A stretch of DNA of 64,000 bases from Candidatus Melainabacteria bacterium 17Bon1m (GTDB lineage: Bacteria > Cyanobacteriota > Vampirovibrionia > Obscuribacterales > Obscuribacteraceae). The stretch is taken from the NCBI GenBank assembly GCA_032128875.1, contig JAVLKG010000017.1, forward strand, positions 14,890-78,889. Reading direction: 5' to 3'. The position numbers and the translations under genes are program-made. The notes beneath the pieces are model-generated. The model saw only the letters and a list, made by a program, of their open reading frames with translations. It had not been told where the DNA came from and ran no database searches. Below are positions 1 to 64,000 of this stretch, in pieces (within the stretch, counting starts at the first letter, position 1; every line of letters begins with the position of its first letter).

Positions 1-275
1 GTGGCGACAATTCCTCGATCGGACAGTCTTTGCAATTGATTTGATATTGCTTGAGGTGTCATCTCCACTGCTGCTGCAAGGTCACAAACGCACATTTCTT
101 CAACCCTTGCAAGATTATGCAAAAGCCTTAGTCGCGTCTCGTTAGCCAGAATCTTGAAACGATTTTCCATTGCTGCTGCCTGATCTGAGGTTATCGGCTC
201 CTGCTCAACCAATGTGACGTGCACAGAGCAGCACGTCCGAACATTTTTGACCTTGAGCTTCGATTTAATAGGCAT
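1..275 (-). CDS. ArsR/SmtB-family metal-sensing repressor (runs off the window at its 3' end; not in the ORF track)
   Basis: Manual translation from the ATG at 275: MPIKSKLKVKNVRTCCSVHVTLVEQEPITSDQAAAMENRFKILANETRLRLLHNLARVEEMCVCDLAAAVEMTPQAISNQLQRLSDRGIVA. It has the FKxLxxxTRLRLL, CVCDLA and SxQLxxL ArsR hallmarks plus an N-terminal CC. Confidence 0.9.
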   Translation of the reverse strand, partial: MPIKSKLKVKNVRTCCSVHVTLVEQEPITSDQAAAMENRFKILANETRLRLLHNLARVEEMCVCDLAAAVEMTPQAISNQLQRLSDRGIVA

Positions 276-640
276 ACTTAAAGCCTACACTATTACACCG
301 ACTGCTGGAATAGTCTGCCTTTGCGATTGTCTGAATGTTTTAAACACGAATGTCAAAATGTTACGCCAGATTGATTGTTTGGCAGATAGACAGCCACTCC
401 AAGACCCTCTTGCTCGGCAAGTCTACCAGCAAATTGAAAAACTTCTTTGCTTTCAGCAGTCTCCAAAAAAATGTGTTCGCCTATGGAAACGCACCACCTG
501 CCTTGAACGTAGTCTACACACACAAATTCATTTGGCGAATTTCTTTGAGCTGAATTTCTCATTTTTGATTGACTCTTCAAGAATGTGCATCTAGGCACTT
601 TCAAAAACTCTTGCTACAACTGTGTTAGAGGGAGTCTGAT

Positions 641-1033
641 TTGAAATTTTTCTTGGCCAGCGACGTAGAAGGATTGCGCAGGCTATATTCCGTTCTTGCG
701 GATTTTGACTTTCGTTCTTCATCCACCCTTGATGATGCTTTGCGGCTATTAGACTCACCGATGAGCTTTGATTTGATCATTATAGGTGTTCATTTTGATG
801 ATTCGCGTGCTGTCGATTTGCTTAGAGAAATCAGGTCCAGGCCTCGATATGAATTGACACCGGTGCTTTTTATTCGTACTCAACCATCCAGCATCTCACT
901 AATTCTTGAACAAAGTATTTTGTCTTTGAAAGATGCTTATAGAGTCAATGGCTTTATTGAAACTGATTTGCTTGATGAGGATGATTGCAGGATAAGGGAG
1001 GAAATAATAAGAATGGCCGCCCTCGATAGCTGA
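641..1033 (+). CDS. Stand-alone receiver-like (pseudo-receiver) domain protein
   Basis: CheY-like pattern (ALRLL..FDLIII..DLLREIR...TPVLFI). The phosphoacceptor Asp position appears to be Gly. Confidence 0.7.
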   Translation: MKFFLASDVEGLRRLYSVLADFDFRSSSTLDDALRLLDSPMSFDLIIIGVHFDDSRAVDLLREIRSRPRYELTPVLFIRTQPSSISLILEQSILSLKDAYRVNGFIETDLLDEDDCRIREEIIRMAALDS

Positions 1034-1284
1034 ATAGATTTGTCTCTTTCCGGTGCACTGGGTTTTACATTTGTGTAACTTGTTTTTGGTTGTATACGGA
1101 AAATTCACAAATTATTTCCAAAACTGTCCGCTCATCAATTCTATGCTTTTGACTTGAGATGCCTTAATTGCAAGAGGAAAGAGAAACCTTGCCACCATTT
1201 GATGGAAATTTCATATCGCCCTTGCCCTTTAGGATAAATCCAGAGGCAGCTAATTTAGCCAGCGATGCCTGGCGGCATCCATTT

Positions 1285-2445
1285 ATGTCTGAAAGAATAC
1301 GATCGGCTGAACCCAACCAATTAACTTTTCCGGATATTTTCAATACAGGAAAAGCCACTTCTGATGCGCTTGCACCTGAAATGGAAAGCGTATTAAAGAA
1401 TACAGCAAGTGTAGAATTTTCCACATCCGAGATGAACAAGCTCGCAGGAAAAGAGCCGGACTATATTGTCGGTGCTGGAGGAAGGCTTACTAAAAATCCA
1501 AACAGCAGAGCCAAGCCTGGCGATCCAATAAACATAGAAATACAGAACGCCCAGCTGGTCGATGAAGTGCAAAAGGCGGTCATCCAAAATGTTCTGGACT
1601 CTTTTCGCTCATCGCATCCAGCCATGCAGCAATTTCCAAGTTCTTTCAATGACGTAATGCGCTGGCTGAAAGAATGCTCGCAAGCGATGGCTGAAGGCAG
1701 ACCTCTGCCCAGTTTCCCTTTAATTTCCGATGGAACCGATAATGCCCCGGTGACTCAGTCTGCCTACTCTGATTCCGCTAGAGCGCCAAGTTCTGCAGGA
1801 GGTGGCAGTTCTGCCGCGCTTTCCGGTGGCGGGGATTCTTATTCAGGTGCGAGAGGTGGAGGTTCAGGCAATTATGATGCGGGCTCCGCTGGAAGTGGAG
1901 GAGGTTCAGGCAGTTATAGCTCAGGCTCCGTTGGAGATGGTGGAGGTACTGCTCCGACTGCTGTCGATGGACTGTCGCCTGCAATCAGTGCCGATGGAAG
2001 AGTTTTTCCGGTGGATGGGTTTTCAGACAAGAGCATCGGCCTACATCACGGCAGTTCAGATGGAGCAGCCGACATATTTGCTCCCGAAGGCACGCCGATT
2101 CGCTCTCTATTCGACGGCGAAGTGGTGAGTGTAGATTCGGGCGGTCTTGGCGGCAATACCATAACAATCAAACAGGCAGATGGAAAAACTGCTTACTATG
2201 CGCATATGCAGACAATGGCTGGCAAGGAGGATGGCACCCCGCTCAAAGCAGGTGACCGGATCAATGCTGGCGATGTCGTCGGGCGAGTTGGTCAAACAGG
2301 TAATGCTGCCGGTACAGGTTCGCATCTTCATATCGGTGTCGGAGACAGCATCATTTCGGGCTCGGGACCTGACGGCGGAGCCGGTTCGAACTATAACTTG
2401 ACCGGGACATTGAATTCTATTTTGCAGAGCGGTCAAGTCGTTTAG
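1285..2445 (+). CDS. M23-family metallopeptidase with long N-terminal region and Gly/Ser linker
   Basis: C-terminal HHG...ADIFAPEGTPI, GGNTITI..YYAHM and GSHLHIG M23 motifs. Start taken at MSERI; the ORF is open from 1168. Confidence 0.85.
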   Translation: MSERIRSAEPNQLTFPDIFNTGKATSDALAPEMESVLKNTASVEFSTSEMNKLAGKEPDYIVGAGGRLTKNPNSRAKPGDPINIEIQNAQLVDEVQKAVIQNVLDSFRSSHPAMQQFPSSFNDVMRWLKECSQAMAEGRPLPSFPLISDGTDNAPVTQSAYSDSARAPSSAGGGSSAALSGGGDSYSGARGGGSGNYDAGSAGSGGGSGSYSSGSVGDGGGTAPTAVDGLSPAISADGRVFPVDGFSDKSIGLHHGSSDGAADIFAPEGTPIRSLFDGEVVSVDSGGLGGNTITIKQADGKTAYYAHMQTMAGKEDGTPLKAGDRINAGDVVGRVGQTGNAAGTGSHLHIGVGDSIISGSGPDGGAGSNYNLTGTLNSILQSGQVV

Positions 2446-2549
2446 TTTTGAAATTCAATCCAAATTTCAAACTCCAGAAACAAATTTTCTGCCTCACATG
2501 AACTATCATTTTTGAGGCGTCCCAATAAAGTTTCCATGGAGTTCAAATA

Positions 2550-3833
2550 ATGAATCTCTCTCGTTTTTGCGGGCCCAGTTGCACTAAAGATGTTGGGTTT
2601 GCCAAAATATTTGTAAGCAGTCTTTTTCTCCTGAGTTTGCTAAGCAATGCCCAGCCCAGTTTTGCGGCACAGAGTTTATTCAAATTGAATAATAGATCTG
2701 TCAATTCTCCTAAAACGCTTGAGTTTAGGAAACGTTTGGAACTTCCTGCTGGAAGCCCCGTGCTAAAAGGGCAAGCAAAAATTTATTCGAATAGTGAACT
2801 GAAAGAACTAGATTCTTATGCAAAACAGTTCACCAGGCGTTTAGACATTCGAGACGAAAAGACAGAAAAGCACTGGAGTAATGTTCCATTTCGTCATAAG
2901 CTGTGGCTATACACGATAGATAAGGAGAAGTTTCTCGGCAACTGCTCCGTTGCCAAATTGGGTCACGATGTCGACACAGAGGCAAATCCGAAACTTATAC
3001 CGAATTTCACCTATTATTTGGTTTTGATGCACTTCAATATTCCGGCAGTGAAGGCAACAACAATTCCGTTAAAGTATGGTTTTGCCCGATTTGAAGCGAA
3101 GATAGCTTGCCAGAAAATTAACAGTGGAAAAACTAAGACTGAAGCAGAACTCGAGGAAATCGCTAGAAAAGCTAAAGCCTATCCAGCCGTTACATCCTTG
3201 GAAATTGCGGAAAGTGCCGAAATTCTTTCTGTCTATCCCGAAAATGCAATTCTTCCAATCGACAGGAAAGACACAACTACTGTCACTTTGACTGCGCAAC
3301 CTGAATGGATGGGAGCATCCGGTGGCAAAGGTGAATATTCAAGAGCAATTGAGGACTCCTACGCATACAAGTTGCCACATGTTGTTGGCGTGGGTACCAG
3401 ATTTGGAGACGTTTCCTGGACCTTCTACCCGGCAAAAGCACAGCCAATAATGCTTGGCTCTCAGTCAACATTTGCTGTAGTCAAAGTTCCGTATAACACA
3501 CCGAGCTTGCGTATTCTCGCTAATCTCAGGTATCAGCTGCAGGCTCTGAAAGTGATAACGTTTCCACCTTTTAGAGTTTGTGACTGGTGTGACCTTGATC
3601 TAGAGAAGGCATCTTCTTTTGATGACATGGCAGTAATTCAATATTTTGGACTGCCATCCGATGCAAGAGAAGCTCTGCAGACTGCTTTTGGAAAGGGCGC
3701 AGTCGAGCATAATTTGAAATATTACGGAAGCCAGAATTCAGATAGAGACATATTGGTCGATGAAAAGACCGGTGAGACTTATGGATTCACCGATTCGTGC
3801 AAATTCAAGAAATACAAAATCAAGGAAGAATAA
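2550..3833 (+). CDS. Hypothetical exported protein
   Basis: 427-aa ORF with a signal-peptide-like hydrophobic stretch ending in AQPSFA. Confidence 0.7.
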   Translation: MNLSRFCGPSCTKDVGFAKIFVSSLFLLSLLSNAQPSFAAQSLFKLNNRSVNSPKTLEFRKRLELPAGSPVLKGQAKIYSNSELKELDSYAKQFTRRLDIRDEKTEKHWSNVPFRHKLWLYTIDKEKFLGNCSVAKLGHDVDTEANPKLIPNFTYYLVLMHFNIPAVKATTIPLKYGFARFEAKIACQKINSGKTKTEAELEEIARKAKAYPAVTSLEIAESAEILSVYPENAILPIDRKDTTTVTLTAQPEWMGASGGKGEYSRAIEDSYAYKLPHVVGVGTRFGDVSWTFYPAKAQPIMLGSQSTFAVVKVPYNTPSLRILANLRYQLQALKVITFPPFRVCDWCDLDLEKASSFDDMAVIQYFGLPSDAREALQTAFGKGAVEHNLKYYGSQNSDRDILVDEKTGETYGFTDSCKFKKYKIKEE

Positions 3834-3848
3834 GACTCAGTTTCGATT

Positions 3849-4145
3849 CTAAGACATCGAATTATCAATTTCCGCATTTTGAAACATCTCTCGAAGTTCC
3901 ATCGTCACAATAGGAGCCAACTTCTTGTCGTCAAGCTGCTCGATGGCAATTTGGATAAGTTCGTGCCATGCAAACAGTCCGAATGCTAGTACTGCGTTCT
4001 CAGCAGCTTCTTGAATAAGTATCTTAGCTTGTGCTTCGGAAATTTGCGGATTGCTGGCAGCACAGAGAAGCGCGGCTACAGCTATTCTTGCATCTGCAGT
4101 CTTTTGCATTTTGCGGCTGTCCTTAAGCGCCTTTTCTGGTGTCAA
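3849..4145 (-). CDS. Small hypothetical helical protein overlapping the end of the AbiEi-like gene
   Basis: 98-aa ORF co-oriented with and overlapping 4123-4749. Confidence 0.5.
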   Translation of the reverse strand: MTPEKALKDSRKMQKTADARIAVAALLCAASNPQISEAQAKILIQEAAENAVLAFGLFAWHELIQIAIEQLDDKKLAPIVTMELREMFQNAEIDNSMS

Positions 4146-4749
4146 CTATTTCTGCCAGCGTCTGAACAATTTGTGGTTTTTGATGCAATTGAGAAGCAAG
4201 ATGTTCAATTTCTTCGACTGTAATTGTTCCTTTCTCTAAGGACGTGTTCAAAATCGCAAGTAGCGAAGGCTCCGTAAGGCTATTACGCATCAAAAGGTCC
4301 CTGACCGCTCCGAAGACGGTCATTACTTTCAGACCCTCCACAGAGGCAATCAGCTCAGGCAAAAGGTCTCTTCGATGAAAGCGAATTCTTCCTGGAGGTG
4401 GACTGTTTCGTCTGAAACGCTTGGGAACGATAAAGTGAATGTCTTCCGGAGGCGTATCAGTTAAACCGTGGATGTAGAGGGCTGTTGTGTAACCCATCAC
4501 CCCTTCGAAGTTTCCTTGCTGGTTTTCGCTCCAAAGCAGAGTTATGTAGTAATCATCTGGAAAAGGTGATGTTTCGGAGAAGCAGAGCAATTTGAAAATG
4601 CTCCTGGCGTGTCGAATCCACTCGCCTTTCTTTACGTAGTAAACCTGTAATTGGCGCGAGTAACCGCATTTCGTCGCTTGATGGGCTGTGAAAAAACCTT
4701 GTTGGTTACTGGCAATTTCGTACAGCTTATCTAGGTTGGGCTTGTTCAT
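4123..4749 (-). CDS. AbiEi-family (type IV TA antitoxin-like) wHTH transcriptional regulator
   Basis: LYEIASNQQGFFTAHQA..GYSRQL..YVKKGEWIR..RSIF and TALYIHGLTD.PP..IHFIVP. Confidence 0.85.
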   Translation of the reverse strand: MNKPNLDKLYEIASNQQGFFTAHQATKCGYSRQLQVYYVKKGEWIRHARSIFKLLCFSETSPFPDDYYITLLWSENQQGNFEGVMGYTTALYIHGLTDTPPEDIHFIVPKRFRRNSPPPGRIRFHRRDLLPELIASVEGLKVMTVFGAVRDLLMRNSLTEPSLLAILNTSLEKGTITVEEIEHLASQLHQKPQIVQTLAEIVDTRKGA

Positions 4750-4929
4750 GATTCCAAAGAAAAAATTTCTGACTAGGGGGTTTTAGTCAGTCGTCCAATT
4801 CTGTGACTTTTCAAAGGCAGCTTTTTAGCGCGCTTTTGCTTGGTTTTCTCGGAAACTTTTTTGAGCTATGTTGCCACTAATTGACGACTTCAAATGAAAG
4901 CAAGGCGACGTAACACGCCGCTCGTCTTT

Positions 4930-5304
4930 CTAAACTTGAAGTCGCTGACACAAAGAATAAGTTGTAATCGTCTCCACAAATGGTGGTGCGCGCGTGCCCC
5001 TCGACATTCTGTAGAGTTCTTTTAGTGATAAGTCTTGCTCTTCGACAAATAACAACGCCTGGCAGACTTGGCGAAGCGATTCCCAATCCAAGGCTAGAGA
5101 CACTGCTCCAGATGAATACGCTTTGTTGCTGCAACATGTTTTTGAATGACCGCAATCAGAGCAGCTATCCTCATTTGTCGCAGAGATGGTACTTTTGCTT
5201 CCTGTCACATGATGTTGAACATCAACACAAAAGCCTCGACAAATTCCGAGGCTCGAAGAGAGAATAAGGAAGAGAAGGGCAATGAAAAGCGCTTTCATTT
5301 TCAT
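4930..5304 (-). CDS. Cys-rich exported leader-type protein with RAPP motif (DUF2946/CzcI-like)
   Basis: Signal-like N-terminus, CSDCGHSKTCC, and TRAPP followed by a short tail. Paralog of 23789-24142. Confidence 0.7.
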   Translation of the reverse strand: MKMKALFIALLFLILSSSLGICRGFCVDVQHHVTGSKSTISATNEDSCSDCGHSKTCCSNKAYSSGAVSLALDWESLRQVCQALLFVEEQDLSLKELYRMSRGTRAPPFVETITTYSLCQRLQV

Positions 5305-6065
5305 TTCGATGCGCAGTACTACTAAGTTTTAGTCTTGCAGCTAAATTGGCTGGCGGCAAGACATAAGTGGAAGACTTTCACCTGTTCATTGCGGGAGGAG
5401 TTTTGAAACTCTGACAGGTTCAGCGTTTTGACGTGCTATTTGTCATTCGTGCACTATCTGTGATATCGCTAAGCTTTAGTGAAAATGATTGTCTTTTTCG
5501 CCATGTTTTACATTCATGCATGGAAACTGGCTCCGGATGCACGTTTTGCGGAAAAGCTCTTGACAAGTTCTGATGGCAAACCTATCATCAATTCCATCGA
5601 CAGGCCCAGACTTTCGATAGCAAATAATCCAGGGTAAAAAATTTGTTTCGTCTTCTTGGAGGAGGGCACCACTAGTAATACCGCTAACGACATCGCACTT
5701 CCATTCGTTTGCTTCTCAGAGGAAGTTAAAGCAAACAAAGTAGCTAAACTGCATTCATACCCCAGGTGCTGGAGACGCTCGGTCAAGCGTCTCCAGCACT
5801 CTTTTGTAAGGTCTTCTTGTTTTTGCATGAATGTCAAAATTGGTATGTGGATTCTGCTTTTGTTTTTGTACATTTGTGCGGATTTCTGTATCAAATGGTT
5901 GTGGCAGGCATGTTTCGCTTAGGTTGAATCAAAATGTTTTCTGCACAGATGTAAAACGGCTGTCTTTGGGCTGATTGTTGTTCGTGTTTGAAAAGGTGCA
6001 TGGTTAGTCGGTTTTAGGTGGATTGTTTAAATGGAGATTGTACATTTGTGTCTCGCTGTAACTCG

Positions 6066-6136
6066 TTGACAATCGCTGAAACGTTGATATCATGCAGATC
6101 TCGGAAGGATTAGTGCAAAAATGATATTCGTTTTCA
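6066..6136 (+). promoter_or_regulatory. Sigma70-type promoter with downstream Fur/Zur-like box
   Basis: TTGACA (6066-6071), 16-nt spacer, TGn-TATCAT (6088-6093). TGATATTCGTTTTCA at 6122-6136 lies just before the ATG at 6140. Confidence 0.7.
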
Positions 6137-6139
6137 AAA

Positions 6140-6583
6140 ATGCTAATTGATTCACAAGAAGGTGCAGGCGAAGGCGCGTTTCAAGCTCTAGACAATGTTG
6201 TCAGAGTTACGGAACAATTCGGCGTCCCTGATCTATATTCTCAGTTTCAACAGCTTCCACCTATGGCCGATTCATCCATTGGCATAGTGCCTCAGGCAAC
6301 TATCACTCCGGATGGTATTACATTCAATGCCAGTGCCGGTGCTAATCCTATGATGGGAGCCGAAAATGCCCTTTCGCAGTTGATGCCCGGATTGGACGGC
6401 ATTATTAACTCAATGATTGCTCTTCCCGGCGGCGCCGGCATTCTGGCGTCCTTCTTCCAAGCATTAGGTGCATTGTTTGCCGGTGTTATACAAACATTAG
6501 GTACAAGCGCGCAAGAATTATCGAGAATGTACGCGCAGGCTGCGCAATCGGCTATGGACATGTCAAAAATGGCTCGTTCCTAG
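6140..6583 (+). CDS. Hypothetical protein (Ala/Gly/Met-rich, hydrophobic C-terminal helix)
   Basis: 147-aa ORF directly after the promoter. Confidence 0.65.
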   Translation: MLIDSQEGAGEGAFQALDNVVRVTEQFGVPDLYSQFQQLPPMADSSIGIVPQATITPDGITFNASAGANPMMGAENALSQLMPGLDGIINSMIALPGGAGILASFFQALGALFAGVIQTLGTSAQELSRMYAQAAQSAMDMSKMARS

Positions 6584-6660
6584 ACCATATGTTTAACGCA
6601 GAAGTTATTTCATATGCCGTCATCGGTCTCAGTCATCTCTATTTGATTGAAAGGGTATTT

Positions 6661-7263
6661 ATGCACCAACCTAGCAGCAAGCGATCGTTAAGCGTTCAAC
6701 AAGCCACCTCAAGGCTCTTATTCGAGCTTTATAAATACGGTCCTTTGCGATTAGTCAAAGAGGCGGGGCATACAGATTTGATAGGAAGGCAGAGTAAGCT
6801 TTGCTGCCTTTCAGATCCATACATGGAAGCAATTAGCGGCATGCAGCGCAATGAATTGATTAGAGAGTCGAGAAACAGCGCTGATGATCCGCTTTTCAGT
6901 CTCACAGACAGAGGCTATTTAGTTGCGTTCTTGGTCAGGTCTCGCTCAACAACTAATTATGATTGTGAATGCAACGATTGCGAAGATGGCATAGACAAAG
7001 TACTTTCGGAGATGCGAAATGCCGGCGGACTGAAGTTGGTCACGACTGACGATTGTGAGTTTCCTCATCTGGACGGTGGCAACGCGCATATGTGCCTTGA
7101 GGACGACTCATTTCTCGATGCCATACTGAGGCTTGAACGTCTAGGTCTGGTGAAACTTCAAGAAGACATGTCTTTCACACTCACCAAAAAAGGTTTGTTC
7201 TCTGCTCATTTCACGTTGTCTACATCTTCGAAGGCACGAGCTATAAAGGCTTCTCTTAATTGA
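6661..7263 (+). CDS. Cys/His-rich tandem winged-helix-like protein (paralog 1)
   Basis: Two internal repeats ending FSLTDRG and FTLTKKG; LCC, CECNDC and CEFPHL..HMCLED. Clear paralog at 14220. RBS-like GAAAGGG precedes 6661. Confidence 0.75.
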   Translation: MHQPSSKRSLSVQQATSRLLFELYKYGPLRLVKEAGHTDLIGRQSKLCCLSDPYMEAISGMQRNELIRESRNSADDPLFSLTDRGYLVAFLVRSRSTTNYDCECNDCEDGIDKVLSEMRNAGGLKLVTTDDCEFPHLDGGNAHMCLEDDSFLDAILRLERLGLVKLQEDMSFTLTKKGLFSAHFTLSTSSKARAIKASLN

Positions 7264-7305
7264 GGTGAACGGCGCTACTCTCTGGAATCCACGGACACTT
7301 TTACT

Positions 7306-8790
7306 ATGGATAAGAAAAAAGACCCCGAGAAGATCTCGCAAAAAGCGTTGGGTCTTGCAACATCTGCTTTGACAGCCCGAGTTACTGGCAATCTCAGCAT
7401 AGCAGACGAACTTGCTGTCCAAGCGCTGAACCTAGTTGATTTGGCAGATGGCAAAGACTTTGTAGAAGCACTTGAATCGAGGGTCTTCAACTCAAGCGAC
7501 TGTATGTCTGAGTTGCAAAAACTCCTTGATATTCAAGCAAGATCGCTTGGACCGGATCATCCTCAAGTGCTGGAGACTTTGAATAGGCTTTTGCTTCGCT
7601 GGAGTTCATGGCTCAGTGATTATAATGTTTTGCTGGCGCCTGTATATGAGCGCCTGGTGGCATTGAGGTTGCAACAGCTCGGACCGAATCATCCTGAAAT
7701 TGCTGATTTACTCATGAATTTTTCTGAGTATCTGGCTTCAAGAGGCGCCAATGTAGATGCGCAAAATTGTCTCACCCGAGCAGTGACTATCCGCAAGGCT
7801 AACTTTGAGAAAACACCAAGCTCCACTTTGAGTTATGCACAGGCAGTCACCAGATTAGGTTGTTTGCTCGTCACCATGGGTAGCTACGATTTGGCAGAAG
7901 GCTATCTTAAGTCCGCTTGCGACTTGCTTGATGCCACTCGCTCTAGGCTGAAGTTGCATGCTTTTGAAGATCTAGCAGTCGCCTACACAGAAATGGGCAA
8001 ATATGGCGAAGCTGAGGCTGTTTTAAAAAAAGCTCTTTTGACAAAAGATACGGATTCGCTCACTACGATTGCCAATTGTGCAGTTCAGCTTGGCAGTATC
8101 TTCCTCTATTGGGGTTGGCTCGATGACGCTGTGTCTCTTTTTGATTTCTCGATAAACTTCGATAGAGATTCAACATGGACCTTGCCTGGTATCACCGAGA
8201 AGCAGGTCGTATCTGATGATTTACAAAACGGCTGCAATCCTTTGGAAGAAATTTTTGATTCTCTGCAAGAGTACTACAGCTCGAGCGACATGCGCCGCTT
8301 TTGCAGGAACCTGATGGTACGCAAGTATTCATGGGCGATCCCCTCAAAGAACGTTTTGAAAGCGATTGCAGAGGTTGGACCGCTGGTTGAAATTGGTGCC
8401 GGTACAGGATATTGGGCGGCACTTTTGAGAAATAGAGGTGCCGATATCATCGCATATGATTTTGCCCCATCTGCAACAGGACGCAATGGTTATACGTTGA
8501 AAACTAACAGCTGGACAGAAGTTTTACCAGCCACCGAAACCACCGTTGCATATCATCCGGATCGCACATTGTTTCTATGTTGGCCGCCATTAAATGACGA
8601 GATGGCCTACAGAGCTTTGAGAGCCTACACTGGCGATTCGCTCATATATATCGGCGAGCCGTTTCCCGGATGTACGGCTGATGAAAACTTTCATGATCGT
8701 CTTGAAAAAAATTGGGTGCTTGTAAAAAAAATCGACTTAAAGCGCTGGCATTTGATCAAAGATTCGGCATTTTTCTACACGCGTAAATGA
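7306..8790 (+). CDS. TPR-repeat protein fused to a class I SAM-methyltransferase-like domain
   Basis: LGPDHP/LGPNHP kinesin-light-chain-like TPRs; C-terminal VEIGAGTGYW, LFLCWPP and IYIGE. Confidence 0.8.
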   Translation: MDKKKDPEKISQKALGLATSALTARVTGNLSIADELAVQALNLVDLADGKDFVEALESRVFNSSDCMSELQKLLDIQARSLGPDHPQVLETLNRLLLRWSSWLSDYNVLLAPVYERLVALRLQQLGPNHPEIADLLMNFSEYLASRGANVDAQNCLTRAVTIRKANFEKTPSSTLSYAQAVTRLGCLLVTMGSYDLAEGYLKSACDLLDATRSRLKLHAFEDLAVAYTEMGKYGEAEAVLKKALLTKDTDSLTTIANCAVQLGSIFLYWGWLDDAVSLFDFSINFDRDSTWTLPGITEKQVVSDDLQNGCNPLEEIFDSLQEYYSSSDMRRFCRNLMVRKYSWAIPSKNVLKAIAEVGPLVEIGAGTGYWAALLRNRGADIIAYDFAPSATGRNGYTLKTNSWTEVLPATETTVAYHPDRTLFLCWPPLNDEMAYRALRAYTGDSLIYIGEPFPGCTADENFHDRLEKNWVLVKKIDLKRWHLIKDSAFFYTRK

Positions 8791-9245
8791 ACATGGTTTT
8801 CGCTTTTAGTTCTGCACAAATGTCAAAAGTGATCAGATGTTGCAATGATTTAAAACCCTCTTCAAAACTTGCTTAGCGTATCTCCGCAATGTCTTGAATA
8901 CCGTTTTACAGATGCAATTCATTTCTCTGCTTTTCGCTTCGCTATCTGCGCAATGAGCGATCAGCTATCGCTTTTGCTCGACCTCTATGAAGTGTTGCGA
9001 GATGAGATTTCGACACTTTTGCTTATGAGTACTCAAGTTTTTTTAGACCGTTCTCTCAAAATGCTTCTCTGTTGCACCTTTCCGATTGATTTGCCTTTTA
9101 GAGATCGCATAGTTTTTACATGTCTTTTTCAACCCCTTTTTCAGACTCACCACATCCAAACCAAACCAAACGCGTGCCTGTCACTTCGAGCACTCTGAGC
9201 TTCCTTGCAAGGAAGACGTGTTGGTTTAGAAAGATGGAGAACACC

Positions 9246-10166
9246 ATGTCTCACGAACACAATCACAATCACGGTGACTTCGCGGCGCTTCGCAAGAAGA
9301 ACAAAACAGCGATGAAAACCGTTCTCGCTTTGACCTTCACCTTCATGGCCGTAGAAGTAATTGGCGGTCTTTACACCGGTAGTCTTGCACTGATTGCAGA
9401 TGCCGGGCATATGCTGGGCGACTCAGCCGGCCTGATGCTTGCACTTTTTGCTGTCTGGTTTGCCGCAAAGCCACCCAGCAAGCGCAAAACCTTCGGCTAC
9501 TACCGAACTGAGATCTTAGCGGCGCTTGTCAATGGTCTCGTTCTCATCGGGTTGTCTCTGTACATCCTTTACGAGGCGTATCAACGATTCACCAACCCGC
9601 CTGAAATTCTCACAGGGCCAATGTTGCTTGTTGCGGTGGGCGGACTTATCGTCAATCTCATCGGCGTTAAGCTACTGTCCGACTCGTCGGACGGTTCGCT
9701 CAATGCAAAGGCTGCCTATCTGGAGGTAATGAGCGACCTTTTGGGGTCAGTCGCCGTTATTGCTGCCTCGCTCATCATCATGTTTACCGGCTGGACCATT
9801 GTCGACCCGATTGTGTCTGGCGTCATTGGCTTGATGATTCTGCCGCGCACCTGGAAGCTCATCAAGGACTGCGTTCATATCCTCATGGAAGGCACTCCAA
9901 ATGGGGTCAACCTTGAGAAACTTCAAAGCTCGATAATGGCAGTCGAAGGCGTGCTTGATGTCCACGACTTACACGTCTGGACAATCACTTCTGGACGCGA
10001 TGCTTTGACCGCTCACGTCCTTATTGATGAGGCTGCCGATCCGGATATTCTTCTTGCGAAGATATCCAAAATTGCCCAGGAGGAATTTGGTCTGCATCAC
10101 AGCACGCTGCAAGTGGAGCAGAAAAACTGCAAATCTGACGAAGCCTCCTGTGCTAAAGTAACGTAA
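9246..10166 (+). CDS. czcD: Cation diffusion facilitator (Zn/Co/Cd efflux)
   Basis: His-rich N-terminus, SLALIADAGHML.D, TFGYYR.E and VHDLHVW; GGAGA RBS before 9246. Confidence 0.95.
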   Translation: MSHEHNHNHGDFAALRKKNKTAMKTVLALTFTFMAVEVIGGLYTGSLALIADAGHMLGDSAGLMLALFAVWFAAKPPSKRKTFGYYRTEILAALVNGLVLIGLSLYILYEAYQRFTNPPEILTGPMLLVAVGGLIVNLIGVKLLSDSSDGSLNAKAAYLEVMSDLLGSVAVIAASLIIMFTGWTIVDPIVSGVIGLMILPRTWKLIKDCVHILMEGTPNGVNLEKLQSSIMAVEGVLDVHDLHVWTITSGRDALTAHVLIDEAADPDILLAKISKIAQEEFGLHHSTLQVEQKNCKSDEASCAKVT

Positions 10167-10301
10167 CAATATGAATTTCGGTCGACCAGAAAGCGCACCG
10201 CGACTGCATTGCAGTCAAGCGTTTTCTGGTCGATTTCCTTTGCACATTGTCTACTAAAAAAGGTAGTAATTTTTGATATCAGAGTAAAAAACTTTCCAAA
10301 T

Positions 10302-10781
10302 CTAGTCGTCGTCCTGGTGGTCATGATGCGAACTTCCCGGCTTATGCAGGTGATCTTTCTTCGACATTTTTTTCCAATAAGGCGTGTCGTGAACTGCTAA
10401 AAGAGAAAAGGTAATGATCGTTGTGAGAACACCGAGCACGTACATTCCGTAAGCTATAGTCAAACCTATCGATGCTGTTGCCCAGATGGTTGCGGCCGTA
10501 GTTAGACCTATGGTGCGTCCACCTTGTCCACGCATAATTACTCCGGCGCAAATAAATCCTATGCCGCTGACAATCTGTGCAGAAATTCTTGAATCTCCAG
10601 CTGTGGCTCCCTGCGAATGCATCGATACTAAGCCGAATACACAGGATCCGACAGCTACGGCAGCATATGTTCTGATGCCGGCGTCGTGCTTGTGCAATTC
10701 TCTTTCGAAGCCAATGATGCCGCCAAGAATAGCTGCTAAAACGGCACGCACAGCCATAACAAGTTCAAGTTGCCAGTCCAT
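10302..10781 (-). CDS. MgtC/SapB-family membrane protein with His-rich tail
   Basis: IGFERE...AGIRT, RISAQIVSGIGFICAG and GLTTAATIW. Confidence 0.9.
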   Translation of the reverse strand: MDWQLELVMAVRAVLAAILGGIIGFERELHKHDAGIRTYAAVAVGSCVFGLVSMHSQGATAGDSRISAQIVSGIGFICAGVIMRGQGGRTIGLTTAATIWATASIGLTIAYGMYVLGVLTTIITFSLLAVHDTPYWKKMSKKDHLHKPGSSHHDHQDDD

Positions 10782-11070
10782 TTGATTGCTTCCTTTTCAG
10801 TCTGACTGTATTAGAATCGCATTGAAAATGAACACCGTTGTCGGCTTGCGTGTTCAATTGAAAACCGCATCATATCTCAGTTTCGTTTAATGTCAAAATT
10901 CACTGGAAATCAATCCGTGGTCGCATATTTGTCAAAAGTATTTGTCAGTTTTGTCTGATTGTTTGTACTTTCATGCAAGCAATTCCGGCTTATTTACTGA
11001 TTTGGCGGTATTGCCCTTGCACTTCACCCGGCTTGCTGCAAAACTGAAAATCGATGAGAAATACCGGCAT

Positions 11071-11712
11071 ATGAAAAAGCCTGACTACGATCGCTTGTAT
11101 CAGCTTGCGCTAATGCAGGAAGGGTTCTTCACTGCGAATCAGGCAGCGAACTGTGGTTATTCAAGGCAGCTGCAGGTCTATTACGTCCGAAAAGGTGAAT
11201 GGCTGAGAAACGTCAGGAGCATTTTTCGATTCAAATATTTCCCGGTTCTCTCTTGCCATAGAGAAGACTACATTGTCACCCAACTTTGGACGGAAGACAA
11301 AAACGGAGAGATGGCCGGAGTCTTTGCATTTACGACCGCCCTCTATCTTCACAATATTATTCAAACAGTGCCTGCTCATCTTGATGTAATTGTCCCTAGA
11401 AATTTTAGAAGAAACTCTCTGCCTCCATTTAGATGCCGGTTTTTCAGACGTCATTTAGACTCGGACAGAATTGAGATAATTCACGGTTTGCAAGTGACAA
11501 ATTTGCTCTGGACATTTGTTGATATTTTCGATGTTGAATTAATAGAAAGACGTATTCTTATTGATTTGTTTCGAGCTGCTTTTGAAAGTGGCAAGCTAAA
11601 TAATGCCCAGATGCAGGCGGCAAAGCTCTCACTTGTGCAAAGAGATCGTCTGATGAAGGCGTTGAGAGAAATTGGTTTTGTCGGCGGTCAAAGTATCGTC
11701 ATGGACGATTAA
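11071..11712 (+). CDS. AbiEi-family (type IV TA antitoxin-like) regulator, paralog of 4123-4749
   Basis: QEGFFTANQA..CGYSRQLQVYYV.KGEW.R..RSIF is near-identical to the paralog. Confidence 0.85.
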   Translation: MKKPDYDRLYQLALMQEGFFTANQAANCGYSRQLQVYYVRKGEWLRNVRSIFRFKYFPVLSCHREDYIVTQLWTEDKNGEMAGVFAFTTALYLHNIIQTVPAHLDVIVPRNFRRNSLPPFRCRFFRRHLDSDRIEIIHGLQVTNLLWTFVDIFDVELIERRILIDLFRAAFESGKLNNAQMQAAKLSLVQRDRLMKALREIGFVGGQSIVMDD

Positions 11713-11908
11713 ACTCCGCACAGTTGTTGCAATAATTTTGTCTTTTGTGCAGATTTAGACATCAAGCGCATTTTGAATCTGCATCAAAGTAAAAAATCTT
11801 TGAACGTTCCAGCGCTGCGTCGCACAGGGAGGCTGTCTTCATTGTGTCACGTGGTTGTCACAGTACTCTCGTTTTATTGAATCTCCCTTTATGCGTGAGG
11901 TTCGACTT

Positions 11909-12586
11909 GTGACGAGAGATGATTTTTACAGGGGACAAACGAACCCTGCGCGAGAAATGGCTCGAGAGCTAGATTTTGGCAATGGCAGAGAAGTTGCCAA
12001 TGTTCTGCAGGATATCTACCGAACAGATAGGTATGCATTCAGGCAACTTGCACAACAGATCAATCGTTCAGAGCGAAATGGTATGGGCGATGACCTGACC
12101 ATAACCGAAAATGGTCAGGTATATGTTGGTTATCCCGGACGCGAAAGACGCGTAGGACAAATTGACCAAGGACGCTACGGACAAGGTGGGTGGAACTATC
12201 CAAATGGCGGAATGCGTGACAATCATCCGCCTAATGGAGGACGAGGAAGAATTGATGTAGACATCAATTTCCCTCCGCTGCCTTACCCTCGAAATGGCGG
12301 CTGGGGCAATGATAATCACAATCTTCCAGGTCGAGACATTTATAGATCCTATCCACAGAATCGATATCCTGACTACGACAGATACTCTTCAGGTCATAGA
12401 GGCAACAACAATGCTGAAGTCATAGGCACTATCGTCGGCGGTGTCGCAGGCGGTGTTATAGGGGAACGCAATGCCAGGCATAACGGTGTAACAGGCGCGC
12501 TGATTGGCGCTCTGGGCGGCAATGTAATCGGTCGCCAGATTGACAGAAGCAATGAGCGACAGCGCGACTATCGCTTTCATAGATAG
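11909..12586 (+). CDS. Gly/Arg/Asn-rich protein with C-terminal glycine-zipper 2TM domain
   Basis: GTIVGGVAGGVIG...GALIGALGGNVIGRQID. GTG start chosen after GAGG; the ORF is open from 11855. Confidence 0.75.
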   Translation: MTRDDFYRGQTNPAREMARELDFGNGREVANVLQDIYRTDRYAFRQLAQQINRSERNGMGDDLTITENGQVYVGYPGRERRVGQIDQGRYGQGGWNYPNGGMRDNHPPNGGRGRIDVDINFPPLPYPRNGGWGNDNHNLPGRDIYRSYPQNRYPDYDRYSSGHRGNNNAEVIGTIVGGVAGGVIGERNARHNGVTGALIGALGGNVIGRQIDRSNERQRDYRFHR

Positions 12587-12603
12587 ACTTCATCCTGAGG
12601 GAA

Positions 12604-12637
12604 AAAGAAAGGCCGATTTACCAGATCGGCCTTTTCG
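12604..12637. terminator. Probable bidirectional intrinsic terminator
   Basis: AAAGGCCGAT-ttaccag-ATCGGCCTTT between convergent genes. Confidence 0.75.
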
Positions 12638-12658
12638 CATTTGTAGTAGAAAAGTGTT

Positions 12659-13372
12659 TCAACTCAGAGCTGATACGCTAGCCTCCGGCAATACGACGCC
12701 GGGTTGGGTGCTCTGTCTTGAAGCGAATGATGCATCGGTCGACTGCACTCGTTTATTGCTGTTGCTGTAGCTCAGAGCATCTGCCAGCGCCTTCTGGAAG
12801 CGCACATCACTAATAATGGAAGGGTTTGCTTGTGCCGCTTGCATGAGCGATACAATGCCCGTCAACTTATCTCCTGATGCGATCGCTACTAATCCATTCT
12901 GGATCATTTGCATCGCTTGATTGTTGATATCACCTGGTTGAGATTCCTTTTGTGTAGCGGTGGGCTCTTCTGCTTCCGCAGCTTGAGATGCATTTTCCGG
13001 CGAACTGACTTGCTCCGTCTGTGCAATGTCTCCTTGCCCTGCCTGGTTGAAATGAGCACTCTCTGAATGCGGGCTTGGAACATCTCCAACAATTGACTTC
13101 AAGTACGAAAAGAATTCTTGGCTTTGAACAATCTCCGGCTTTAGTTGCGCCGCTGTCATCAATTGAAGAATACCTGTCAATTCGTTCGGACCGCTTACAT
13201 CTTTCAATCCGTTTTGAAGCAATTCGGCAGCTTGCTGGCTTGCTTGCTCCTCTGCACCTTCTCTACTGGCTAGCAAAGTTGCAGCTTGCTGCGTGAATCC
13301 GGAACCTTCCGGGTTGTCATTCGAACCTGAATCCAGACGAGTGTCGAAATTTTGATTTGGGTTTTCTTGCAT
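12659..13372 (-). CDS. Hypothetical Gln/Ser-rich protein with a duplicated ~45-aa helical repeat
   Basis: QQAAELLQNGL...LTGILQLMTAAQLKPEI versus NQAMQMIQNGL...LTGIVSLMQAAQANPSI. Confidence 0.7.
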   Translation of the reverse strand: MQENPNQNFDTRLDSGSNDNPEGSGFTQQAATLLASREGAEEQASQQAAELLQNGLKDVSGPNELTGILQLMTAAQLKPEIVQSQEFFSYLKSIVGDVPSPHSESAHFNQAGQGDIAQTEQVSSPENASQAAEAEEPTATQKESQPGDINNQAMQMIQNGLVAIASGDKLTGIVSLMQAAQANPSIISDVRFQKALADALSYSNSNKRVQSTDASFASRQSTQPGVVLPEASVSALS

Positions 13373-14027
13373 GAATATTTCCTTTTGGTTTTAGAATTCT
13401 GATGTTTTAGAGCGCGTGCTTAAGGCGTAGTGCACGCAGTTGAGCCATGCTCCCGCAAGGCGTATTTGATTAGCTGATTGATTTGGTAAGTTCTGACATC
13501 AAAATATTTGCAACTGGGTTGGAAGTAAATGGGAAGTCACGAAATTTCACTTACTATCTTTCATTCCTATGACAATCGCTTGACACCATTTGTGGTGCCT
13601 ATGTATTGAACAAATGTGTAAGTTGTTGATGCCCATTTCCATTGCCCCTGCTAGCTTTGAGAGTGAATCTATTTCACTTTTCGTGAAAGTGTGGTGAAAG
13701 TGGCCATGCACAAATGTTCAAATAGTTTTTGCATTCAATGCAGATAAGTCTTTCCGTAAGCTCTAGCCCGGCTATTTTTTTTTGCAAGGCTGTGTTGATT
13801 TTGAAAACGATTGTCAGTGCCGTAACAATTGGCTCAGGCAGTCAACTGTAACTACCTATTTAAAGGATGAAAGTCCATTTTTTTCTTCGATTCAGAAGAT
13901 TATTTGCACGAAAGTAAAAATCGATCTGGCATCAAATTTGCGAGTGCGTTGTGCTAACTGCCTGTTTGTCAATGTTTCGGACCTATTGTCTTAAGTTGTT
14001 CTTGCAGAAAAGTATGACGTGAGTTGG

Positions 14028-14098
14028 TTGACAATCGCTGAAGCTCAGTTATGATGCTGTTCTTGGTAGGTTCGCACAAAAAACGATATTCATTTTCA
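14028..14098 (+). promoter_or_regulatory. Sigma70-type promoter with Fur/Zur-like box (homolog of 6066-6136)
   Basis: TTGACA (14028-14033), 16-nt spacer, TATGAT (14050-14055); CGATATTCATTTTCA at 14084-14098. Confidence 0.7.
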
Positions 14099-14219
14099 AT
14101 AATAGATTTTGTAAGGGGAAACAAGTTGCGCTGAGAAGCTGACCTTCTTTTCTCTATCTAGAGAATAAGGAAGAGCTTCTCGGCAGCAGCTCATTCTCCT
14201 TCTGTCAACGAGGTTTCCT

Positions 14220-14759
14220 ATGCACGAATGCTCAAACGAATATCTGACATCAATTCAAGATGCAATTACATATCTGCTCTATGAACTTCACAAGTTCGGA
14301 CCGATACGCTTACTAAAAAATGATGATCATTTGGAGCTAGCAAACCGCAACCGTGTGCTTTGCTGCGAGATAGAAACGCTCATTGAAGCATTGAAGGTAA
14401 TGAAGAAAAACTTGCTTGTTCACGAAGTCAAAGTAAAGGAAAGAAGACTTACATACTTTTTGACAAACAAAGGTGTTCTCATGGCTTACTTGGTTCGTCT
14501 TCAGTCAAATGCAGAAAAACAGTGCAATTGTATGGAATGCCAGGACAGTCTCGACAATGTTATGTCTATCATAGAAAAGAGCGGCTCTGTGGCACTGGTT
14601 TTTGATGAGAGTTGCGAGTTTCCCCATCTGGAAACCGGCAGCCTGCATATCTGTCTTGAAGATGAAAATGTCGGCAAAGGACTTATTCAACTTCAGCGCA
14701 ACGGTTCGATTAGACTCGATGAAAACTTGATTTATAGTCTGTCCAGAAAAACCTCTTGA
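14220..14759 (+). CDS. Cys/His-rich tandem winged-helix-like protein (paralog 2)
   Basis: LLYELHKFGPIRL, LCC, YFLTNKG, CNCMEC and CEFPHL...HICLED align with 6661-7263. Confidence 0.75.
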   Translation: MHECSNEYLTSIQDAITYLLYELHKFGPIRLLKNDDHLELANRNRVLCCEIETLIEALKVMKKNLLVHEVKVKERRLTYFLTNKGVLMAYLVRLQSNAEKQCNCMECQDSLDNVMSIIEKSGSVALVFDESCEFPHLETGSLHICLEDENVGKGLIQLQRNGSIRLDENLIYSLSRKTS

Positions 14760-14845
14760 TGAATGCTTTGGTGGCGAGCATGCGATGATTCAAAGTCTAG
14801 AGCGGTGGTCAATAGCCATTGGTTAACGGTATTCAGGAAGGACAG

Positions 14846-15733
14846 ATGGCAGGCGAAATTATTGGTACAAGCGACGCGCCTCGCTGGTTGCAACGCTTAG
14901 GTCACTTCATTGACCATTTCAATCCAGGTAGATTTTTGCTCTGGAAGATCAATTTTGCAGTCGTGACATACACTGCGATTGTTTGTTTGATTGATAATCA
15001 CGATATCAAAGGCACAAAGTTCGTTGAACTGAATGGAGCGATGCTTCTTAGTGCAGTAATTGGGCTTCTTCTCATTTTTCGAAATTCCAGCGCGTATGAG
15101 CGCTGGTGGGAAGCTAGAAAGCTTTGGGGACAGTTGGTAAATGAGAGCCGCAATCTAGCCATTAAAACACGCTGCTATGCTGATTCTTTGAATGATTCGC
15201 AACGTCTGGAATTTGCTAAACTGATTTCCGGCTTCGCTTTTGCGCTTAAGGAACACCTGCGCTGCCAGCGAGATCCTGGTTTATTGTCTGCACTTTCCAT
15301 CCCTGATAATGAGCAACATATTCCCTCGGCGATAGCCCAAGAGGTCTACAAGAAGCTCAAAACATGGAGAAAAGACGGAGTAATCGATCAGTGGGAGCAG
15401 CTACAGCTTGACCTGCATGCAAAAACTCTCATGGATATTTGTGGCTCTACAGAGCGAATACTGAAGTCGCCTATTGCCGGGTCGTACAAGCTTCTTCTCT
15501 GGCTCGGGCTGCTTTTGAATGTTGCATGTTTGCCATGGTTTTTGGTTCCATCTTTTCACTTCTGGAGCATTCCGATGATGCTTATTTCCTCGTACTTTAT
15601 TTTCGGTATTGAATTGCTTGCTGAAGAAGTGGAAAGGCCCTTTGATCCGCTACCAAATGACCTGCCTCTTGAGGCGATTTGCGCAACCATCAAGCAATCG
15701 GTAGAAGAGTCTCTTGAAGTCGTAATTTCGTAG
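14846..15733 (+). CDS. Bestrophin-family (YneE/UPF0187) anion channel
   Basis: FRNSSAYERWWEARKLWG, ERILKSPI and EEVERPF...NDLPL. Confidence 0.92.
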   Translation: MAGEIIGTSDAPRWLQRLGHFIDHFNPGRFLLWKINFAVVTYTAIVCLIDNHDIKGTKFVELNGAMLLSAVIGLLLIFRNSSAYERWWEARKLWGQLVNESRNLAIKTRCYADSLNDSQRLEFAKLISGFAFALKEHLRCQRDPGLLSALSIPDNEQHIPSAIAQEVYKKLKTWRKDGVIDQWEQLQLDLHAKTLMDICGSTERILKSPIAGSYKLLLWLGLLLNVACLPWFLVPSFHFWSIPMMLISSYFIFGIELLAEEVERPFDPLPNDLPLEAICATIKQSVEESLEVVIS

Positions 15734-15970
15734 TTTTGCTTTTGTGAACACGAATGTCAAAAAAGATTGGCGAATTTTTGATTGCGTTGTTTGCACGAAT
15801 GTAAAAATTCCAAGAATAGTGGAGATTTTTGATTGTAGTTTCTTAGCTCTAAATCACAACGAAAACGCGCTTTTGCTGCGCAAATAAGAGACAATGAAAG
15901 GGTGATGAAATGAAAGAAAATGCGACTCATAGCCGTCATTCGGTCGGCTCGCAATCAGAGGAAATTTTAA

Positions 15971-16855
15971 GTGGCCCACGCACACGATCACGGTCAAGAG
16001 CGATCGTCTAAAAACAAAAAGTCCTTAAGCATCGTTTTTGCTTTTACACTCACTTATTTAATTGCTGAAGTCATCGGTGGCATCATGACAGGAAGCTTGG
16101 CTCTGCTTGCCGATGCAGGACATATGCTTACCGATGTCGCTGGTTTAGGGTTGGCGATTTTTGCAATATGGTTTGCTGAAAAGCCTGCCAATGCGTCAAA
16201 AACTTATGGTTATTACCGTGTTGAAATTCTGGCTGCTGTTGCCAATTGCATCATCTTGCTTGGAATTTCCGGCTATGTTCTTTATGAGGCATACCAGAGA
16301 TTTCTGCATCCGCCTCAGGTTCAGACTACCGGCATGCTCATAGTGGCTGGCATCGGCCTCGTCGTAAATATTGCAGGCATGTTTATGTTGAAAGCCGGTT
16401 CAAAAGAGAGCCTCAACATGAAGGGCGCTTATTTTGAAGTCTTGTCGGACATGATCACATCAATCGGTGTAATCATTGCTGCTTTGATAATGATGACTAC
16501 AGGTTGGTACTACGCCGATCCCATTATTTCTGCCGGAATCGGTCTCTTTATTTTGCCTCGCACCTGGAATTTACTTCTGGAAGCAGTCGGAATTTTGCTC
16601 GAAGGAACGCCTTCTGATATCAACCTGGCAATCCTTCGAGAAGCTGTGAACGCAGTACCCGGCGTCAGAAGCGTGCACGACCTACACGTCTGGAGCCTCA
16701 CTACCGGCATAAATGCGGCAAGCATGCATGTGGTCCTGGGCGAGTCTACTTATGACGAAGTGCTTTCTCGTGTTCAGGCTGTCTTAAAAGAACACAAGAT
16801 TGGCCACTCTACTGTGCAAATTGAGCCTGTAGAGTGCAACGACACGCACATTTAG
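15971..16855 (+). CDS. czcD: Cation diffusion facilitator
   Basis: HAHDH N-terminus, SLALLADAGHMLTD and VHDLHVW. Confidence 0.95.
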   Translation: MAHAHDHGQERSSKNKKSLSIVFAFTLTYLIAEVIGGIMTGSLALLADAGHMLTDVAGLGLAIFAIWFAEKPANASKTYGYYRVEILAAVANCIILLGISGYVLYEAYQRFLHPPQVQTTGMLIVAGIGLVVNIAGMFMLKAGSKESLNMKGAYFEVLSDMITSIGVIIAALIMMTTGWYYADPIISAGIGLFILPRTWNLLLEAVGILLEGTPSDINLAILREAVNAVPGVRSVHDLHVWSLTTGINAASMHVVLGESTYDEVLSRVQAVLKEHKIGHSTVQIEPVECNDTHI

Positions 16856-16881
16856 GACAGATACAAGTGCCTTAATCTCTA

Positions 16882-16910
16882 TTGAAAATGGAAACGGTTT
16901 TCAGTATGAT
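16882..16910 (+). promoter_or_regulatory. Promoter with overlapping Fur/Zur-like box
   Basis: TTGAAA (16882-16887), 17-nt spacer, TATGAT (16905-16910). The spacer contains TGGAAACGGTTTTCA (16889-16903). Confidence 0.65.
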
Positions 16911-16916
16911 GGTTGT

Positions 16917-17339
16917 ATGTTTACAACCTCCAGCAATTGCCTATCTCCTTCGTGCAGCCACAAGCCTGCCGGTATTTGGGATGTTTTTGGGATGTTTGCC
17001 GGCCTGATTTGCCTTGTTCACTGCCTGGTTTTGCCATTTGCTATTGCTGCCTTGCCTGCACTCGGGCTTTTGAATTTGGAAAACGATTACACCCACATTT
17101 TGCTTTTCGCATGGGTGGCTCTGTTTTCAATCTCTATTTTTCTTGGCTACAAGAAGCATAGACAAACTAGTGTACTGAGCCTGATGTTTCTTGGACTGTG
17201 CTTTGTTATGACGGCCACTTTCCATCATGCCTTTGGTGTCAGTGAGTCACTGGAAGTGCCCGTAATTTCTATGGGAAATTTGCTCTTGGTGCTCGCTCAC
17301 TTTATGAACAGGCGCATATCAAGGCAAATTCAGGCTTAA
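16917..17339 (+). CDS. MerC-domain membrane protein
   Basis: D..G...ICLVHCLVLP, GYKKHR and LAHFMN with four TM segments. Confidence 0.85.
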   Translation: MFTTSSNCLSPSCSHKPAGIWDVFGMFAGLICLVHCLVLPFAIAALPALGLLNLENDYTHILLFAWVALFSISIFLGYKKHRQTSVLSLMFLGLCFVMTATFHHAFGVSESLEVPVISMGNLLLVLAHFMNRRISRQIQA

Positions 17340-18686
17340 TTAAAGCGGGTGTCCAATCGCTTGCTCCAAATCTGTAAGTGATTGCTGATATGTTCTGACT
17401 GCGTCCAGGTAATTCACCCGTGTTTGCACGTTGGCTTGCTGAGCTGCGATTGTGGATGTGATGTCGTTTTGTCCGAATTCATAGCCACGCTTTGCCATGT
17501 TTGCCACTCTCTCTGATGTGGGAAGAATTTTTTCTTGAAAAAGCTGCAATCTCTCTCTTGCTGCTGACAGCTGCTGATAAGCGGCGATAACCTCTTCTGA
17601 AATTACGTTTTTCATCGATGCCGCTTCTCGCTTGAACTGAATATATGTTGCTTTAAGCCTGGCAATATCCCCTTGTTGAAAGTTGAACACTGGTACCTCT
17701 TGCGTCACACCAACAAACATACCTTTTGTTGGTGGACCTTCAGGTGGATTGCCTGAGTACGAACTGCCGATATTGAGCTGCGTGTTGGGAATGATATTTC
17801 CTACTGTATTGCGCATGCTTGCGGTGTTTACGACCATGCGTTGCTCAACGGCTTTCAAATCAATTCTGTTTTTTAAACCGTCTGCTACCAGTGAATCTAG
17901 ACTCGGTAACTCTTTTGAAAAGTCAGGCAGCATCTCATCATTTGCTGCTCTCAGTTGAAACGTAGGCAAATGATTAACATCAACTGGTTTTCTGTAGTCT
18001 TTGCCCATAATTACGGTAAGTCGCTGACGGCTTTGCTCTAGTCTCTTTAGACTTTGCCGGTAATCCGCTTCTGCTTGCATGCCGGCAAGGCTTGCTCTTT
18101 CAACATCGTATGCTGCCACATCATCCGCCTCAAAGCGTTTTCTTGCGGTTTTTTCCAGCTCTTTTGAAAGAGTCATGAGAGTGTCTAGCGTTTCTACAGT
18201 TTCTTTAGCCATTACTACATCGAGATAGGCTCTCCTTACTGTTGCACGCAATTGCCAGAGATTGTTTTGAATCTCAAGGTCTGCAAGTCTTACTTGCTGT
18301 TTTGCAAGAAGCAGTCGGAAAGCTATTTTCCACGGTCCTTCGATAGGCACAGATGCACCGATTTGTCTTGCTCTTTGAGCGGTGTCTTCAAGAAAGAAAA
18401 ATGACGGATTTGGAAGCGTTAAAGCCTGTGCAAAAGCTGCTTTTGAAATGCCAAGCTGTGCTCTCAAATGGGCAGCTCTGGGGCTATTTAAAAGAGATTC
18501 GTCAAATGCGCCAGTCAATGTAGTCAGGTCTTGAACAGATGATGGGCTATCCGCTTTTGGAATATTTAAAATGCTGGGTGTTGCCGATGCGGTGTGAGCG
18601 CTCGGGCACGAAACGACATAGGCAGCCAGGCTCACCGCCATAAGTCTTTTGACTCTGCATGTTAGATACATTGTTTTGCCTTCCAT
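17340..18686 (-). CDS. czcC: TolC-family outer-membrane factor of RND system 1
   Basis: PNP motif, VPVFNFQQG and coiled-coil OEP repeats; same operon as the RND pump. Confidence 0.88.
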   Translation of the reverse strand: MEGKTMYLTCRVKRLMAVSLAAYVVSCPSAHTASATPSILNIPKADSPSSVQDLTTLTGAFDESLLNSPRAAHLRAQLGISKAAFAQALTLPNPSFFFLEDTAQRARQIGASVPIEGPWKIAFRLLLAKQQVRLADLEIQNNLWQLRATVRRAYLDVVMAKETVETLDTLMTLSKELEKTARKRFEADDVAAYDVERASLAGMQAEADYRQSLKRLEQSRQRLTVIMGKDYRKPVDVNHLPTFQLRAANDEMLPDFSKELPSLDSLVADGLKNRIDLKAVEQRMVVNTASMRNTVGNIIPNTQLNIGSSYSGNPPEGPPTKGMFVGVTQEVPVFNFQQGDIARLKATYIQFKREAASMKNVISEEVIAAYQQLSAARERLQLFQEKILPTSERVANMAKRGYEFGQNDITSTIAAQQANVQTRVNYLDAVRTYQQSLTDLEQAIGHPL

Positions 18687-19160
18687 CTACTCTTTTGCAC
18701 CTGCATGTTCTGTATCGTTTTCAACATGTGGAACAGGATCTCCGCAGTGAAAAGAAAAAATAGGTCGCAATACCGTTTTATCCTTTAGCCGAATATCTGT
18801 TTCTACAACGTAGTCTTCGTCATGTTTGAGATTCAAGGACGCAAAGTATGTTCGTATGTTGGGATCTTGCTTGAATTCGACTTCCGCACTATCTCCATCG
18901 CGGGCAACGAGTCGTGCTCTGATGTGGGCATCGTCTTCAATCTTGTCGCCTTTTCTTATATCGAGATGAATGAATGACTTTCCTTTTGTCGCAAAGCGAG
19001 GGTACATAGTCATGACATATGGCTTGTGCACGACTTGTAAATCGACGTTGCGAAACCTCTCATCTGATTTCTTCACCTGCGTGCAGCCATAAAAGAAGAC
19101 AGCAAAGAGCGTAATCCACAATAATGGAAGTCTTAATTTAGCTATGCGATTCAATCCCAC
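18687..19160 (-). CDS. Putative lipoprotein inside the RND operon
   Basis: Lipobox-like FYGC; all-beta character; C-terminal HC..H..H. Confidence 0.7.
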   Translation of the reverse strand: MGLNRIAKLRLPLLWITLFAVFFYGCTQVKKSDERFRNVDLQVVHKPYVMTMYPRFATKGKSFIHLDIRKGDKIEDDAHIRARLVARDGDSAEVEFKQDPNIRTYFASLNLKHDEDYVVETDIRLKDKTVLRPIFSFHCGDPVPHVENDTEHAGAKE

Positions 19161-19163
19161 ACC

Positions 19164-22100
19164 TCATTTGATAATTGGTTCGCTCGAAGGTTTTTCTTCC
19201 AGACGTTTTGCTCGTCCATGTTTTTCTGATCGTCTGCCTAGTTGCTCAAATACAAGATAGAGATTGGGCAGAAGAAGAAGAGTCAAAAGGCTCGAGGTAA
19301 TTAAACCTCCGATAACCACAGTAGCCAGCGGCCTCTGCACTTCAGCCCCTGCAGAGCTGGAAAATGCCATTGGGAAAAATCCTAAACTAGCAACAAGAGC
19401 TGTCATCAAAACCGGACGCAATCTGGTCAGCGCTCCTTTTATGACTGCCGCCTCAGAGTCCATCTTTTGCCTCAGTGTGTTGATATAGCTCACCATCACA
19501 ACTCCGTTTAGAACAGCTACGCCGGATAACGCAATAAATCCGACTCCAGCTGAAATTGAAAATGGCATGCCTCTAATTGCCAGAGCGAATATTCCACCGA
19601 CTACCGCAAAAGGAATGCCGGTGTAGATAAGCAATGCTTGGCTAATGGAGCCGAAAGACATGAATAGAAGAATGAAAATCAGAAGCAGTGCTATAGGCAC
19701 CACAATTGCAAGCATTGTCGATGCTCGCTGCAGATTCTCAAATTGACCGCCCCAGGTAATGTAATAACCTTCCGGTAATTTCACTTCTTTGTCGATTCTC
19801 TTTTCGGCGTCTTTGACAAAACTGCCTATATCACGACCTCGCACGTTTAATTCAACGACTATGCGTCGGCGCCTGTCTTCTCGGGATATTTGAGCTGGTC
19901 CTTCCTCTACTCTAATTTTTGCAAGACTTGTAAGCGGAATCATTGCGCCCCCACCTTTAGGAGTTAGGGCCGGACCGGCTACAAGAAGCTTTCTTATCGA
20001 TTCTAGGTCTCGTCCTGATTGTTCATTTAGTCGCACGACTATCTCGAAACGTCTCTCTCCTTCGTAAACAATTCCAGCTGGCTGTCCTGCCGTTATTGAT
20101 TGGACGAGCGTATTGACGTCCTCGACGTTAATTCCATATCTAGCAATTGCGTCCCTATCGGCCTCAACTATTAACTGCGGCAGACCGGCTGTCTGCTCGA
20201 CTTTTACGTCGGCAGCTCCAGGGACTGTGCCAACGACCTTGCTTATTTTTTCCGCTGTTTCTCTGAGCTTGTCTAAGTCGTCTCCAAAGATTTTGACCGC
20301 AATATCCGAACGAACGCCGGCAATTAATTCGGCAGTTCTGAGTTCAACTGGCTGAGAGAAGCTGAAGACTGCCTGCGGTACCTTTTCCTCCAGCGCCTTG
20401 GCTATTTTGTCGACTAGCTCTTCCCTATTTTTTGCCGTCGACCATTCTTTTGGTGGCTTCAGTCCTACATAAAGATCGCTGGTATCGACTCCCATTGGAT
20501 CGGTCGCGACCTCTGCCCGACCGATTTTGGAGACTACTTTTGTCACCTCTGGAAATGAAGTCAGGACCTTTTCTGCTTGTGTTGTCGTTGCAATCGATTG
20601 GCTAAGCGACACACTGGGAAGTTGCTGTATCTGCACGGCTAGCGCACCTTCATCTAGTCTAGGAATGAATTCCGCCCCCAGCATTGAAAGCGTGATACCG
20701 CTCATCACAATCAGGCTGAGCGCTACTGCAAATGTTTGATTGTGATATAGAGACGCAAAATGCAGCGCCTTTTGGTAATAGCCCTTAATCCAATGAACAA
20801 GAAAACTTTCCTTTTCGCTTACCGGTCCGCGCATGATAAGAGTGAGCATCGCCGGTACATACGTCAAAGAAAGAATCAGCGATCCAGCTAATGCAAACAC
20901 AATAGTCATGGACATCGGCTTGAACATTTTGCCTTCAATGCCTGACAGGCTAAAAATCGGCAAGTAGACAATGGCGATGATTATTACAGCAAATACAACA
21001 GGGCGCCCGACTTCCAAACAAGCATTCAGAATGGTGGTCTTGCTGCCCGGCTTGCGTCCTTTCTCGTTGTCTATACCCAGGCGCCTGACAGTGTTTTCGA
21101 CCATAACGACCGCACCGTCTACAATCAGTCCAAAATCCAGTGCACCCAGGCTCATCAAGTTGCCCGACACTTTGAACATATTCATGCATATGGCGGCAAA
21201 GAGCATTGATAGAGGAATGACGCTAGCTACAAGTAATGCACCTCTCCAATTTCCCAGAACAAGAAGAAGCACGAGAATAACTAGGAGTGCACCTTCAACA
21301 AGATTTGACTCGACTGTGTGAATGGTTCTATCGACGAGCTCGGAGCGGTCATAGAAAGGCACCAGTGCCACACCTTTTGGCAAAGTCTTTTGAATTTGTT
21401 TGACCTTTTCTTTGGCTCGCTCGACAACAACCCGGGAATTTTCTCCTTTGAGCATCATCACGATGCCGGCGACAATCTCGCCTTTGCCATCAGCTAGAAC
21501 AGCACCCTGTCTTACTTCGGCTCCCGTTACGACTTCTGCAATATCTCTAACGAAAATCGGCACTCCGTCTTTGCCAGACTTAACTACGATGTTGGCAATC
21601 TGGCTTGTTGTCTGCGCTAAACCTATTCCTCTTAAAATGAATTGCTCGCCTGTGTGTTCTAAATATGCACCGCCCACGTTTTCATTATTTGCCATGACTG
21701 CCTGGACGACGTCGCGCAGGGACAGCCCGTAGGAGACAAGTTTTGGCGGGTCGACTCTAACTTGATACTGCTTCTTTTGACCCCCGTAGCTGTTTACTTC
21801 AGCTACTCCGGGAACTCCCATTAGTTGTCGTCTTACTATCCAGTCTTGAATAGTTCGCAAATACTGCGGGTCGTTTTTTACTTCTGCACTTGGTTTGAGT
21901 TCATACTGATAGATTTCTCCAAGACCTGTTGAAATCGGACCCATCTGCGGAGAGCCCAGCGACTCAGGGATTTGCTGTCTGACTTGTGTGAGCCTTTCCA
22001 ATACAAGTTGTCTTGCAAAATATGTGTCGACGCTGTCGTCGAACACGATGGTTACAGCCGACAGTCCGAATTTAGAAGACGAGCGAACCTGAGTGACTGA

Positions 22101-22331
22101 AGGCAACCCGCTCATTGCAATTTCAATAGGAAACGTAATTTGTCTTTCTACTTCCAGAGGCGCGAGCGAAGGCGCGGAAGTTAAGACCTGCACCTGAACG
22201 TTTGTGATATCTGGGACAGCATCAATGGGTAAATTCTGTAAGTTGAAAATTCCAGCGGCGACAAGTCCTATCACCACCATAACCACAAGAAGTCTTTGCC
22301 TGACTGAGAAGCTGATCAATGCCTCGATCAT
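19164..22331 (-). CDS. czcA: CzcA/CusA-family heavy-metal RND pump
   Basis: LPIDAVPDITNVQVQV, NLMSLGALDFGLIVDGAVVMVEN and RLRPVLMTALVASLGF. Confidence 0.97.
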   Translation of the reverse strand: MIEALISFSVRQRLLVVMVVIGLVAAGIFNLQNLPIDAVPDITNVQVQVLTSAPSLAPLEVERQITFPIEIAMSGLPSVTQVRSSSKFGLSAVTIVFDDSVDTYFARQLVLERLTQVRQQIPESLGSPQMGPISTGLGEIYQYELKPSAEVKNDPQYLRTIQDWIVRRQLMGVPGVAEVNSYGGQKKQYQVRVDPPKLVSYGLSLRDVVQAVMANNENVGGAYLEHTGEQFILRGIGLAQTTSQIANIVVKSGKDGVPIFVRDIAEVVTGAEVRQGAVLADGKGEIVAGIVMMLKGENSRVVVERAKEKVKQIQKTLPKGVALVPFYDRSELVDRTIHTVESNLVEGALLVILVLLLVLGNWRGALLVASVIPLSMLFAAICMNMFKVSGNLMSLGALDFGLIVDGAVVMVENTVRRLGIDNEKGRKPGSKTTILNACLEVGRPVVFAVIIIAIVYLPIFSLSGIEGKMFKPMSMTIVFALAGSLILSLTYVPAMLTLIMRGPVSEKESFLVHWIKGYYQKALHFASLYHNQTFAVALSLIVMSGITLSMLGAEFIPRLDEGALAVQIQQLPSVSLSQSIATTTQAEKVLTSFPEVTKVVSKIGRAEVATDPMGVDTSDLYVGLKPPKEWSTAKNREELVDKIAKALEEKVPQAVFSFSQPVELRTAELIAGVRSDIAVKIFGDDLDKLRETAEKISKVVGTVPGAADVKVEQTAGLPQLIVEADRDAIARYGINVEDVNTLVQSITAGQPAGIVYEGERRFEIVVRLNEQSGRDLESIRKLLVAGPALTPKGGGAMIPLTSLAKIRVEEGPAQISREDRRRRIVVELNVRGRDIGSFVKDAEKRIDKEVKLPEGYYITWGGQFENLQRASTMLAIVVPIALLLIFILLFMSFGSISQALLIYTGIPFAVVGGIFALAIRGMPFSISAGVGFIALSGVAVLNGVVMVSYINTLRQKMDSEAAVIKGALTRLRPVLMTALVASLGFFPMAFSSSAGAEVQRPLATVVIGGLITSSLLTLLLLPNLYLVFEQLGRRSEKHGRAKRLEEKPSSEPIIK

Positions 22332-23713
22332 CAGTCTTCTCCTCCGAGCTGATCTTTTAAGAGCTTGGATTTAAGAACAAATGATCCATTGGCTGCAACC
22401 TTTTCGCCAGCAGATATGCCGCTTGTTACAGGTGTTTGTCCTTCAACGTCCTGCCCTGTCTTTACTGGTCTAACTGAAAATTTTCCTTCTGCATCCTGAA
22501 CAAAGACGACCTGTTTGCCTTCAACTGTTTGAACAGCTGTGCTGGGAACGTAAATAGCGTCGTTTAACTTTACTGATTTGCTGAATTCAATTTGTGCAAA
22601 TGCACCGGTCTGAATGCGATTGTTAGGGTTGTCGATGATGATCCGTACTCTTGATGTACGCGTGTCTTCGTTTAAGCGAGGGTCGATAAAGCTGACGGTT
22701 CCAGCAATAGTCTTCTCTTGCAGAACAACCTTTGCTTTTGAGCCTATATGCACGCCGGACATCTCACGCTCCGGTACGCTGGCAATCACCCAGAGAGTCG
22801 AAGTATTGGCTACGGTTAAAAGAGGCTTACCAGCCTCAACTCCTGCTCCAGGGTTCACCAGGCGCTCTATAACAGTGCCATAGATAGGAGAGCGCAATTG
22901 AAGCGTTGAAATATCATGCTCCTTTTCTTCTGCTTTAGATGACAGCTGAGCATCAATTGCTTTGAGTGCGTCCTTTATGTGTTCTGCTTCTGTCTGAGCA
23001 GTGCTTAAATCGGCTTTAGCTTCTGAAACTTCTCTATTGAGAGTAATATCCTTTTGAAAGTTGTATTCAGCGGTGGCTTTTACAAACTCAGATTCTGCAG
23101 ACACCAGGTCTTTTTTTGCAACTAAGCCTTCCGACACCAATTGCTTTGTTCTCTTTTGCGTTGCTATTGCTTCATCGAGAGCTGCTTTAGCTTTTAAAAT
23201 ATTGACTCGATTGGCTGCTTGCATGACCCTGTTCAACGTAACTCTGGCAAGGCGAAGCTTTGTTTCGGCTTCATGCAATTTACCGTGCATCTCAGCTACT
23301 TGTGGGCTGTCGATTGAAACGAGAATCATTCCCGGCTTGACGCTGTCCCCAAGAGCTACGTTTACAGATTCCACTCGACCATTGGCAAGCGCGCTTATCT
23401 GTTGCATTTGCTGTTGATTTGGCTCCACTGAGCCTGCTACAGTGAATTTCGAGGAAGGTTTTTCTGTGGTTATGGTGACAACCTCGATAACTCCTTCCTC
23501 TTTTTTCATTTCTACAGAAGAGCGATTTGCCTCAACTTCTTTTTCCGTAGTTTCCTTGTTTGCCAATTCGGCCTTGTTGCCGATGCTGAACCACAAAATG
23601 CCGCTCAACGCCAGCCCGACACCCATGAAGATAGCTGCCACCACCCAACCTTTACGCTGATCGGCTGAATCAATTGATTTATGTGGGACCGAGATTTCTT
23701 CTTGCGTAGGCAT
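22331..23713 (-). CDS. czcB: RND membrane fusion protein
   Basis: N-terminal TM, lipoyl halves (GRVESVNVALGDSV / LRSPIYGTV) and IDPRLNEDTRT. Confidence 0.93.
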   Translation of the reverse strand: MPTQEEISVPHKSIDSADQRKGWVVAAIFMGVGLALSGILWFSIGNKAELANKETTEKEVEANRSSVEMKKEEGVIEVVTITTEKPSSKFTVAGSVEPNQQQMQQISALANGRVESVNVALGDSVKPGMILVSIDSPQVAEMHGKLHEAETKLRLARVTLNRVMQAANRVNILKAKAALDEAIATQKRTKQLVSEGLVAKKDLVSAESEFVKATAEYNFQKDITLNREVSEAKADLSTAQTEAEHIKDALKAIDAQLSSKAEEKEHDISTLQLRSPIYGTVIERLVNPGAGVEAGKPLLTVANTSTLWVIASVPEREMSGVHIGSKAKVVLQEKTIAGTVSFIDPRLNEDTRTSRVRIIIDNPNNRIQTGAFAQIEFSKSVKLNDAIYVPSTAVQTVEGKQVVFVQDAEGKFSVRPVKTGQDVEGQTPVTSGISAGEKVAANGSFVLKSKLLKDQLGGED

Positions 23714-23737
23714 AATACTGGCTCCTAAATAGGCAAC

Positions 23738-23767
23738 AAAAAAAACGCAATAGCATTAGCTATGGCG
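23738..23767 (-). terminator. Intrinsic terminator/attenuator between the leader ORF and czcB
   Basis: Minus strand reads CGCCATAGC-taat-GCTATTGCG-T8. Confidence 0.75.
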
Positions 23768-23788
23768 CTTGCAATTTGCTTTTGTGCC

Positions 23789-24142
23789 TTAAACCAGTAA
23801 CTTTTGATGCAAAGAAATTAGATCTTGTGGAGGAGCCTTGTTCAGATATCCATATGAGATATCTCGTTTCGTCAGCCGTGCCGCCTCTCTTACCGCGTGA
23901 GGAGCTTCTACAACCGGCAGGTCAATGATGGCTATCTCTTCGCCGAAACTTCCCGAGAAATCTAAATCTTGCTTTTCTGCACAGCAGCTTTTAGCGTGAC
24001 CACAATCCGTGCATGTGTCCTGGGCGTCTACTGCAGATGCCGCACAGCTCTCACTTTGTGAGGTGCAGGCGCAAGCCATCCAGCTCAGATACGAACAATT
24101 GAACGCAAGAAGAAATAGGAGTGTAATAACTCTGACTAACAT
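23789..24142 (-). CDS. Cys-rich leader-type protein with KAPP motif (DUF2946/CzcI-like)
   Basis: Signal-like N-terminus, CTDCGHAKSCC and NKAPPQDLISLHQKLLV; first gene of the czc operon. Confidence 0.75.
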   Translation of the reverse strand: MLVRVITLLFLLAFNCSYLSWMACACTSQSESCAASAVDAQDTCTDCGHAKSCCAEKQDLDFSGSFGEEIAIIDLPVVEAPHAVREAARLTKRDISYGYLNKAPPQDLISLHQKLLV

Positions 24143-24156
24143 TTTCTGCAGGTATA

Positions 24157-24197
24157 TTTTGACATTCGTGTAAAAAGGCAATCGAAAACCGTTTTCG
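24157..24197. promoter_or_regulatory. Adjacent operator-like motifs upstream of the czc operon
   Basis: TTTTGACATTCGTG (24157-24170) and the perfect 7-1-7 palindrome CGAAAACCGTTTTCG (24183-24197). Confidence 0.65.
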
Positions 24198-24563
24198 TTT
24201 TTGCTTTGCCTCGTCTGAAACCTTGATGGTAGGCGGCTTTGCAGCCTGAGTCAATTGTATCAGCTTAATGAAAGCTTTCACTTAGCAATGACAGTGGTTG
24301 CTTAGAAAAGTTTCCGTCACTTAGCATGCTTATCCAGCTTTCATCATATGCAGAGCCTTTTTTACTTATGTGCATTAAGACTGCCTTTCATCCATGTGGT
24401 TATTACGAAACGCCGATTGCTAGTGCAGTGAGCCGGCCCTACGATGAATCCTTGACGCCAGGTGCTTACTAAACTTCCCCTCGAAGTAGATGAACTGCGG
24501 GTCACCCCAAGAACGAAATGACGTTCTCCATTTCACTTTTTAGACTTTCAGGCTCTGACACAT

Positions 24564-26267
24564 ATGACCAGAAATCAGGAAATAAACTCATCTAGTGACG
24601 GCGCCGAGCCGTCGGGGATTAGGCAAAGCTCGGAAAGGACACGGGCAGTTCTAAGTAATTTTGCGGCTCGAGATCTATCCAGTCCGCCGGCAGGACGAAG
24701 TGATGCTGTCACCGCAGGTGATGGCAGTGTGTCTGCGGCAGCCTTGCAGGCATCAGATACGTACGACCCAAAAGCCAGTCCGGCAGAACTTGCAAGAGCG
24801 GGCAAATTTAAAGACAAAACGGCAACAAGGCAAGAAAGCGTACTTGAAATTCCTGACTTGAATGATAAGACAGAACCGAAAATATCAGTGGGCATGGAGG
24901 ATGTCACCAAGCAGCCACCAGACAAGCCCCATTTCGTGATTAAGAAAAATGGCGACATTGAGATGTTCGGCGATCCTGAAGCTCTAAAAGCCAAGGATAT
25001 AAAAATACAGCTGGAAAGAAATGAAGGACAGTTATATCCGACAGAGGCTCAACAAGCGGCCGCTGAAAAATTAGTCTCCTACTTGTCTGAGCGCTTAAAG
25101 AGTCAAAATCCTGAGCTGGCTAAAAACGGGGTTGAGCTTTCGGACAGTGACGCCGTAGTATCTCCGGAGGCTCGTCAGAATGCAGGCGTACGCCAGCCGC
25201 AATCTTCTCAAATGAGCCCGGAAACGCAGCAAAGTGTCGGCAATATGAATAGATTCAAGGGCAATAATGGCGGCGAGATGCCGATGGGCAATACGAGAGA
25301 TTATTTCCCAAATAGAGATGTTCCGAGGCAAGCAAATGAGTCTGACCAGCAGGCGGCAGTAAAAGAAGCGGCTGCTGGCTTATTCAACCCCGATAAATCA
25401 GAACCATATTCGACAATTCGCAAGTCGCCAGAAGGCGATCACAGAGTCGGTCGCTACGGCTTTAGCGGCAGACAAATACATAACTGGATGTCCGGCCTAG
25501 ACCTAGGTGATCCGCCGGATCCAGCAAAAATTGAGGAGCTCATCAAGCAAGGCAAACTGCCGAAAGGCTTCAATGTAGACTCGCTGAAAAAATTGCAAGC
25601 CATGGCTCAAAAAATGGCTAATGGCGAAGCTCCAAGCAAAGATGACATGAAGATATTGCCGAAAGAGATGCAAGAAACGATGGCTACCGATATGGTCGCT
25701 CAGTTCAAAGACCGTCTGGGTGACAATCCTGGGGCAATAGCCGCCGGCATGATGTCCGGCAAATCGGCTTCTGAATTGACTCAAGAAGATCTGAGTTCTC
25801 CAACCGGTAAGCAGTTAACTGATGCAGGTCAGAGACTTTATGACATTGCTACAGCCAGGCAGCAATCTGAGGACGGCAATGACAAGCTTCAGTGGACCCA
25901 AGATGGCAAAGTCAGTATAGGCAACGGCAAGTGGCTGTCAGGAGCAGCCGGACAAGCCTTTATTGCTGCTCAAAAGGATGCCGCCGCCGATGGTATCACT
26001 ATCCGCGTTAACTCAGCCGGAAGAACTTTAGAAGAGCAAAAATATTTGTATGCAAACAGAGGCACCAAGGGAATTTCAAGAACAGTGGCGCTGCCTGGCC
26101 GCTCTAATCACGAGAGCGGAAACGCGCTTGATATAGCCAATTATCAGCAAGCAAAACCTTACTTGCAAAAGTATGGCTTTGTCCATGGCGATGGCAATGG
26201 TCCAATATCTAATGACCTTGTGCACTTTAAGTACACAGGCAGAAACTCGAGTACTCGCTACGCCTGA
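24564..26267 (+). CDS. Large protein with C-terminal M15 (VanY-like) peptidase domain
   Basis: NSAGRTLEEQ..LY, ALPGRSNHESGNALDI and DLVHF; no Sec signal visible. Confidence 0.85.
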   Translation: MTRNQEINSSSDGAEPSGIRQSSERTRAVLSNFAARDLSSPPAGRSDAVTAGDGSVSAAALQASDTYDPKASPAELARAGKFKDKTATRQESVLEIPDLNDKTEPKISVGMEDVTKQPPDKPHFVIKKNGDIEMFGDPEALKAKDIKIQLERNEGQLYPTEAQQAAAEKLVSYLSERLKSQNPELAKNGVELSDSDAVVSPEARQNAGVRQPQSSQMSPETQQSVGNMNRFKGNNGGEMPMGNTRDYFPNRDVPRQANESDQQAAVKEAAAGLFNPDKSEPYSTIRKSPEGDHRVGRYGFSGRQIHNWMSGLDLGDPPDPAKIEELIKQGKLPKGFNVDSLKKLQAMAQKMANGEAPSKDDMKILPKEMQETMATDMVAQFKDRLGDNPGAIAAGMMSGKSASELTQEDLSSPTGKQLTDAGQRLYDIATARQQSEDGNDKLQWTQDGKVSIGNGKWLSGAAGQAFIAAQKDAAADGITIRVNSAGRTLEEQKYLYANRGTKGISRTVALPGRSNHESGNALDIANYQQAKPYLQKYGFVHGDGNGPISNDLVHFKYTGRNSSTRYA

Positions 26268-26447
26268 GACTGCTTCGCTAAAATAGGCACAGTCTTTCGT
26301 TTTGTTGTGTCAAGGCGAAAACAGCCAGGGCTCGTGTTTCAGGGGTAAGATGGGTTGCAAAGGAGGTTCTGGCATCTGTCAGGAGTTGAGCATCTCGGTC
26401 TAGTCAACCTTATCCGCTATGATAGAAGACAGGACTGAGCGACTCGT

Positions 26448-26873
26448 ATGGCGACCTTAAAACTCTGGGCAACACTTTCAGCATGTTTATTCCTGTTCTT
26501 CTACGGAACAGGCCAATCGTTTTGTCTATGCGAAGAGTCGGACTATTGCAACGGTGTTGCCAATCAGTTCACCGGCGCCGTAAGCATTGCGATCGCCGAA
26601 TGTTGTGACGCTTCCATCGCAAAGGTCGTTGTCAGTACGGTTGATAACTGCTGCTCTGAATGCCCTACTTCTGAACTTTCCGTCAGCAGTATCCGAATCA
26701 ATGAAGCATCTGAAAATCATGAACGGATGCATAATGTGCTTTGCACATCCGAGACTTTTAGGTTTGGAAAGGTGGAGCACCTCTCCAGCGCTCAGATGAT
26801 AAGGCCGCCTCCGCGCCAACCTGACCTTGTTGACTTACCTGTCTATATCGTCTATCGCAGTATACTAATCTAG
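26448..26873 (+). CDS. Cys-rich leader-type protein with RPPP motif (DUF2946/CzcI-like)
   Basis: Signal-like N-terminus, CC and CCSEC, IRPPP plus tail; first gene of RND cluster 2. Confidence 0.7.
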   Translation: MATLKLWATLSACLFLFFYGTGQSFCLCEESDYCNGVANQFTGAVSIAIAECCDASIAKVVVSTVDNCCSECPTSELSVSSIRINEASENHERMHNVLCTSETFRFGKVEHLSSAQMIRPPPRQPDLVDLPVYIVYRSILI

Positions 26874-26940
26874 CCAAAAAAGCGAACTCGAAGTCGCCGG
26901 TAGCGACTGTATTCGTGCGTCCCTTTTTTGGTGTCTAAAA

Positions 26941-28442
26941 ATGAATAGATCGAGTCAGTCTTTCGAAAAAGCTGCGTACAAGTGGCATTTTTCTGCACTG
27001 GCAATGCTGATTTTTCTTGCAGTCTGTTTTGTATATCCTGTCCAACTGTCATTCGCGCACAGTGGAGACAACGAAGCGTTCAATGCCGGAGAGTCTTCCG
27101 GACCGGAAGAAATTGAGGTTAACGAGCAAGGACTTCGTGCCATAGACATTCAACTTGCAAAAGTTCGATCAACCACCCTAAAAGATATTCTTGAAACAAC
27201 GGGAAAAGTTAAGGCTGATGAAACTCGAGCCTTTGATGTCAATCCCACTGTCACAGGAGTGGTCAAAGCTGTATACGCGAAGCAGGGTGACAACGTCAGT
27301 AAAGGTAAAGTACTGGCGCTTGTGCACAGTATCGAAGTTGCAACTACTTTGACCCAGTTGCTCAATGACAGAACACGAATAAACTCCGACATTGCAAGAG
27401 TTCAAACACAAAGGTCACCTTTGACAGAGAACAAGGGATGTTGAAGGAAGGGATATCTGCTGCAAAAAATTATCATGAGGCAAAAAATGCACATGAATCA
27501 GCGCAAGTAAAGCTTCTTACTTTGCAGCAAAGACTTGAGCAAGAAGTGAAGCTCCTAGAGAAACAGCTCGCGGTCACAACGGCGAATGCAAAAGGTCAGC
27601 TAGTCATAATGGGAATGACCGGCGCAGCCGTTGATACTGCTATCAAAACCGGCATGGTCACTGCAGACTTACCTGTGATAGCTCCCGTCGGTGGCGTTAT
27701 TACTCTGCGCAATATCACTTTAGGGCAGCGCGTCAGTCCGGAAGACAGTGTGTTTTCCATTGTCAATTTGAGCCCGATTTGGATAATGATCGATGTCTTT
27801 CAGGAGCAAATTCCCAGAGTCAAACAAGGTCAACAAGTATGGATAGAGACGCCTTCGAAGCAGGAACTTAGAGGAGAAATTTCATCCGTTGGTTCGGTTG
27901 TCGACGATGCGACTAAAACACTCAGCATCAGAGTTATCGCTGATAATCCAAATGGCATACTCAGACCTGGAATGTTTGTGACTGCTCAAGTAGTCGTCGG
28001 GCAAGGTACATCACAAGCACTGGTAATTCCCGAGACAGCAATCGTCTATTTCAAAGAGCGCCCATTCGTGTATGAAAAGCACGAAGACCATTTTCAGCCG
28101 GTTTTCGTTACTACCGGGCTGAAAACGTCTCAAGGCGTGGAAATTAAAGAGGGACTGGAGGTTGATGAAACAATAGTTGTATCGGGTGCTGCGCAATTAC
28201 AGGCGCAATCTGTACTTAAGCCGGGAAGTGGACATTCGCACAAAGAAGAGGGCGAAGAGTCCGCTCATGAGGAGCATCACGAAGACCATCCCGAACATCA
28301 AGAAGGTCACGGAAAAGAATCAGGCAATTCGGCCGCGTCGCTGATGATATTTTTTGCAGGAGCCGCCAGTTCTCTAATAGCTGTTGCCATCTTTGCTTTC
28401 TTCATTCGGCGAAGCCGCAAGGGAGATGCCAAAGATGCTTAA
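26941..28442 (+). pseudogene. RND membrane fusion protein split by a frameshift near 27408-27412 (ORFs 26941-27444 and 27438-28442)
   Basis: The first ORF carries the N-terminal lipoyl half. The second carries the hairpin, second lipoyl half, His-rich tail and TM. The second frame already reads KVTFDREQG from 27411. Confidence 0.8.
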
Positions 28443-31400
28443 TCGCGTAATTAAATGGTCGATTAACAATCGCGGCATCGTCAATATTCTTGCACTGATA
28501 TGGTTTATCGTCGGTAGCATTTCAGTGTTTTCGATGCCTGTGGATGTCTTTCCTGATTTTGCTCCAATACAGGTTGTCGTACTGACTGAGGCACCGGGCT
28601 TTGCTCCGGAAGAGGTCGAAAGCCTAGTAACCATCCCGCTTGAAGCAGGGTTGAATGGAACTGCCAATGTGAAGGTTGTGCGGTCAATTTCAACGATCGG
28701 TCTTTCAGTGATTACCGTCATTTTTCAAGACGGAACGAATATATTCACTGCCCGACAATTAGTATCTGAAAAACTACAGAGCGCCAGGTCTCGCCTTGCC
28801 GCTGGCGTACAAGAACCTACGTTAGCTCCCATCACATCAGCAGCCGGCGACATTTTGAAATTGGGACTGTACTCCACTGGCAAAACTACAGCCATGGAGG
28901 TACGCACCCTTGTAGATTGGACGATTCGCCTGCGTTTGATGGCGATTACAGGCGTCTCTAATGTCGTTGTGATCGGCGGCGATGAGAAGCAATTTCAAGT
29001 TCTAGTCGATCCAAAAAAGCTAAAGGAATACAACATCACTCTGGATGAGGTATTGGAAGCTGCCGGTCGAAGCAGCACGAACGCAGCCGGTGGCATGCTT
29101 CGCACAAAAGACACTGAAAAGTTGATTAGAGGTCTGGGACGCGTCAAGTCGCCCGAGGAAATTGCGGAAACCGTTGTGACTAGCCGTAATGGCATACCGG
29201 TTTTGCTTAAGCATGTAGCAGACGTAAAAGTTGGAGCGGCATTCAAAATAGGAGACGCCATTGTCGACGGTCATCCGGGAGTGGTCCTTACGGTCATGAA
29301 GCAGCCGTGGGCAAATACTCTTGAGACAACGCGTTTGATTGAAAAGGCGCTTGAGGAGCTCAAAGAGGGCTTCCCTGCCGATGTGAAGGTAGTAACTACG
29401 TTTAGACAGGCAGACTTCATTGAAATTGCCGTAAAAAATGTCAGCGAAGCTGTTTTGCTTGGCGGTGTGCTTGTTGCAGTCATTCTCTTTGTTTTTCTTC
29501 AGAACTGGCGCGCAGCCTTGATTTCACTCACAGCGATTCCTTTGTCTCTCCTGTCTGCAATTATTGTCCTTAAATTTCAAGGTTACACAATCAATACGAT
29601 GACGCTCGGTGGACTGGCAATCGCCATCGGCGAAGTCGTCGACGATGCGATTGTAGATGTCGAAAACGTTTACCGCCGGTTGAGAGAAAATAAAGCGGCA
29701 GGCTCACCCAAGACATCTCTCAGAATCGTTTATGAAGCATCATGCGAGGTGAGAGGGTCTGTTGTTTATGCCACATTTATCGTTGGTCTAGTCTTCCTGC
29801 CTGTTTTGTCCTTAGGGGGATTAGAAGGAAGAATCTTCAGCCCACTGGCAGTCTCTTATCTCGTTTCCTTATTCTCTTCTCTGCTTGTGGCACTGACTGT
29901 CACACCGGCTATGTGTTACTTGCTGCTTAGAAAAACCAACAACTTGCCCGAGCACGAGACGAAATTTGTCACCTGGTTAAAAGATAGATATCAGCCCATG
30001 CTGCGCGTTAGTCTCGAACATCCTAAAGCAGTGATTTCAGCTGCAGTTGCGATCTTTGTCTTTTCTCTGACGCCACTGCTTGTAATGGGTACTGAATTTT
30101 TGCCTGAATTTGATGAGAACAGTCTTGTGGTTGTGGCAACTTCGATGCCCGGTACAAGTTTGACGACAACCACAAATATCGGAAAAGAGCTGATTGCTCA
30201 CTTTGAGAAAAAACACGACATTATTGGAGCCAGTCAACGTGCCGGTCGAGCAGAAGGTGGGGAAGATTTTGGCTCGGGAAACTTCAGCGAATTTGATATT
30301 AGAGTTCGACCAGACAGTCCAGAAAAAAAGGACTTGCTGTACCACATACGTCATGAATTCAGTGATGTTCCGGGTCTTATCACTGACTCTGGTTCTTATC
30401 TTGAACACCGCATGGAGCACGCACTTTCAGGTGTAAATGCTGCTATTGCAATCAAGATTTTCGGCAGCGACTTAGCCATTCTGCACGAGAAAGCATTGGA
30501 AATTGAACGTATCGTTAAAACTGTAAAAGGTGCTGTCGATGTGCACGTTGAGCAGATTATTCCTGTGCCTCAGTATTCGATAAGAATGAACAGAGCTGCG
30601 GCTGCAAGGTATGGAGTTCGAGTAAAGGATCTGTCCGACTCCATTGAAACGGCCTTCAGGGGGATGACTGTCGCCCAGGTTATCGAAGGACAGAAGTCTT
30701 TCGATATTTATGTCTGGTTCAAGCCGGAGTTTCGAGAGAACCTGCAGCTAATCACTGAGACATTGGTCGATACACCTTCAGGTGTGAAAGTCCCTATTAG
30801 CACACTTGCAGAGGTTACAGAGAGCACCAGCCCCAATACTATTAGCCGAGAAAGCGTAAGCAGAAGAGTTGTTGTTCAGGCAAATGTGTCGGAGCGAGAT
30901 CTTGGGTCTGTTGTGCAGGATGCCCGTAAGTTGATACACGAAAAAGTGAAGTTGCCGTCTGGCTACTATGTTGTTTACGGTGGTCAATTCGAAGCCCAAG
31001 AACAGGCAACCAGGCAGCTTCTTTTGCTCAGTGTGGCTGCATTGTTTGGCATGCTTCTTCTTCTAACCATGGCTTTTCGCTCCATGCGAGCGGCAATTTT
31101 GATTATGGCAAATCTTCCTTTAGCCTTAATCGGAGGAATTTGGGCATCACTATTCTTTGGTGGTGTTTTGAGTGTCGGTTCGCTTGTAGGTTTCATTACT
31201 CTATTTGGAATTTCTACGCGCAACGGCATCATGCTAGTAACTCATTACAGTGACCTACTAGCGAAACCAGCATCATTGGACGTTTTGATAGAAGAAAGTG
31301 CAATGGATCGCTTGAGTCCGGTTTTAATGACTGCACTAACTGCTGCACTCGGCGTTCTACCGATTGCGGTCATGGGCGGCACAGGCAGGGAACTCGAACA

Positions 31401-31557
31401 GCCTCTGGCAATAGTTATTTTGGGAGGTATGTTTACCTCGACCATTTTGACATTGATTGTTATTCCGTCTTTGCTTAAACTCTATGGCGCAGATCTCAGA
31501 CCGGTGCATCCATCCGGTTCGAGTCAGGGCTCACAAAGGGTTGCAACAAAAACATAG
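28435..31557 (+). CDS. CzcA/CusA-family heavy-metal RND pump (second system)
   Basis: MPVDVFPDF, NTMTLGGLAIAIGEVVDDAIVDVEN and RLSPVLMTAL. Confidence 0.96.
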   Translation: MLNRVIKWSINNRGIVNILALIWFIVGSISVFSMPVDVFPDFAPIQVVVLTEAPGFAPEEVESLVTIPLEAGLNGTANVKVVRSISTIGLSVITVIFQDGTNIFTARQLVSEKLQSARSRLAAGVQEPTLAPITSAAGDILKLGLYSTGKTTAMEVRTLVDWTIRLRLMAITGVSNVVVIGGDEKQFQVLVDPKKLKEYNITLDEVLEAAGRSSTNAAGGMLRTKDTEKLIRGLGRVKSPEEIAETVVTSRNGIPVLLKHVADVKVGAAFKIGDAIVDGHPGVVLTVMKQPWANTLETTRLIEKALEELKEGFPADVKVVTTFRQADFIEIAVKNVSEAVLLGGVLVAVILFVFLQNWRAALISLTAIPLSLLSAIIVLKFQGYTINTMTLGGLAIAIGEVVDDAIVDVENVYRRLRENKAAGSPKTSLRIVYEASCEVRGSVVYATFIVGLVFLPVLSLGGLEGRIFSPLAVSYLVSLFSSLLVALTVTPAMCYLLLRKTNNLPEHETKFVTWLKDRYQPMLRVSLEHPKAVISAAVAIFVFSLTPLLVMGTEFLPEFDENSLVVVATSMPGTSLTTTTNIGKELIAHFEKKHDIIGASQRAGRAEGGEDFGSGNFSEFDIRVRPDSPEKKDLLYHIRHEFSDVPGLITDSGSYLEHRMEHALSGVNAAIAIKIFGSDLAILHEKALEIERIVKTVKGAVDVHVEQIIPVPQYSIRMNRAAAARYGVRVKDLSDSIETAFRGMTVAQVIEGQKSFDIYVWFKPEFRENLQLITETLVDTPSGVKVPISTLAEVTESTSPNTISRESVSRRVVVQANVSERDLGSVVQDARKLIHEKVKLPSGYYVVYGGQFEAQEQATRQLLLLSVAALFGMLLLLTMAFRSMRAAILIMANLPLALIGGIWASLFFGGVLSVGSLVGFITLFGISTRNGIMLVTHYSDLLAKPASLDVLIEESAMDRLSPVLMTALTAALGVLPIAVMGGTGRELEQPLAIVILGGMFTSTILTLIVIPSLLKLYGADLRPVHPSGSSQGSQRVATKT

Positions 31558-31591
31558 ACTTGTAAATTGCAAATTTTAAAGGAGTGATTTC

Positions 31592-32215
31592 ATGGACGAC
31601 TGCTGTAGTGACAAAGGATGCGAGTTAGAAGAAATGAAAAGCAGTCATGCAAAGATTTTGTGGACTGTTTTGGCAATTAATGCGGCTATGTTTCTTGTTG
31701 AAATAATCTTTGGAATTCTTTCTAAGTCGACTGCCTTGAAGGCTGATTCTTTGGATATGCTCGGAGATTCGCTAGTATACGCAATGACTTTGGTTGTCTT
31801 AGATAAGTCAACTCGCAAACAGGCTAGTGCCTCACTGCTTAAGGGGGTGATCATGCTCGTTTTCGGTTTGGGAGTCATGATAGATGCATTCATCCGTTTC
31901 TCTATGCATACAGTTCCCACAGCTGAAACCATGGGATGGGTTGGTTTTCTCGCATTGGTCATGAACACAGTTTGCTTCTATCTTTTGTGGCGTCACCGCA
32001 CGGACAATCTGAACATGAGCTCAACTTGGACCTGCTCTAGAAATGATCTGATTGCCAACGCCGGTGTTATCGTCGCTGCCGGCTTAACTGCCGCAACTCT
32101 CTCAAAATGGCCGGATTTGATAGTCGGGTTTGTAATAGCTGCGCTTTTCATGTCCTCTTCCATATCTGTTTTGAAAAGGTCTATCACTGAGATGCGCCAG
32201 ATTCCAAGTTCGTAG
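31592..32215 (+). CDS. Short CDF-type cation transporter
   Basis: MDDCC N-terminus, STALKADSLDMLGD and NMSSTWTCSRND. Confidence 0.9.
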   Translation: MDDCCSDKGCELEEMKSSHAKILWTVLAINAAMFLVEIIFGILSKSTALKADSLDMLGDSLVYAMTLVVLDKSTRKQASASLLKGVIMLVFGLGVMIDAFIRFSMHTVPTAETMGWVGFLALVMNTVCFYLLWRHRTDNLNMSSTWTCSRNDLIANAGVIVAAGLTAATLSKWPDLIVGFVIAALFMSSSISVLKRSITEMRQIPSS

Positions 32216-32407
32216 ATATCAAGTTTACTGGACCTTGAACTGATGATATAAAGCATGGATGGCTTCTAAAGCCTACGGAATCTTTCTTGAATCTTTTGAT
32301 GTGTTGGTTGATTTTGTCAGCTCGTTTGCATCTTTGATTCGGCGTCTCTTGCGGCACTATTCTTAATCTGTTTGTAGGATCTGCAAACAGAGCTCAGGAG
32401 CTTATTT

Positions 32408-33124
32408 ATGACATCGACACTAACATCTGACAAAGTAGAATCTTTTCTTGAAGTAGTACGAGAGCAAGAATCTCCAATACGAATTTATCCAGAGCAAACA
32501 GCTTTCATAAGCAAGAAGCTTCAGTTCGACTGGAAAGAGGTCATACAAGGTCACTTTGATGGAGATGAAGGACACAAAAATTTTGTAGTTGATGATTGTG
32601 GAAGCAAAGAAAGCTCTTTTGTTTTTTTCGGATCTCAAAAATGGAAACTTGCAAAAATACACTTCCACAGACGTTCTGAGCATCTTCTTGAAAGCAAGCA
32701 TTCAAAAGACGGTTCGTTTGATGCCGAGATTCACTTCATCCATGCACCGGTAAAAGAACACGTAGAGACTGGCGACAAGATGATTGAGCCTTCTGAGAAT
32801 TTGGTGCTTGGCACTTTCGTTGTTGAAAGTTCGATAGGTGCTAAATCTGACGAGCTGATGTCATTCTTTTCTGCTTGTGAATCCGGCGAGAAGACCGTGC
32901 GATTGCCTCTGGAAATAATCAAACAAGTGACCAAGCTAGAGCAGTTTTACTTCTACAGAGGCTCGCTTACAACAAAGCCATATTCCGAGAACATCTCCTG
33001 GGTGGTATTTGAAAGCCCATTGCAGCTTGATAAAACTGTTCTGGACCCAATCTGCCCGACCACTCAAGAAGCACGCAAAGGTCAGCCTTGGAATCGCCGT
33101 TTTGTGCTAAGAAATTTTGAGTAG
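32408..33124 (+). CDS. Alpha-class carbonic anhydrase (no signal peptide visible)
   Basis: QESPI, IHFH..SEH, AEIHFIH and YRGSLTT.PYSE.ISW. Confidence 0.88.
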   Translation: MTSTLTSDKVESFLEVVREQESPIRIYPEQTAFISKKLQFDWKEVIQGHFDGDEGHKNFVVDDCGSKESSFVFFGSQKWKLAKIHFHRRSEHLLESKHSKDGSFDAEIHFIHAPVKEHVETGDKMIEPSENLVLGTFVVESSIGAKSDELMSFFSACESGEKTVRLPLEIIKQVTKLEQFYFYRGSLTTKPYSENISWVVFESPLQLDKTVLDPICPTTQEARKGQPWNRRFVLRNFE

Positions 33125-33146
33125 GGGTGCGCTAGTCAGTGACCTG

Positions 33147-33180
33147 ATGCTGGACTCTCTAGTTTTGTTCAGCATTTTTT
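33147..33180 (+). terminator. Probable intrinsic terminator closing the metal cluster
   Basis: ATGCTGGAC...GTTCAGCAT followed by a T-run. Confidence 0.5.
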
Positions 33181-33464
33181 GATTTTTTGTGCTCAGGCTC
33201 AACGGACTTCTTTTCACCTCCCCTCACGACGACGCGGTGAGCGACAAGAGGCGAGAAAGCGTCTTCAAATGGATTTCGTGGGTATAACCGTCTGTTTGAA
33301 AAATTTTTCTGAGACGTCATCCGGGGCGTTAGAGGAGCGTGTATCAGGCAAGAGAGAAACTATGTTCATTGAAGTAAGGAGCAAAGAAAGTTGACAGGAG
33401 TTTCCGACAAACCGGTATGTTTGGCGTTCCTGATAAAATTTGTTCCCAAATTCCTCGAGGCGCT

Positions 33465-34223
33465 ATGTCGTTTAGTCAGAAAGACGTTGATCGCTTGCTA
33501 GCAGAGTGCGGCCGCATGTGCTGCATTTGCAAGAAGTTACATCAGGTCCAGGTTCATCACATTCAGCCCCTTAGCGAGGGCGGATCTGATGGAATCGCTA
33601 ACGCCATTACGCTGTGTCCCAATTGTCATGATGAAGTTCATGAACGTAGTCACTATTCATCTGGCTGCACTTCTCGACGATACTCTATCTCGGAACTGAA
33701 ACTTCATCGCGAATTCACCAAGAAAGTTGCTCGTAAAGAACAAGATTGGGCTCCTGGCTCTCGCACTTGGACTGAAGACCGACATTTGATTTTGTTTTAT
33801 GCACAGTGTCTGGACCGTCCCGCTTTTCGCACTTATTTCCATCAAGAACTAAGTTTTGCTGACTTCGACCGCGCTTTAGCAGATACTATTACCGCCATCA
33901 ATACTGGCTGCACCAAAGTAGGCGACTCAACACTTCCAATATCAAAGGGCAAAGTATTTCTGATCCATCGAGATTGGAGAGAAAAAATGGACACTGCAGT
34001 TGAGAAACTGGAAAAAATTCGCGACGCATTGCGCAGAGAGCTTGGGTTAAACAATATGTTAATGGACCATGATCGCTTTGGCAGGCATCATTCTCGATTC
34101 CACCAAGCCACCGACTTGGGCGACTGGATTGATCAAACAAGACAAGAAATTCTCGACAGCGTCAATTCTATTTTGAAGGAATTAGACCAACCGCCACTAA
34201 AGGACCTTAAGGCAGGGTTTTAA
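33465..34223 (+). CDS. HNH endonuclease domain protein with helical C-terminal domain
   Basis: CCIC...VHHIQPLSEGG....NAITLCPNCHDEVH. Confidence 0.9.
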   Translation: MSFSQKDVDRLLAECGRMCCICKKLHQVQVHHIQPLSEGGSDGIANAITLCPNCHDEVHERSHYSSGCTSRRYSISELKLHREFTKKVARKEQDWAPGSRTWTEDRHLILFYAQCLDRPAFRTYFHQELSFADFDRALADTITAINTGCTKVGDSTLPISKGKVFLIHRDWREKMDTAVEKLEKIRDALRRELGLNNMLMDHDRFGRHHSRFHQATDLGDWIDQTRQEILDSVNSILKELDQPPLKDLKAGF

Positions 34224-34241
34224 CTTAAGGAGCGAACTTGC

Positions 34242-35063
34242 ATGAGTGATTTAACCGCCAAAGTTGGACTTGCAACCTCGCTCGAAAAGCAAGGAAAATT
34301 CAAAGAAGCAGAAGTTCTGTTCAAACAAGTTCTTTCTGAGATGTCCGATGCTGATCCTCATCGAGCCGATGTTCTGGCTGCAATCGGAGGGGTTCTACTC
34401 ATGCAGAAAGGCTATGAAGAAGCAGAAGAATTTTTTGGTGAAGCTCTTTTGTTGCTTGCGCCGCAGGATGTTCATCGTAAATCAGTCCTGGCGGGTTTAG
34501 CGGCTTCCTGTATCAATCAAGGAAAGGATGTTGAAGCTGAAAGTTTTTACAGAGAAGCCTTGAACTTTTCTGGACCCAGTGTTCATCAAACTCAAATTAC
34601 GGCAAACATTTCTCCAAGCATCAGGCATGCGTCCGATGATCAACTAACTGCGAACCTTTTACAGGGTTTGCCATCGAATGTTCGAGATGATGTGATTGAG
34701 TCACAAGCTTGCCTTCAGAACAAATGCTGGAACGCTTTTGGAGCCATGGCTCGTAGGACAGTACATTCAATCTGTGCCGATCTTGGATGTTCGAAGGGAG
34801 ATTTGAAAGATCAGATCGATGAATTATGTGCTCTAAACAGGCTCAAACTTGAAGAGGCCAATAGTGCACATGAAATACGAACTCTTGGCCGTAATGGAGC
34901 GCATCCGGAGTGGGAACCGGTGACTGAAGAAATGGCGACTAGCGGTTGGGGTTTGCTAATCTGGCTTTGTAAGCGCCTTTATGAACAGCCTCCTGCAAGT
35001 CCCAATTGGTCGACTACAACGACACGTCGTTATCGTTTCGGAAATCCTGGAAACAACCCATAA
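34242..35063 (+). CDS. TPR-DUF4145 (HEPN-like) fusion protein
   Basis: Three TPRs (EAEVLFKQ / EAEEFFGE / EAESFYRE), then MARRTVHSIC..L.DQIDEL..AHEIRTLGRNGAHP. Confidence 0.8.
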   Translation: MSDLTAKVGLATSLEKQGKFKEAEVLFKQVLSEMSDADPHRADVLAAIGGVLLMQKGYEEAEEFFGEALLLLAPQDVHRKSVLAGLAASCINQGKDVEAESFYREALNFSGPSVHQTQITANISPSIRHASDDQLTANLLQGLPSNVRDDVIESQACLQNKCWNAFGAMARRTVHSICADLGCSKGDLKDQIDELCALNRLKLEEANSAHEIRTLGRNGAHPEWEPVTEEMATSGWGLLIWLCKRLYEQPPASPNWSTTTTRRYRFGNPGNNP

Positions 35064-35247
35064 CTGCTTACTGTGATGTCCGAATTTTCTTGTTAAGCAG
35101 AAAAATTGTCGGCGCAGATGCAGCAGGAACAGAAAATATGCATGCCAGGTCAATTTGCGGAAATCCAAGACAATCGATAGTCTGAGAAATACTTTTCTCA
35201 AGCATCTGTCCGAAAAAGCAAATTTGTTCAGAATGTGTGTTGACGAG

Positions 35248-35661
35248 CTACGCTGGCTGTAGAACCCGACGTTCGGCCTCGTCCATCTCACTCTGTTGAA
35301 CAAATTCTTGTCGCAAAATCTCAAAGGAATCTAGAAGGAAAACAATCGTTTCACTTTGAGAAAGATCGTATACGGTGGCGATTTCGTCAAACCGCTCTTT
35401 TACGGCCTTCTCGACTTGGATATGCAAGTGAGCGTCATAGTTTTTGCTCGGGCGCCCACGGCCTCTAGTCGCAAGAGACGCTTGTTTTTGTTGGGCGTAC
35501 ATATGAGCACCGATCATCTCAATGTATTTTGTGAGCGCCGATGGTCTGTCCTGTCCTGTTGAGTGAAATGAAGCTGCTGGTGAATGCACCGTCCACTTGT
35601 TGCTTCCTTCTAGTTTGCGAGCAACTGCCGTTGTGCTCATTAGTGTCGTATTGATAGTCAT
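35248..35661 (-). CDS. Putative ribbon-helix-helix DNA-binding protein
   Basis: RGRP..HLHIQVEKAVKERFDEIA...LSQSETIVFLL. Confidence 0.65.
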   Translation of the reverse strand: MTINTTLMSTTAVARKLEGSNKWTVHSPAASFHSTGQDRPSALTKYIEMIGAHMYAQQKQASLATRGRGRPSKNYDAHLHIQVEKAVKERFDEIATVYDLSQSETIVFLLDSFEILRQEFVQQSEMDEAERRVLQPA

Positions 35662-35712
35662 GGTTCCTCAACTTTAAATTCGAATTGCTGAATGGTATGC
35701 AACGGGATGTAC

Positions 35713-36003
35713 TTAAAACTGGCTCTGTGTCACTGCCTCTGTGGATGCATCTTCAAAGAGTGATAGGTTATAGTCTGGTTGATGAAGTTCAAGATGAGCT
35801 TTGATTGCCCGCTCTAGTAAGTTGAGAGCGTGGGCTGTAACGGCTAATCGTCCTTGAGCCTTTTCATCGTCAATCACCTGAATAGTGTTGATATGATCAC
35901 CGTCCTTCTTACAGAAGATGTTGAAGATGTCGTTGGATTGAGCATACTGAGCCTCTTCCATTTCGTTGCTTTTCAGCAGTTGTTTTAATGACTCAAAATC
36001 CAT
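35713..36003 (-). CDS. Small acidic hypothetical protein
   Basis: ORF from MDFESL with a purine-rich RBS. Confidence 0.5.
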   Translation of the reverse strand: MDFESLKQLLKSNEMEEAQYAQSNDIFNIFCKKDGDHINTIQVIDDEKAQGRLAVTAHALNLLERAIKAHLELHQPDYNLSLFEDASTEAVTQSQF

Positions 36004-36226
36004 TACCTTGTTCCTGCAAATGCCGACTCCGCAACATTTTGGCATCATAGGCTGTTGCTGACAAGGGTATTTATTGTATATACAGACATACCATTTTGAG
36101 CTTCTTGATAATGTAAAATGTTTGTTAAATCGTATTATTCTGTGGCGAATATTGGATTTGTTTGTTTAAAACCGCTATAATATTTAGTGTGGGGAAATTC
36201 CCCTTCCTTAATAGAGGTTTTCACAG

Positions 36227-36484
36227 ATGCAGACAACATCAAATGCTAGCAAGCCGCACCCAGAGCGTGATCTGGTAGAAATCAAGATCAACCGTGTTGA
36301 ATACAAAATTCCCCGCGGTCCTTTGAAAGTGACTTCATTAAAGGATTGGGCTGAAATACCCCCGGCTGATGAAGTCGAGCAAGTCCGTCACGGCAATCTA
36401 GAGCCAATAGCCGACGACGCCACCCTGGAAATAAAGGGCGGCGAGAAATTCATCTCCCACCCAAGAGATGGAGGTTCCTCCTAA
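36227..36484 (+). CDS. Ubiquitin-like (multi-ubiquitin-domain-type, BubA-like) protein
   Basis: Beta-grasp pattern IKIN..EYKI....GEKFIS, ending DGGSS; TAATG coupling to the next gene. Confidence 0.85.
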   Translation: MQTTSNASKPHPERDLVEIKINRVEYKIPRGPLKVTSLKDWAEIPPADEVEQVRHGNLEPIADDATLEIKGGEKFISHPRDGGSS

Positions 36485-36837
36485 TGCAATTTCCAATCGA
36501 GCAAATTGACGAACTTCGTTCTATATATCCTGACGTGAAACAGATGGAAGAAGGTGGCACACCCTATTTCTTGCTACCTAATGTTTCCCTTCCTGGGGGA
36601 GCAACTCCTGCCACTGTTGACCTGCTTCTTCGTCCTGTACACATGGATGGCTACGATTCTCGGCTTTTCTACTCGCAACAGCCAACCTTTGCCAACCGAA
36701 CTCATCAGGAAGCGCTTAATTGGAACGCCCAAGGTGTTCATATGCTCTCGAGAAACTGGTACGCCTTCTCGTGGAGAACAAAACCTGGCCTGACTTTGGC
36801 GCAAATGGTTGCTATGCATTTGAGGGCAGTACGATGA
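36484..36837 (+). CDS. Prokaryotic E2-like protein (BubB-like), with no cysteine
   Basis: LLPNVSLPGG.....VDLLLRP...GY.SRLF..NW...WYAFSW; ATGA coupling to the next gene. Confidence 0.8.
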   Translation: MQFPIEQIDELRSIYPDVKQMEEGGTPYFLLPNVSLPGGATPATVDLLLRPVHMDGYDSRLFYSQQPTFANRTHQEALNWNAQGVHMLSRNWYAFSWRTKPGLTLAQMVAMHLRAVR

Positions 36838-38138
36838 AAACTCAAGTCAGAATTGCACGCCAACTCTACAACAGAATAATGGCTGACATGGGTAGACCGC
36901 ATTCGTTTGCCTATGAGCGAATTGGCTTCTGTCGCGCCAGAATAGGTAATGAGAAGAGCTCCAATCCGATCATATTTCTTGCGGAATATTGGTCTGTTCC
37001 AGACGATCAGTACATCGCTGATGAGTACGCTGGCGCACGTATAAACAGCGAGGCAATCCGAAACGCGCTTCAGTCCTCGCTAAGCGATGATGTCGGAATC
37101 TTTCATATACACATGCACGATTTTCCCGGAATACCCTCATTTAGTCCGATGGATAGGCGAGAAATTCCGCGAATCGTTCAAAGTTTGACTTTCACAAATC
37201 CTGGCGTGCCGCATGGAATGCTGGTCTTTGGACGAGATAAGGCATATGCTGAAGTGTGCATGCCTAACGATATCCTTCGACCAGTCGACCGCATAACTGT
37301 CGTTGGACATCCAACACAGGTGCTCAGTGCGCTGCCTAAATTCGCTAACAGTGACCGCTTTAGTCGACAGACTTTTCTCGGTCATGATGCTCCTGAGCGA
37401 ATTGATTCGTTGAAAATTGGCATCGTCGGACTCAGTGGTGGCGGTTCTCATATCGCACAGCAGGCTAGCCATACAGGTTTTGCTAACTTTGCACTCTTTG
37501 ACGCCCAAGCAATAGACTGTTCAAATCTGAATCGTCTTGTTGGTGGAACCGAAGATGATGTTCTCAAAGGTCGTCTCAAAATTTCTATTGCCGATAGAGT
37601 GATAACAAGCATTAATGGCTTAGCTAACACGGAGCCTGTCCCCGCCCGTTGGCAAGACTTTCCGGAATCTCTGCGAAGCTGCGATATCGTTTTCGGCTGC
37701 CTTGATGGTTTCGATGAGCGCCGACAACTGGAAGCTGCCTGCCGTAGATATCTCATTCCGCTTATTGACGTAGGAATGGACGTTACTGAAATGACGGGAA
37801 AGCCACCTCGAATGGCTGGACAAGTCATTTTGTCCCTGCCCGGTTATCCTTGCTTTCATTGCATTGGATTTTTGAATGAGAGAAACCTTGCAGCGGAAGC
37901 GGCAAGATATGGAGATGCCGGCATCAATCCACAGGTGGTTTGGCCAAATGGAGTCTTAGCTTCTACGGCAGTTGGAATCGCAGTCGACCTAGTCACTGAT
38001 TGGAGAAAGTCCAAACCTGGTCTGATTTATAAGAGCTACGATGGCAACAGCGACAATCTTACTGACCATCCACGTTTTGAATACGTCAGTGACCGCGGCT
38101 GCCCGCACTACCCGCTGGACGCTTTGGGAGATCCATAG
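36834..38138 (+). CDS. JAB/MPN peptidase fused to ThiF/E1 adenylation domain (BubCD-like)
   Basis: ERIGF...HIHMH......FSPMD (JAMM); IVGLSGGGS, SNLNRL, GCLDG..RR and PCFHC (E1). Confidence 0.9.
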   Translation: MKTQVRIARQLYNRIMADMGRPHSFAYERIGFCRARIGNEKSSNPIIFLAEYWSVPDDQYIADEYAGARINSEAIRNALQSSLSDDVGIFHIHMHDFPGIPSFSPMDRREIPRIVQSLTFTNPGVPHGMLVFGRDKAYAEVCMPNDILRPVDRITVVGHPTQVLSALPKFANSDRFSRQTFLGHDAPERIDSLKIGIVGLSGGGSHIAQQASHTGFANFALFDAQAIDCSNLNRLVGGTEDDVLKGRLKISIADRVITSINGLANTEPVPARWQDFPESLRSCDIVFGCLDGFDERRQLEAACRRYLIPLIDVGMDVTEMTGKPPRMAGQVILSLPGYPCFHCIGFLNERNLAAEAARYGDAGINPQVVWPNGVLASTAVGIAVDLVTDWRKSKPGLIYKSYDGNSDNLTDHPRFEYVSDRGCPHYPLDALGDP

Positions 38139-38288
38139 ACTTCAGAACTGATTCTTATGGAAACCAGCATTTGGCTTTTGGCGACTACCAGCTGGTTTTA
38201 ATGTTCTATGGCCGTTTATGAGAGTTCTATATCCATCAATTTGATTTGAGTTTTGATACCTGTTCTTGGCGGGAATACAAATTCAATC

Positions 38289-39704
38289 ATGCAACGCTCA
38301 TTGTCAGTTCACATCGTCAAACAAGGTTTGCAGTCTGGGCTCACCAAATTCTTTGGTCGAGCCACGCGAGCTGCGCTTATCTACTCGTCTGATGTTGCGG
38401 AAGCAAATGATTTCTCAGTTTACGACACGACCGGGCTTTTGGAAAAATATAAACCAGATATCAGTGCTTATTTCCAGAGCGCTGACGCTGTTCCCCGGCA
38501 AACTAAGATTGACAAAATTTCCGAGACTGTTCGGACAAGACCCCGACTCTCCAATGACCTTTATTGTTTGATCGAGCAGTCAAACGATGTCTTTTTTCAC
38601 ATGTGGTTTGTCGAGCGACACCAGAGTGAAAGCCCAGGCAGCTTGCTTGATCAATGGATTCTTTTTGCACAGCTTCCATTGCTTAGGCCGGATGGCGAGA
38701 TGAACATTGGAACGCAAATTGGTGGAGGCCGACTTGCTGAACATGCCGCATTCGATGTTGTTAGAGAAGTAATAATGGAGCAGATGTTCCCGCGCACTTT
38801 GGCAGGTGGTCAGGCCGATGCTGAGATCGTTCTTGAATCGCTTATGGAAATTGCGACCGTCAAAGAAGAAGGATCCGGTTGCTCAGGCACTTTGGCAATC
38901 TTTGACCGAAATCCGACCGGTCAACCAAAAGTGGACTATCCTCTGAAGACGCCGGTAGCCATCGACAAATTCAAACATGTTAGAAAGTTTTTGACCGCTA
39001 CCAGTGATGACTATCAGCTGGTGGCTATTGCTGGAAACATTGTCGGTTTCTCTCACAGAAAATCCATTAAAAGTCCGCTTTTGGCTTCTTTCGATCGTGG
39101 AAAGCTCACACTAACCCTGAACAAAGTTCCACTTTGTCAAATTAGTAATGGGACCTTTAGAGCTATCGAAAGCAAATGGACTTTGGACATAAACAACCAA
39201 ACAAAATCCTTGTCTAGGCTTGATGCCGCGACGAAACTGCGTGTTCAAGAGTTCGTCAATAAGTTAGTTACAACTGCTCGCAATGAGCATTTTGGATGTA
39301 CTCTCCTTCTGGACTCAGGTGAACCTTGTAAGCGCAGGTTGAGCGGACAGAAACTAGAAACTCCTGTTGCATTGAATGAAGACACTTTCAATCTCTTCTC
39401 AGATATGTGTAAAGTTGATGGAGCTGTCCACATCGACGTTAATAAGCTTCACTTGTGCGCTTTTGCCTGTCTTTTGGACGGTGAATCTGGTGATACCGAA
39501 GAACTTTCTCGTGGAGCTCGCTTCAACTCTGCGCAGAGATACAGTCGCAAAACTGAAAATATGGTCGTCCTTGTTGTTTCAGAAGACGGACCGGTCACTA
39601 TTTTTGAAGGCGGCGAGACGGCTGCTGTAATTGAAAAGTATGTGAGAGATCACGAATGCAAACATTCTCCACCGAAACTGAGTGAGTGGTTGAACTCGAA
39701 GTAA
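38289..39704 (+). CDS. Diadenylate-cyclase (DisA_N/DAC) domain protein with large N-terminal sensor-like region
   Basis: HFGCTLLL, VDGAVHID, CLLDG, RGARFNSA and VVSEDGPVTIF. Confidence 0.85.
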   Translation: MQRSLSVHIVKQGLQSGLTKFFGRATRAALIYSSDVAEANDFSVYDTTGLLEKYKPDISAYFQSADAVPRQTKIDKISETVRTRPRLSNDLYCLIEQSNDVFFHMWFVERHQSESPGSLLDQWILFAQLPLLRPDGEMNIGTQIGGGRLAEHAAFDVVREVIMEQMFPRTLAGGQADAEIVLESLMEIATVKEEGSGCSGTLAIFDRNPTGQPKVDYPLKTPVAIDKFKHVRKFLTATSDDYQLVAIAGNIVGFSHRKSIKSPLLASFDRGKLTLTLNKVPLCQISNGTFRAIESKWTLDINNQTKSLSRLDAATKLRVQEFVNKLVTTARNEHFGCTLLLDSGEPCKRRLSGQKLETPVALNEDTFNLFSDMCKVDGAVHIDVNKLHLCAFACLLDGESGDTEELSRGARFNSAQRYSRKTENMVVLVVSEDGPVTIFEGGETAAVIEKYVRDHECKHSPPKLSEWLNSK

Positions 39705-39797
39705 GCGCGAGCTTTGAATAGGCTATTGCTTCTCTCTAGATTATTCGTCAAGCCGGCTGCTTTGTTTTGGCGAAACCACCATTGAAACCTAGGTAGA

Positions 39798-39942
39798 TGG
39801 TGCGCGCTGTTCGCCCATTATGCCGCCTCGGCGCCACCGCAGTGCGTTTGGGTAATCATGTCTGACGTCTAATTCTCTGTTCAGCCGCACAGCGGAGCCG
39901 AGGCGGCTGGGCGTTTTTGCAGCGCGAGCTGCTGAAACACCA
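39798..39942. other. Long imperfect hairpin upstream of the gp88-like gene
   Basis: CGCGCTG/CAGCGCG, CGCCCA/TGGGCG, GCCGCCTCGGC/GCCGAGGCGGC and CCGCaGTGCG/CGCACaGCGG. Confidence 0.85.
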
Positions 39943-39959
39943 GCATGAGGGCTTGAGAA

Positions 39960-40751
39960 ATGACAAAGCGTGACTATGGTTTGGAGCTCACGAATAATAG
40001 CAAAGTCGGCTGGGCATTTAGTCTTCCACGCAGTAAGACATGCATTAATGCCACCACTATCTGCAAGAAACTTTGCTACGGAAATGGCATTCGCTATCAA
40101 TCTGCTGGTCATAAAGCAAAGCGTGAGCGCAACTTTCGCACTATTCAATTTCTTTTAAATGAAGGCGGTCCAGAGTTGCTTTCACAGAATTTGTCTCTAA
40201 TGGTCGATCAGGCTCGTCCTCGCGATTGGCTCTGTGCAAAGATTACTGCTACTGAAACTGTGATTCCCTGGACGCTTCGCATTCATGATATTGGTGATTT
40301 CCATTGCGTGGGCTATGTTGAAGCCTGGTTTCTAACCGTTCAAAAATATCCAGACTGCAAATTTTGGTTTTATACTCGCAGTTTTGCTGAAGTGGAACTA
40401 TTCACCGCTTTGACAAAACTTGCAGCTCTGCCAAACTGTCGGGGCTGGCTTTCAGTCGATTCAGAGAACTTTGAGCAAGCCATTCTTGCAAAGTGCAACA
40501 CTGAATCTTCGATCTGGAATTTTGCCATGCTCCAAGATCCGCAGATGCATGATGAGGTATTGTCGGCGCTTAAGATCGTCGAGACATCGGCCAAAATAAT
40601 CAATTTCCCATATCATCGCGGTGGCAGACATGTTCAGCCTTTGCATGACAGTATTCTTATCAACTGTCCTGCAGTTGTGGGTAGTATGAATTTGCAATCT
40701 AGCAAAGATGTTGCTCGTCCCTGCCAATCATGCAGCATGTGTTTACCGTAG
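39960..40751 (+). CDS. Gp88-like Cys-rich (radical-SAM-like) protein
   Basis: NSKVG..FSLP...TC......C...CY, RIHDIGDF, FWFYTRS, LSVD and C-terminal CP...C..C..C. Confidence 0.75.
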   Translation: MTKRDYGLELTNNSKVGWAFSLPRSKTCINATTICKKLCYGNGIRYQSAGHKAKRERNFRTIQFLLNEGGPELLSQNLSLMVDQARPRDWLCAKITATETVIPWTLRIHDIGDFHCVGYVEAWFLTVQKYPDCKFWFYTRSFAEVELFTALTKLAALPNCRGWLSVDSENFEQAILAKCNTESSIWNFAMLQDPQMHDEVLSALKIVETSAKIINFPYHRGGRHVQPLHDSILINCPAVVGSMNLQSSKDVARPCQSCSMCLP

Positions 40752-41079
40752 TTTTTTGTGTGACGTGAGTTTGCTGATGTGGCTCTGGCTCAGTTGAAAG
40801 CATTTGTTTCGATGGCAATTCTCTATCGGTGAATTCTACTTCTTTGTATTTGTCTAGACCTTGCTCACTGATTCTTGCTTTTCGGTAGACGAGTCGGTTT
40901 TCGCAAGCTAATTTCCCAGGACGTATGGTCAGTCGTTTGCTCAAAGGTCGACCGTGCCTGTTTTTTTTAGCGTTTGATTGTTTCTTTCGCTCGTTGCTTG
41001 TCCCGTCGTTGCTGACTGGTTGGGAGGCGCGCCGTCTGTACGACTTGTGGTGAGTTTGTTCTCGTCGGGCTTCCCCAGG

Positions 41080-41205
41080 GCTGTGTAAAACAAGTGCAAA
41101 TCCTGGCACATCTTGCCTCTTACGCAATGACTTAATCCCTTCGGGACGCTGCGCGGTCATGCACCAGATTCAATCCGTGCCGACCTTGGCGCACTTAAAC
41201 ACAGC
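41080..41205. other. Long imperfect hairpin upstream of ssb
   Basis: GCTGTGT/ACACAGC, AAGTGC/GCACTT, GGCAC/GTGCC, ATGAC/GTCAT and apical TCCC-TTCG-GGA. Confidence 0.7.
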
Positions 41206-41222
41206 ACTGGAGGTGCAGTCTC

Positions 41223-41603
41223 ATGAATCAAATCACTCTCATCGGCAAAGTCGGCGGCGAACCTACAGCAGTTACCTTCACCGATTCGGATAACAAGCTT
41301 GCGAAATTCTCTATCGCTGTGCCTGAGTATTCATCCAAAGTCGACGATCCAGAGCCGCTCTGGATTGATGTTGATGCCTGGGGAAATTTAGCTGAGCGAG
41401 TTCTCGACTATGTCACCAAAGGTCGCGAAATTTGTGTCTCAGGCAAGCTCTCGATTGTCAAATACAACAAGGAAGTAAATGGTGTCACCGTAAAGATGAC
41501 TAAGCCTGTCGTGAAACTCTCGAGCTTTCACCTCTGTGGCAAGAAGCCTCAAAGCGACAGTGCATCTTCAAAACCTACAAAAAGAAAGCGCAATGCTGCG
41601 TGA
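41223..41603 (+). CDS. ssb: Single-stranded DNA-binding protein (no acidic C-terminal tip)
   Basis: MNQITLIGKVG.EP, FSIAV, WIDVDAWG.LAE and KGREICVSGKL. Confidence 0.93.
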   Translation: MNQITLIGKVGGEPTAVTFTDSDNKLAKFSIAVPEYSSKVDDPEPLWIDVDAWGNLAERVLDYVTKGREICVSGKLSIVKYNKEVNGVTVKMTKPVVKLSSFHLCGKKPQSDSASSKPTKRKRNAA

Positions 41604-41607
41604 TCTA

Positions 41608-41636
41608 GAGGGGCGGGACTTTGTCCCGCCCTTTCC
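41608..41636 (+). terminator. Hairpin/terminator after ssb
   Basis: GGGCGGGAC-ttt-GTCCCGCCC followed by T-rich sequence. Confidence 0.7.
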
Positions 41637-41676
41637 TCAATTTTTGTTTGTATTTTCGCCTTTTGGAGTATTTGCA

Positions 41677-41952
41677 ATGAAATCTTCGAAGAATCTACTT
41701 GCTTTGGACGGCATCGAAACGTTGTCCCTCACTCGCGAAGAGTGGCAACTAATAGACGTTGCTATTTGTGGCTATATTGCGCTATGGACGCTCAAGGCTG
41801 TTCCGCCAAAGCTGGACAAACTTCAAGCTGTTCTAAAGGCAGTGAGGGCGCTCTGGTTTGAGGACCGACATGAGCGTCGTAAAACTGGTTTTTGTCGGGT
41901 TTGCGGTCACTATGGCTCTGACTGCACTGGTCGCCAAAGTCCTCGTAAATAG
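41677..41952 (+). CDS. Small hypothetical protein with C-terminal CxxCxH...C
   Basis: GGAG RBS before MKSSK; followed by a GGGGCTGG/CCAGCCCC hairpin. Confidence 0.6.
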   Translation: MKSSKNLLALDGIETLSLTREEWQLIDVAICGYIALWTLKAVPPKLDKLQAVLKAVRALWFEDRHERRKTGFCRVCGHYGSDCTGRQSPRK

Positions 41953-42052
41953 TCAGCGTCGGGGCTGGTCTTCACCAGCCCCTTATTTCTTGTCAGAAAT
42001 GGCGGTTACTCAAATATCTTCTCGGTGGGAAAAATATGATTGAGCTTTTGAG

Positions 42053-42733
42053 GTGTGGGTTATGGATCTAAATACAAAAGTTTCTGGCGATTGGACTGCT
42101 GGTCATTGGAAAGCCGAAAGCGCGAAATTGAAACCTGGTGAAGACGAGCATCTTTGGAAAATTGCATTTACCAGGTATTTTCGCGAACGCTTACAGATAA
42201 GGTATTTCGACCCAATAAAAGCAATAGAAGGTCTCGGAAAGCATGAGGGCAAAGGATTTGCTATCGTCGCCATTCAATGCAGTCTAATTGAATTTTTGGA
42301 GTCGACCTATCAAGGCAAAGCTTACAAGCACATGCCGGTGAAAAAACACTGTGATGGCTGTACGTGCTCATTGCCGACGAAACCAGTTGCCGCGAAAGTA
42401 GTCAATGAATATCACAATAGTTCAGGGATGTTCACCAAATTTCTGAGAAGCAAAATGAGTGATTCTTTTACAACAAAACAGGCTGAGTCTTTCTACAAAG
42501 CTGTGAGGTGTGGGCTTCTTCACGAAGCAAGGACCAAAGGTGATTGGAAAATCAATGTTGGCGATGGCAAAGGACCGCCAGTCAAAATCACAGCTGGAGA
42601 GAAGATTGTTTACTGGAAAAACTTACGCAGAGGAATATCGGAATACATCGATTGGTATGAAGGACAACTTCTCGCTAGTCCAGATCTGCAGAAGAAATTC
42701 AAGGATAAGCTAGACAAGCTCTTTCTTGAATAG
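42053..42733 (+). CDS. HEPN-like protein
   Basis: GFAIVAIQCSLIEFL helix and FY..VRCGLLHE (RxxxxH). Confidence 0.65.
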   Translation: MWVMDLNTKVSGDWTAGHWKAESAKLKPGEDEHLWKIAFTRYFRERLQIRYFDPIKAIEGLGKHEGKGFAIVAIQCSLIEFLESTYQGKAYKHMPVKKHCDGCTCSLPTKPVAAKVVNEYHNSSGMFTKFLRSKMSDSFTTKQAESFYKAVRCGLLHEARTKGDWKINVGDGKGPPVKITAGEKIVYWKNLRRGISEYIDWYEGQLLASPDLQKKFKDKLDKLFLE

Positions 42734-42860
42734 TCAGTGGCTGAACTCATTATGCTTTGTGAAGCCAGACTTTGAGCCGTAATCGCCACTGTATGATTTT
42801 TTAGAACAGTTAAATGCCCCGTTGATAAACCCTGGCACTGCCGGGCTGCTTGCTGCTCTT

Positions 42861-42970
42861 CCATGCCCGGCACTAGAGCCTACACGCCGCCACCCGAGTT
42901 CAAGCCCCAGCCAAAAGTCGCTGCGCGAGGCTTGAACTCGGGACCCTGGGCTGGCGTGTAACAGGCATGG
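42861..42970. other. Long imperfect hairpin
   Basis: CCATGCC/GGCATGG, TACACGCC/GGCGTGTA and the 14-bp stem CCCGAGTTCAAGCC/GGCTTGAACTCGGG. Confidence 0.85.
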
Positions 42971-43054
42971 GCTGCATGGGGTGCGCGCGCATCCCTCGAC
43001 AGACCATGCCTGGAGAAATGAATGCGGAATTAGAGCGGCTGTCCGAGAAATCTA

Positions 43055-43282
43055 CTACCAGACCCAGATGTCTTCCACTTCTTCGAAGTAGTCTTCAGGA
43101 AAACCATGTTCTTCAAGAAATGCTTTGACTTCTTCCCATTGGCAAAATATACCGGCCATCCAGCAGGCATCCCGTCTACCACGTGCTTCTTTCAGAAATT
43201 GGCCTATATCAATCACTCCTCTTTTAAGCCTTATGACTGCGTTTCTGAATTCTAGTTTGATAATTCTTGGACTCTTTTCCAT
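43055..43282 (-). CDS. Small hypothetical protein with acidic C-terminus
   Basis: 75-aa ORF with an AAGGAG RBS. Confidence 0.6.
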   Translation of the reverse strand: MEKSPRIIKLEFRNAVIRLKRGVIDIGQFLKEARGRRDACWMAGIFCQWEEVKAFLEEHGFPEDYFEEVEDIWVW

Positions 43283-43430
43283 TTGGACATCTCCTTGATT
43301 CTTGGACTCGATTGAATTTTAAATATGCAGTCAACCCCCTCCTTCTGAGCTGACTATCTGATTGGACCAGGACGACTTGAGTAGAACAAGGCATCAAGGA
43401 AAAGGTCCGTTTGGTCTCATTGGACGCAAA

Positions 43431-43465
43431 GCAAAAGTCGAAGCATGACTTAAATGCTTCGACTT
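43431..43465 (-). terminator. Intrinsic terminator after the TPR genes
   Basis: AAGTCGAAGCAT/ATGCTTCGACTT inverted repeat with a T-run on the minus strand. Confidence 0.7.
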
Positions 43466-43486
43466 AGTTGGTGAAAAAACTTGGGT

Positions 43487-44113
43487 CTACTGAGATGCGC
43501 GTTTCAATAAATCTCTGATTTGAGGTACGTCAAGTCCGCTGTTTATAACCGTTTCTGCATCGATTTTGGCATTTTGTTTTCTGCCCATTTTGATAAAAGT
43601 TTCCGCTCTAAGAATGTAGCCACCTTGGTGTACTTTTGCTGGAAGCTTTATATCTTCGATCAGCGCCGTGGCAGACCCGATAGCTGTCGGATAGTCGCCG
43701 CCTTTGAGCGCGCTGGAAGCTTTTTCGACTGTCTCTCCGACTGTGCCACTGCCCATAACTTTGTTTCCTGCAATAATGCGGCTTTCGGCGTTATTCAATT
43801 GCTCGTAAATGACGTGCTTGTTATAGCCTTTCTTAATCGCGTTTTCAAAGTCTGTTTTTGCTTTGGCATAATCTTTGGAGTCATAGTAGGCAGACCCTCT
43901 GAGTGCAATATATTCGCCGTTTGATGGGTCGTTGTTGGAGAGTTTTGTGAATTCGGAAATTGCAACGGAAAACTGTCTCGCCTTTATTGCTTCAATGCCT
44001 CTGAAGACAGCGCTGTCTCTTTGGTCTCTGCTTAATCCCTGAGCATGTGCAGTTGACACAAAGCTAGATGAGACAGCTATTGCACACATGGCTGAAATCA
44101 AGACTTTTGACAT
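43487..44113 (-). CDS. Exported TPR protein
   Basis: Signal peptide ending AHA; TPR motifs (RGSAYYDSKDYAKAKTDF). Confidence 0.85.
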   Translation of the reverse strand: MSKVLISAMCAIAVSSSFVSTAHAQGLSRDQRDSAVFRGIEAIKARQFSVAISEFTKLSNNDPSNGEYIALRGSAYYDSKDYAKAKTDFENAIKKGYNKHVIYEQLNNAESRIIAGNKVMGSGTVGETVEKASSALKGGDYPTAIGSATALIEDIKLPAKVHQGGYILRAETFIKMGRKQNAKIDAETVINSGLDVPQIRDLLKRASQ

Positions 44114-44136
44114 TGTTTTATCCCTCGTTTTGAGAA

Positions 44137-44994
44137 TTATCTTGTGAAACTTGCTCTAGGATTTTTCTCCACTACTTTCATTTCTTGCGCTGATAAATCG
44201 AGCGGAATCCAGTCAATCTCAGCTTGCGCCAGCTTCTTCTTGGCGTTTTCTTTTGCGGCTGCCAGCTCGGCATTTGCTTTTCCTTTTTGTCCGAGCCTTG
44301 AATAAATCACTGCTCGACGCTTATATGCGGACATCAGCATTGGATCCCACTGAATTGCCGATGCGAAATCTGCTAGTGCTTCTTCGCTCTTTCCCACCGA
44401 GTCATATGCAGCGCCGCGTAAGTAACGCTCTTCAGGTCCGTCAATCTGGGAGATTGATTTTGTGAGATATTCAATAGCTTTCTTGTCGTCTTTCTTCGCC
44501 TGATACGCAATGGCTATGAGTTTGTAGACTTCAATCTTCGAATCAGGACGATTCTTTCTTATCGCTTCTTCAGAGCGGCTAATAGCATCATCGTAATGCT
44601 TCAAATGAGTCGCAATGATTGCCCCGTAGTCAAACATTGAGCCGTTATCTGGATCAAGTCGCATAGCTTCTTTGATATCCTTTTCCGCTTCTTCGTACTT
44701 TTCAGTCCGCATGTAGGTTTCGGCTCTAAGCTTATAACCGAAGCTGGGTTGAACTTTTATCAACTGATTGGCGATATCCAATGCAGCCGGATAATTTTTC
44801 ACCCTTTCTGCTTCCATATGCTTGTTAAAAAGCTCGCTTGCTATTTTTTCCATTTCCGCATCTTCGGCGGAAGTCTTCGATATCCCGTTCTGTGTTGTAC
44901 TTGAATTTGAGCTGCAAGACACAACGAAAACCGCAACAGAAACAACGACCGCTGTTGCAAGATACTTTTTCTTCAGAAACATGTTTCCGAACAC
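44137..44994 (-). CDS. TPR lipoprotein
   Basis: Lipobox-like VVSC; multiple TPRs. Confidence 0.85.
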   Translation of the reverse strand: MFGNMFLKKKYLATAVVVSVAVFVVSCSSNSSTTQNGISKTSAEDAEMEKIASELFNKHMEAERVKNYPAALDIANQLIKVQPSFGYKLRAETYMRTEKYEEAEKDIKEAMRLDPDNGSMFDYGAIIATHLKHYDDAISRSEEAIRKNRPDSKIEVYKLIAIAYQAKKDDKKAIEYLTKSISQIDGPEERYLRGAAYDSVGKSEEALADFASAIQWDPMLMSAYKRRAVIYSRLGQKGKANAELAAAKENAKKKLAQAEIDWIPLDLSAQEMKVVEKNPRASFTR

Positions 44995-45194
44995 CTCATG
45001 ACGAAAGAGTCATTGTAAAAAGGACGCCGGGAAACCATTGTTCAGACTAACACGGCCGACCTTTCATACTCAAATTCCTTCCGCATCAAATTTGGCATTC
45101 TCGCAAATAATTGTCACTGTGGAATTGTGCATAGCTCAATTGCAAAGTCGTCTTCAGGGCTCACAAACTGCTTGCGATTGTCTACTTTAGGGTC

Positions 45195-45506
45195 TTACGC
45201 GTCTGGAATCAAATGACCGTCAGCGCTCTTTACACCGTTGCCTTCGTCAAACCAAATTTCTGTACCTTCTGGAATATCTGTTTTTTGATATCCAGGCTCA
45301 ATTGAAAAGGAGAACGGACGTTCTGCTGAAGGTGGCGAGGGTAGCTCTAGGTAAGCTTTGCTGCGAATTATCGAGCCATCAGGACGTTTTAACTCGATAA
45401 CGCCGCCATGCTGAAATCCCGCAATTGAGCCTATTGCGTCACTAACAAGTACAAGTCTGTCTTGCAATTGAAAAACCTTTTGTACTTTAAACGCAGCAAT
45501 TACCAT
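45195..45506 (-). CDS. Putative immunity protein
   Basis: 103-aa beta-rich ORF overlapping the stop of the toxin-like gene. Confidence 0.55.
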   Translation of the reverse strand: MVIAAFKVQKVFQLQDRLVLVSDAIGSIAGFQHGGVIELKRPDGSIIRSKAYLELPSPPSAERPFSFSIEPGYQKTDIPEGTEIWFDEGNGVKSADGHLIPDA

Positions 45507-46993
45507 CGCTTTTCACCTATTTCAAACGGTGTATATCCAAATCTCATAGCCTTGTCGATTTCATTCTCTTTCAGAACTTCTAAGACTTGCACTTCATTAT
45601 CCGTCAATCCGAGCATCTTTCGATGTCTGAGCATGAAGTCTTTCACCCTTACTTCACCAATCACTCCGGGCATGTCTTTGGCAGTAAAGAAGCCCAGTTT
45701 GCCTTGAGTTCCGTGTAAGAACTCTTCCAAGGCAGCTATTTTACTAGGGTTTGGCTTGAGTAAAATGTGATTCAGCTCACTGCCGCCAGTGTTCGCTTCT
45801 GCTCCGATGAATTTTAGGTATTCCATTTCTTCGGATCCAGGCGCTGCAAAGACTATTTCACGTCCCTTCGCCTTCATACCGGCCAGCAATTCTTCAGATG
45901 CTGGCTGAAGCTCCAGGTGTTTGAGATGATCCGGCACTTCCGGCATGTTGAGAGCATCATGGGCTTTTTGAATGTCGTCGAAATACCCCTTCGGTACTCC
46001 AGCCAATTCAAGTTCTTGCGCCGAAAGCCCCTTTGCCCGCAAGTATTCGAAGAACATTTGTTTTGTCTGCTGCGCTAACTGAGGCGAAGTATGTGCGCTA
46101 AGTTCAATAGACTGCAGGCTTTCTTGAACAGTTTTTAAAAACGCCTGATCAAGTTTCGTTCCGACTTTACCGGCAATTTTCAAAGCCAATTCGGCTCCTT
46201 CTGTACTGCCTTCTGGATTTCCCATTCCGAACATAAATTTGCCGATCACTTGTCCCTGTTCTCTTTTGGGAAGTGACGAATATTGCTCGCTGCCTTCTTG
46301 GATCATGTTGCCGAGCCGTTCCAACGCATGATTGACAGCGTTTGGATCTTTGCTCATTGCATCAAGCGTACTGCCCACTGCATGAAAAAGGGGATCGTTT
46401 ATTGCATTTGGTTGAGCTAAAAAGTTCGCAACTGTTCCATCGGTCAGTGCCTTCCATCCGAGAGCAGCCGCGGACTTCGTTTCTTCTTTTGCAATGTTTA
46501 AGCCTTCTGCAATTCCGATAGCTTTGTCGATTTCGCCTTGAAAATACGTCTTCCAGCCTTCGGGATCGGTTGCTCTTTTTGTAGCGGCCTGTATAAATGC
46601 CGACAGCTTCTCAGATGGAGTTCTTGTATCTCTTTTTTCCTCATAGTCCATACCGAGAGCAAACATGCCTTTTGTCTTTCCCTGCGGATAATCTATGACT
46701 GTTCCGGTATCTGCCGCAGAGCCGTTCCCAGGCTTGTTCGAGTCGAACAGTTGAAAACGATTCGCTTGAATTTCAGCCACTCTGGCATTGTATTGATCGA
46801 CCGTTTCATTTGCTCCAATGGCAATCATTTCCGGCTCGGATAGAGACCTGTCATTGGCATGCGAAATATCATTTGCAGCTGCATGTACTTCCTGATTTTT
46901 CTGACCACCGATCACTCCAGAGACTGCTGCTGCCTCTGGTGTCTTTTGCGGAGTTTTTTCTATTTGCTTGCTTGATTCGTCAGTGTCTGCCAC
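45500..46993 (-). CDS. Polymorphic-toxin-like protein with C-terminal zincin-like toxin domain
   Basis: ILLKPNPSKIAALEEFLHGTQ...EVRVKDFMLRH resembles C-terminal metallopeptidase toxin tips; preceded by a helical pre-toxin-like region. Confidence 0.65.
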   Translation of the reverse strand: MADTDESSKQIEKTPQKTPEAAAVSGVIGGQKNQEVHAAANDISHANDRSLSEPEMIAIGANETVDQYNARVAEIQANRFQLFDSNKPGNGSAADTGTVIDYPQGKTKGMFALGMDYEEKRDTRTPSEKLSAFIQAATKRATDPEGWKTYFQGEIDKAIGIAEGLNIAKEETKSAAALGWKALTDGTVANFLAQPNAINDPLFHAVGSTLDAMSKDPNAVNHALERLGNMIQEGSEQYSSLPKREQGQVIGKFMFGMGNPEGSTEGAELALKIAGKVGTKLDQAFLKTVQESLQSIELSAHTSPQLAQQTKQMFFEYLRAKGLSAQELELAGVPKGYFDDIQKAHDALNMPEVPDHLKHLELQPASEELLAGMKAKGREIVFAAPGSEEMEYLKFIGAEANTGGSELNHILLKPNPSKIAALEEFLHGTQGKLGFFTAKDMPGVIGEVRVKDFMLRHRKMLGLTDNEVQVLEVLKENEIDKAMRFGYTPFEIGEKRW

Positions 46994-47113
46994 GCTCTTG
47001 GCCTCGAACTAGCAAGTAGTATGTACCCATCTGCGCCTAAAAGACTTGGATACAGCCAGTCGACTTTCGCGCAGTTACATAAGCTACTGAAATTTTGCTT
47101 GCAAACGCTCACT

Positions 47114-47623
47114 TCAAGGGGACTTCTTCACTTTCTTAGCCTTTGGCTTTCCTTTAGGTTTTGCGGAAGGAACGTCCACTCCGTCGAAAAACATCTGTTT
47201 AGTCTTTGCCGGATCACGTTTTAGCTTTGCCAGATCAACTGCTAGACCATCGTTTACATGCTTCGACCATTCTTCTGATTCTTTCTTGGCGCGAGCACGG
47301 ATGCCTTCCAAAACCTCCGGCGGGACTTGGTCAGCCGAAGTCAATCGATATACTTCCATATCAACGGCAATACTTTCCGCTGCGGCTCTCCAGCAAAGTA
47401 CGAGCATCCTGCAAAGCTCTTCTTCAAACGTTCTTACGTAATTCAATACTTGTCCGTAATACGGACTTGCCAACTCATCTGCCTTGTTTTCGATTTGCCT
47501 GTCAATCGCCGCTCTGATGAAATCAGTTCGCGTCTGGTCCCTTTTGAGCATGCGATCGATATGCGCCAGGCGCGACTTTTCAACTCGAATGTGGATGTCC
47601 GTGTAGATTTTTTTTCTTGGCAT
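47114..47623 (-). CDS. Ribbon-helix-helix (CopG-like) domain protein
   Basis: IHIRVEK..LAHID......TRTDFIRAAIDRQI. Confidence 0.75.
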   Translation of the reverse strand: MPRKKIYTDIHIRVEKSRLAHIDRMLKRDQTRTDFIRAAIDRQIENKADELASPYYGQVLNYVRTFEEELCRMLVLCWRAAAESIAVDMEVYRLTSADQVPPEVLEGIRARAKKESEEWSKHVNDGLAVDLAKLKRDPAKTKQMFFDGVDVPSAKPKGKPKAKKVKKSP

Positions 47624-47854
47624 AAGCGTGGATACGATAAAAGGTAAACAGAGAAAGAGAAATTACTATCTGTGGATTAGTTATGCCCGCATGTTTCAAT
47701 GTTCTCACCCTGCATTAGAATGAGAGTGTGGGTTGGGAATGAGGCACGGACGCAGATTTCCGCTGACCCATAAAGGTAGTTAAACAGTTGGTAGAACAGC
47801 TCCTCTCGCCAGGAGTTTGTTTTCATGCGCCTTTGGGTGCAAAGGAGGTTTGTT

Positions 47855-47926
47855 TTGTTGGAGTTTGCTGCGCTATTGGCGGTTTTCACCGTCTGGACGG
47901 CTCTTGTTTTAAAAACACAGCAGTAA
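47855..47926 (+). CDS. Putative type I toxin-like hydrophobic peptide (23 aa, MLEFAALLAVFTVWTALVLKTQQ; not in the ORF track)
   Basis: AAGGAGG 6 nt before a TTG; single TM helix; anti-SD-like sequence upstream and a strong terminator downstream. Confidence 0.65.
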   Translation: MLEFAALLAVFTVWTALVLKTQQ

Positions 47927-47946
47927 AGGAGGTTTGCTGTATCTAT

Positions 47947-47984
47947 ACGCCGGCGCTGATTCAGTTCAGCGCCGGCGTTTTTTT
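47947..47984 (+). terminator. Strong intrinsic terminator
   Basis: ACGCCGGCGCTGA/TCAGCGCCGGCGT plus a T-run. Confidence 0.85.
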
Positions 47985-48010
47985 GAGCAACTTTTGCTCA
48001 ACACGTTTTA

Positions 48011-49126
48011 TCAATATCGCCAGTAATCGGCTATCGATTCAATCTTATTGTCGATGGCTGCTAGCTCTCCATGAATCTCGAACAGGTCATGCATTGCGTG
48101 CGCAACCAAGGCATTTAGATTGCCAAATACAGATGCCGGAAACATTTCCAACGTATCTAGATGTTCAAGGAAATATTCCAATCTGAAAATGAGTGCTGTC
48201 AGATCATGCCAGTGAACACTATTTTTAGGCATTCTGCTCCTGTAAAACCGCGCAAAGGCAATGAGCTTTTTTAAGCTCGTTTCGACGATCCAATGAAAGC
48301 TTAAGAACGAGGTCAACTCCGGATCAAGTTCTAGATCCGGCAGAAAATCCTGAAACGGAAAGCCGATTTGAGTACTAGTGCCAAAGTTCAAAGGCTGAAA
48401 TTGAGGCAGCAAAGTCGCTGATTCTAGAATCCCCGATGGCAGCTTGGTCTGAGCGTAGTCAAATTGCTTTTGAAGCGCTAGATATCCGGCATTTGCCTCA
48501 TTAACCCAATTCATAAGGCCGTTTTGATGTGCAAGATCCCTGGCAAAGTCCAAAGTCTGCAAGTTTGCTCCAAGGACACTCAAGTCGGGAAGCCGATTGG
48601 CAGCAAGAATTGCGTGTGAGGGCAATATGTCCAGTTGGGCTAAACCAACAGGAGGGCTAGGTACCCAGGCTTCCCAGAGTGCTGGTTTCATTTGTTCCAC
48701 AAGTAGTCTTTGTGACTTTTCTGCTGCACTTTGTTGCGCTGCAATTGCCTCAAGCATTGGATCTCGATAGGAGACCAATTGAGGAATTGGCATGACTAAT
48801 CGAGCCGCGTCTTGCTGGAGGCGCATCTGCACTTCAGGAATCTGCATTATCATTCGCGAATGGTCCACCACAAGCGAGCGACTTAGCTCTGCAAAATCGA
48901 AACCAACTCCAATTCGTGGGGGTTGTATAGCGGCTACAGTTCGAGCCATGTCGTCTGCAATTCTGGCTGCTTGCGTCATTGGCCATTGATCGATATCCAT
49001 TGCCAATCCGTGCAGTGCATTAGCAGGTGACTTTCTCGATTTAGGACTGGTCTGCTTGCCTGGCTCTTTTGCAACGCTGGAAGCGGTTGTTACAGCTTTT
49101 TCAACGCTTTTTTCCGCTTCGATCAT
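48011..49126 (-). CDS. Hypothetical protein (Gln/Ala/Pro-rich)
   Basis: 371-aa ORF with RBS; no family recognised. Confidence 0.65.
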   Translation of the reverse strand: MIEAEKSVEKAVTTASSVAKEPGKQTSPKSRKSPANALHGLAMDIDQWPMTQAARIADDMARTVAAIQPPRIGVGFDFAELSRSLVVDHSRMIMQIPEVQMRLQQDAARLVMPIPQLVSYRDPMLEAIAAQQSAAEKSQRLLVEQMKPALWEAWVPSPPVGLAQLDILPSHAILAANRLPDLSVLGANLQTLDFARDLAHQNGLMNWVNEANAGYLALQKQFDYAQTKLPSGILESATLLPQFQPLNFGTSTQIGFPFQDFLPDLELDPELTSFLSFHWIVETSLKKLIAFARFYRSRMPKNSVHWHDLTALIFRLEYFLEHLDTLEMFPASVFGNLNALVAHAMHDLFEIHGELAAIDNKIESIADYWRY

Positions 49127-49264
49127 AGTCTCTTTCCCATTTTGTTCTCAATTTGGATCATATCAACCGGATAGATTCTTTCCAGTCTTAATTCACCCGA
49201 AGACGATCAACTTGGGGGTTAGTTTCCAGATCTTATACAAATGCGAAAGACAGTAAAGACAGCA

Positions 49265-49723
49265 TTAGCTCTGCTGTTGAATCTGTCTATCTATCTTAAA
49301 TACATCATTTTTAGACAACGTTTTTGCATACGAAAAATACGCGTGCAAGTCGAATGTGCAGGCGGAGCCGTCTGACGGTTCGCAAAGTTCACCGCGGACG
49401 ATGTTCAAATTGCATCCGGGGCATCTGACCGACAGATGTGGATCGTTGGGACCATTTCCAAAAAAACGAAATCCAAAAGCTTTGAGGCGTTTAGCTTTGG
49501 TAACGGCCGTTCCCTTTAGCTTATCTCCGGCATCCATTCGATTCATAGCATCTTCGTGAGTGATTAGACTCAAGCGCCAAAGCGAGATTCCTGAATGGGA
49601 CCGCATGATCCTGCAAAAGTCTTTCGGTCCCAACTTTCCAAACGACCATGTTTGATTTGGAAAGCGTGTGTAGATGCGAATCAAATCTTCGTCGTCACCG
49701 ACATCGATTTCGACGATCGCCAT
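49265..49723 (-). CDS. Hypothetical protein, possible RES/ADP-ribosyltransferase-like fold with Cys cluster
   Basis: LIR...F......GISLWR...DPHLSV pattern; CPGC...C...C. Confidence 0.5.
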   Translation of the reverse strand: MAIVEIDVGDDEDLIRIYTRFPNQTWSFGKLGPKDFCRIMRSHSGISLWRLSLITHEDAMNRMDAGDKLKGTAVTKAKRLKAFGFRFFGNGPNDPHLSVRCPGCNLNIVRGELCEPSDGSACTFDLHAYFSYAKTLSKNDVFKIDRQIQQQS

Positions 49724-49729
49724 TGATTC

Positions 49730-50104
49730 CTACGCCACCAATTTCTTGAGTGTGCACGGTACATTTCTTCGCTCGATAAGCTCTTGCTTAAGCTCCATCG
49801 TCAAGCGAGCAGTAAATTTCTCGTCGCCGAAAATAATGTCGAAGCTTGTGTCATCAAAGTCCCAAGTCAAACCGATATCGCCTTCTGGACCAAGCCAAAC
49901 ATCCGGCACTGGAATATTAGGAAATCCAGCTAACTGCCTAATAATCCGAAACTCGTTTTTGGCTATCTCGAAAAGTGCGTCTGAGGGAGCTATTTCGTCT
50001 GGAGAAGGAAAGGCTTTTGATTCTTCGCGCAATAGATCCAACTTCTGGCAAATTTCGTCATACCAGTCAGTTGCTTGTTCCTGTTTTTCTATTGTGTGAG
50101 CCAT
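49730..50104 (-). CDS. Acidic hypothetical protein, possible antitoxin-like partner
   Basis: P.PDVWLGPEGDIGLTW motif; 6 nt upstream of 49723. Confidence 0.55.
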   Translation of the reverse strand: MAHTIEKQEQATDWYDEICQKLDLLREESKAFPSPDEIAPSDALFEIAKNEFRIIRQLAGFPNIPVPDVWLGPEGDIGLTWDFDDTSFDIIFGDEKFTARLTMELKQELIERRNVPCTLKKLVA

Positions 50105-50239
50105 TTGAATTCTTTCTGTCTACGGTCTATATGACGACGTTATACCCCAAAAGTACCCAAAAATCGAGCTTTTTTACACACTGCCATTGTATCCAGCCCC
50201 AGTGTAACTTCTGATTTGTCCGCTCTTTTTATCAATGGG

Positions 50240-50554
50240 CTAGGGATGTGGCGTGATTGCAATGATAGTGATGGTGCTGACTGCGTCTGGAGATGCTTTG
50301 AGTGGATAGTAACACCAAAAGATCCGATAGGCTGCTGGAGTCTGGTTTTCAGCGTAAGCTTCAAAAACTTCAGCGCCATTCGGACCTGTTAGCGAATCGT
50401 ACTTGTGGGTTTTGAGACTGGGATAAGTAGGATCTTGCGATAGAAAGTTCAAAGCCTTCTTTACCGCTTTAAACCTCTTTTCTAGACTTTTGTCTTTGCT
50501 TAGATCTTCAAACTGTTTCTGAGCTTCAGCGGTGTATTTAAGCTCGAAAGGCAA
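50240..50554 (-). CDS. RelE-superfamily type II toxin
   Basis: LKYTAEAQKQF...VKKAL..L..DP.YPSLKTHKY...FEAY.EN.TP.AYRIFW.Y...ITIIAITPHP. Confidence 0.85.
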   Translation of the reverse strand: MPFELKYTAEAQKQFEDLSKDKSLEKRFKAVKKALNFLSQDPTYPSLKTHKYDSLTGPNGAEVFEAYAENQTPAAYRIFWCYYPLKASPDAVSTITIIAITPHP

Positions 50555-50833
50555 TTATTCATCCTCGTCTTCGATTGGTCCTAAGTCGATATTGACCAGC
50601 TCTCCGGCTTCCGCTTGCGCGATGCCGCGTTGGATCGACGCCATTCGCTCAGGGTTTTCGTAGATCCATGCTTCGTATGCTGGAACTGTTTTAACGGGGT
50701 CGAGCAAGATTTGCCCGGCTTCGTTTTTCATAACCTTGTAGCGAACTCCTGGGGCCGTTTGAACTGCGGTGCCCAAGCTGATTCGTCTCTTTTTGTCTGG
50801 TGCTGTTTCGTTTCCTGTATCTGTCCAATTCAT
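50555..50833 (-). CDS. Cognate antitoxin (AbrB-like N-terminus)
   Basis: DKKRRISLG...YKV....GQILLDP and SIQRGIAQAEAG; abuts the toxin gene. Confidence 0.8.
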   Translation of the reverse strand: MNWTDTGNETAPDKKRRISLGTAVQTAPGVRYKVMKNEAGQILLDPVKTVPAYEAWIYENPERMASIQRGIAQAEAGELVNIDLGPIEDEDE

Positions 50834-51094
50834 AGGGGCTTTCCTCGCAGACTGCTATTAGATATATCAAAAGTGGGACAATCCCACAAGGGGGACCTTC
50901 CCACAGGGCGAAATGTTCCCAGCAGTCGTTGCGCGGAGGTCTGCATTTACCTACAAAATCAGCCGATCCGAAGCGGAACGCTTTGGACTACCATTTGTCG
51001 AAATAGAACAAATCGCGGCGCCCGGACGCTCCTCGAGGTGCGCTAGCACTCCCGGCGCTGAAGTGGAACTGAAGCGCAACGGACGCCACGCAGT

Positions 51095-51190
51095 GCCGTA
51101 AGGCAGGATAAAAGGTGATCCGATTTTGTCTGTATTGCTCATAATTTAACCGTTTTGCTTGCCGGAGCCAGGGAAAATTTTGTCTGTATT
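51095..51190 (-). other. Putative origin of transfer (MOBP-type nic site)
   Basis: Minus strand reads TCACCTTTTATCCTG^CC (core at 51103-51110), matching the RP4/T-border YATCCTG^Y consensus. 14-bp direct repeat ATTTTGTCTGTATT at 51123-51136 and 51177-51190. Confidence 0.6.
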
Positions 51191-51322
51191 TATACGAAAT
51201 TGGTCAAAGCTCTTGTACTTATTGAGTTTATACGTCCGAAGTTTTAAGTAATTTCTGCAAGCGGCCTCAGCCGATGTGTTTGCCTCACGTCAAAGAAACT
51301 GCGCTTTGGGAAAAATAGGTGT

Positions 51323-52954
51323 ATGCCGAACGATCCAAGTGACCAACTGCAGCAGTCTATTGAGCGCCCCGAAAGTGACGCTTTGAATACTCCCGATGTT
51401 CAATCTGTTTGTAATGCTGATGCCAGCCAGATCAGGGAAATTCAACTCCTAAATCCGGATAAGCATGATGGGAGTGCCGGCGGCAAAAAAGACGATAGTT
51501 TGCGCATTGAATCCGACGGCAAGGTGATTGCCGCAAGAGGTTTTGTAGCTTCGACTCCGCAGGACAGCATCAGTCTTTACGAGCTAAGAGATTTAGCAGA
51601 TAAACCCACTGGTGGTTACCCATGGGCCCAAGATTGTTTGAAGAAGTGGGAGGCTGCTCAACAATTGCCTGAAGGAGCAGCGCGAGAGAATGCGCTAGCT
51701 GTCGCACAAGATATGGCAGATCTAATGGCGAGACGTGGTCCTTACGCTCTCAAGGATGGTTTTTCAAAAGGAAGCGCTCATTTACCAGTGGACGGTCAAC
51801 TAGCATATGCAGATGGCCTTAACCATGAAAAGACTCACAAACTCACAGATTCATATTCACTGGCCCTTTGTACAGCAATGGGTCAAGCGCGTGATTTAGG
51901 CGAAGCGCAGCAAATTCAGGCGCAAGTGTCGATTGACTATATGACCAAGAAAGGCGAAGAGGCATTGGCTGCGTTACAGGCAAATGAACTGGATAAAACC
52001 GATTCGCCACTTGTCGCATGGAGCACTGTGGAGCTACCCAAAGAGATAGGGGTGGGCGAGAACGTTGAAATTCGCCTGGACGCCACAAATGCTGTTGAGA
52101 TCGAGCAAGATGCGTTGGCTCAGAAGCCTTTGGAAAAGTACTACCTTGAACATCCGGAAGCTGCTCCCATACAGATTCCCAAAGTGAATGTGGGTGAGGT
52201 GGCAGGTATAGCAGTACAAAGTACTGCTGAGTCAATGGATCAGGCTCTGCGTGCCATCAGGCTTGCAGACAAAGCTACTTATCGAAGTCTTGATTATCCG
52301 GCTTGCCAGGATGCCATGGAAAAGTTTCCCGATCTGAAACACTACGGCGTGAATGAGAAGGTTATCGCCGCGATTATTCTGAATGAGCTTGTTCACCGAG
52401 GCGGCGATGATGATGACGAGGACAATCAGATCCGTAAAAACGGTCATGTTCTTAATTCCGATGGTTCTGAGGACATAAAGGCGTCGATTGGCCCTGCTCA
52501 AATACAAGTCCAAAATATTCACAGGTTGGCAGAGAAGTATCCTCAACTAAGCTTGTACAACTCAGACGCGTCGCGCGCTGCCTTAGAGCCATCTATCGCA
52601 CCTTATTTTGTTGCCGCGTATTTGCAAGAACGCATGGAAGCGTTCTCTGCACACGACAAAGCGAACCCGACAGAGCAGACACCAAAGTGTTTTGAGTCTC
52701 TCCTCTACACATATAACCCGGACGTTGTCTCGAAAGTAAGAAATTCAGCCGCTGGCATTCACGAAAATGAATACAGAGAAATCAGTGCATCCGAAAAGAT
52801 TGAGGAGAAGTTGACAGGGCACAGAGCAGGCTCTCTGACCGGCTGGAAAAGCGAGTCTTATCCGCGCAACCTGATAATTCTTCAAAAATCTGGTGTTGTA
52901 AAAACAATCAAACAGACCATACAGGCAGTCGAAACTCATTTTCGAGGCAAATAG
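51323..52954 (+). CDS. Large protein with C-terminal lysozyme/lytic-transglycosylase-like domain
   Basis: VIAAIILNE...SIGPAQI...VAAYL...TYN pattern; acidic low-complexity N-terminus with no Sec signal. Confidence 0.6.
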   Translation: MPNDPSDQLQQSIERPESDALNTPDVQSVCNADASQIREIQLLNPDKHDGSAGGKKDDSLRIESDGKVIAARGFVASTPQDSISLYELRDLADKPTGGYPWAQDCLKKWEAAQQLPEGAARENALAVAQDMADLMARRGPYALKDGFSKGSAHLPVDGQLAYADGLNHEKTHKLTDSYSLALCTAMGQARDLGEAQQIQAQVSIDYMTKKGEEALAALQANELDKTDSPLVAWSTVELPKEIGVGENVEIRLDATNAVEIEQDALAQKPLEKYYLEHPEAAPIQIPKVNVGEVAGIAVQSTAESMDQALRAIRLADKATYRSLDYPACQDAMEKFPDLKHYGVNEKVIAAIILNELVHRGGDDDDEDNQIRKNGHVLNSDGSEDIKASIGPAQIQVQNIHRLAEKYPQLSLYNSDASRAALEPSIAPYFVAAYLQERMEAFSAHDKANPTEQTPKCFESLLYTYNPDVVSKVRNSAAGIHENEYREISASEKIEEKLTGHRAGSLTGWKSESYPRNLIILQKSGVVKTIKQTIQAVETHFRGK

Positions 52955-53169
52955 CTTTTTCGAGCCCAAATGATCAAAAGAGCGATAGTCAAGCCGACTA
53001 TGCCAGCCGTCAGTCCCCAACTAGTTGCATAACTAACTAGAAGCCTGTCGAGTTGCTGGCTATCGTCGCTCCTGATGTGGTTTACCTTAACCAGCACCCC
53101 CGCCAGCGTAAAGAAAATGAACGGAATGAGGAAAGATGCAATAAGAATCAAAAGTTTTGTCGCAGTCAT
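52936..53169 (-). CDS. Small two-TM membrane protein
   Basis: Two hydrophobic helices in 77 aa. Confidence 0.5.
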   Translation of the reverse strand: MTATKLLILIASFLIPFIFFTLAGVLVKVNHIRSDDSQQLDRLLVSYATSWGLTAGIVGLTIALLIIWARKSYLPRK

Positions 53170-53366
53170 AAATGCAAGACTTCAGTCACATACTTTGAAC
53201 AGTATAAGCGTTCGGCAAAGTCAGAAGAACAACAATCCGAATTCCAGTAGACGCATAGTCAGCTGGCGGTTTTGCCAACCGAGCGGCGAAAATGTAGATT
53301 GGGAGTTATCCGGGAATTCGTTTATGATGGCAACAGATAGGCTTTTTAGCGCCGGAGATTGTCAAA

Positions 53367-53804
53367 ATGCCAAAACTCAGAGGAAGCCGTACTGCCGAAA
53401 TTAGAACCTGGTTGACTGCCGATGACATGTTCAAGCTAAAGCAACTAGCTAGAGCTCGCGGCATGAAAGACACTGATTTTGCACGAGAGGCATTGCTCAC
53501 ATATTTGCTCAATTATGAGGCTGAACAAAGGGACAAACTTGAGACGGTTTATGCGCAACAACTCAAAGCATCAACTGATGAAGTCGTCTCTGTCATCAAA
53601 GCTGGAGTGAATCGAATCTGTGCCTTGCTGGCTAAAAATGCTGTTCAATCTCTAGCGTCCAACAAATTCTTGTCTCGGCTGGAAGATACGGAAGACATGA
53701 TGAAGGAGTGTCAGGGCGCGGCCGCAAAGCAGATACACGAGCAACTGAGCAAAGAAGAGAGCGCGGTAGCGCAGCAGATGTCTGGAAAAATCACCAAGAG
53801 GTAG
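53367..53804 (+). CDS. Relaxosome accessory RHH protein (MobC-like)
   Basis: RTAEIRTWLT......LKQLA..RG....DFAREAL; directly upstream of the relaxase. Confidence 0.75.
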   Translation: MPKLRGSRTAEIRTWLTADDMFKLKQLARARGMKDTDFAREALLTYLLNYEAEQRDKLETVYAQQLKASTDEVVSVIKAGVNRICALLAKNAVQSLASNKFLSRLEDTEDMMKECQGAAAKQIHEQLSKEESAVAQQMSGKITKR

Positions 53805-53810
53805 CCTCTT

Positions 53811-55175
53811 GTGACCAGGTCGGTTGTAAAACACAGCTACATCAAAGCGGCAAACAAAGGTCGTGGTCGAGCAAAGGCGCACATCAACTACATTCGCTTT
53901 CGTCCAGGCAAAGACGAGAACGAAGTCAATCGAAGCTTTTTTACTGATCGAGCTGACGGTTTTACTGCCAACGATGTCCATCGAGCGATCGATCAGCAAG
54001 AAAACCGTGGCGTTTTGATGCACAAGCTGATCCTGTCGCCGGGCGTTAAAGAGGCAAATGTCCAGCAGTTCGTTCGAGAGACTATGACTGAGTTAGGCAG
54101 GTCCAAAGGTTTGGATTTGGAGTGGTATGCAGTTGAGCACCAGAACACGGCGAATCCTCACGCACACGTTGTAGTCATGGCTACCGACAAGAAAGGACGG
54201 CAAGTGCGTTTGCGACGTCCTGATTACACGAAGGTGAAAGAGGTTGGAGACGAATACCTTGAGCGAAATCGCTTACTTGACCGATTTAAGGAGCATGAGC
54301 GTGTAAAAGGAAATGGCAGCAAAGAAGCCACGTCCAGGACATTGAAGGAACGACTAGTTGGGGCGTTAAAAGCTGCGAAAGAAGAGTTCAATAGAAAAAC
54401 TTTGAGAGCTCCGGAGCAGCAGAAAGCTGATCGCCTGGAGCTTCTGTTGGAGAGAGAAAAGGAGTCGCTGGGTGATATGCCTTCCACAGAAGAATTGGCC
54501 GGCAAGCGCTCAAGGCAGGAAGCGCGAGCCAAGAAAGCCAAGGAAATTGCATGGGAGTACTACTCAACTGAAATCAGGCTCAATTTTGCTGGCGCGTCTG
54601 TTGATTATAACTGGAACAGTTCGCTACTTGAATTGAAAAAACTGCAGCAGGAGTATTTGAAAGTTGGATCGTCTGTTCGGCAGCAGTTGACAGAAGATGA
54701 GTACAAAAGGCTAGATACATGGGTAAAGGATGGAAATTACCTGGAGAAACGGCTTTTTGCCCAAGCATTGGGTGTGAAAGATTTATCGCTTGATTTAGGA
54801 GCGGAGCAGAAATTGACCGTGACAAAAGCTTCCAGTCTGTCCGAATTAAATGGCGTCCGGAAAATGGACCGGAAAGGTGAAATCGTTCTGACTCCGGTAG
54901 AGGCAAAAGCTTTGGACTTGTGGATACGAGAGCAAGAAAGAGTAGAACCGATTACGATAAAAGTACCCGGAAAAGATGAAGAGGTTTTGTACGAAAAGTC
55001 TGATTCTCGTGAAGCGTTGGAATTTTTGGCAGACGAATATGAAGCTGGTGAGAAGTGGGCGCAGGGTATGAAGAAGAAAGAGTATTCGAAACTGAGATCT
55101 TGGATAAAAGAGAAACGGGCAGAAGAATTGGAGCAGAAACAGGCATCCTGGGAAGATGAGAAAGACAAAAGCTGA
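53811..55175 (+). CDS. Relaxase (MOBP/VirD2-like)
   Basis: AHINYI (motif I Tyr), HKLILSP (motif II) and EHQNTANPHAHVVV (3H motif). Confidence 0.92.
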   Translation: MTRSVVKHSYIKAANKGRGRAKAHINYIRFRPGKDENEVNRSFFTDRADGFTANDVHRAIDQQENRGVLMHKLILSPGVKEANVQQFVRETMTELGRSKGLDLEWYAVEHQNTANPHAHVVVMATDKKGRQVRLRRPDYTKVKEVGDEYLERNRLLDRFKEHERVKGNGSKEATSRTLKERLVGALKAAKEEFNRKTLRAPEQQKADRLELLLEREKESLGDMPSTEELAGKRSRQEARAKKAKEIAWEYYSTEIRLNFAGASVDYNWNSSLLELKKLQQEYLKVGSSVRQQLTEDEYKRLDTWVKDGNYLEKRLFAQALGVKDLSLDLGAEQKLTVTKASSLSELNGVRKMDRKGEIVLTPVEAKALDLWIREQERVEPITIKVPGKDEEVLYEKSDSREALEFLADEYEAGEKWAQGMKKKEYSKLRSWIKEKRAEELEQKQASWEDEKDKS

Positions 55176-55184
55176 GGCTTTGTT

Positions 55185-56030
55185 ATGACCGATCCCGAAA
55201 AGAGAAGAAAAAAGCCGAAAGTGCAAAAGTCGCTATCCAAAGAGCGGCAGACGCAAGTTTCCAGACCCAAGGAATTGCGCAGTAATTCTTCCGAAAAGTC
55301 GCAGATGCCAAAGGAACAGGCTTCTTTGAAATACGACTCTGGCAAGAAGAGCACTAATGACCGAAAGCTTGAAAACGCGAGTGAAGCCCGGCGGAAGAAT
55401 TCCGGCACAGGAAAGTACAAAACCGTTTCTGAAAAGTCTAAGCAGTTTGAAGGACAAGTTCGCGCCGGAAAAAAGGAAATTCTCAAAGAGCATCTAGAAC
55501 GCAAGGCGAAGCAGCGAGCTGATTTAACAGAGCAGAAAGCCAGCTTGCAGAAAGAAATCAAAGCGATGAATAAAATCGCTGAGGTTAGAGAGACCGTCGA
55601 TACCCAATACACAGCCAAGTACAGTTGCTGGGAATCTGCAATTTCGGTTGGTGCAAAAGGCGCGGCATCGACTGGGCTGAGAAAATTGGATCCGTCAATT
55701 GCGATCAATCTTGCCAGACAGCAGGCGGGTGCTTCGCTAAAAGCAAAACTTGAACCAAAGATTCAAGCGCAATTGGCGAAGATTGTTTCTTTTGCCCGTG
55801 ATCTGAAAATTGCCAATGTCAAAGCAGTGAAGGAGCCGGTTGTAGCGAAGGCTGGATCGATGCCAAAAGACCCAGCCGCAGCGTCGCAAAAGATTGTGAA
55901 CAGCAAACTGCGACAAAAGCTGAAGGACATGAAAGAAAGGGAAATGATGCGTGATCCCAACCGCAATCCGGGCAAGTTTGAAGAAGTCAATCTACCTGCG
56001 CGTGGTGTTGGTGGCGTAGGAGGCATGTAG
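55185..56030 (+). CDS. Highly basic, Lys-rich hypothetical protein in the mob operon
   Basis: 281-aa ORF between the relaxase and the coupling protein with minimal gaps. Confidence 0.65.
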   Translation: MTDPEKRRKKPKVQKSLSKERQTQVSRPKELRSNSSEKSQMPKEQASLKYDSGKKSTNDRKLENASEARRKNSGTGKYKTVSEKSKQFEGQVRAGKKEILKEHLERKAKQRADLTEQKASLQKEIKAMNKIAEVRETVDTQYTAKYSCWESAISVGAKGAASTGLRKLDPSIAINLARQQAGASLKAKLEPKIQAQLAKIVSFARDLKIANVKAVKEPVVAKAGSMPKDPAAASQKIVNSKLRQKLKDMKEREMMRDPNRNPGKFEEVNLPARGVGGVGGM

Positions 56031-57977
56031 GTGGCGAGCAAGTTTTCTGACCGATGCCCAACAGACATTCCGCCGGAAATGCTGGCTCGCGTTTTCATGA
56101 CGTCTTTGAGGCGGCATCAATGGCATGTCACCTACGTTGATGAGATGACACGGATTATTACTGCGGAGCTGAAAGCACCGCAGAACATCATGGGAAAAGT
56201 TTGGCACTACAACTACTCTGCAATCATTCGTTGGCTAGAAGAGGACGGTTTTGCTTACACCGAAATTGAAATCAACGAGCAGTCTTATGACTGGACAGGA
56301 GAAGACTGCCAAAAGAAGTATGCAGAGTTGGTCAAAAGCCTTTTCGAAGATTCACGAGGAATAGTCGAAGCGCTGGACAAGCCAAAGAAGGGTGCACGAT
56401 GGGCTACTCCAAATGAGCTATTTCAGGCTGGCTATATTGTCAAAGAACGCAATCCAAAGCGGTTTTTAGTAACTGGGGATAGCATCAGCTGCCTGTCTTT
56501 GCCGGAGGAAGACACGAATAAACATGTGCTTGTTTGCGGTCCGACCGGCTCGGGCAAAACCACCGGCGTGCATATTCCCAATTTGATTGAGCGCTACAAA
56601 TGCTCGGCGCTCGTGACAGAAGCGACTGGCGGAAAGAGTGCGGGCGACCTTTACACGAAAACAGCGGGCTTCAGAGCACATCATGGGCACAAGATTGTTT
56701 ATTTCAACCCGGACAACCTAAGCTCCGATAGATTCAATCCGCTGGATTCGATCGAGACCTATCGAGATGCTCGGCGGGTTGTCGAGATCATCATGCAGTC
56801 AACAACTTTGCAGACTCACAAGGGTGATCAAAGTTGGGAAATGAGCGAGAGAATGTTGCTTACCGGCTTGCTTTTGCATTCGATTGGATTGCGGGACGAA
56901 GGTAAGGCAAATCTCGGATATATCGCCGACTTGTTTGAGGATGGTCCTGAAGGCATTCAGAAAGTGGTAGCCGACAGCCCAATAGAGGTGGCTAGAAGGG
57001 CGTACAAGAAGTTTTTGAACACCACGACGCCTCCTTACAGGAACCTGGTTGCAAATGGCATTATTGTGCGCCTGGATCTTTGGAACGAACCTCGAATAAG
57101 AGCGCTCACTGAAACGACAGATGTCAATCTGTCAGAGATGGCGGAAAGTTTGTTTACCTGGTATTTGGCAACACCTGCCGATAAGCCTGAGTTGAAACCA
57201 CTGGCCGCCCTGATGTTCAATCTGGCACTGAGCTTTTGCACGACGACCAAGCTGAAACATCCAGTTGCTTTGTTTTTGGATGAATTCACTAACTTCGGCT
57301 ACGTGCGCGGTTTGCCAGATAAGTTGACCATTATTCGACATGACAAAATTCCGATTGTCTTGGGCGTTCAGGACTATGTTCAGCTGGAAAATCTCTACGG
57401 AAAAGAAGCGAAGAAATTTTTGAGCCAGACCGCCGGCAAGATTTTCTTTAAGCCCAATGACTACGAAACAGCGAAGCAGATAAGCACTATGTTGGGCGAC
57501 GTCAACAAGAACGAGGATAAGGTTACTTCTGCCGGACAGCTCCGGGACGTGAAGGAGAAAGAGCCGCTGTTAAGCGTCGATGACCTTTTGAACTTGGGGA
57601 CTATCGATGAAAACAATCAGGAAGCCGAAGCAGGCAAGCCGAACATGATTGTGTTTCTGCCTGCGACGAGACCAGTTCAGGTGAGATCTCTCACGTGGAG
57701 AGACTACCAGACGGAAACAGATGAGCTGCTCTTTCCTTTGCCAAAGCGACGAGTTTTGGAAGTGGATGAAAAGCTGGCTAGAACAATACCGAAAGTAGAT
57801 GCGGCTACGGAAGAAATTTCGAGTGAAGAGCTTGACCGCGATAGAGAGCTACGAGATGAGGACGCTGTGGATGAAGTTGTTTCGACTGATGAATTAGACA
57901 GTGATACTAAGCCAAAGACTCAAGAAAGTGAGTCACCAGGAGCCGAAGACAATGGGTATGGATATCTGACCTGGTAG
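56031..57977 (+). CDS. virD4: Type IV coupling protein (VirD4/TraG family) lacking N-terminal TM helices
   Basis: ARWAT, HVLVCGPTGSGKT (Walker A), FNPL, LFLDEF (Walker B), QDYVQL..LYG and TAKQIS.MLG. Confidence 0.92.
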   Translation: MASKFSDRCPTDIPPEMLARVFMTSLRRHQWHVTYVDEMTRIITAELKAPQNIMGKVWHYNYSAIIRWLEEDGFAYTEIEINEQSYDWTGEDCQKKYAELVKSLFEDSRGIVEALDKPKKGARWATPNELFQAGYIVKERNPKRFLVTGDSISCLSLPEEDTNKHVLVCGPTGSGKTTGVHIPNLIERYKCSALVTEATGGKSAGDLYTKTAGFRAHHGHKIVYFNPDNLSSDRFNPLDSIETYRDARRVVEIIMQSTTLQTHKGDQSWEMSERMLLTGLLLHSIGLRDEGKANLGYIADLFEDGPEGIQKVVADSPIEVARRAYKKFLNTTTPPYRNLVANGIIVRLDLWNEPRIRALTETTDVNLSEMAESLFTWYLATPADKPELKPLAALMFNLALSFCTTTKLKHPVALFLDEFTNFGYVRGLPDKLTIIRHDKIPIVLGVQDYVQLENLYGKEAKKFLSQTAGKIFFKPNDYETAKQISTMLGDVNKNEDKVTSAGQLRDVKEKEPLLSVDDLLNLGTIDENNQEAEAGKPNMIVFLPATRPVQVRSLTWRDYQTETDELLFPLPKRRVLEVDEKLARTIPKVDAATEEISSEELDRDRELRDEDAVDEVVSTDELDSDTKPKTQESESPGAEDNGYGYLTW

Positions 57978-57992
57978 GGCAAGGAGAGCTAA

Positions 57993-58550
57993 ATGGGACC
58001 AACTGCAATGCTCGGATTTGTTTTATCCGTTGTGGCGTTTTTTGTTGCAGGCGGCATATCCAATCAATTTGCCGGTCCATTGTCGATGCCGATTGCTTGT
58101 GCGGCTGCTTATTTCACTTGGAAGTACTTTTGGGATAAAGACGGCAATCAGATGATTGCACTGATGAATCCGCCGGACAAAACGTGGCAAGCAAACTTGC
58201 CGACTGCTTTTGGAATGATCAAAGACGAACTGGACACCTACCGATATGAGAGCCCGCAAGCCGGATTGATTACCTATCGAGTAGATGCAACCGATGATGC
58301 TCGGGGGATCATCAAAGCTGAATCAAATTTTTCCGAGAAACTGGGCGGTGCAGGAAATTACGTTGACGCGAAGCGGAATATTGTTTTGCAGATACAGCTC
58401 ATTCCTGAGGGTTCAGCTACTCGAGCGGTCTACAAGTATCAAGTATTTTCGCCTAAAGGCACTGGCACTGTGCGTGAAGTGCTCAAGGACACTCAGACAA
58501 AGTTAGATGATGCAATTGCGAAACTTCCTTTGCAACCAGGAAATCCGTGA
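57993..58550 (+). CDS. Two-TM membrane protein with soluble C-terminal domain
   Basis: Two N-terminal hydrophobic helices; AGGAG RBS. Confidence 0.75.
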   Translation: MGPTAMLGFVLSVVAFFVAGGISNQFAGPLSMPIACAAAYFTWKYFWDKDGNQMIALMNPPDKTWQANLPTAFGMIKDELDTYRYESPQAGLITYRVDATDDARGIIKAESNFSEKLGGAGNYVDAKRNIVLQIQLIPEGSATRAVYKYQVFSPKGTGTVREVLKDTQTKLDDAIAKLPLQPGNP

Positions 58551-58571
58551 ATTCTAAATGGAGAGAAAAAG

Positions 58572-59105
58572 ATGACAAAGAAATTGGCGTTGATGCTTTC
58601 TTTAACTACGGCTCTAACTATCTGTCTAGAGCCTTCTTTTGCGCAGGAAAAAGGGACGCCAGCATACGTCGAAAAAGTAAAAGTCACTCTTGCTGCCATT
58701 GCTTCTGAAGAAGACAAAGCTCCGAGCAAAAACTGGCTTCCGACAGGCAAAAGGGATTTGAAAACGGCATATCGAGCGACAGCGAATATGGAAAAAGCAA
58801 ATTTTGCCCTAGACCTTCAGGACTTCGTAAACAACGCCGGCGAAAAGCTCGACAATCTAGCCGGCACTTATGTGCCTTATTCGAAAAGAAAGTCGTTTTC
58901 AGAGTCTTGGTGGTTGAGACACAGCAGTGTTTACACAAAGCTTTCTGCCCCAGAGCGCGAAAAATGGGTTGACGAGGCAATTCTCGATGCTACCCAATTG
59001 AGATGGCAAGGTCTCAAGCGTTTGAATGCAAGTTATTCTGCATCGCACGTTATGGCTCATGATGGGCTCATGGTACAGCTTTATAAAAAGCAAGATAAAT
59101 ACTAG
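58572..59105 (+). CDS. Hypothetical exported protein
   Basis: Signal peptide ending SFA. Confidence 0.75.
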   Translation: MTKKLALMLSLTTALTICLEPSFAQEKGTPAYVEKVKVTLAAIASEEDKAPSKNWLPTGKRDLKTAYRATANMEKANFALDLQDFVNNAGEKLDNLAGTYVPYSKRKSFSESWWLRHSSVYTKLSAPEREKWVDEAILDATQLRWQGLKRLNASYSASHVMAHDGLMVQLYKKQDKY

Positions 59106-59151
59106 ATTTTAGGATACTGATAGAGCATTTTTGTCGACATGATAATTGACC

Positions 59152-59829
59152 ATGGCAGAAAAGAAACCAGCTATCCTTGATTGGGAAGAATTTCAATCAG
59201 TCAAGAATAATCAGCAAGGACTAATGCTGAAGGCAAAGGCACTTGCGCCGTGGCTCATTGACATAGCATCGGCGAATGCAGATGCGCTTATCACCATTGT
59301 ATTGAAGCCAAAATTCAAGGACCGAAAAGTGGAAAAGAATTCACATCTTTTGGTTCAAATCGACTTTATTCTCATTTGCATACATTGGTGCGATAGGGTC
59401 TTGTCATGGCATTTTGAGGAGGATCTCAGATTCGTGTTTTTTGACGCACTCATCGTGGAAATTGAACACATGCTGTGCAAAAAAGTATGGGATAAGAAAG
59501 AGAAAGTGGCTGTGCGTCGTGATTTTGAACGGATGTTGAATTCATTTCAACAAGAGTATGCCAATTACAACATGGTTTCGGAACCGCTGCGTGATTACAT
59601 TCTTTGGAGATTTGGTTTTAGAGTTTTGGAACATTTACGAATGAAAGAAGACGTTAATTGTGCAATCCATGTTCGAGGACCTGTACTGTTCGCGTTCGAA
59701 CAGCTCAATTTCGCTGGACTTTTGGGTCTGCAGAAGCCTGCTGAAACTTGCATCAATTGTTCAGCAAGTTTGGTTCAGTCTGCTAAATTCTGCAATCAGT
59801 GCGGACAAAAAGTAACTGCAGCCAATTGA
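59152..59829 (+). CDS. Hypothetical protein with C-terminal zinc ribbon
   Basis: CINC......AKFCNQCG. Confidence 0.75.
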   Translation: MAEKKPAILDWEEFQSVKNNQQGLMLKAKALAPWLIDIASANADALITIVLKPKFKDRKVEKNSHLLVQIDFILICIHWCDRVLSWHFEEDLRFVFFDALIVEIEHMLCKKVWDKKEKVAVRRDFERMLNSFQQEYANYNMVSEPLRDYILWRFGFRVLEHLRMKEDVNCAIHVRGPVLFAFEQLNFAGLLGLQKPAETCINCSASLVQSAKFCNQCGQKVTAAN

Positions 59830-59918
59830 AACGCTCGATCTACTGAGCTAATTACTGCTTTCAATCTACTGCCTTCCTGCTTCGGTCTTCTGTTTTCTTG
59901 GTTGTGAGGTGCAGCTCA

Positions 59919-60045
59919 CCGTCTTTTCTCCTAGTCTCGCGTCACGGCGCCACTGTCCGTCAAGCTGCGCCTCGCTCCTTTCTTTGTTGTCTTATCGTTG
60001 AGCTTGACCGCCAGAGCCATGACGCACTTGCCCTTCTGTTGACGG
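59919..60045. other. Long imperfect hairpin upstream of the sigma factor gene
   Basis: CCGTC/GACGG, GCGTCAcGGC/GCCaTGACGC, CTG/CAG and GTCAAGCT/AGCTTGAC. Confidence 0.75.
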
Positions 60046-60075
60046 CATCGTGTCGTCTTTCTGGAGGGCACTTCC

Positions 60076-60594
60076 ATGGAAAGAACTTATGAGGAAAGGA
60101 TTGAAACGATATTTGCAGCTGTAAAAGTACACTCGAAGCGCATTGCAGGCCGATTTGTAGAAATGGACGACCTCGTGCAGCTCACCATGGAGAAGATTCT
60201 CAAAGCCAGAGCTGTCCCTGAAGAACCCAGTGAAAAGTGGATCTTTTCTTGCACATTGAATGCGAGAAATGACATTCTCAGAAAAGTCTACAAAGAGCGC
60301 GAAATCAGAGATTACTTTACGCCTGTAGATTCCATTAGCATCTCATATGATCCCGAATGCAATTCTTTCGTACCTTCAATCGTTTATGAGCCATCTGATC
60401 CGTATTTGGCTCGAACGATAGGCAAAGCTATTGAGCAGCTTTCCACAGTTCAACGCCAGGTTTTTCTCCTTTATGTCACCGGCTGCTCTTACTTGCAGAT
60501 CTCGAAGATGACGGATGCAAACCTCAATACCGTGAGAACCAGGTTGCACTTTGCCAAAGCTTCTCTTCGTCGAGAACTGTCAGATTGCATATGA
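60076..60594 (+). CDS. ECF-type sigma70 factor
   Basis: DDLVQ.T..K...WI....N...D (region 2); LS..QRQVFLL...G.SY.QIS......NTVRTRLH.A (region 4). Confidence 0.88.
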   Translation: MERTYEERIETIFAAVKVHSKRIAGRFVEMDDLVQLTMEKILKARAVPEEPSEKWIFSCTLNARNDILRKVYKEREIRDYFTPVDSISISYDPECNSFVPSIVYEPSDPYLARTIGKAIEQLSTVQRQVFLLYVTGCSYLQISKMTDANLNTVRTRLHFAKASLRRELSDCI

Positions 60595-61237
60595 AAAGTT
60601 GCGGGCAGCGTGCTGCCCGCATACACGGCACTCTTTGCTTTCAACGAAGAATGTATAGGCTAATCATCAAACCTCGCGCGAGGTGTCTTTGGCTTCCCGC
60701 TAGGATGTCATCAGGGATGGGCGTCCGCTCTGCTAGAAATTCAGAATTTATTTCTAAGCTGATTAACCTTGATACAAGCCTGTTTCGGGACTTGTTTCTG
60801 TGTCGTAATTAAGTAACAGCTTCATGAAATTCCTCTGTCCTACTTGAAATCACGAAAATGTGTGATCGCGGAAGTCCCGCTACTTAAGCCATTGATCAGA
60901 TTAACGATGGCGCGAGGGTTTATTTTTTCTTTTGTAATTTGCCATCCATGTCCATTCCAGGGATCGGCGTGATATTGCAGCTGTCGTAATGAAGTTACGC
61001 TTTATGAAAAATGTGACGAAAAGTCACCCAACCACTCAATTTGAACCGTTGCGAATGCTTAGGCTCAAAATCCCACTTTTCACTTCTCAGCCCGAGTCAT
61101 CTCCAAGCGCACAGCGCAAATTCAAGGATAAAACCAGCAAGCAAACGAGCAGCTTAATTGTTCTGGTTTTTGTCCGACTCGGACTTAAGACGTTGGAGAG
61201 CTGGAAAACCAACCAACTTCCCAAAAGGAAAGAACGA

Positions 61238-63412
61238 ATGAACATAAAACGAGGTTTTTTCGCCCTTGCGGCGATGATTCTCGGCGTCGGCTTCCTCGGC
61301 GCATTTCCACAACAGGCTCAGGCTGCAATAAGTTGTACAAAAGTTGTAACTCACACAATCCCAGCTTATCCTGACGACGACTGGACGCAATACTGCGGAA
61401 CAGCCAGCCTTGCGAATGGGCAAGACCTAAACGCATCCATTAGCGCTCTTCAGGGACAGGCAATCAATGAAATGCGCCGGTCTCCAAATCGAAACTTCAA
61501 CGGATTGAATGGCGTTTCTCTCTACATCTTCGGTACTCCGGCTGAATACTCACAATGGGCAACTGAGCAAAGTCGAACATATCAAGCTCCTGGCCCGAAT
61601 GACTTTGGAGTCTTGATTTTCAAGGCGGGAACGAACATTCCCGAATATATCGCTATCTTCATGCAAAATCCGGCAGGAGTGGTGAACACTAATGTCAAAC
61701 ACCGGACTGGTCAGCAAATTGGCTTAGCTGTCGATTATTTGCAAGGATACATCAAGAATGGTGGCATTATGCCGCCAACTCTGTTCAGGGTATCTGACAT
61801 GCAAACCGGGTGGATAGCTGGAAATTTCAACAGTGACTGGACTGCACTGAATGCTCAGGCGCCTTGCAAGGTTGGAGGAGTCAACGGTCTCTTCACGGGT
61901 CTTAAGGATTTTTCCGGTAACTATATTTGCGACGGTGCAAGTGGTACCGGTGCAAACCGTCAAGGAGCCTACGTTGGTCTGACGAACCAACAGATCATGA
62001 ATTCAGCATCATGGGCGAGCATTTATCAAACCAACCTGAACACCGACTGGCAGACTCTAAACGGTGTAACCGCCTGTGGCACGACATCACTGTTTAGAGG
62101 TCTTCAGGACCAAAATGGCAATTACATCTGTAACGGTGCTAGTGGAACTGGAACTGCTTTGTCCGCCACCTACACTGGTAAAACAAACCGCCAAGTATTG
62201 CAACAAGCATGGTCTGCTGTTTACCAGTTTCCCAAGACAATCTTTGCTGAGCAGATTAGCTTTAGATATGGCTTGGGGTCTGATGTAGTCAGTAATCCGA
62301 AAACTGCAGACAAATATTTTTCAAACGGTTATTTCGCCTGCTCGCGTTGGCTTGCTGGTTCAATAACCAATAAGGGAAATCTACCTTCCGCTGCTGCTCC
62401 AGATGGCATGCCTGCTGGTTGTACTCTTCCGACTATGACAACGAAGTGCCAGAAGATTTTCATGGGTAGTACTGGGCAATTCCCGTATGGCAATACCTTC
62501 AACTGTAGCGGGACCGTCGTTGCCAGTCAGACGCAAACTAAGTTGCTGAGCCTTGGTACCAACAGCGCGCCTGCTTTCTATACGCCGATCAGAAACAAGC
62601 TAGATCTGGAGCGCGCTGACGTGTACTTCTTTGCGAATAACACTGATTACGCCAACGCCTTTTCAGCTGCGGGGGAACTCTTTGGCTCTATCATCAACAA
62701 GTGCGGAGCAACTGCTCCCGTCGGGAGCGGTGCTGAGCGAATTTGGCAATCGATCATGAACGAGGGCTGCAGCTTGGCTAACACTCCTGCCAAGCAGGCC
62801 TATGTGACTGCACATGAACTCGGTCATACAATCGATCTCACTGATGCGCAGCCTTCTGGACTGACCGACTTTAACAAAGCAATGCAGTTGGACTGGGCTA
62901 AACTCGATTACATCGATTTCCCGACCAACACGAAAAGAAAGCCTTGTTCTTCCGTTGTCTTTGGCGGAACCACCTATCCCGCAGTGCTGACCGGCTTGAC
63001 CGACAAAAGCGGCGTGCTTTTCTGTAACGGTAGCGCTCTCCGTACAGGCCAACCATGGTCGGGCGGAGTGCTGATCAGTGACATTCTCAACCTGGACAAT
63101 CCCGCGGAGATCTCGTATCTCGCTGGCGGAGCAATTGGCTCGCCATCGGTTACGGTAAATCCGGGTTGGTACGAGTGGTATGCTCAGTCTCTTGCAATCA
63201 GAGCTAGAGCTGATCTTGCATTGGGCGTCAGCGGTTCCAATCACTCCGTTTACGACGAGCTGGTACTCGACGGATACTTTGAATGCACCGCTGGTCCTAA
63301 TGGCTGGCTACAGCAGAATTACTCGAATCCCTCATCTGGTTCGAAGCTTGCAACAAGCGTCTGCGCAGGCAGAAGTTTGCCGGCAGGCTGGATCGATTTG
63401 CTCTATCCGTAA
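61238..63412 (+). CDS. Secreted Cys-containing zinc metalloprotease with internal duplications
   Basis: Signal peptide MNIKRG...AQA; TAHELGHTID with a downstream EWYAQ; repeated W..LN...C....LF.GL.D..GNYIC.GASGTG modules. Confidence 0.75.
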   Translation: MNIKRGFFALAAMILGVGFLGAFPQQAQAAISCTKVVTHTIPAYPDDDWTQYCGTASLANGQDLNASISALQGQAINEMRRSPNRNFNGLNGVSLYIFGTPAEYSQWATEQSRTYQAPGPNDFGVLIFKAGTNIPEYIAIFMQNPAGVVNTNVKHRTGQQIGLAVDYLQGYIKNGGIMPPTLFRVSDMQTGWIAGNFNSDWTALNAQAPCKVGGVNGLFTGLKDFSGNYICDGASGTGANRQGAYVGLTNQQIMNSASWASIYQTNLNTDWQTLNGVTACGTTSLFRGLQDQNGNYICNGASGTGTALSATYTGKTNRQVLQQAWSAVYQFPKTIFAEQISFRYGLGSDVVSNPKTADKYFSNGYFACSRWLAGSITNKGNLPSAAAPDGMPAGCTLPTMTTKCQKIFMGSTGQFPYGNTFNCSGTVVASQTQTKLLSLGTNSAPAFYTPIRNKLDLERADVYFFANNTDYANAFSAAGELFGSIINKCGATAPVGSGAERIWQSIMNEGCSLANTPAKQAYVTAHELGHTIDLTDAQPSGLTDFNKAMQLDWAKLDYIDFPTNTKRKPCSSVVFGGTTYPAVLTGLTDKSGVLFCNGSALRTGQPWSGGVLISDILNLDNPAEISYLAGGAIGSPSVTVNPGWYEWYAQSLAIRARADLALGVSGSNHSVYDELVLDGYFECTAGPNGWLQQNYSNPSSGSKLATSVCAGRSLPAGWIDLLYP

Positions 63413-63429
63413 AAGTCTTGAATAGACTA

Positions 63430-63459
63430 GAAGAGGCGGTTTAACCCGCCTCTTCTTTT
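63430..63459 (+). terminator. Intrinsic terminator between convergent genes
   Basis: GAAGAGGCGG/CCGCCTCTTC plus a T-run. Confidence 0.8.
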
Positions 63460-63941
63460 CACATTTGCTTAAATAGTTTGCTGTACTTAGTCCTAAGAAC
63501 CTGCGCATGTGCACGTAATTCACTAATCTCAAGAGTATCGTGAGCCAAAAAGAAACTAACCCAATCTTTGCGAAAAGCCTCCAGCTGAGGATCTCTTATT
63601 CGATCTTTGCTTAACTGCACTACATTTTCATCTGAGAAGATTACTTCCTTCGGTACTTTATATCGCATTGCGGAGTAAGGAATGAAATGCAATCGCACTT
63701 TCTCGGAGGGTGCGATTGGTCGAATCTCTGAAACCGCATGACCACTCTGTTGTTTTTCAAATTCACAGAGAAAAAACTTACTTTTGGGGTCAAATGGAAA
63801 AAATGGGGCGGTCTCCCAAATTGCCTGAGAGCAATAGAAAAGATCTGATTCCGACCCGTTTTCTTTCAGTATCTCAAGGTGCGGTTGACCCTTATCTTCT
63901 GTTACAGCAATTGCAATTTCTCCATCTGTGACTTCGATCAT
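63459..63941 (-). CDS. Hypothetical protein
   Basis: 160-aa ORF; may extend upstream. Confidence 0.55.
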   Translation of the reverse strand: MIEVTDGEIAIAVTEDKGQPHLEILKENGSESDLFYCSQAIWETAPFFPFDPKSKFFLCEFEKQQSGHAVSEIRPIAPSEKVRLHFIPYSAMRYKVPKEVIFSDENVVQLSKDRIRDPQLEAFRKDWVSFFLAHDTLEISELRAHAQVLRTKYSKLFKQM

Positions 63942-64000
63942 TATTTGGCAGGGTTTCGATCTTTGTTTGGCAATCTCAAGTCGTCCCCAGTAGCAGACCT

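Follow-up and report, generated by a model that had tools for sequence, protein, structure and literature searches.

Organization of the locus

The window analysed here is a 64,000-nucleotide stretch of contig JAVLKG010000017.1 from Candidatus Melainabacteria bacterium 17Bon1m. Its plus strand encodes a transfer module and several genes, e.g. a GP88-like gene, ssb and an ECF-type sigma factor gene, that are each preceded by a long imperfect hairpin. A first-pass annotation had described four such hairpins, each with an RBS and an ATG behind it; all four are found where it had placed them, and these translation signals follow every one. They are termed h39, h41, h42 and h59 here, with R1 and R2 denoting the families to which three of them belong:

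39815..39909, minus strand (presumed folding strand): h39, first R1 copy (fold; R1 model, 88.6 bits), with an outer stem reaching 39798-39942
39817-39822, minus strand: -10-like CATAAT of h39, with ATAA unpaired
39833-39836: GCCA internal loop of h39
39910..39959, plus strand: leader with RBS after h39
39960..40751, plus strand: GP88-like gene (PF17338)
41080..41205, no strand assigned: h41, a conserved structured element of its own immediately before ssb, without sigma70-type boxes
41223..41603, plus strand: ssb (PF00436)
42868..42968, minus strand: h42, R2 hairpin (fold; R2 model, 128.8 bits)
42861-42867 paired with 42964-42970: outer stem of h42
42877-42882, minus strand: TAGGCT at the junction of h42
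42898-42903, minus strand: TTGAAC near the loop of h42
43018..43128, plus strand: 36-codon ORF behind h42
53367..57977, plus strand: transfer module that sets the polarity, from the NikA-like accessory gene to the coupling protein
53367-53804, plus strand: NikA-like accessory gene
53811-55175, plus strand: MobA/VirD2-type relaxase
between relaxase and coupling protein, plus strand: gene of unknown product
56031-57977, plus strand: type IV coupling protein
59931..60028, minus strand: h59, second R1 copy (fold; R1 model, 83.8 bits)
59933-59938, minus strand: weak -10-like GAGACT of h59
59949-59952: GCCA loop of h59
59958-59963, minus strand: TTGACG of h59
60076..60594, plus strand: ECF-type sigma factor gene

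The CATAAT in the bulge of h39 and the minus-strand TAGGCT where h42 opens had both been picked out earlier and are present. In h39 (ATG at 39960) and h59 alike, the GCCA loop lies 127 nt from the ATG, a spacing typical of the family.

When folded as single-stranded DNA, h39 (-38.9 and -40.2 kcal/mol for the plus and minus strands; z -3.6 and -3.8) and h42 (-36.4 and -38.7; z -7.2 and -7.1) are equalled by none of 200 shuffles, and both fall within the top 40 windows per strand of a contig-wide fold scan. By energy alone h41 (z -2.25 and -1.80; matched by 6 and 10 of 200 shuffles) and h59 (z -1.89 and -2.29; 8 and 4 of 200) are weak, and both lie outside these top windows. A reading of the four hairpins as intrinsic terminators was rejected, as no T run stands behind any of them; a true intrinsic terminator is seen in the window at 47947-47978. 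The genes upstream of the R1 copies in the window are a DAC gene and a zinc-ribbon gene. The same stretch is recovered in four RNA-labelled runs as 4.5-55-kb contigs crossing every gene boundary, which are silent on starts, strand and transcription.

Three hairpin families beside conjugation genes

The four hairpins had been viewed as a single family. They prove to be three families, conserved beside conjugation genes in one group of cyanobacterial relatives that lack photosynthesis. The shared features on which the original grouping was based do exist: h39 and h59 both display GGC-[GCCA]-CC opposite GG-[A]-GCC, whereas h42 and h59 have in common GCCAC-N6-TCAAGC with a paired GCTTGA, and h41 is devoid of the GCCA loop, as had been reported. 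However, h42 departs from this arrangement in the DNA fold and alignment: its GCCA letters take part in pairing, and it is the other arm that carries the extra bases. In the alignment the pairing of h42 is out of register by 3, which is why a single model for all four hairpins was discarded and h42 excluded from the R1 model (h39/h59-type). At E<=10 this model then failed to recover h42, and h41 likewise.

A covariance model of R1 gave 145 hits in 66 of the 107 genomes of the order. Within the class-wide sample searched, R1 is confined to one family, being found in 19 of its 30 genomes and in none of 120 genomes from ten other families. Only two model hits, h39 and h59, occur in the source genome, both on the contig of the window, and blastn of the 7.55-Mb genome finds no further copy, at odds with a dispersed repeat of the REP/MITE type, which would have many copies scattered on both strands. 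Nor was there a match to Rfam 15, either at gathering score for the whole window including h59 or at E<=1 for 39700-43100, h59 being covered by the gathering-score search only.

Covariation, which had been put forward as a check, is pronounced. Across 103 distinct R1 copies, which are related and hence not independent events, pairing is seen in 90.0% of cells versus 72.0% in shuffles, and compensatory (both-sided) change is seen in 18 of 22 stem pairs. The covariation score of 0.397 (versus 0.110) was reached by none of 500 shuffles, with slid controls at <=0.100. The counts over R1 copies given here omit two weak reverse-strand self-hits (26.7 bits) as well as six of the 145 hits (one each in G098 and G105, four in G106). 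The core GGC-GCCA-CC / GG-A-GCC shows no covariation, being invariant in 102/102 copies.

The R2 model, built around h42, has hits in 45 of the 107 genomes and again shows compensatory change, in 21 of 26 pairs (covariation 0.558 versus 0.127). Prior to any strand count we set aside 13 dispersed hits in one genome (G040), which occur on both strands, as a different repeat. Further R2-like hits, situated 1.2-2.7 kb before relaxase genes, constitute a sub-type with no nearby ORF start: 11 of 12 are without an RBS-ATG in the 140 nt scanned. Finally, h41 is a third conserved element, apart from R1 and R2.

Promoter-like boxes, downstream genes and relaxase polarity

R1 copies show a characteristic pattern on the strand complementary to the gene: TTGAYG, a 19-nt spacer and TAnAnT, with this -10 located at the open hairpin base and oriented into the gene. 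In 123 distinct copies the -10 hexamer has T1 in 103, A2 in 122, A4 in 84 and T6 in all 123, position 3 being free and position 5 either A (61) or C (60); as the -10 columns belonged to the search model, these counts are slightly biased toward the hexamer. A TTG-type -35 with the 19-nt spacer is present in 105/123 copies, whereas the gene-sense arrangement TTGAnn-N16-19-TAnnnT occurs in only one of the 123. All these boxes are judged by the sigma70-type consensus, assumed for these uncultured bacteria, from which that of the host may differ. In R2, TAGGCT and T(T/G)GAnn are each found in 25/26 copies, with a spacer on the non-template arm of 15 nt (22/25) or 14 nt (3/25), short for sigma70. 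Two features of the window copies go against a promoter role: the clade of h39 is without a TTG-type -35, and the -10 elements of h39 and h59 begin with C or G.

An ORF with an RBS stands behind 115/123 R1 copies, its start 43-50 nt away in 96 of the 115. The genes comprise GP88-like (57), ECF-sigma-like (23), RadC-like (15), RHH (11) and DUF2958 (3) types. Thus, the copy in front of a sigma factor, which had seemed unexpected, precedes the second commonest R1 target (23/115).

Among the relaxase matches listed (the best 150 of 208, so that the co-contig hairpin/relaxase pairs are a subset), 57 of 58 R1 hits on the same contig as a relaxase share its strand; 37 of the 58 lie <=15 kb upstream of it and 17, including h59, downstream. 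Likewise, 32 of 32 R2 hits, G040 excluded, are on the relaxase strand among these matches, the hits of the two families being mostly upstream. The downstream R1 hits count against an early promoter role, since entry there would be late; the relaxase typically enters the recipient last, according to the available text of PMC11541004. A 12-nt MOBQ-type nic motif matches the window three times versus 3.67 expected, i.e. at chance level, one match being inside h41, and inspection of 50900-51400 and 52900-53420 revealed no clear nic site. Neither an oriT nor a nic site was found, and by the usual polarity rule the minus strand would be the transferred one.

Proposed mechanism: promoters on the entering strand

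The covariation, the boxes aimed at the gene, the fixed start-codon distance and the relaxase co-orientation lead to the proposal that h39 and h59 (R1) and h42 (R2) are probably lineage-specific ssDNA promoters of conjugative elements in one Obscuribacterales (Melainabacteria) family. The suggestion of such promoters made in the first-pass annotation thus receives strong comparative backing for these three hairpins but none for h41: the TTG...TAnnnT arrangement occurs in 0/22 of its copies on both strands, and hence h41 is not counted as an ssDNA promoter.

The entering transferred strand, by the usual polarity the minus strand and thus template of the relaxase and of the hairpin-served genes, is predicted to fold in the recipient into an imperfect hairpin of ~100 nt, with the arm adjoining the upstream gene acting as the non-template strand. 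The TTGAYG -35 box would lie within the duplex near the apical loop and the TAnAnT -10 at the stem opening, its first one or two bases paired and the others single-stranded. Host RNA polymerase of the sigma70 type would bind here and transcribe outward from the hairpin base along the template strand, probably starting ~10 nt past the stem, to yield an mRNA with a 34-41-nt leader for the GP88-like, ECF-sigma-like, RadC-like and small RHH genes. The R1 spacer measures 19 nt on the non-template arm versus 16 nt on the template arm, on account of the invariant TGGC-versus-T internal loop, and the 16-nt template arm gives folded R1 a near-optimal box distance. In double-stranded form R1 would have a 19-bp spacer and point away from the gene, so that the promoter would be off after complement synthesis. 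Spacer length alone leaves the full invariance of the R1 core unexplained.

A more elaborate joint reading, which we consider conceivable but rather doubtful, combines arm asymmetry, loop recognition and a two-step sigma programme into strandedness-gated promoters. In the duplex, where the spacers measure 19 nt (R1) and 15 nt (R2), the boxes would be out of register, and only formation of the unequal internal loops would align them; the invariant TGGC/T loop would in addition be recognized by the host polymerase or a co-entering factor. As a plasmid ECF-type sigma factor is a regular target, the host sigma might read the hairpins and the plasmid sigma thereafter a later set of promoters, with the box-less h41 ahead of ssb perhaps among them.

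Alternative explanations

In an unlikely but not implausible alternative, the hairpins are priming sites of the ssi/sso type on the entering strand, where a short primer is synthesized by RNA polymerase or by primase and mRNA is absent or secondary. Masai and Arai (1997), going by their title, reportedly dealt with Frpo in primer RNA synthesis. That Frpo serves this function too is reported in the available text of PMC12672017. Two observations on R2 are also compatible with priming: the R2-like copies upstream of relaxase genes mostly (11/12) have no RBS-ATG within 140 nt, and h42 is not followed by a genuine gene. In the latter case relatives carry a 155-209-aa RadC-like JAB gene where the window has the 36-codon ORF, so that h42 is orphaned. 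Pure priming, however, needs neither an RBS nor an ORF, whereas both stand at a narrow distance behind 115/123 R1 and 19/26 R2 copies, with the ORF being RadC-like in 18 of those 19.

That the hairpins are structured gene-sense 5' UTR RNAs, made from an ordinary promoter farther upstream and controlling translation or stability, had been the other option of the first-pass annotation and strikes us as quite improbable. The position directly ahead of the RBS and ATG would suit it, as would the mini-hairpin of GCGAAA(N)GC type that precedes the RBS in 44/123 R1 leaders and that, as RNA, would form a loop of the GNRA type. In h41 the gene-sense wobble pairs are slightly more numerous (23 versus 11 in reverse), the strand tests remaining ambiguous for this element. 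It is a poor fit for R1: its stems contain, in gene sense, 128 mismatches of the A:C/C:A kind, G:T wobbles only when read on the complement, versus 22 G:T/T:G, i.e. changes compatible with G:U in RNA are scarce. This asymmetry is mainly due to two pairs, which contribute 34 and 44 of the 128 cells, and is not seen in R2 (16 versus 22). Also, the complementary strand folds with the lower DNA energy in 121/123 R1 copies. Further, the T/A/T of the -10 hexamer is conserved on the opposite strand where the stem opens, Rfam yields no match, for 39700-43100 not even at E<=1, and such RNAs have no need of strict co-orientation with the relaxase.

We regard as highly improbable that the hairpins are dsDNA operators or recombination sites, in which one of the plasmid's own proteins (of the RHH, sigma or relaxosome kind) binds the invariant core and the inverted repeat is a dimeric binding site or cruciform. 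The invariance of this core without covariation and the presence of RHH and sigma genes behind the hairpins are in keeping with it, but stems of >20 pairs covary far past a protein footprint, the 4-versus-1 asymmetric loop is meaningless in duplex DNA, and the repeat does not include the conserved hexamer. Hardly credible is an ordinary leftward dsDNA promoter with an incidental hairpin: although TTGAYG-N19-TAnAnT reads as a poor minus-strand promoter in 105/123 copies, its spacer is 19 bp, its transcripts would enter the gene upstream (DAC and zinc-ribbon in the window) from the 3' end in antisense orientation, and both the covarying stem and the fixed ATG distance would go unaccounted for.

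Comparison with known systems

A precedent for the proposed ssDNA promoters is presented by the F and IncI plasmids, in which hairpins of the entering strand rebuild -35/-10 boxes and drive early genes of the leading region; going by the available text of these sources, only in these enterobacterial plasmids have such promoters been demonstrated, those elsewhere being proposed from folds and boxes (PMC11541004; PMC9849209; PMC12672017). With Frpo1/Frpo2 of F and ssi1-3 of ColIb-P9 ('class 1'), as portrayed there, R1 and R2 as proposed would share an entering-strand hairpin rebuilding boxes aimed at early genes (in the known systems, e.g. ssb), location upstream of the relaxase side in co-orientation with the transfer genes, and expected silence once double-stranded (PMC9849209; PMC11541004; PMC12672017).

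Unlike Frpo, they belong to a Melainabacteria host group, place the -10 where the stem forks open, have an invariant 4-versus-1 internal loop (R1), and leave ssb to be preceded by a different element (h41). The R1 hairpin is ~100 nt, whereas Frpo-type promoters were, per the available text, found via regulatory regions of 50-350 bp and windows of 300 nt for folding. Distant-mode blastn of 39790-39960 against 72,556 plasmid records gave no match, the lack of sequence similarity to Frpo and ssi being judged from these records. The other known leading-region classes, so far as the sources describe them, are likewise sequence-unrelated hairpin promoters, each before its own genes and derived from fold and box prediction; they are backed by 5' RACE in transconjugants, whereas the evidence here is comparative, with covariation over >100 copies.

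Thus, the principle of the ssDNA promoter is already known, and the Melainabacteria elements are undescribed in the literature searched. That search returned nothing on such elements in this group; the supplementary Frpo-like candidates of PMC11541004, outside its coverage, might include relatives. The two families, unrelated to each other in sequence and coming from a distant phylum, each offer more than 100 natural variants or nearly so, so that covariation, box logo and strand can be addressed without experiments. The spacer asymmetry supplies a testable rule for promoter switch-off, and the R1 and R2 models can serve to locate the leading regions of uncultured Melainabacteria together with their early genes. 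The early-gene list itself (GP88-like, RadC-like, ECF sigma, RHH) points to candidate establishment roles.

Two further systems bear comparison. In the ssoA-type single-strand origins of rolling-circle plasmids, too, a folded strand offers promoter-like boxes to the host RNA polymerase, but it makes a short primer uncoupled from any RBS and ORF, and by this description it is set apart. Synthetic fork-junction and bubble templates are laboratory constructs in which the -35 and the spacer are duplex and the non-template -10 is single-stranded. The base of R1 resembles the fork-junction template, and R2 and h39 add a short duplex past the -10, equivalent to a bubble; R1 and R2 would be a natural case of what these constructs embody.

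Genomic setting of the hairpins

The DNA of the window, which spans bases 14890-78889 of the 78.9-kb contig C17, is a conjugative element with a G+C content of 45.7% (about 50% in the genome), and relatives of its genes are found in MAGs of Melainabacteria / Obscuribacterales. The relevant features are:

36720-39704, +, ThiF-like gene and DAC-domain gene (DACND and DACNH sensor domains), directly upstream of the first hairpin
39798-39942, hairpin h39
39960-40751, +, GP88-like gene
41080-41222, structured element of about 150 nt including hairpin h41 (41080-41205), directly before ssb
41223-41603, +, ssb
after ssb, +, two unknown genes
42861-42970, hairpin h42
43.05-51.1 kb, -, minus-strand gene block
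after this block and before the relaxase, +, NikA-like gene
53811-55175, +, MobA/VirD2-type relaxase
56031-57977, +, type IV coupling protein
59919-60045, hairpin h59
60076-60594, +, ECF-type sigma factor

The ThiF-like and DAC-domain genes are possible conflict or anti-defence cargo. A near-identical sister plasmid (L007 and L010, both on a single 114-kb contig from a sister genome) has its GP88-like gene split into parts covering residues 1-114 and 107-263; these lie about 11.7 kb apart, and something has therefore inserted into the gene. The divergent gap preceding a 543-aa ORF, the first of the relaxase-side gene block, contains two direct copies of the 14-nt word ATTTTGTCTGTATT about 54 nt apart (51124-51192), a candidate binding site or oriT part.

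Two hairpin families and a separate element

Each of the four hairpins claimed by the first-pass annotation was found in the sequence, with no second copy of any elsewhere in the genome and no match in Rfam. Folded as DNA, h39 and h42 far outperform shuffles, whichever strand is used (z -3.6 to -7.2), and rank among the strongest fold windows of the contig, as does a terminator near 47.95 kb; the energy signal of h41 and h59 is weak (z -1.8 to -2.3), and they have no prominence in the contig-wide scan. The terminator (47947-47978), third-strongest fold on the contig, has a GC-rich stem of 13 perfectly paired bp, with a plus-strand T run after it and an A run before it; located between convergent genes, it is a textbook two-way terminator.

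The grouping of all four into one family did not survive comparison. A hairpin with the same GCCA loop as h39 (a 4-versus-1 internal loop, reading TGGC opposite T on the complementary strand) lies upstream of the GP88 homologue in seven of the ten loci examined with upstream DNA, with no such hairpin at L003, L004 and L005. A covariance model built from seven copies (family R1) matches only h39 and h59 in the window's own genome, recovering neither h42 nor h41. Across the order it makes 145 matches, spread over 66 of the 107 genomes; a genome may have up to 11, and tandem sets of two or three on a single strand are frequent. Within a class-wide sample, R1 is present in 19 of 30 genomes of one family and in 0 of 120 genomes from ten others. 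The covariation anticipated by the annotation is evident in 103 distinct copies: paired cells make up 90.0% (72.0% in shuffles), changes on both sides are seen at 18 of 22 pairs, and there are 335 compensatory cells against 101 expected. Two things inflate these figures somewhat: the fitting of the alignment to the model and the non-independence of related copies. When partners are slid by 1-3 columns, only 32-40% of cells pair.

An RBS and ORF follow 115 of 123 R1 copies, 96 of these ORFs beginning 43-50 nt past the model end; in the window, 127 nt separate the GCCA loop from the ATG for both h39 and h59. The products are GP88-like (57), ECF-sigma-like (23), RadC-like JAB (15), RHH (11) and DUF2958 (3) proteins, along with small unknown proteins. 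Since ECF-sigma-like genes recur in this position, the copy before the sigma factor, earlier described as unexpected, is a regular member. The leaders of 44 of the 123 copies carry a GCGAAA(N)GC-type mini-hairpin.

Hairpin h42 belongs to a second family, R2: it has the GCCA letters attributed to it, but these are paired rather than forming an internal loop, and its extra bases, ACCC plus two single nucleotides, sit on the other arm. The R2 model, built from three close copies, matches 45 of 107 genomes, and covariation again holds: across 26 distinct copies the share of paired cells is 91.2%, where shuffles give 66.6%, compensatory changes occur at 21 of the 26 pairs, and the covariation score stands at 0.558 against 0.127. 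An ORF lies 38-88 nt beyond 19 of the 26 copies; 18 of these ORFs belong to one family whose four tested representatives are all RadC-like JAB proteins. In the window, a 36-codon ORF (43018-43128) occupies the place of this gene in relatives; the R2 copy is orphaned, as only this ORF follows, running into a convergent gene. The minus-strand block appears to have replaced the RadC-like JAB gene.

Several R2-like matches occur in other settings. In an R2-like sub-type lying 1.2-2.7 kb ahead of relaxase genes, 11 of 12 copies have no ORF start close by. At L204-L214, R2-like hairpins placed 1.2-2.2 kb ahead of relaxase genes have no ORF start close by, are followed by conserved words of the GGTATCAAAGAG type and are candidate oriT-proximal elements. 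A second relaxase relative in the window's own genome (contig C27, 7766-10201) is preceded on its own strand, at a distance of 1.7 kb, by a weak R2-like match (E 0.0065). Contigs C2 and C3 of genome G040 contain 13 matches with identical scores on both strands of the chromosome, which look like a dispersed repeat resembling the R2 hairpin.

Conservation in the intergenic region ahead of ssb is by far the strongest in the last 150 nt. Of the 107 genomes of the order, 21 have the h41 element, usually about 1.3 kb past an R1 copy, with a consensus fold of 31 pairs (10 with compensatory changes), a 26-nt 3' part of 96-100% identity in many genomes, and a last small stem that presents the RBS. A sigma70-type -35/-10 pair was found in 0 of 22 copies on either strand. 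Strand tests give an ambiguous picture, gene-sense wobble pairs being slightly more numerous than the opposite kind, 23 against 11. The h41 element is a third, separate one.

Promoter-like boxes on the complementary strand

The complement of the R1 left flank and arm reads CGCTTGAYG-CGCGG-TGGC-GCC-N-CCCCCG-TAnAnT. Its end hexamer (123 distinct copies: T 103, A 122, any, A 84, A/C 61/60, T 123) is conserved as a sigma70 -10 box would be, going by the consensus given in PMC11541004, which we assume for these bacteria. The first base of the hexamer forms the last stem pair and the remaining bases are unpaired; TTGAYG is located in the stem close to the loop. In 105 of 123 copies 19 nt separate the two boxes, and the opposite arm is 16 nt, since it has one T where the box-bearing arm has TGGC. 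This TGGC/T loop and the pairs on either side of it do not vary (102/102 copies). In R2, the complementary strand has T(T/G)GAnn close to the loop and, in 25 of 26 copies, TAGGCT at the junction; the spacer is 15 nt (22 copies) or 14 nt (3) opposite about 21 nt; a short outer stem beyond the hexamer closes the structure, leaving a bubble.

A gene-sense RNA structure is disfavored by two features of R1. Of the mismatches that form G:T wobbles on one strand only, 128 do so on the complementary strand (78 from the two pairs adjoining the invariant loop) against 22 on the gene-sense strand; and in 121 of 123 copies DNA folding gives the lower energy to the complementary strand. Just one of the 123 shows a conventional gene-sense promoter pattern. 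In duplex DNA, the R1 boxes are aimed away from the gene; in the hairpin, a polymerase bound to them would travel from loop to base and then enter the downstream gene along the template strand. If the hexamer acts as the -10, transcription would start about 10 nt past the stem, where the leader becomes purine-rich.

Polarity relative to the relaxase

At least 58 R1 matches, on 44 contigs, share a contig with one of the 150 relaxase matches listed, and 57 of these 58 are on the relaxase strand: 37 lie within 15 kb upstream of the relaxase, 3 further upstream and 17 downstream. Likewise among the relaxase matches listed, R2 is on the relaxase strand in 32 of 32 matches, a count excluding the 13 dispersed G040 matches, set aside beforehand. 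The relaxase typically lies in the last-entering region beside oriT (PMC11541004); by this rule the transferred strand would be the template of the hairpin-linked genes, as the model requires. We infer this step, since oriT was not found in the window by a nic-motif scan or by reading 50900-51400 and 52900-53420.

Comparison with known single-stranded-DNA promoters

On comparative evidence, the hairpins are genuine, conserved elements specific to one strand. That they act as single-stranded-DNA promoters, as first proposed, is a fairly probable reading and the likeliest one for h39, h59 and h42; it is not supported for h41, where the box pair was found in none of 22 copies. The h39 region has no blastn match in 72,556 plasmid records, and a literature search of main texts returned nothing on such elements in Melainabacteria. 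In enterobacterial plasmids, Frpo/ssi hairpins and two further classes (pESBL, F) fill this role, as reporter and RACE experiments have confirmed (PMC11541004, PMC9849209 and PMC12672017). R1 and R2 would share their logic with Frpo/ssi but not their sequence, and they differ in their small size, the placement of the -10 at the fork, the invariant asymmetric loop and the host group.
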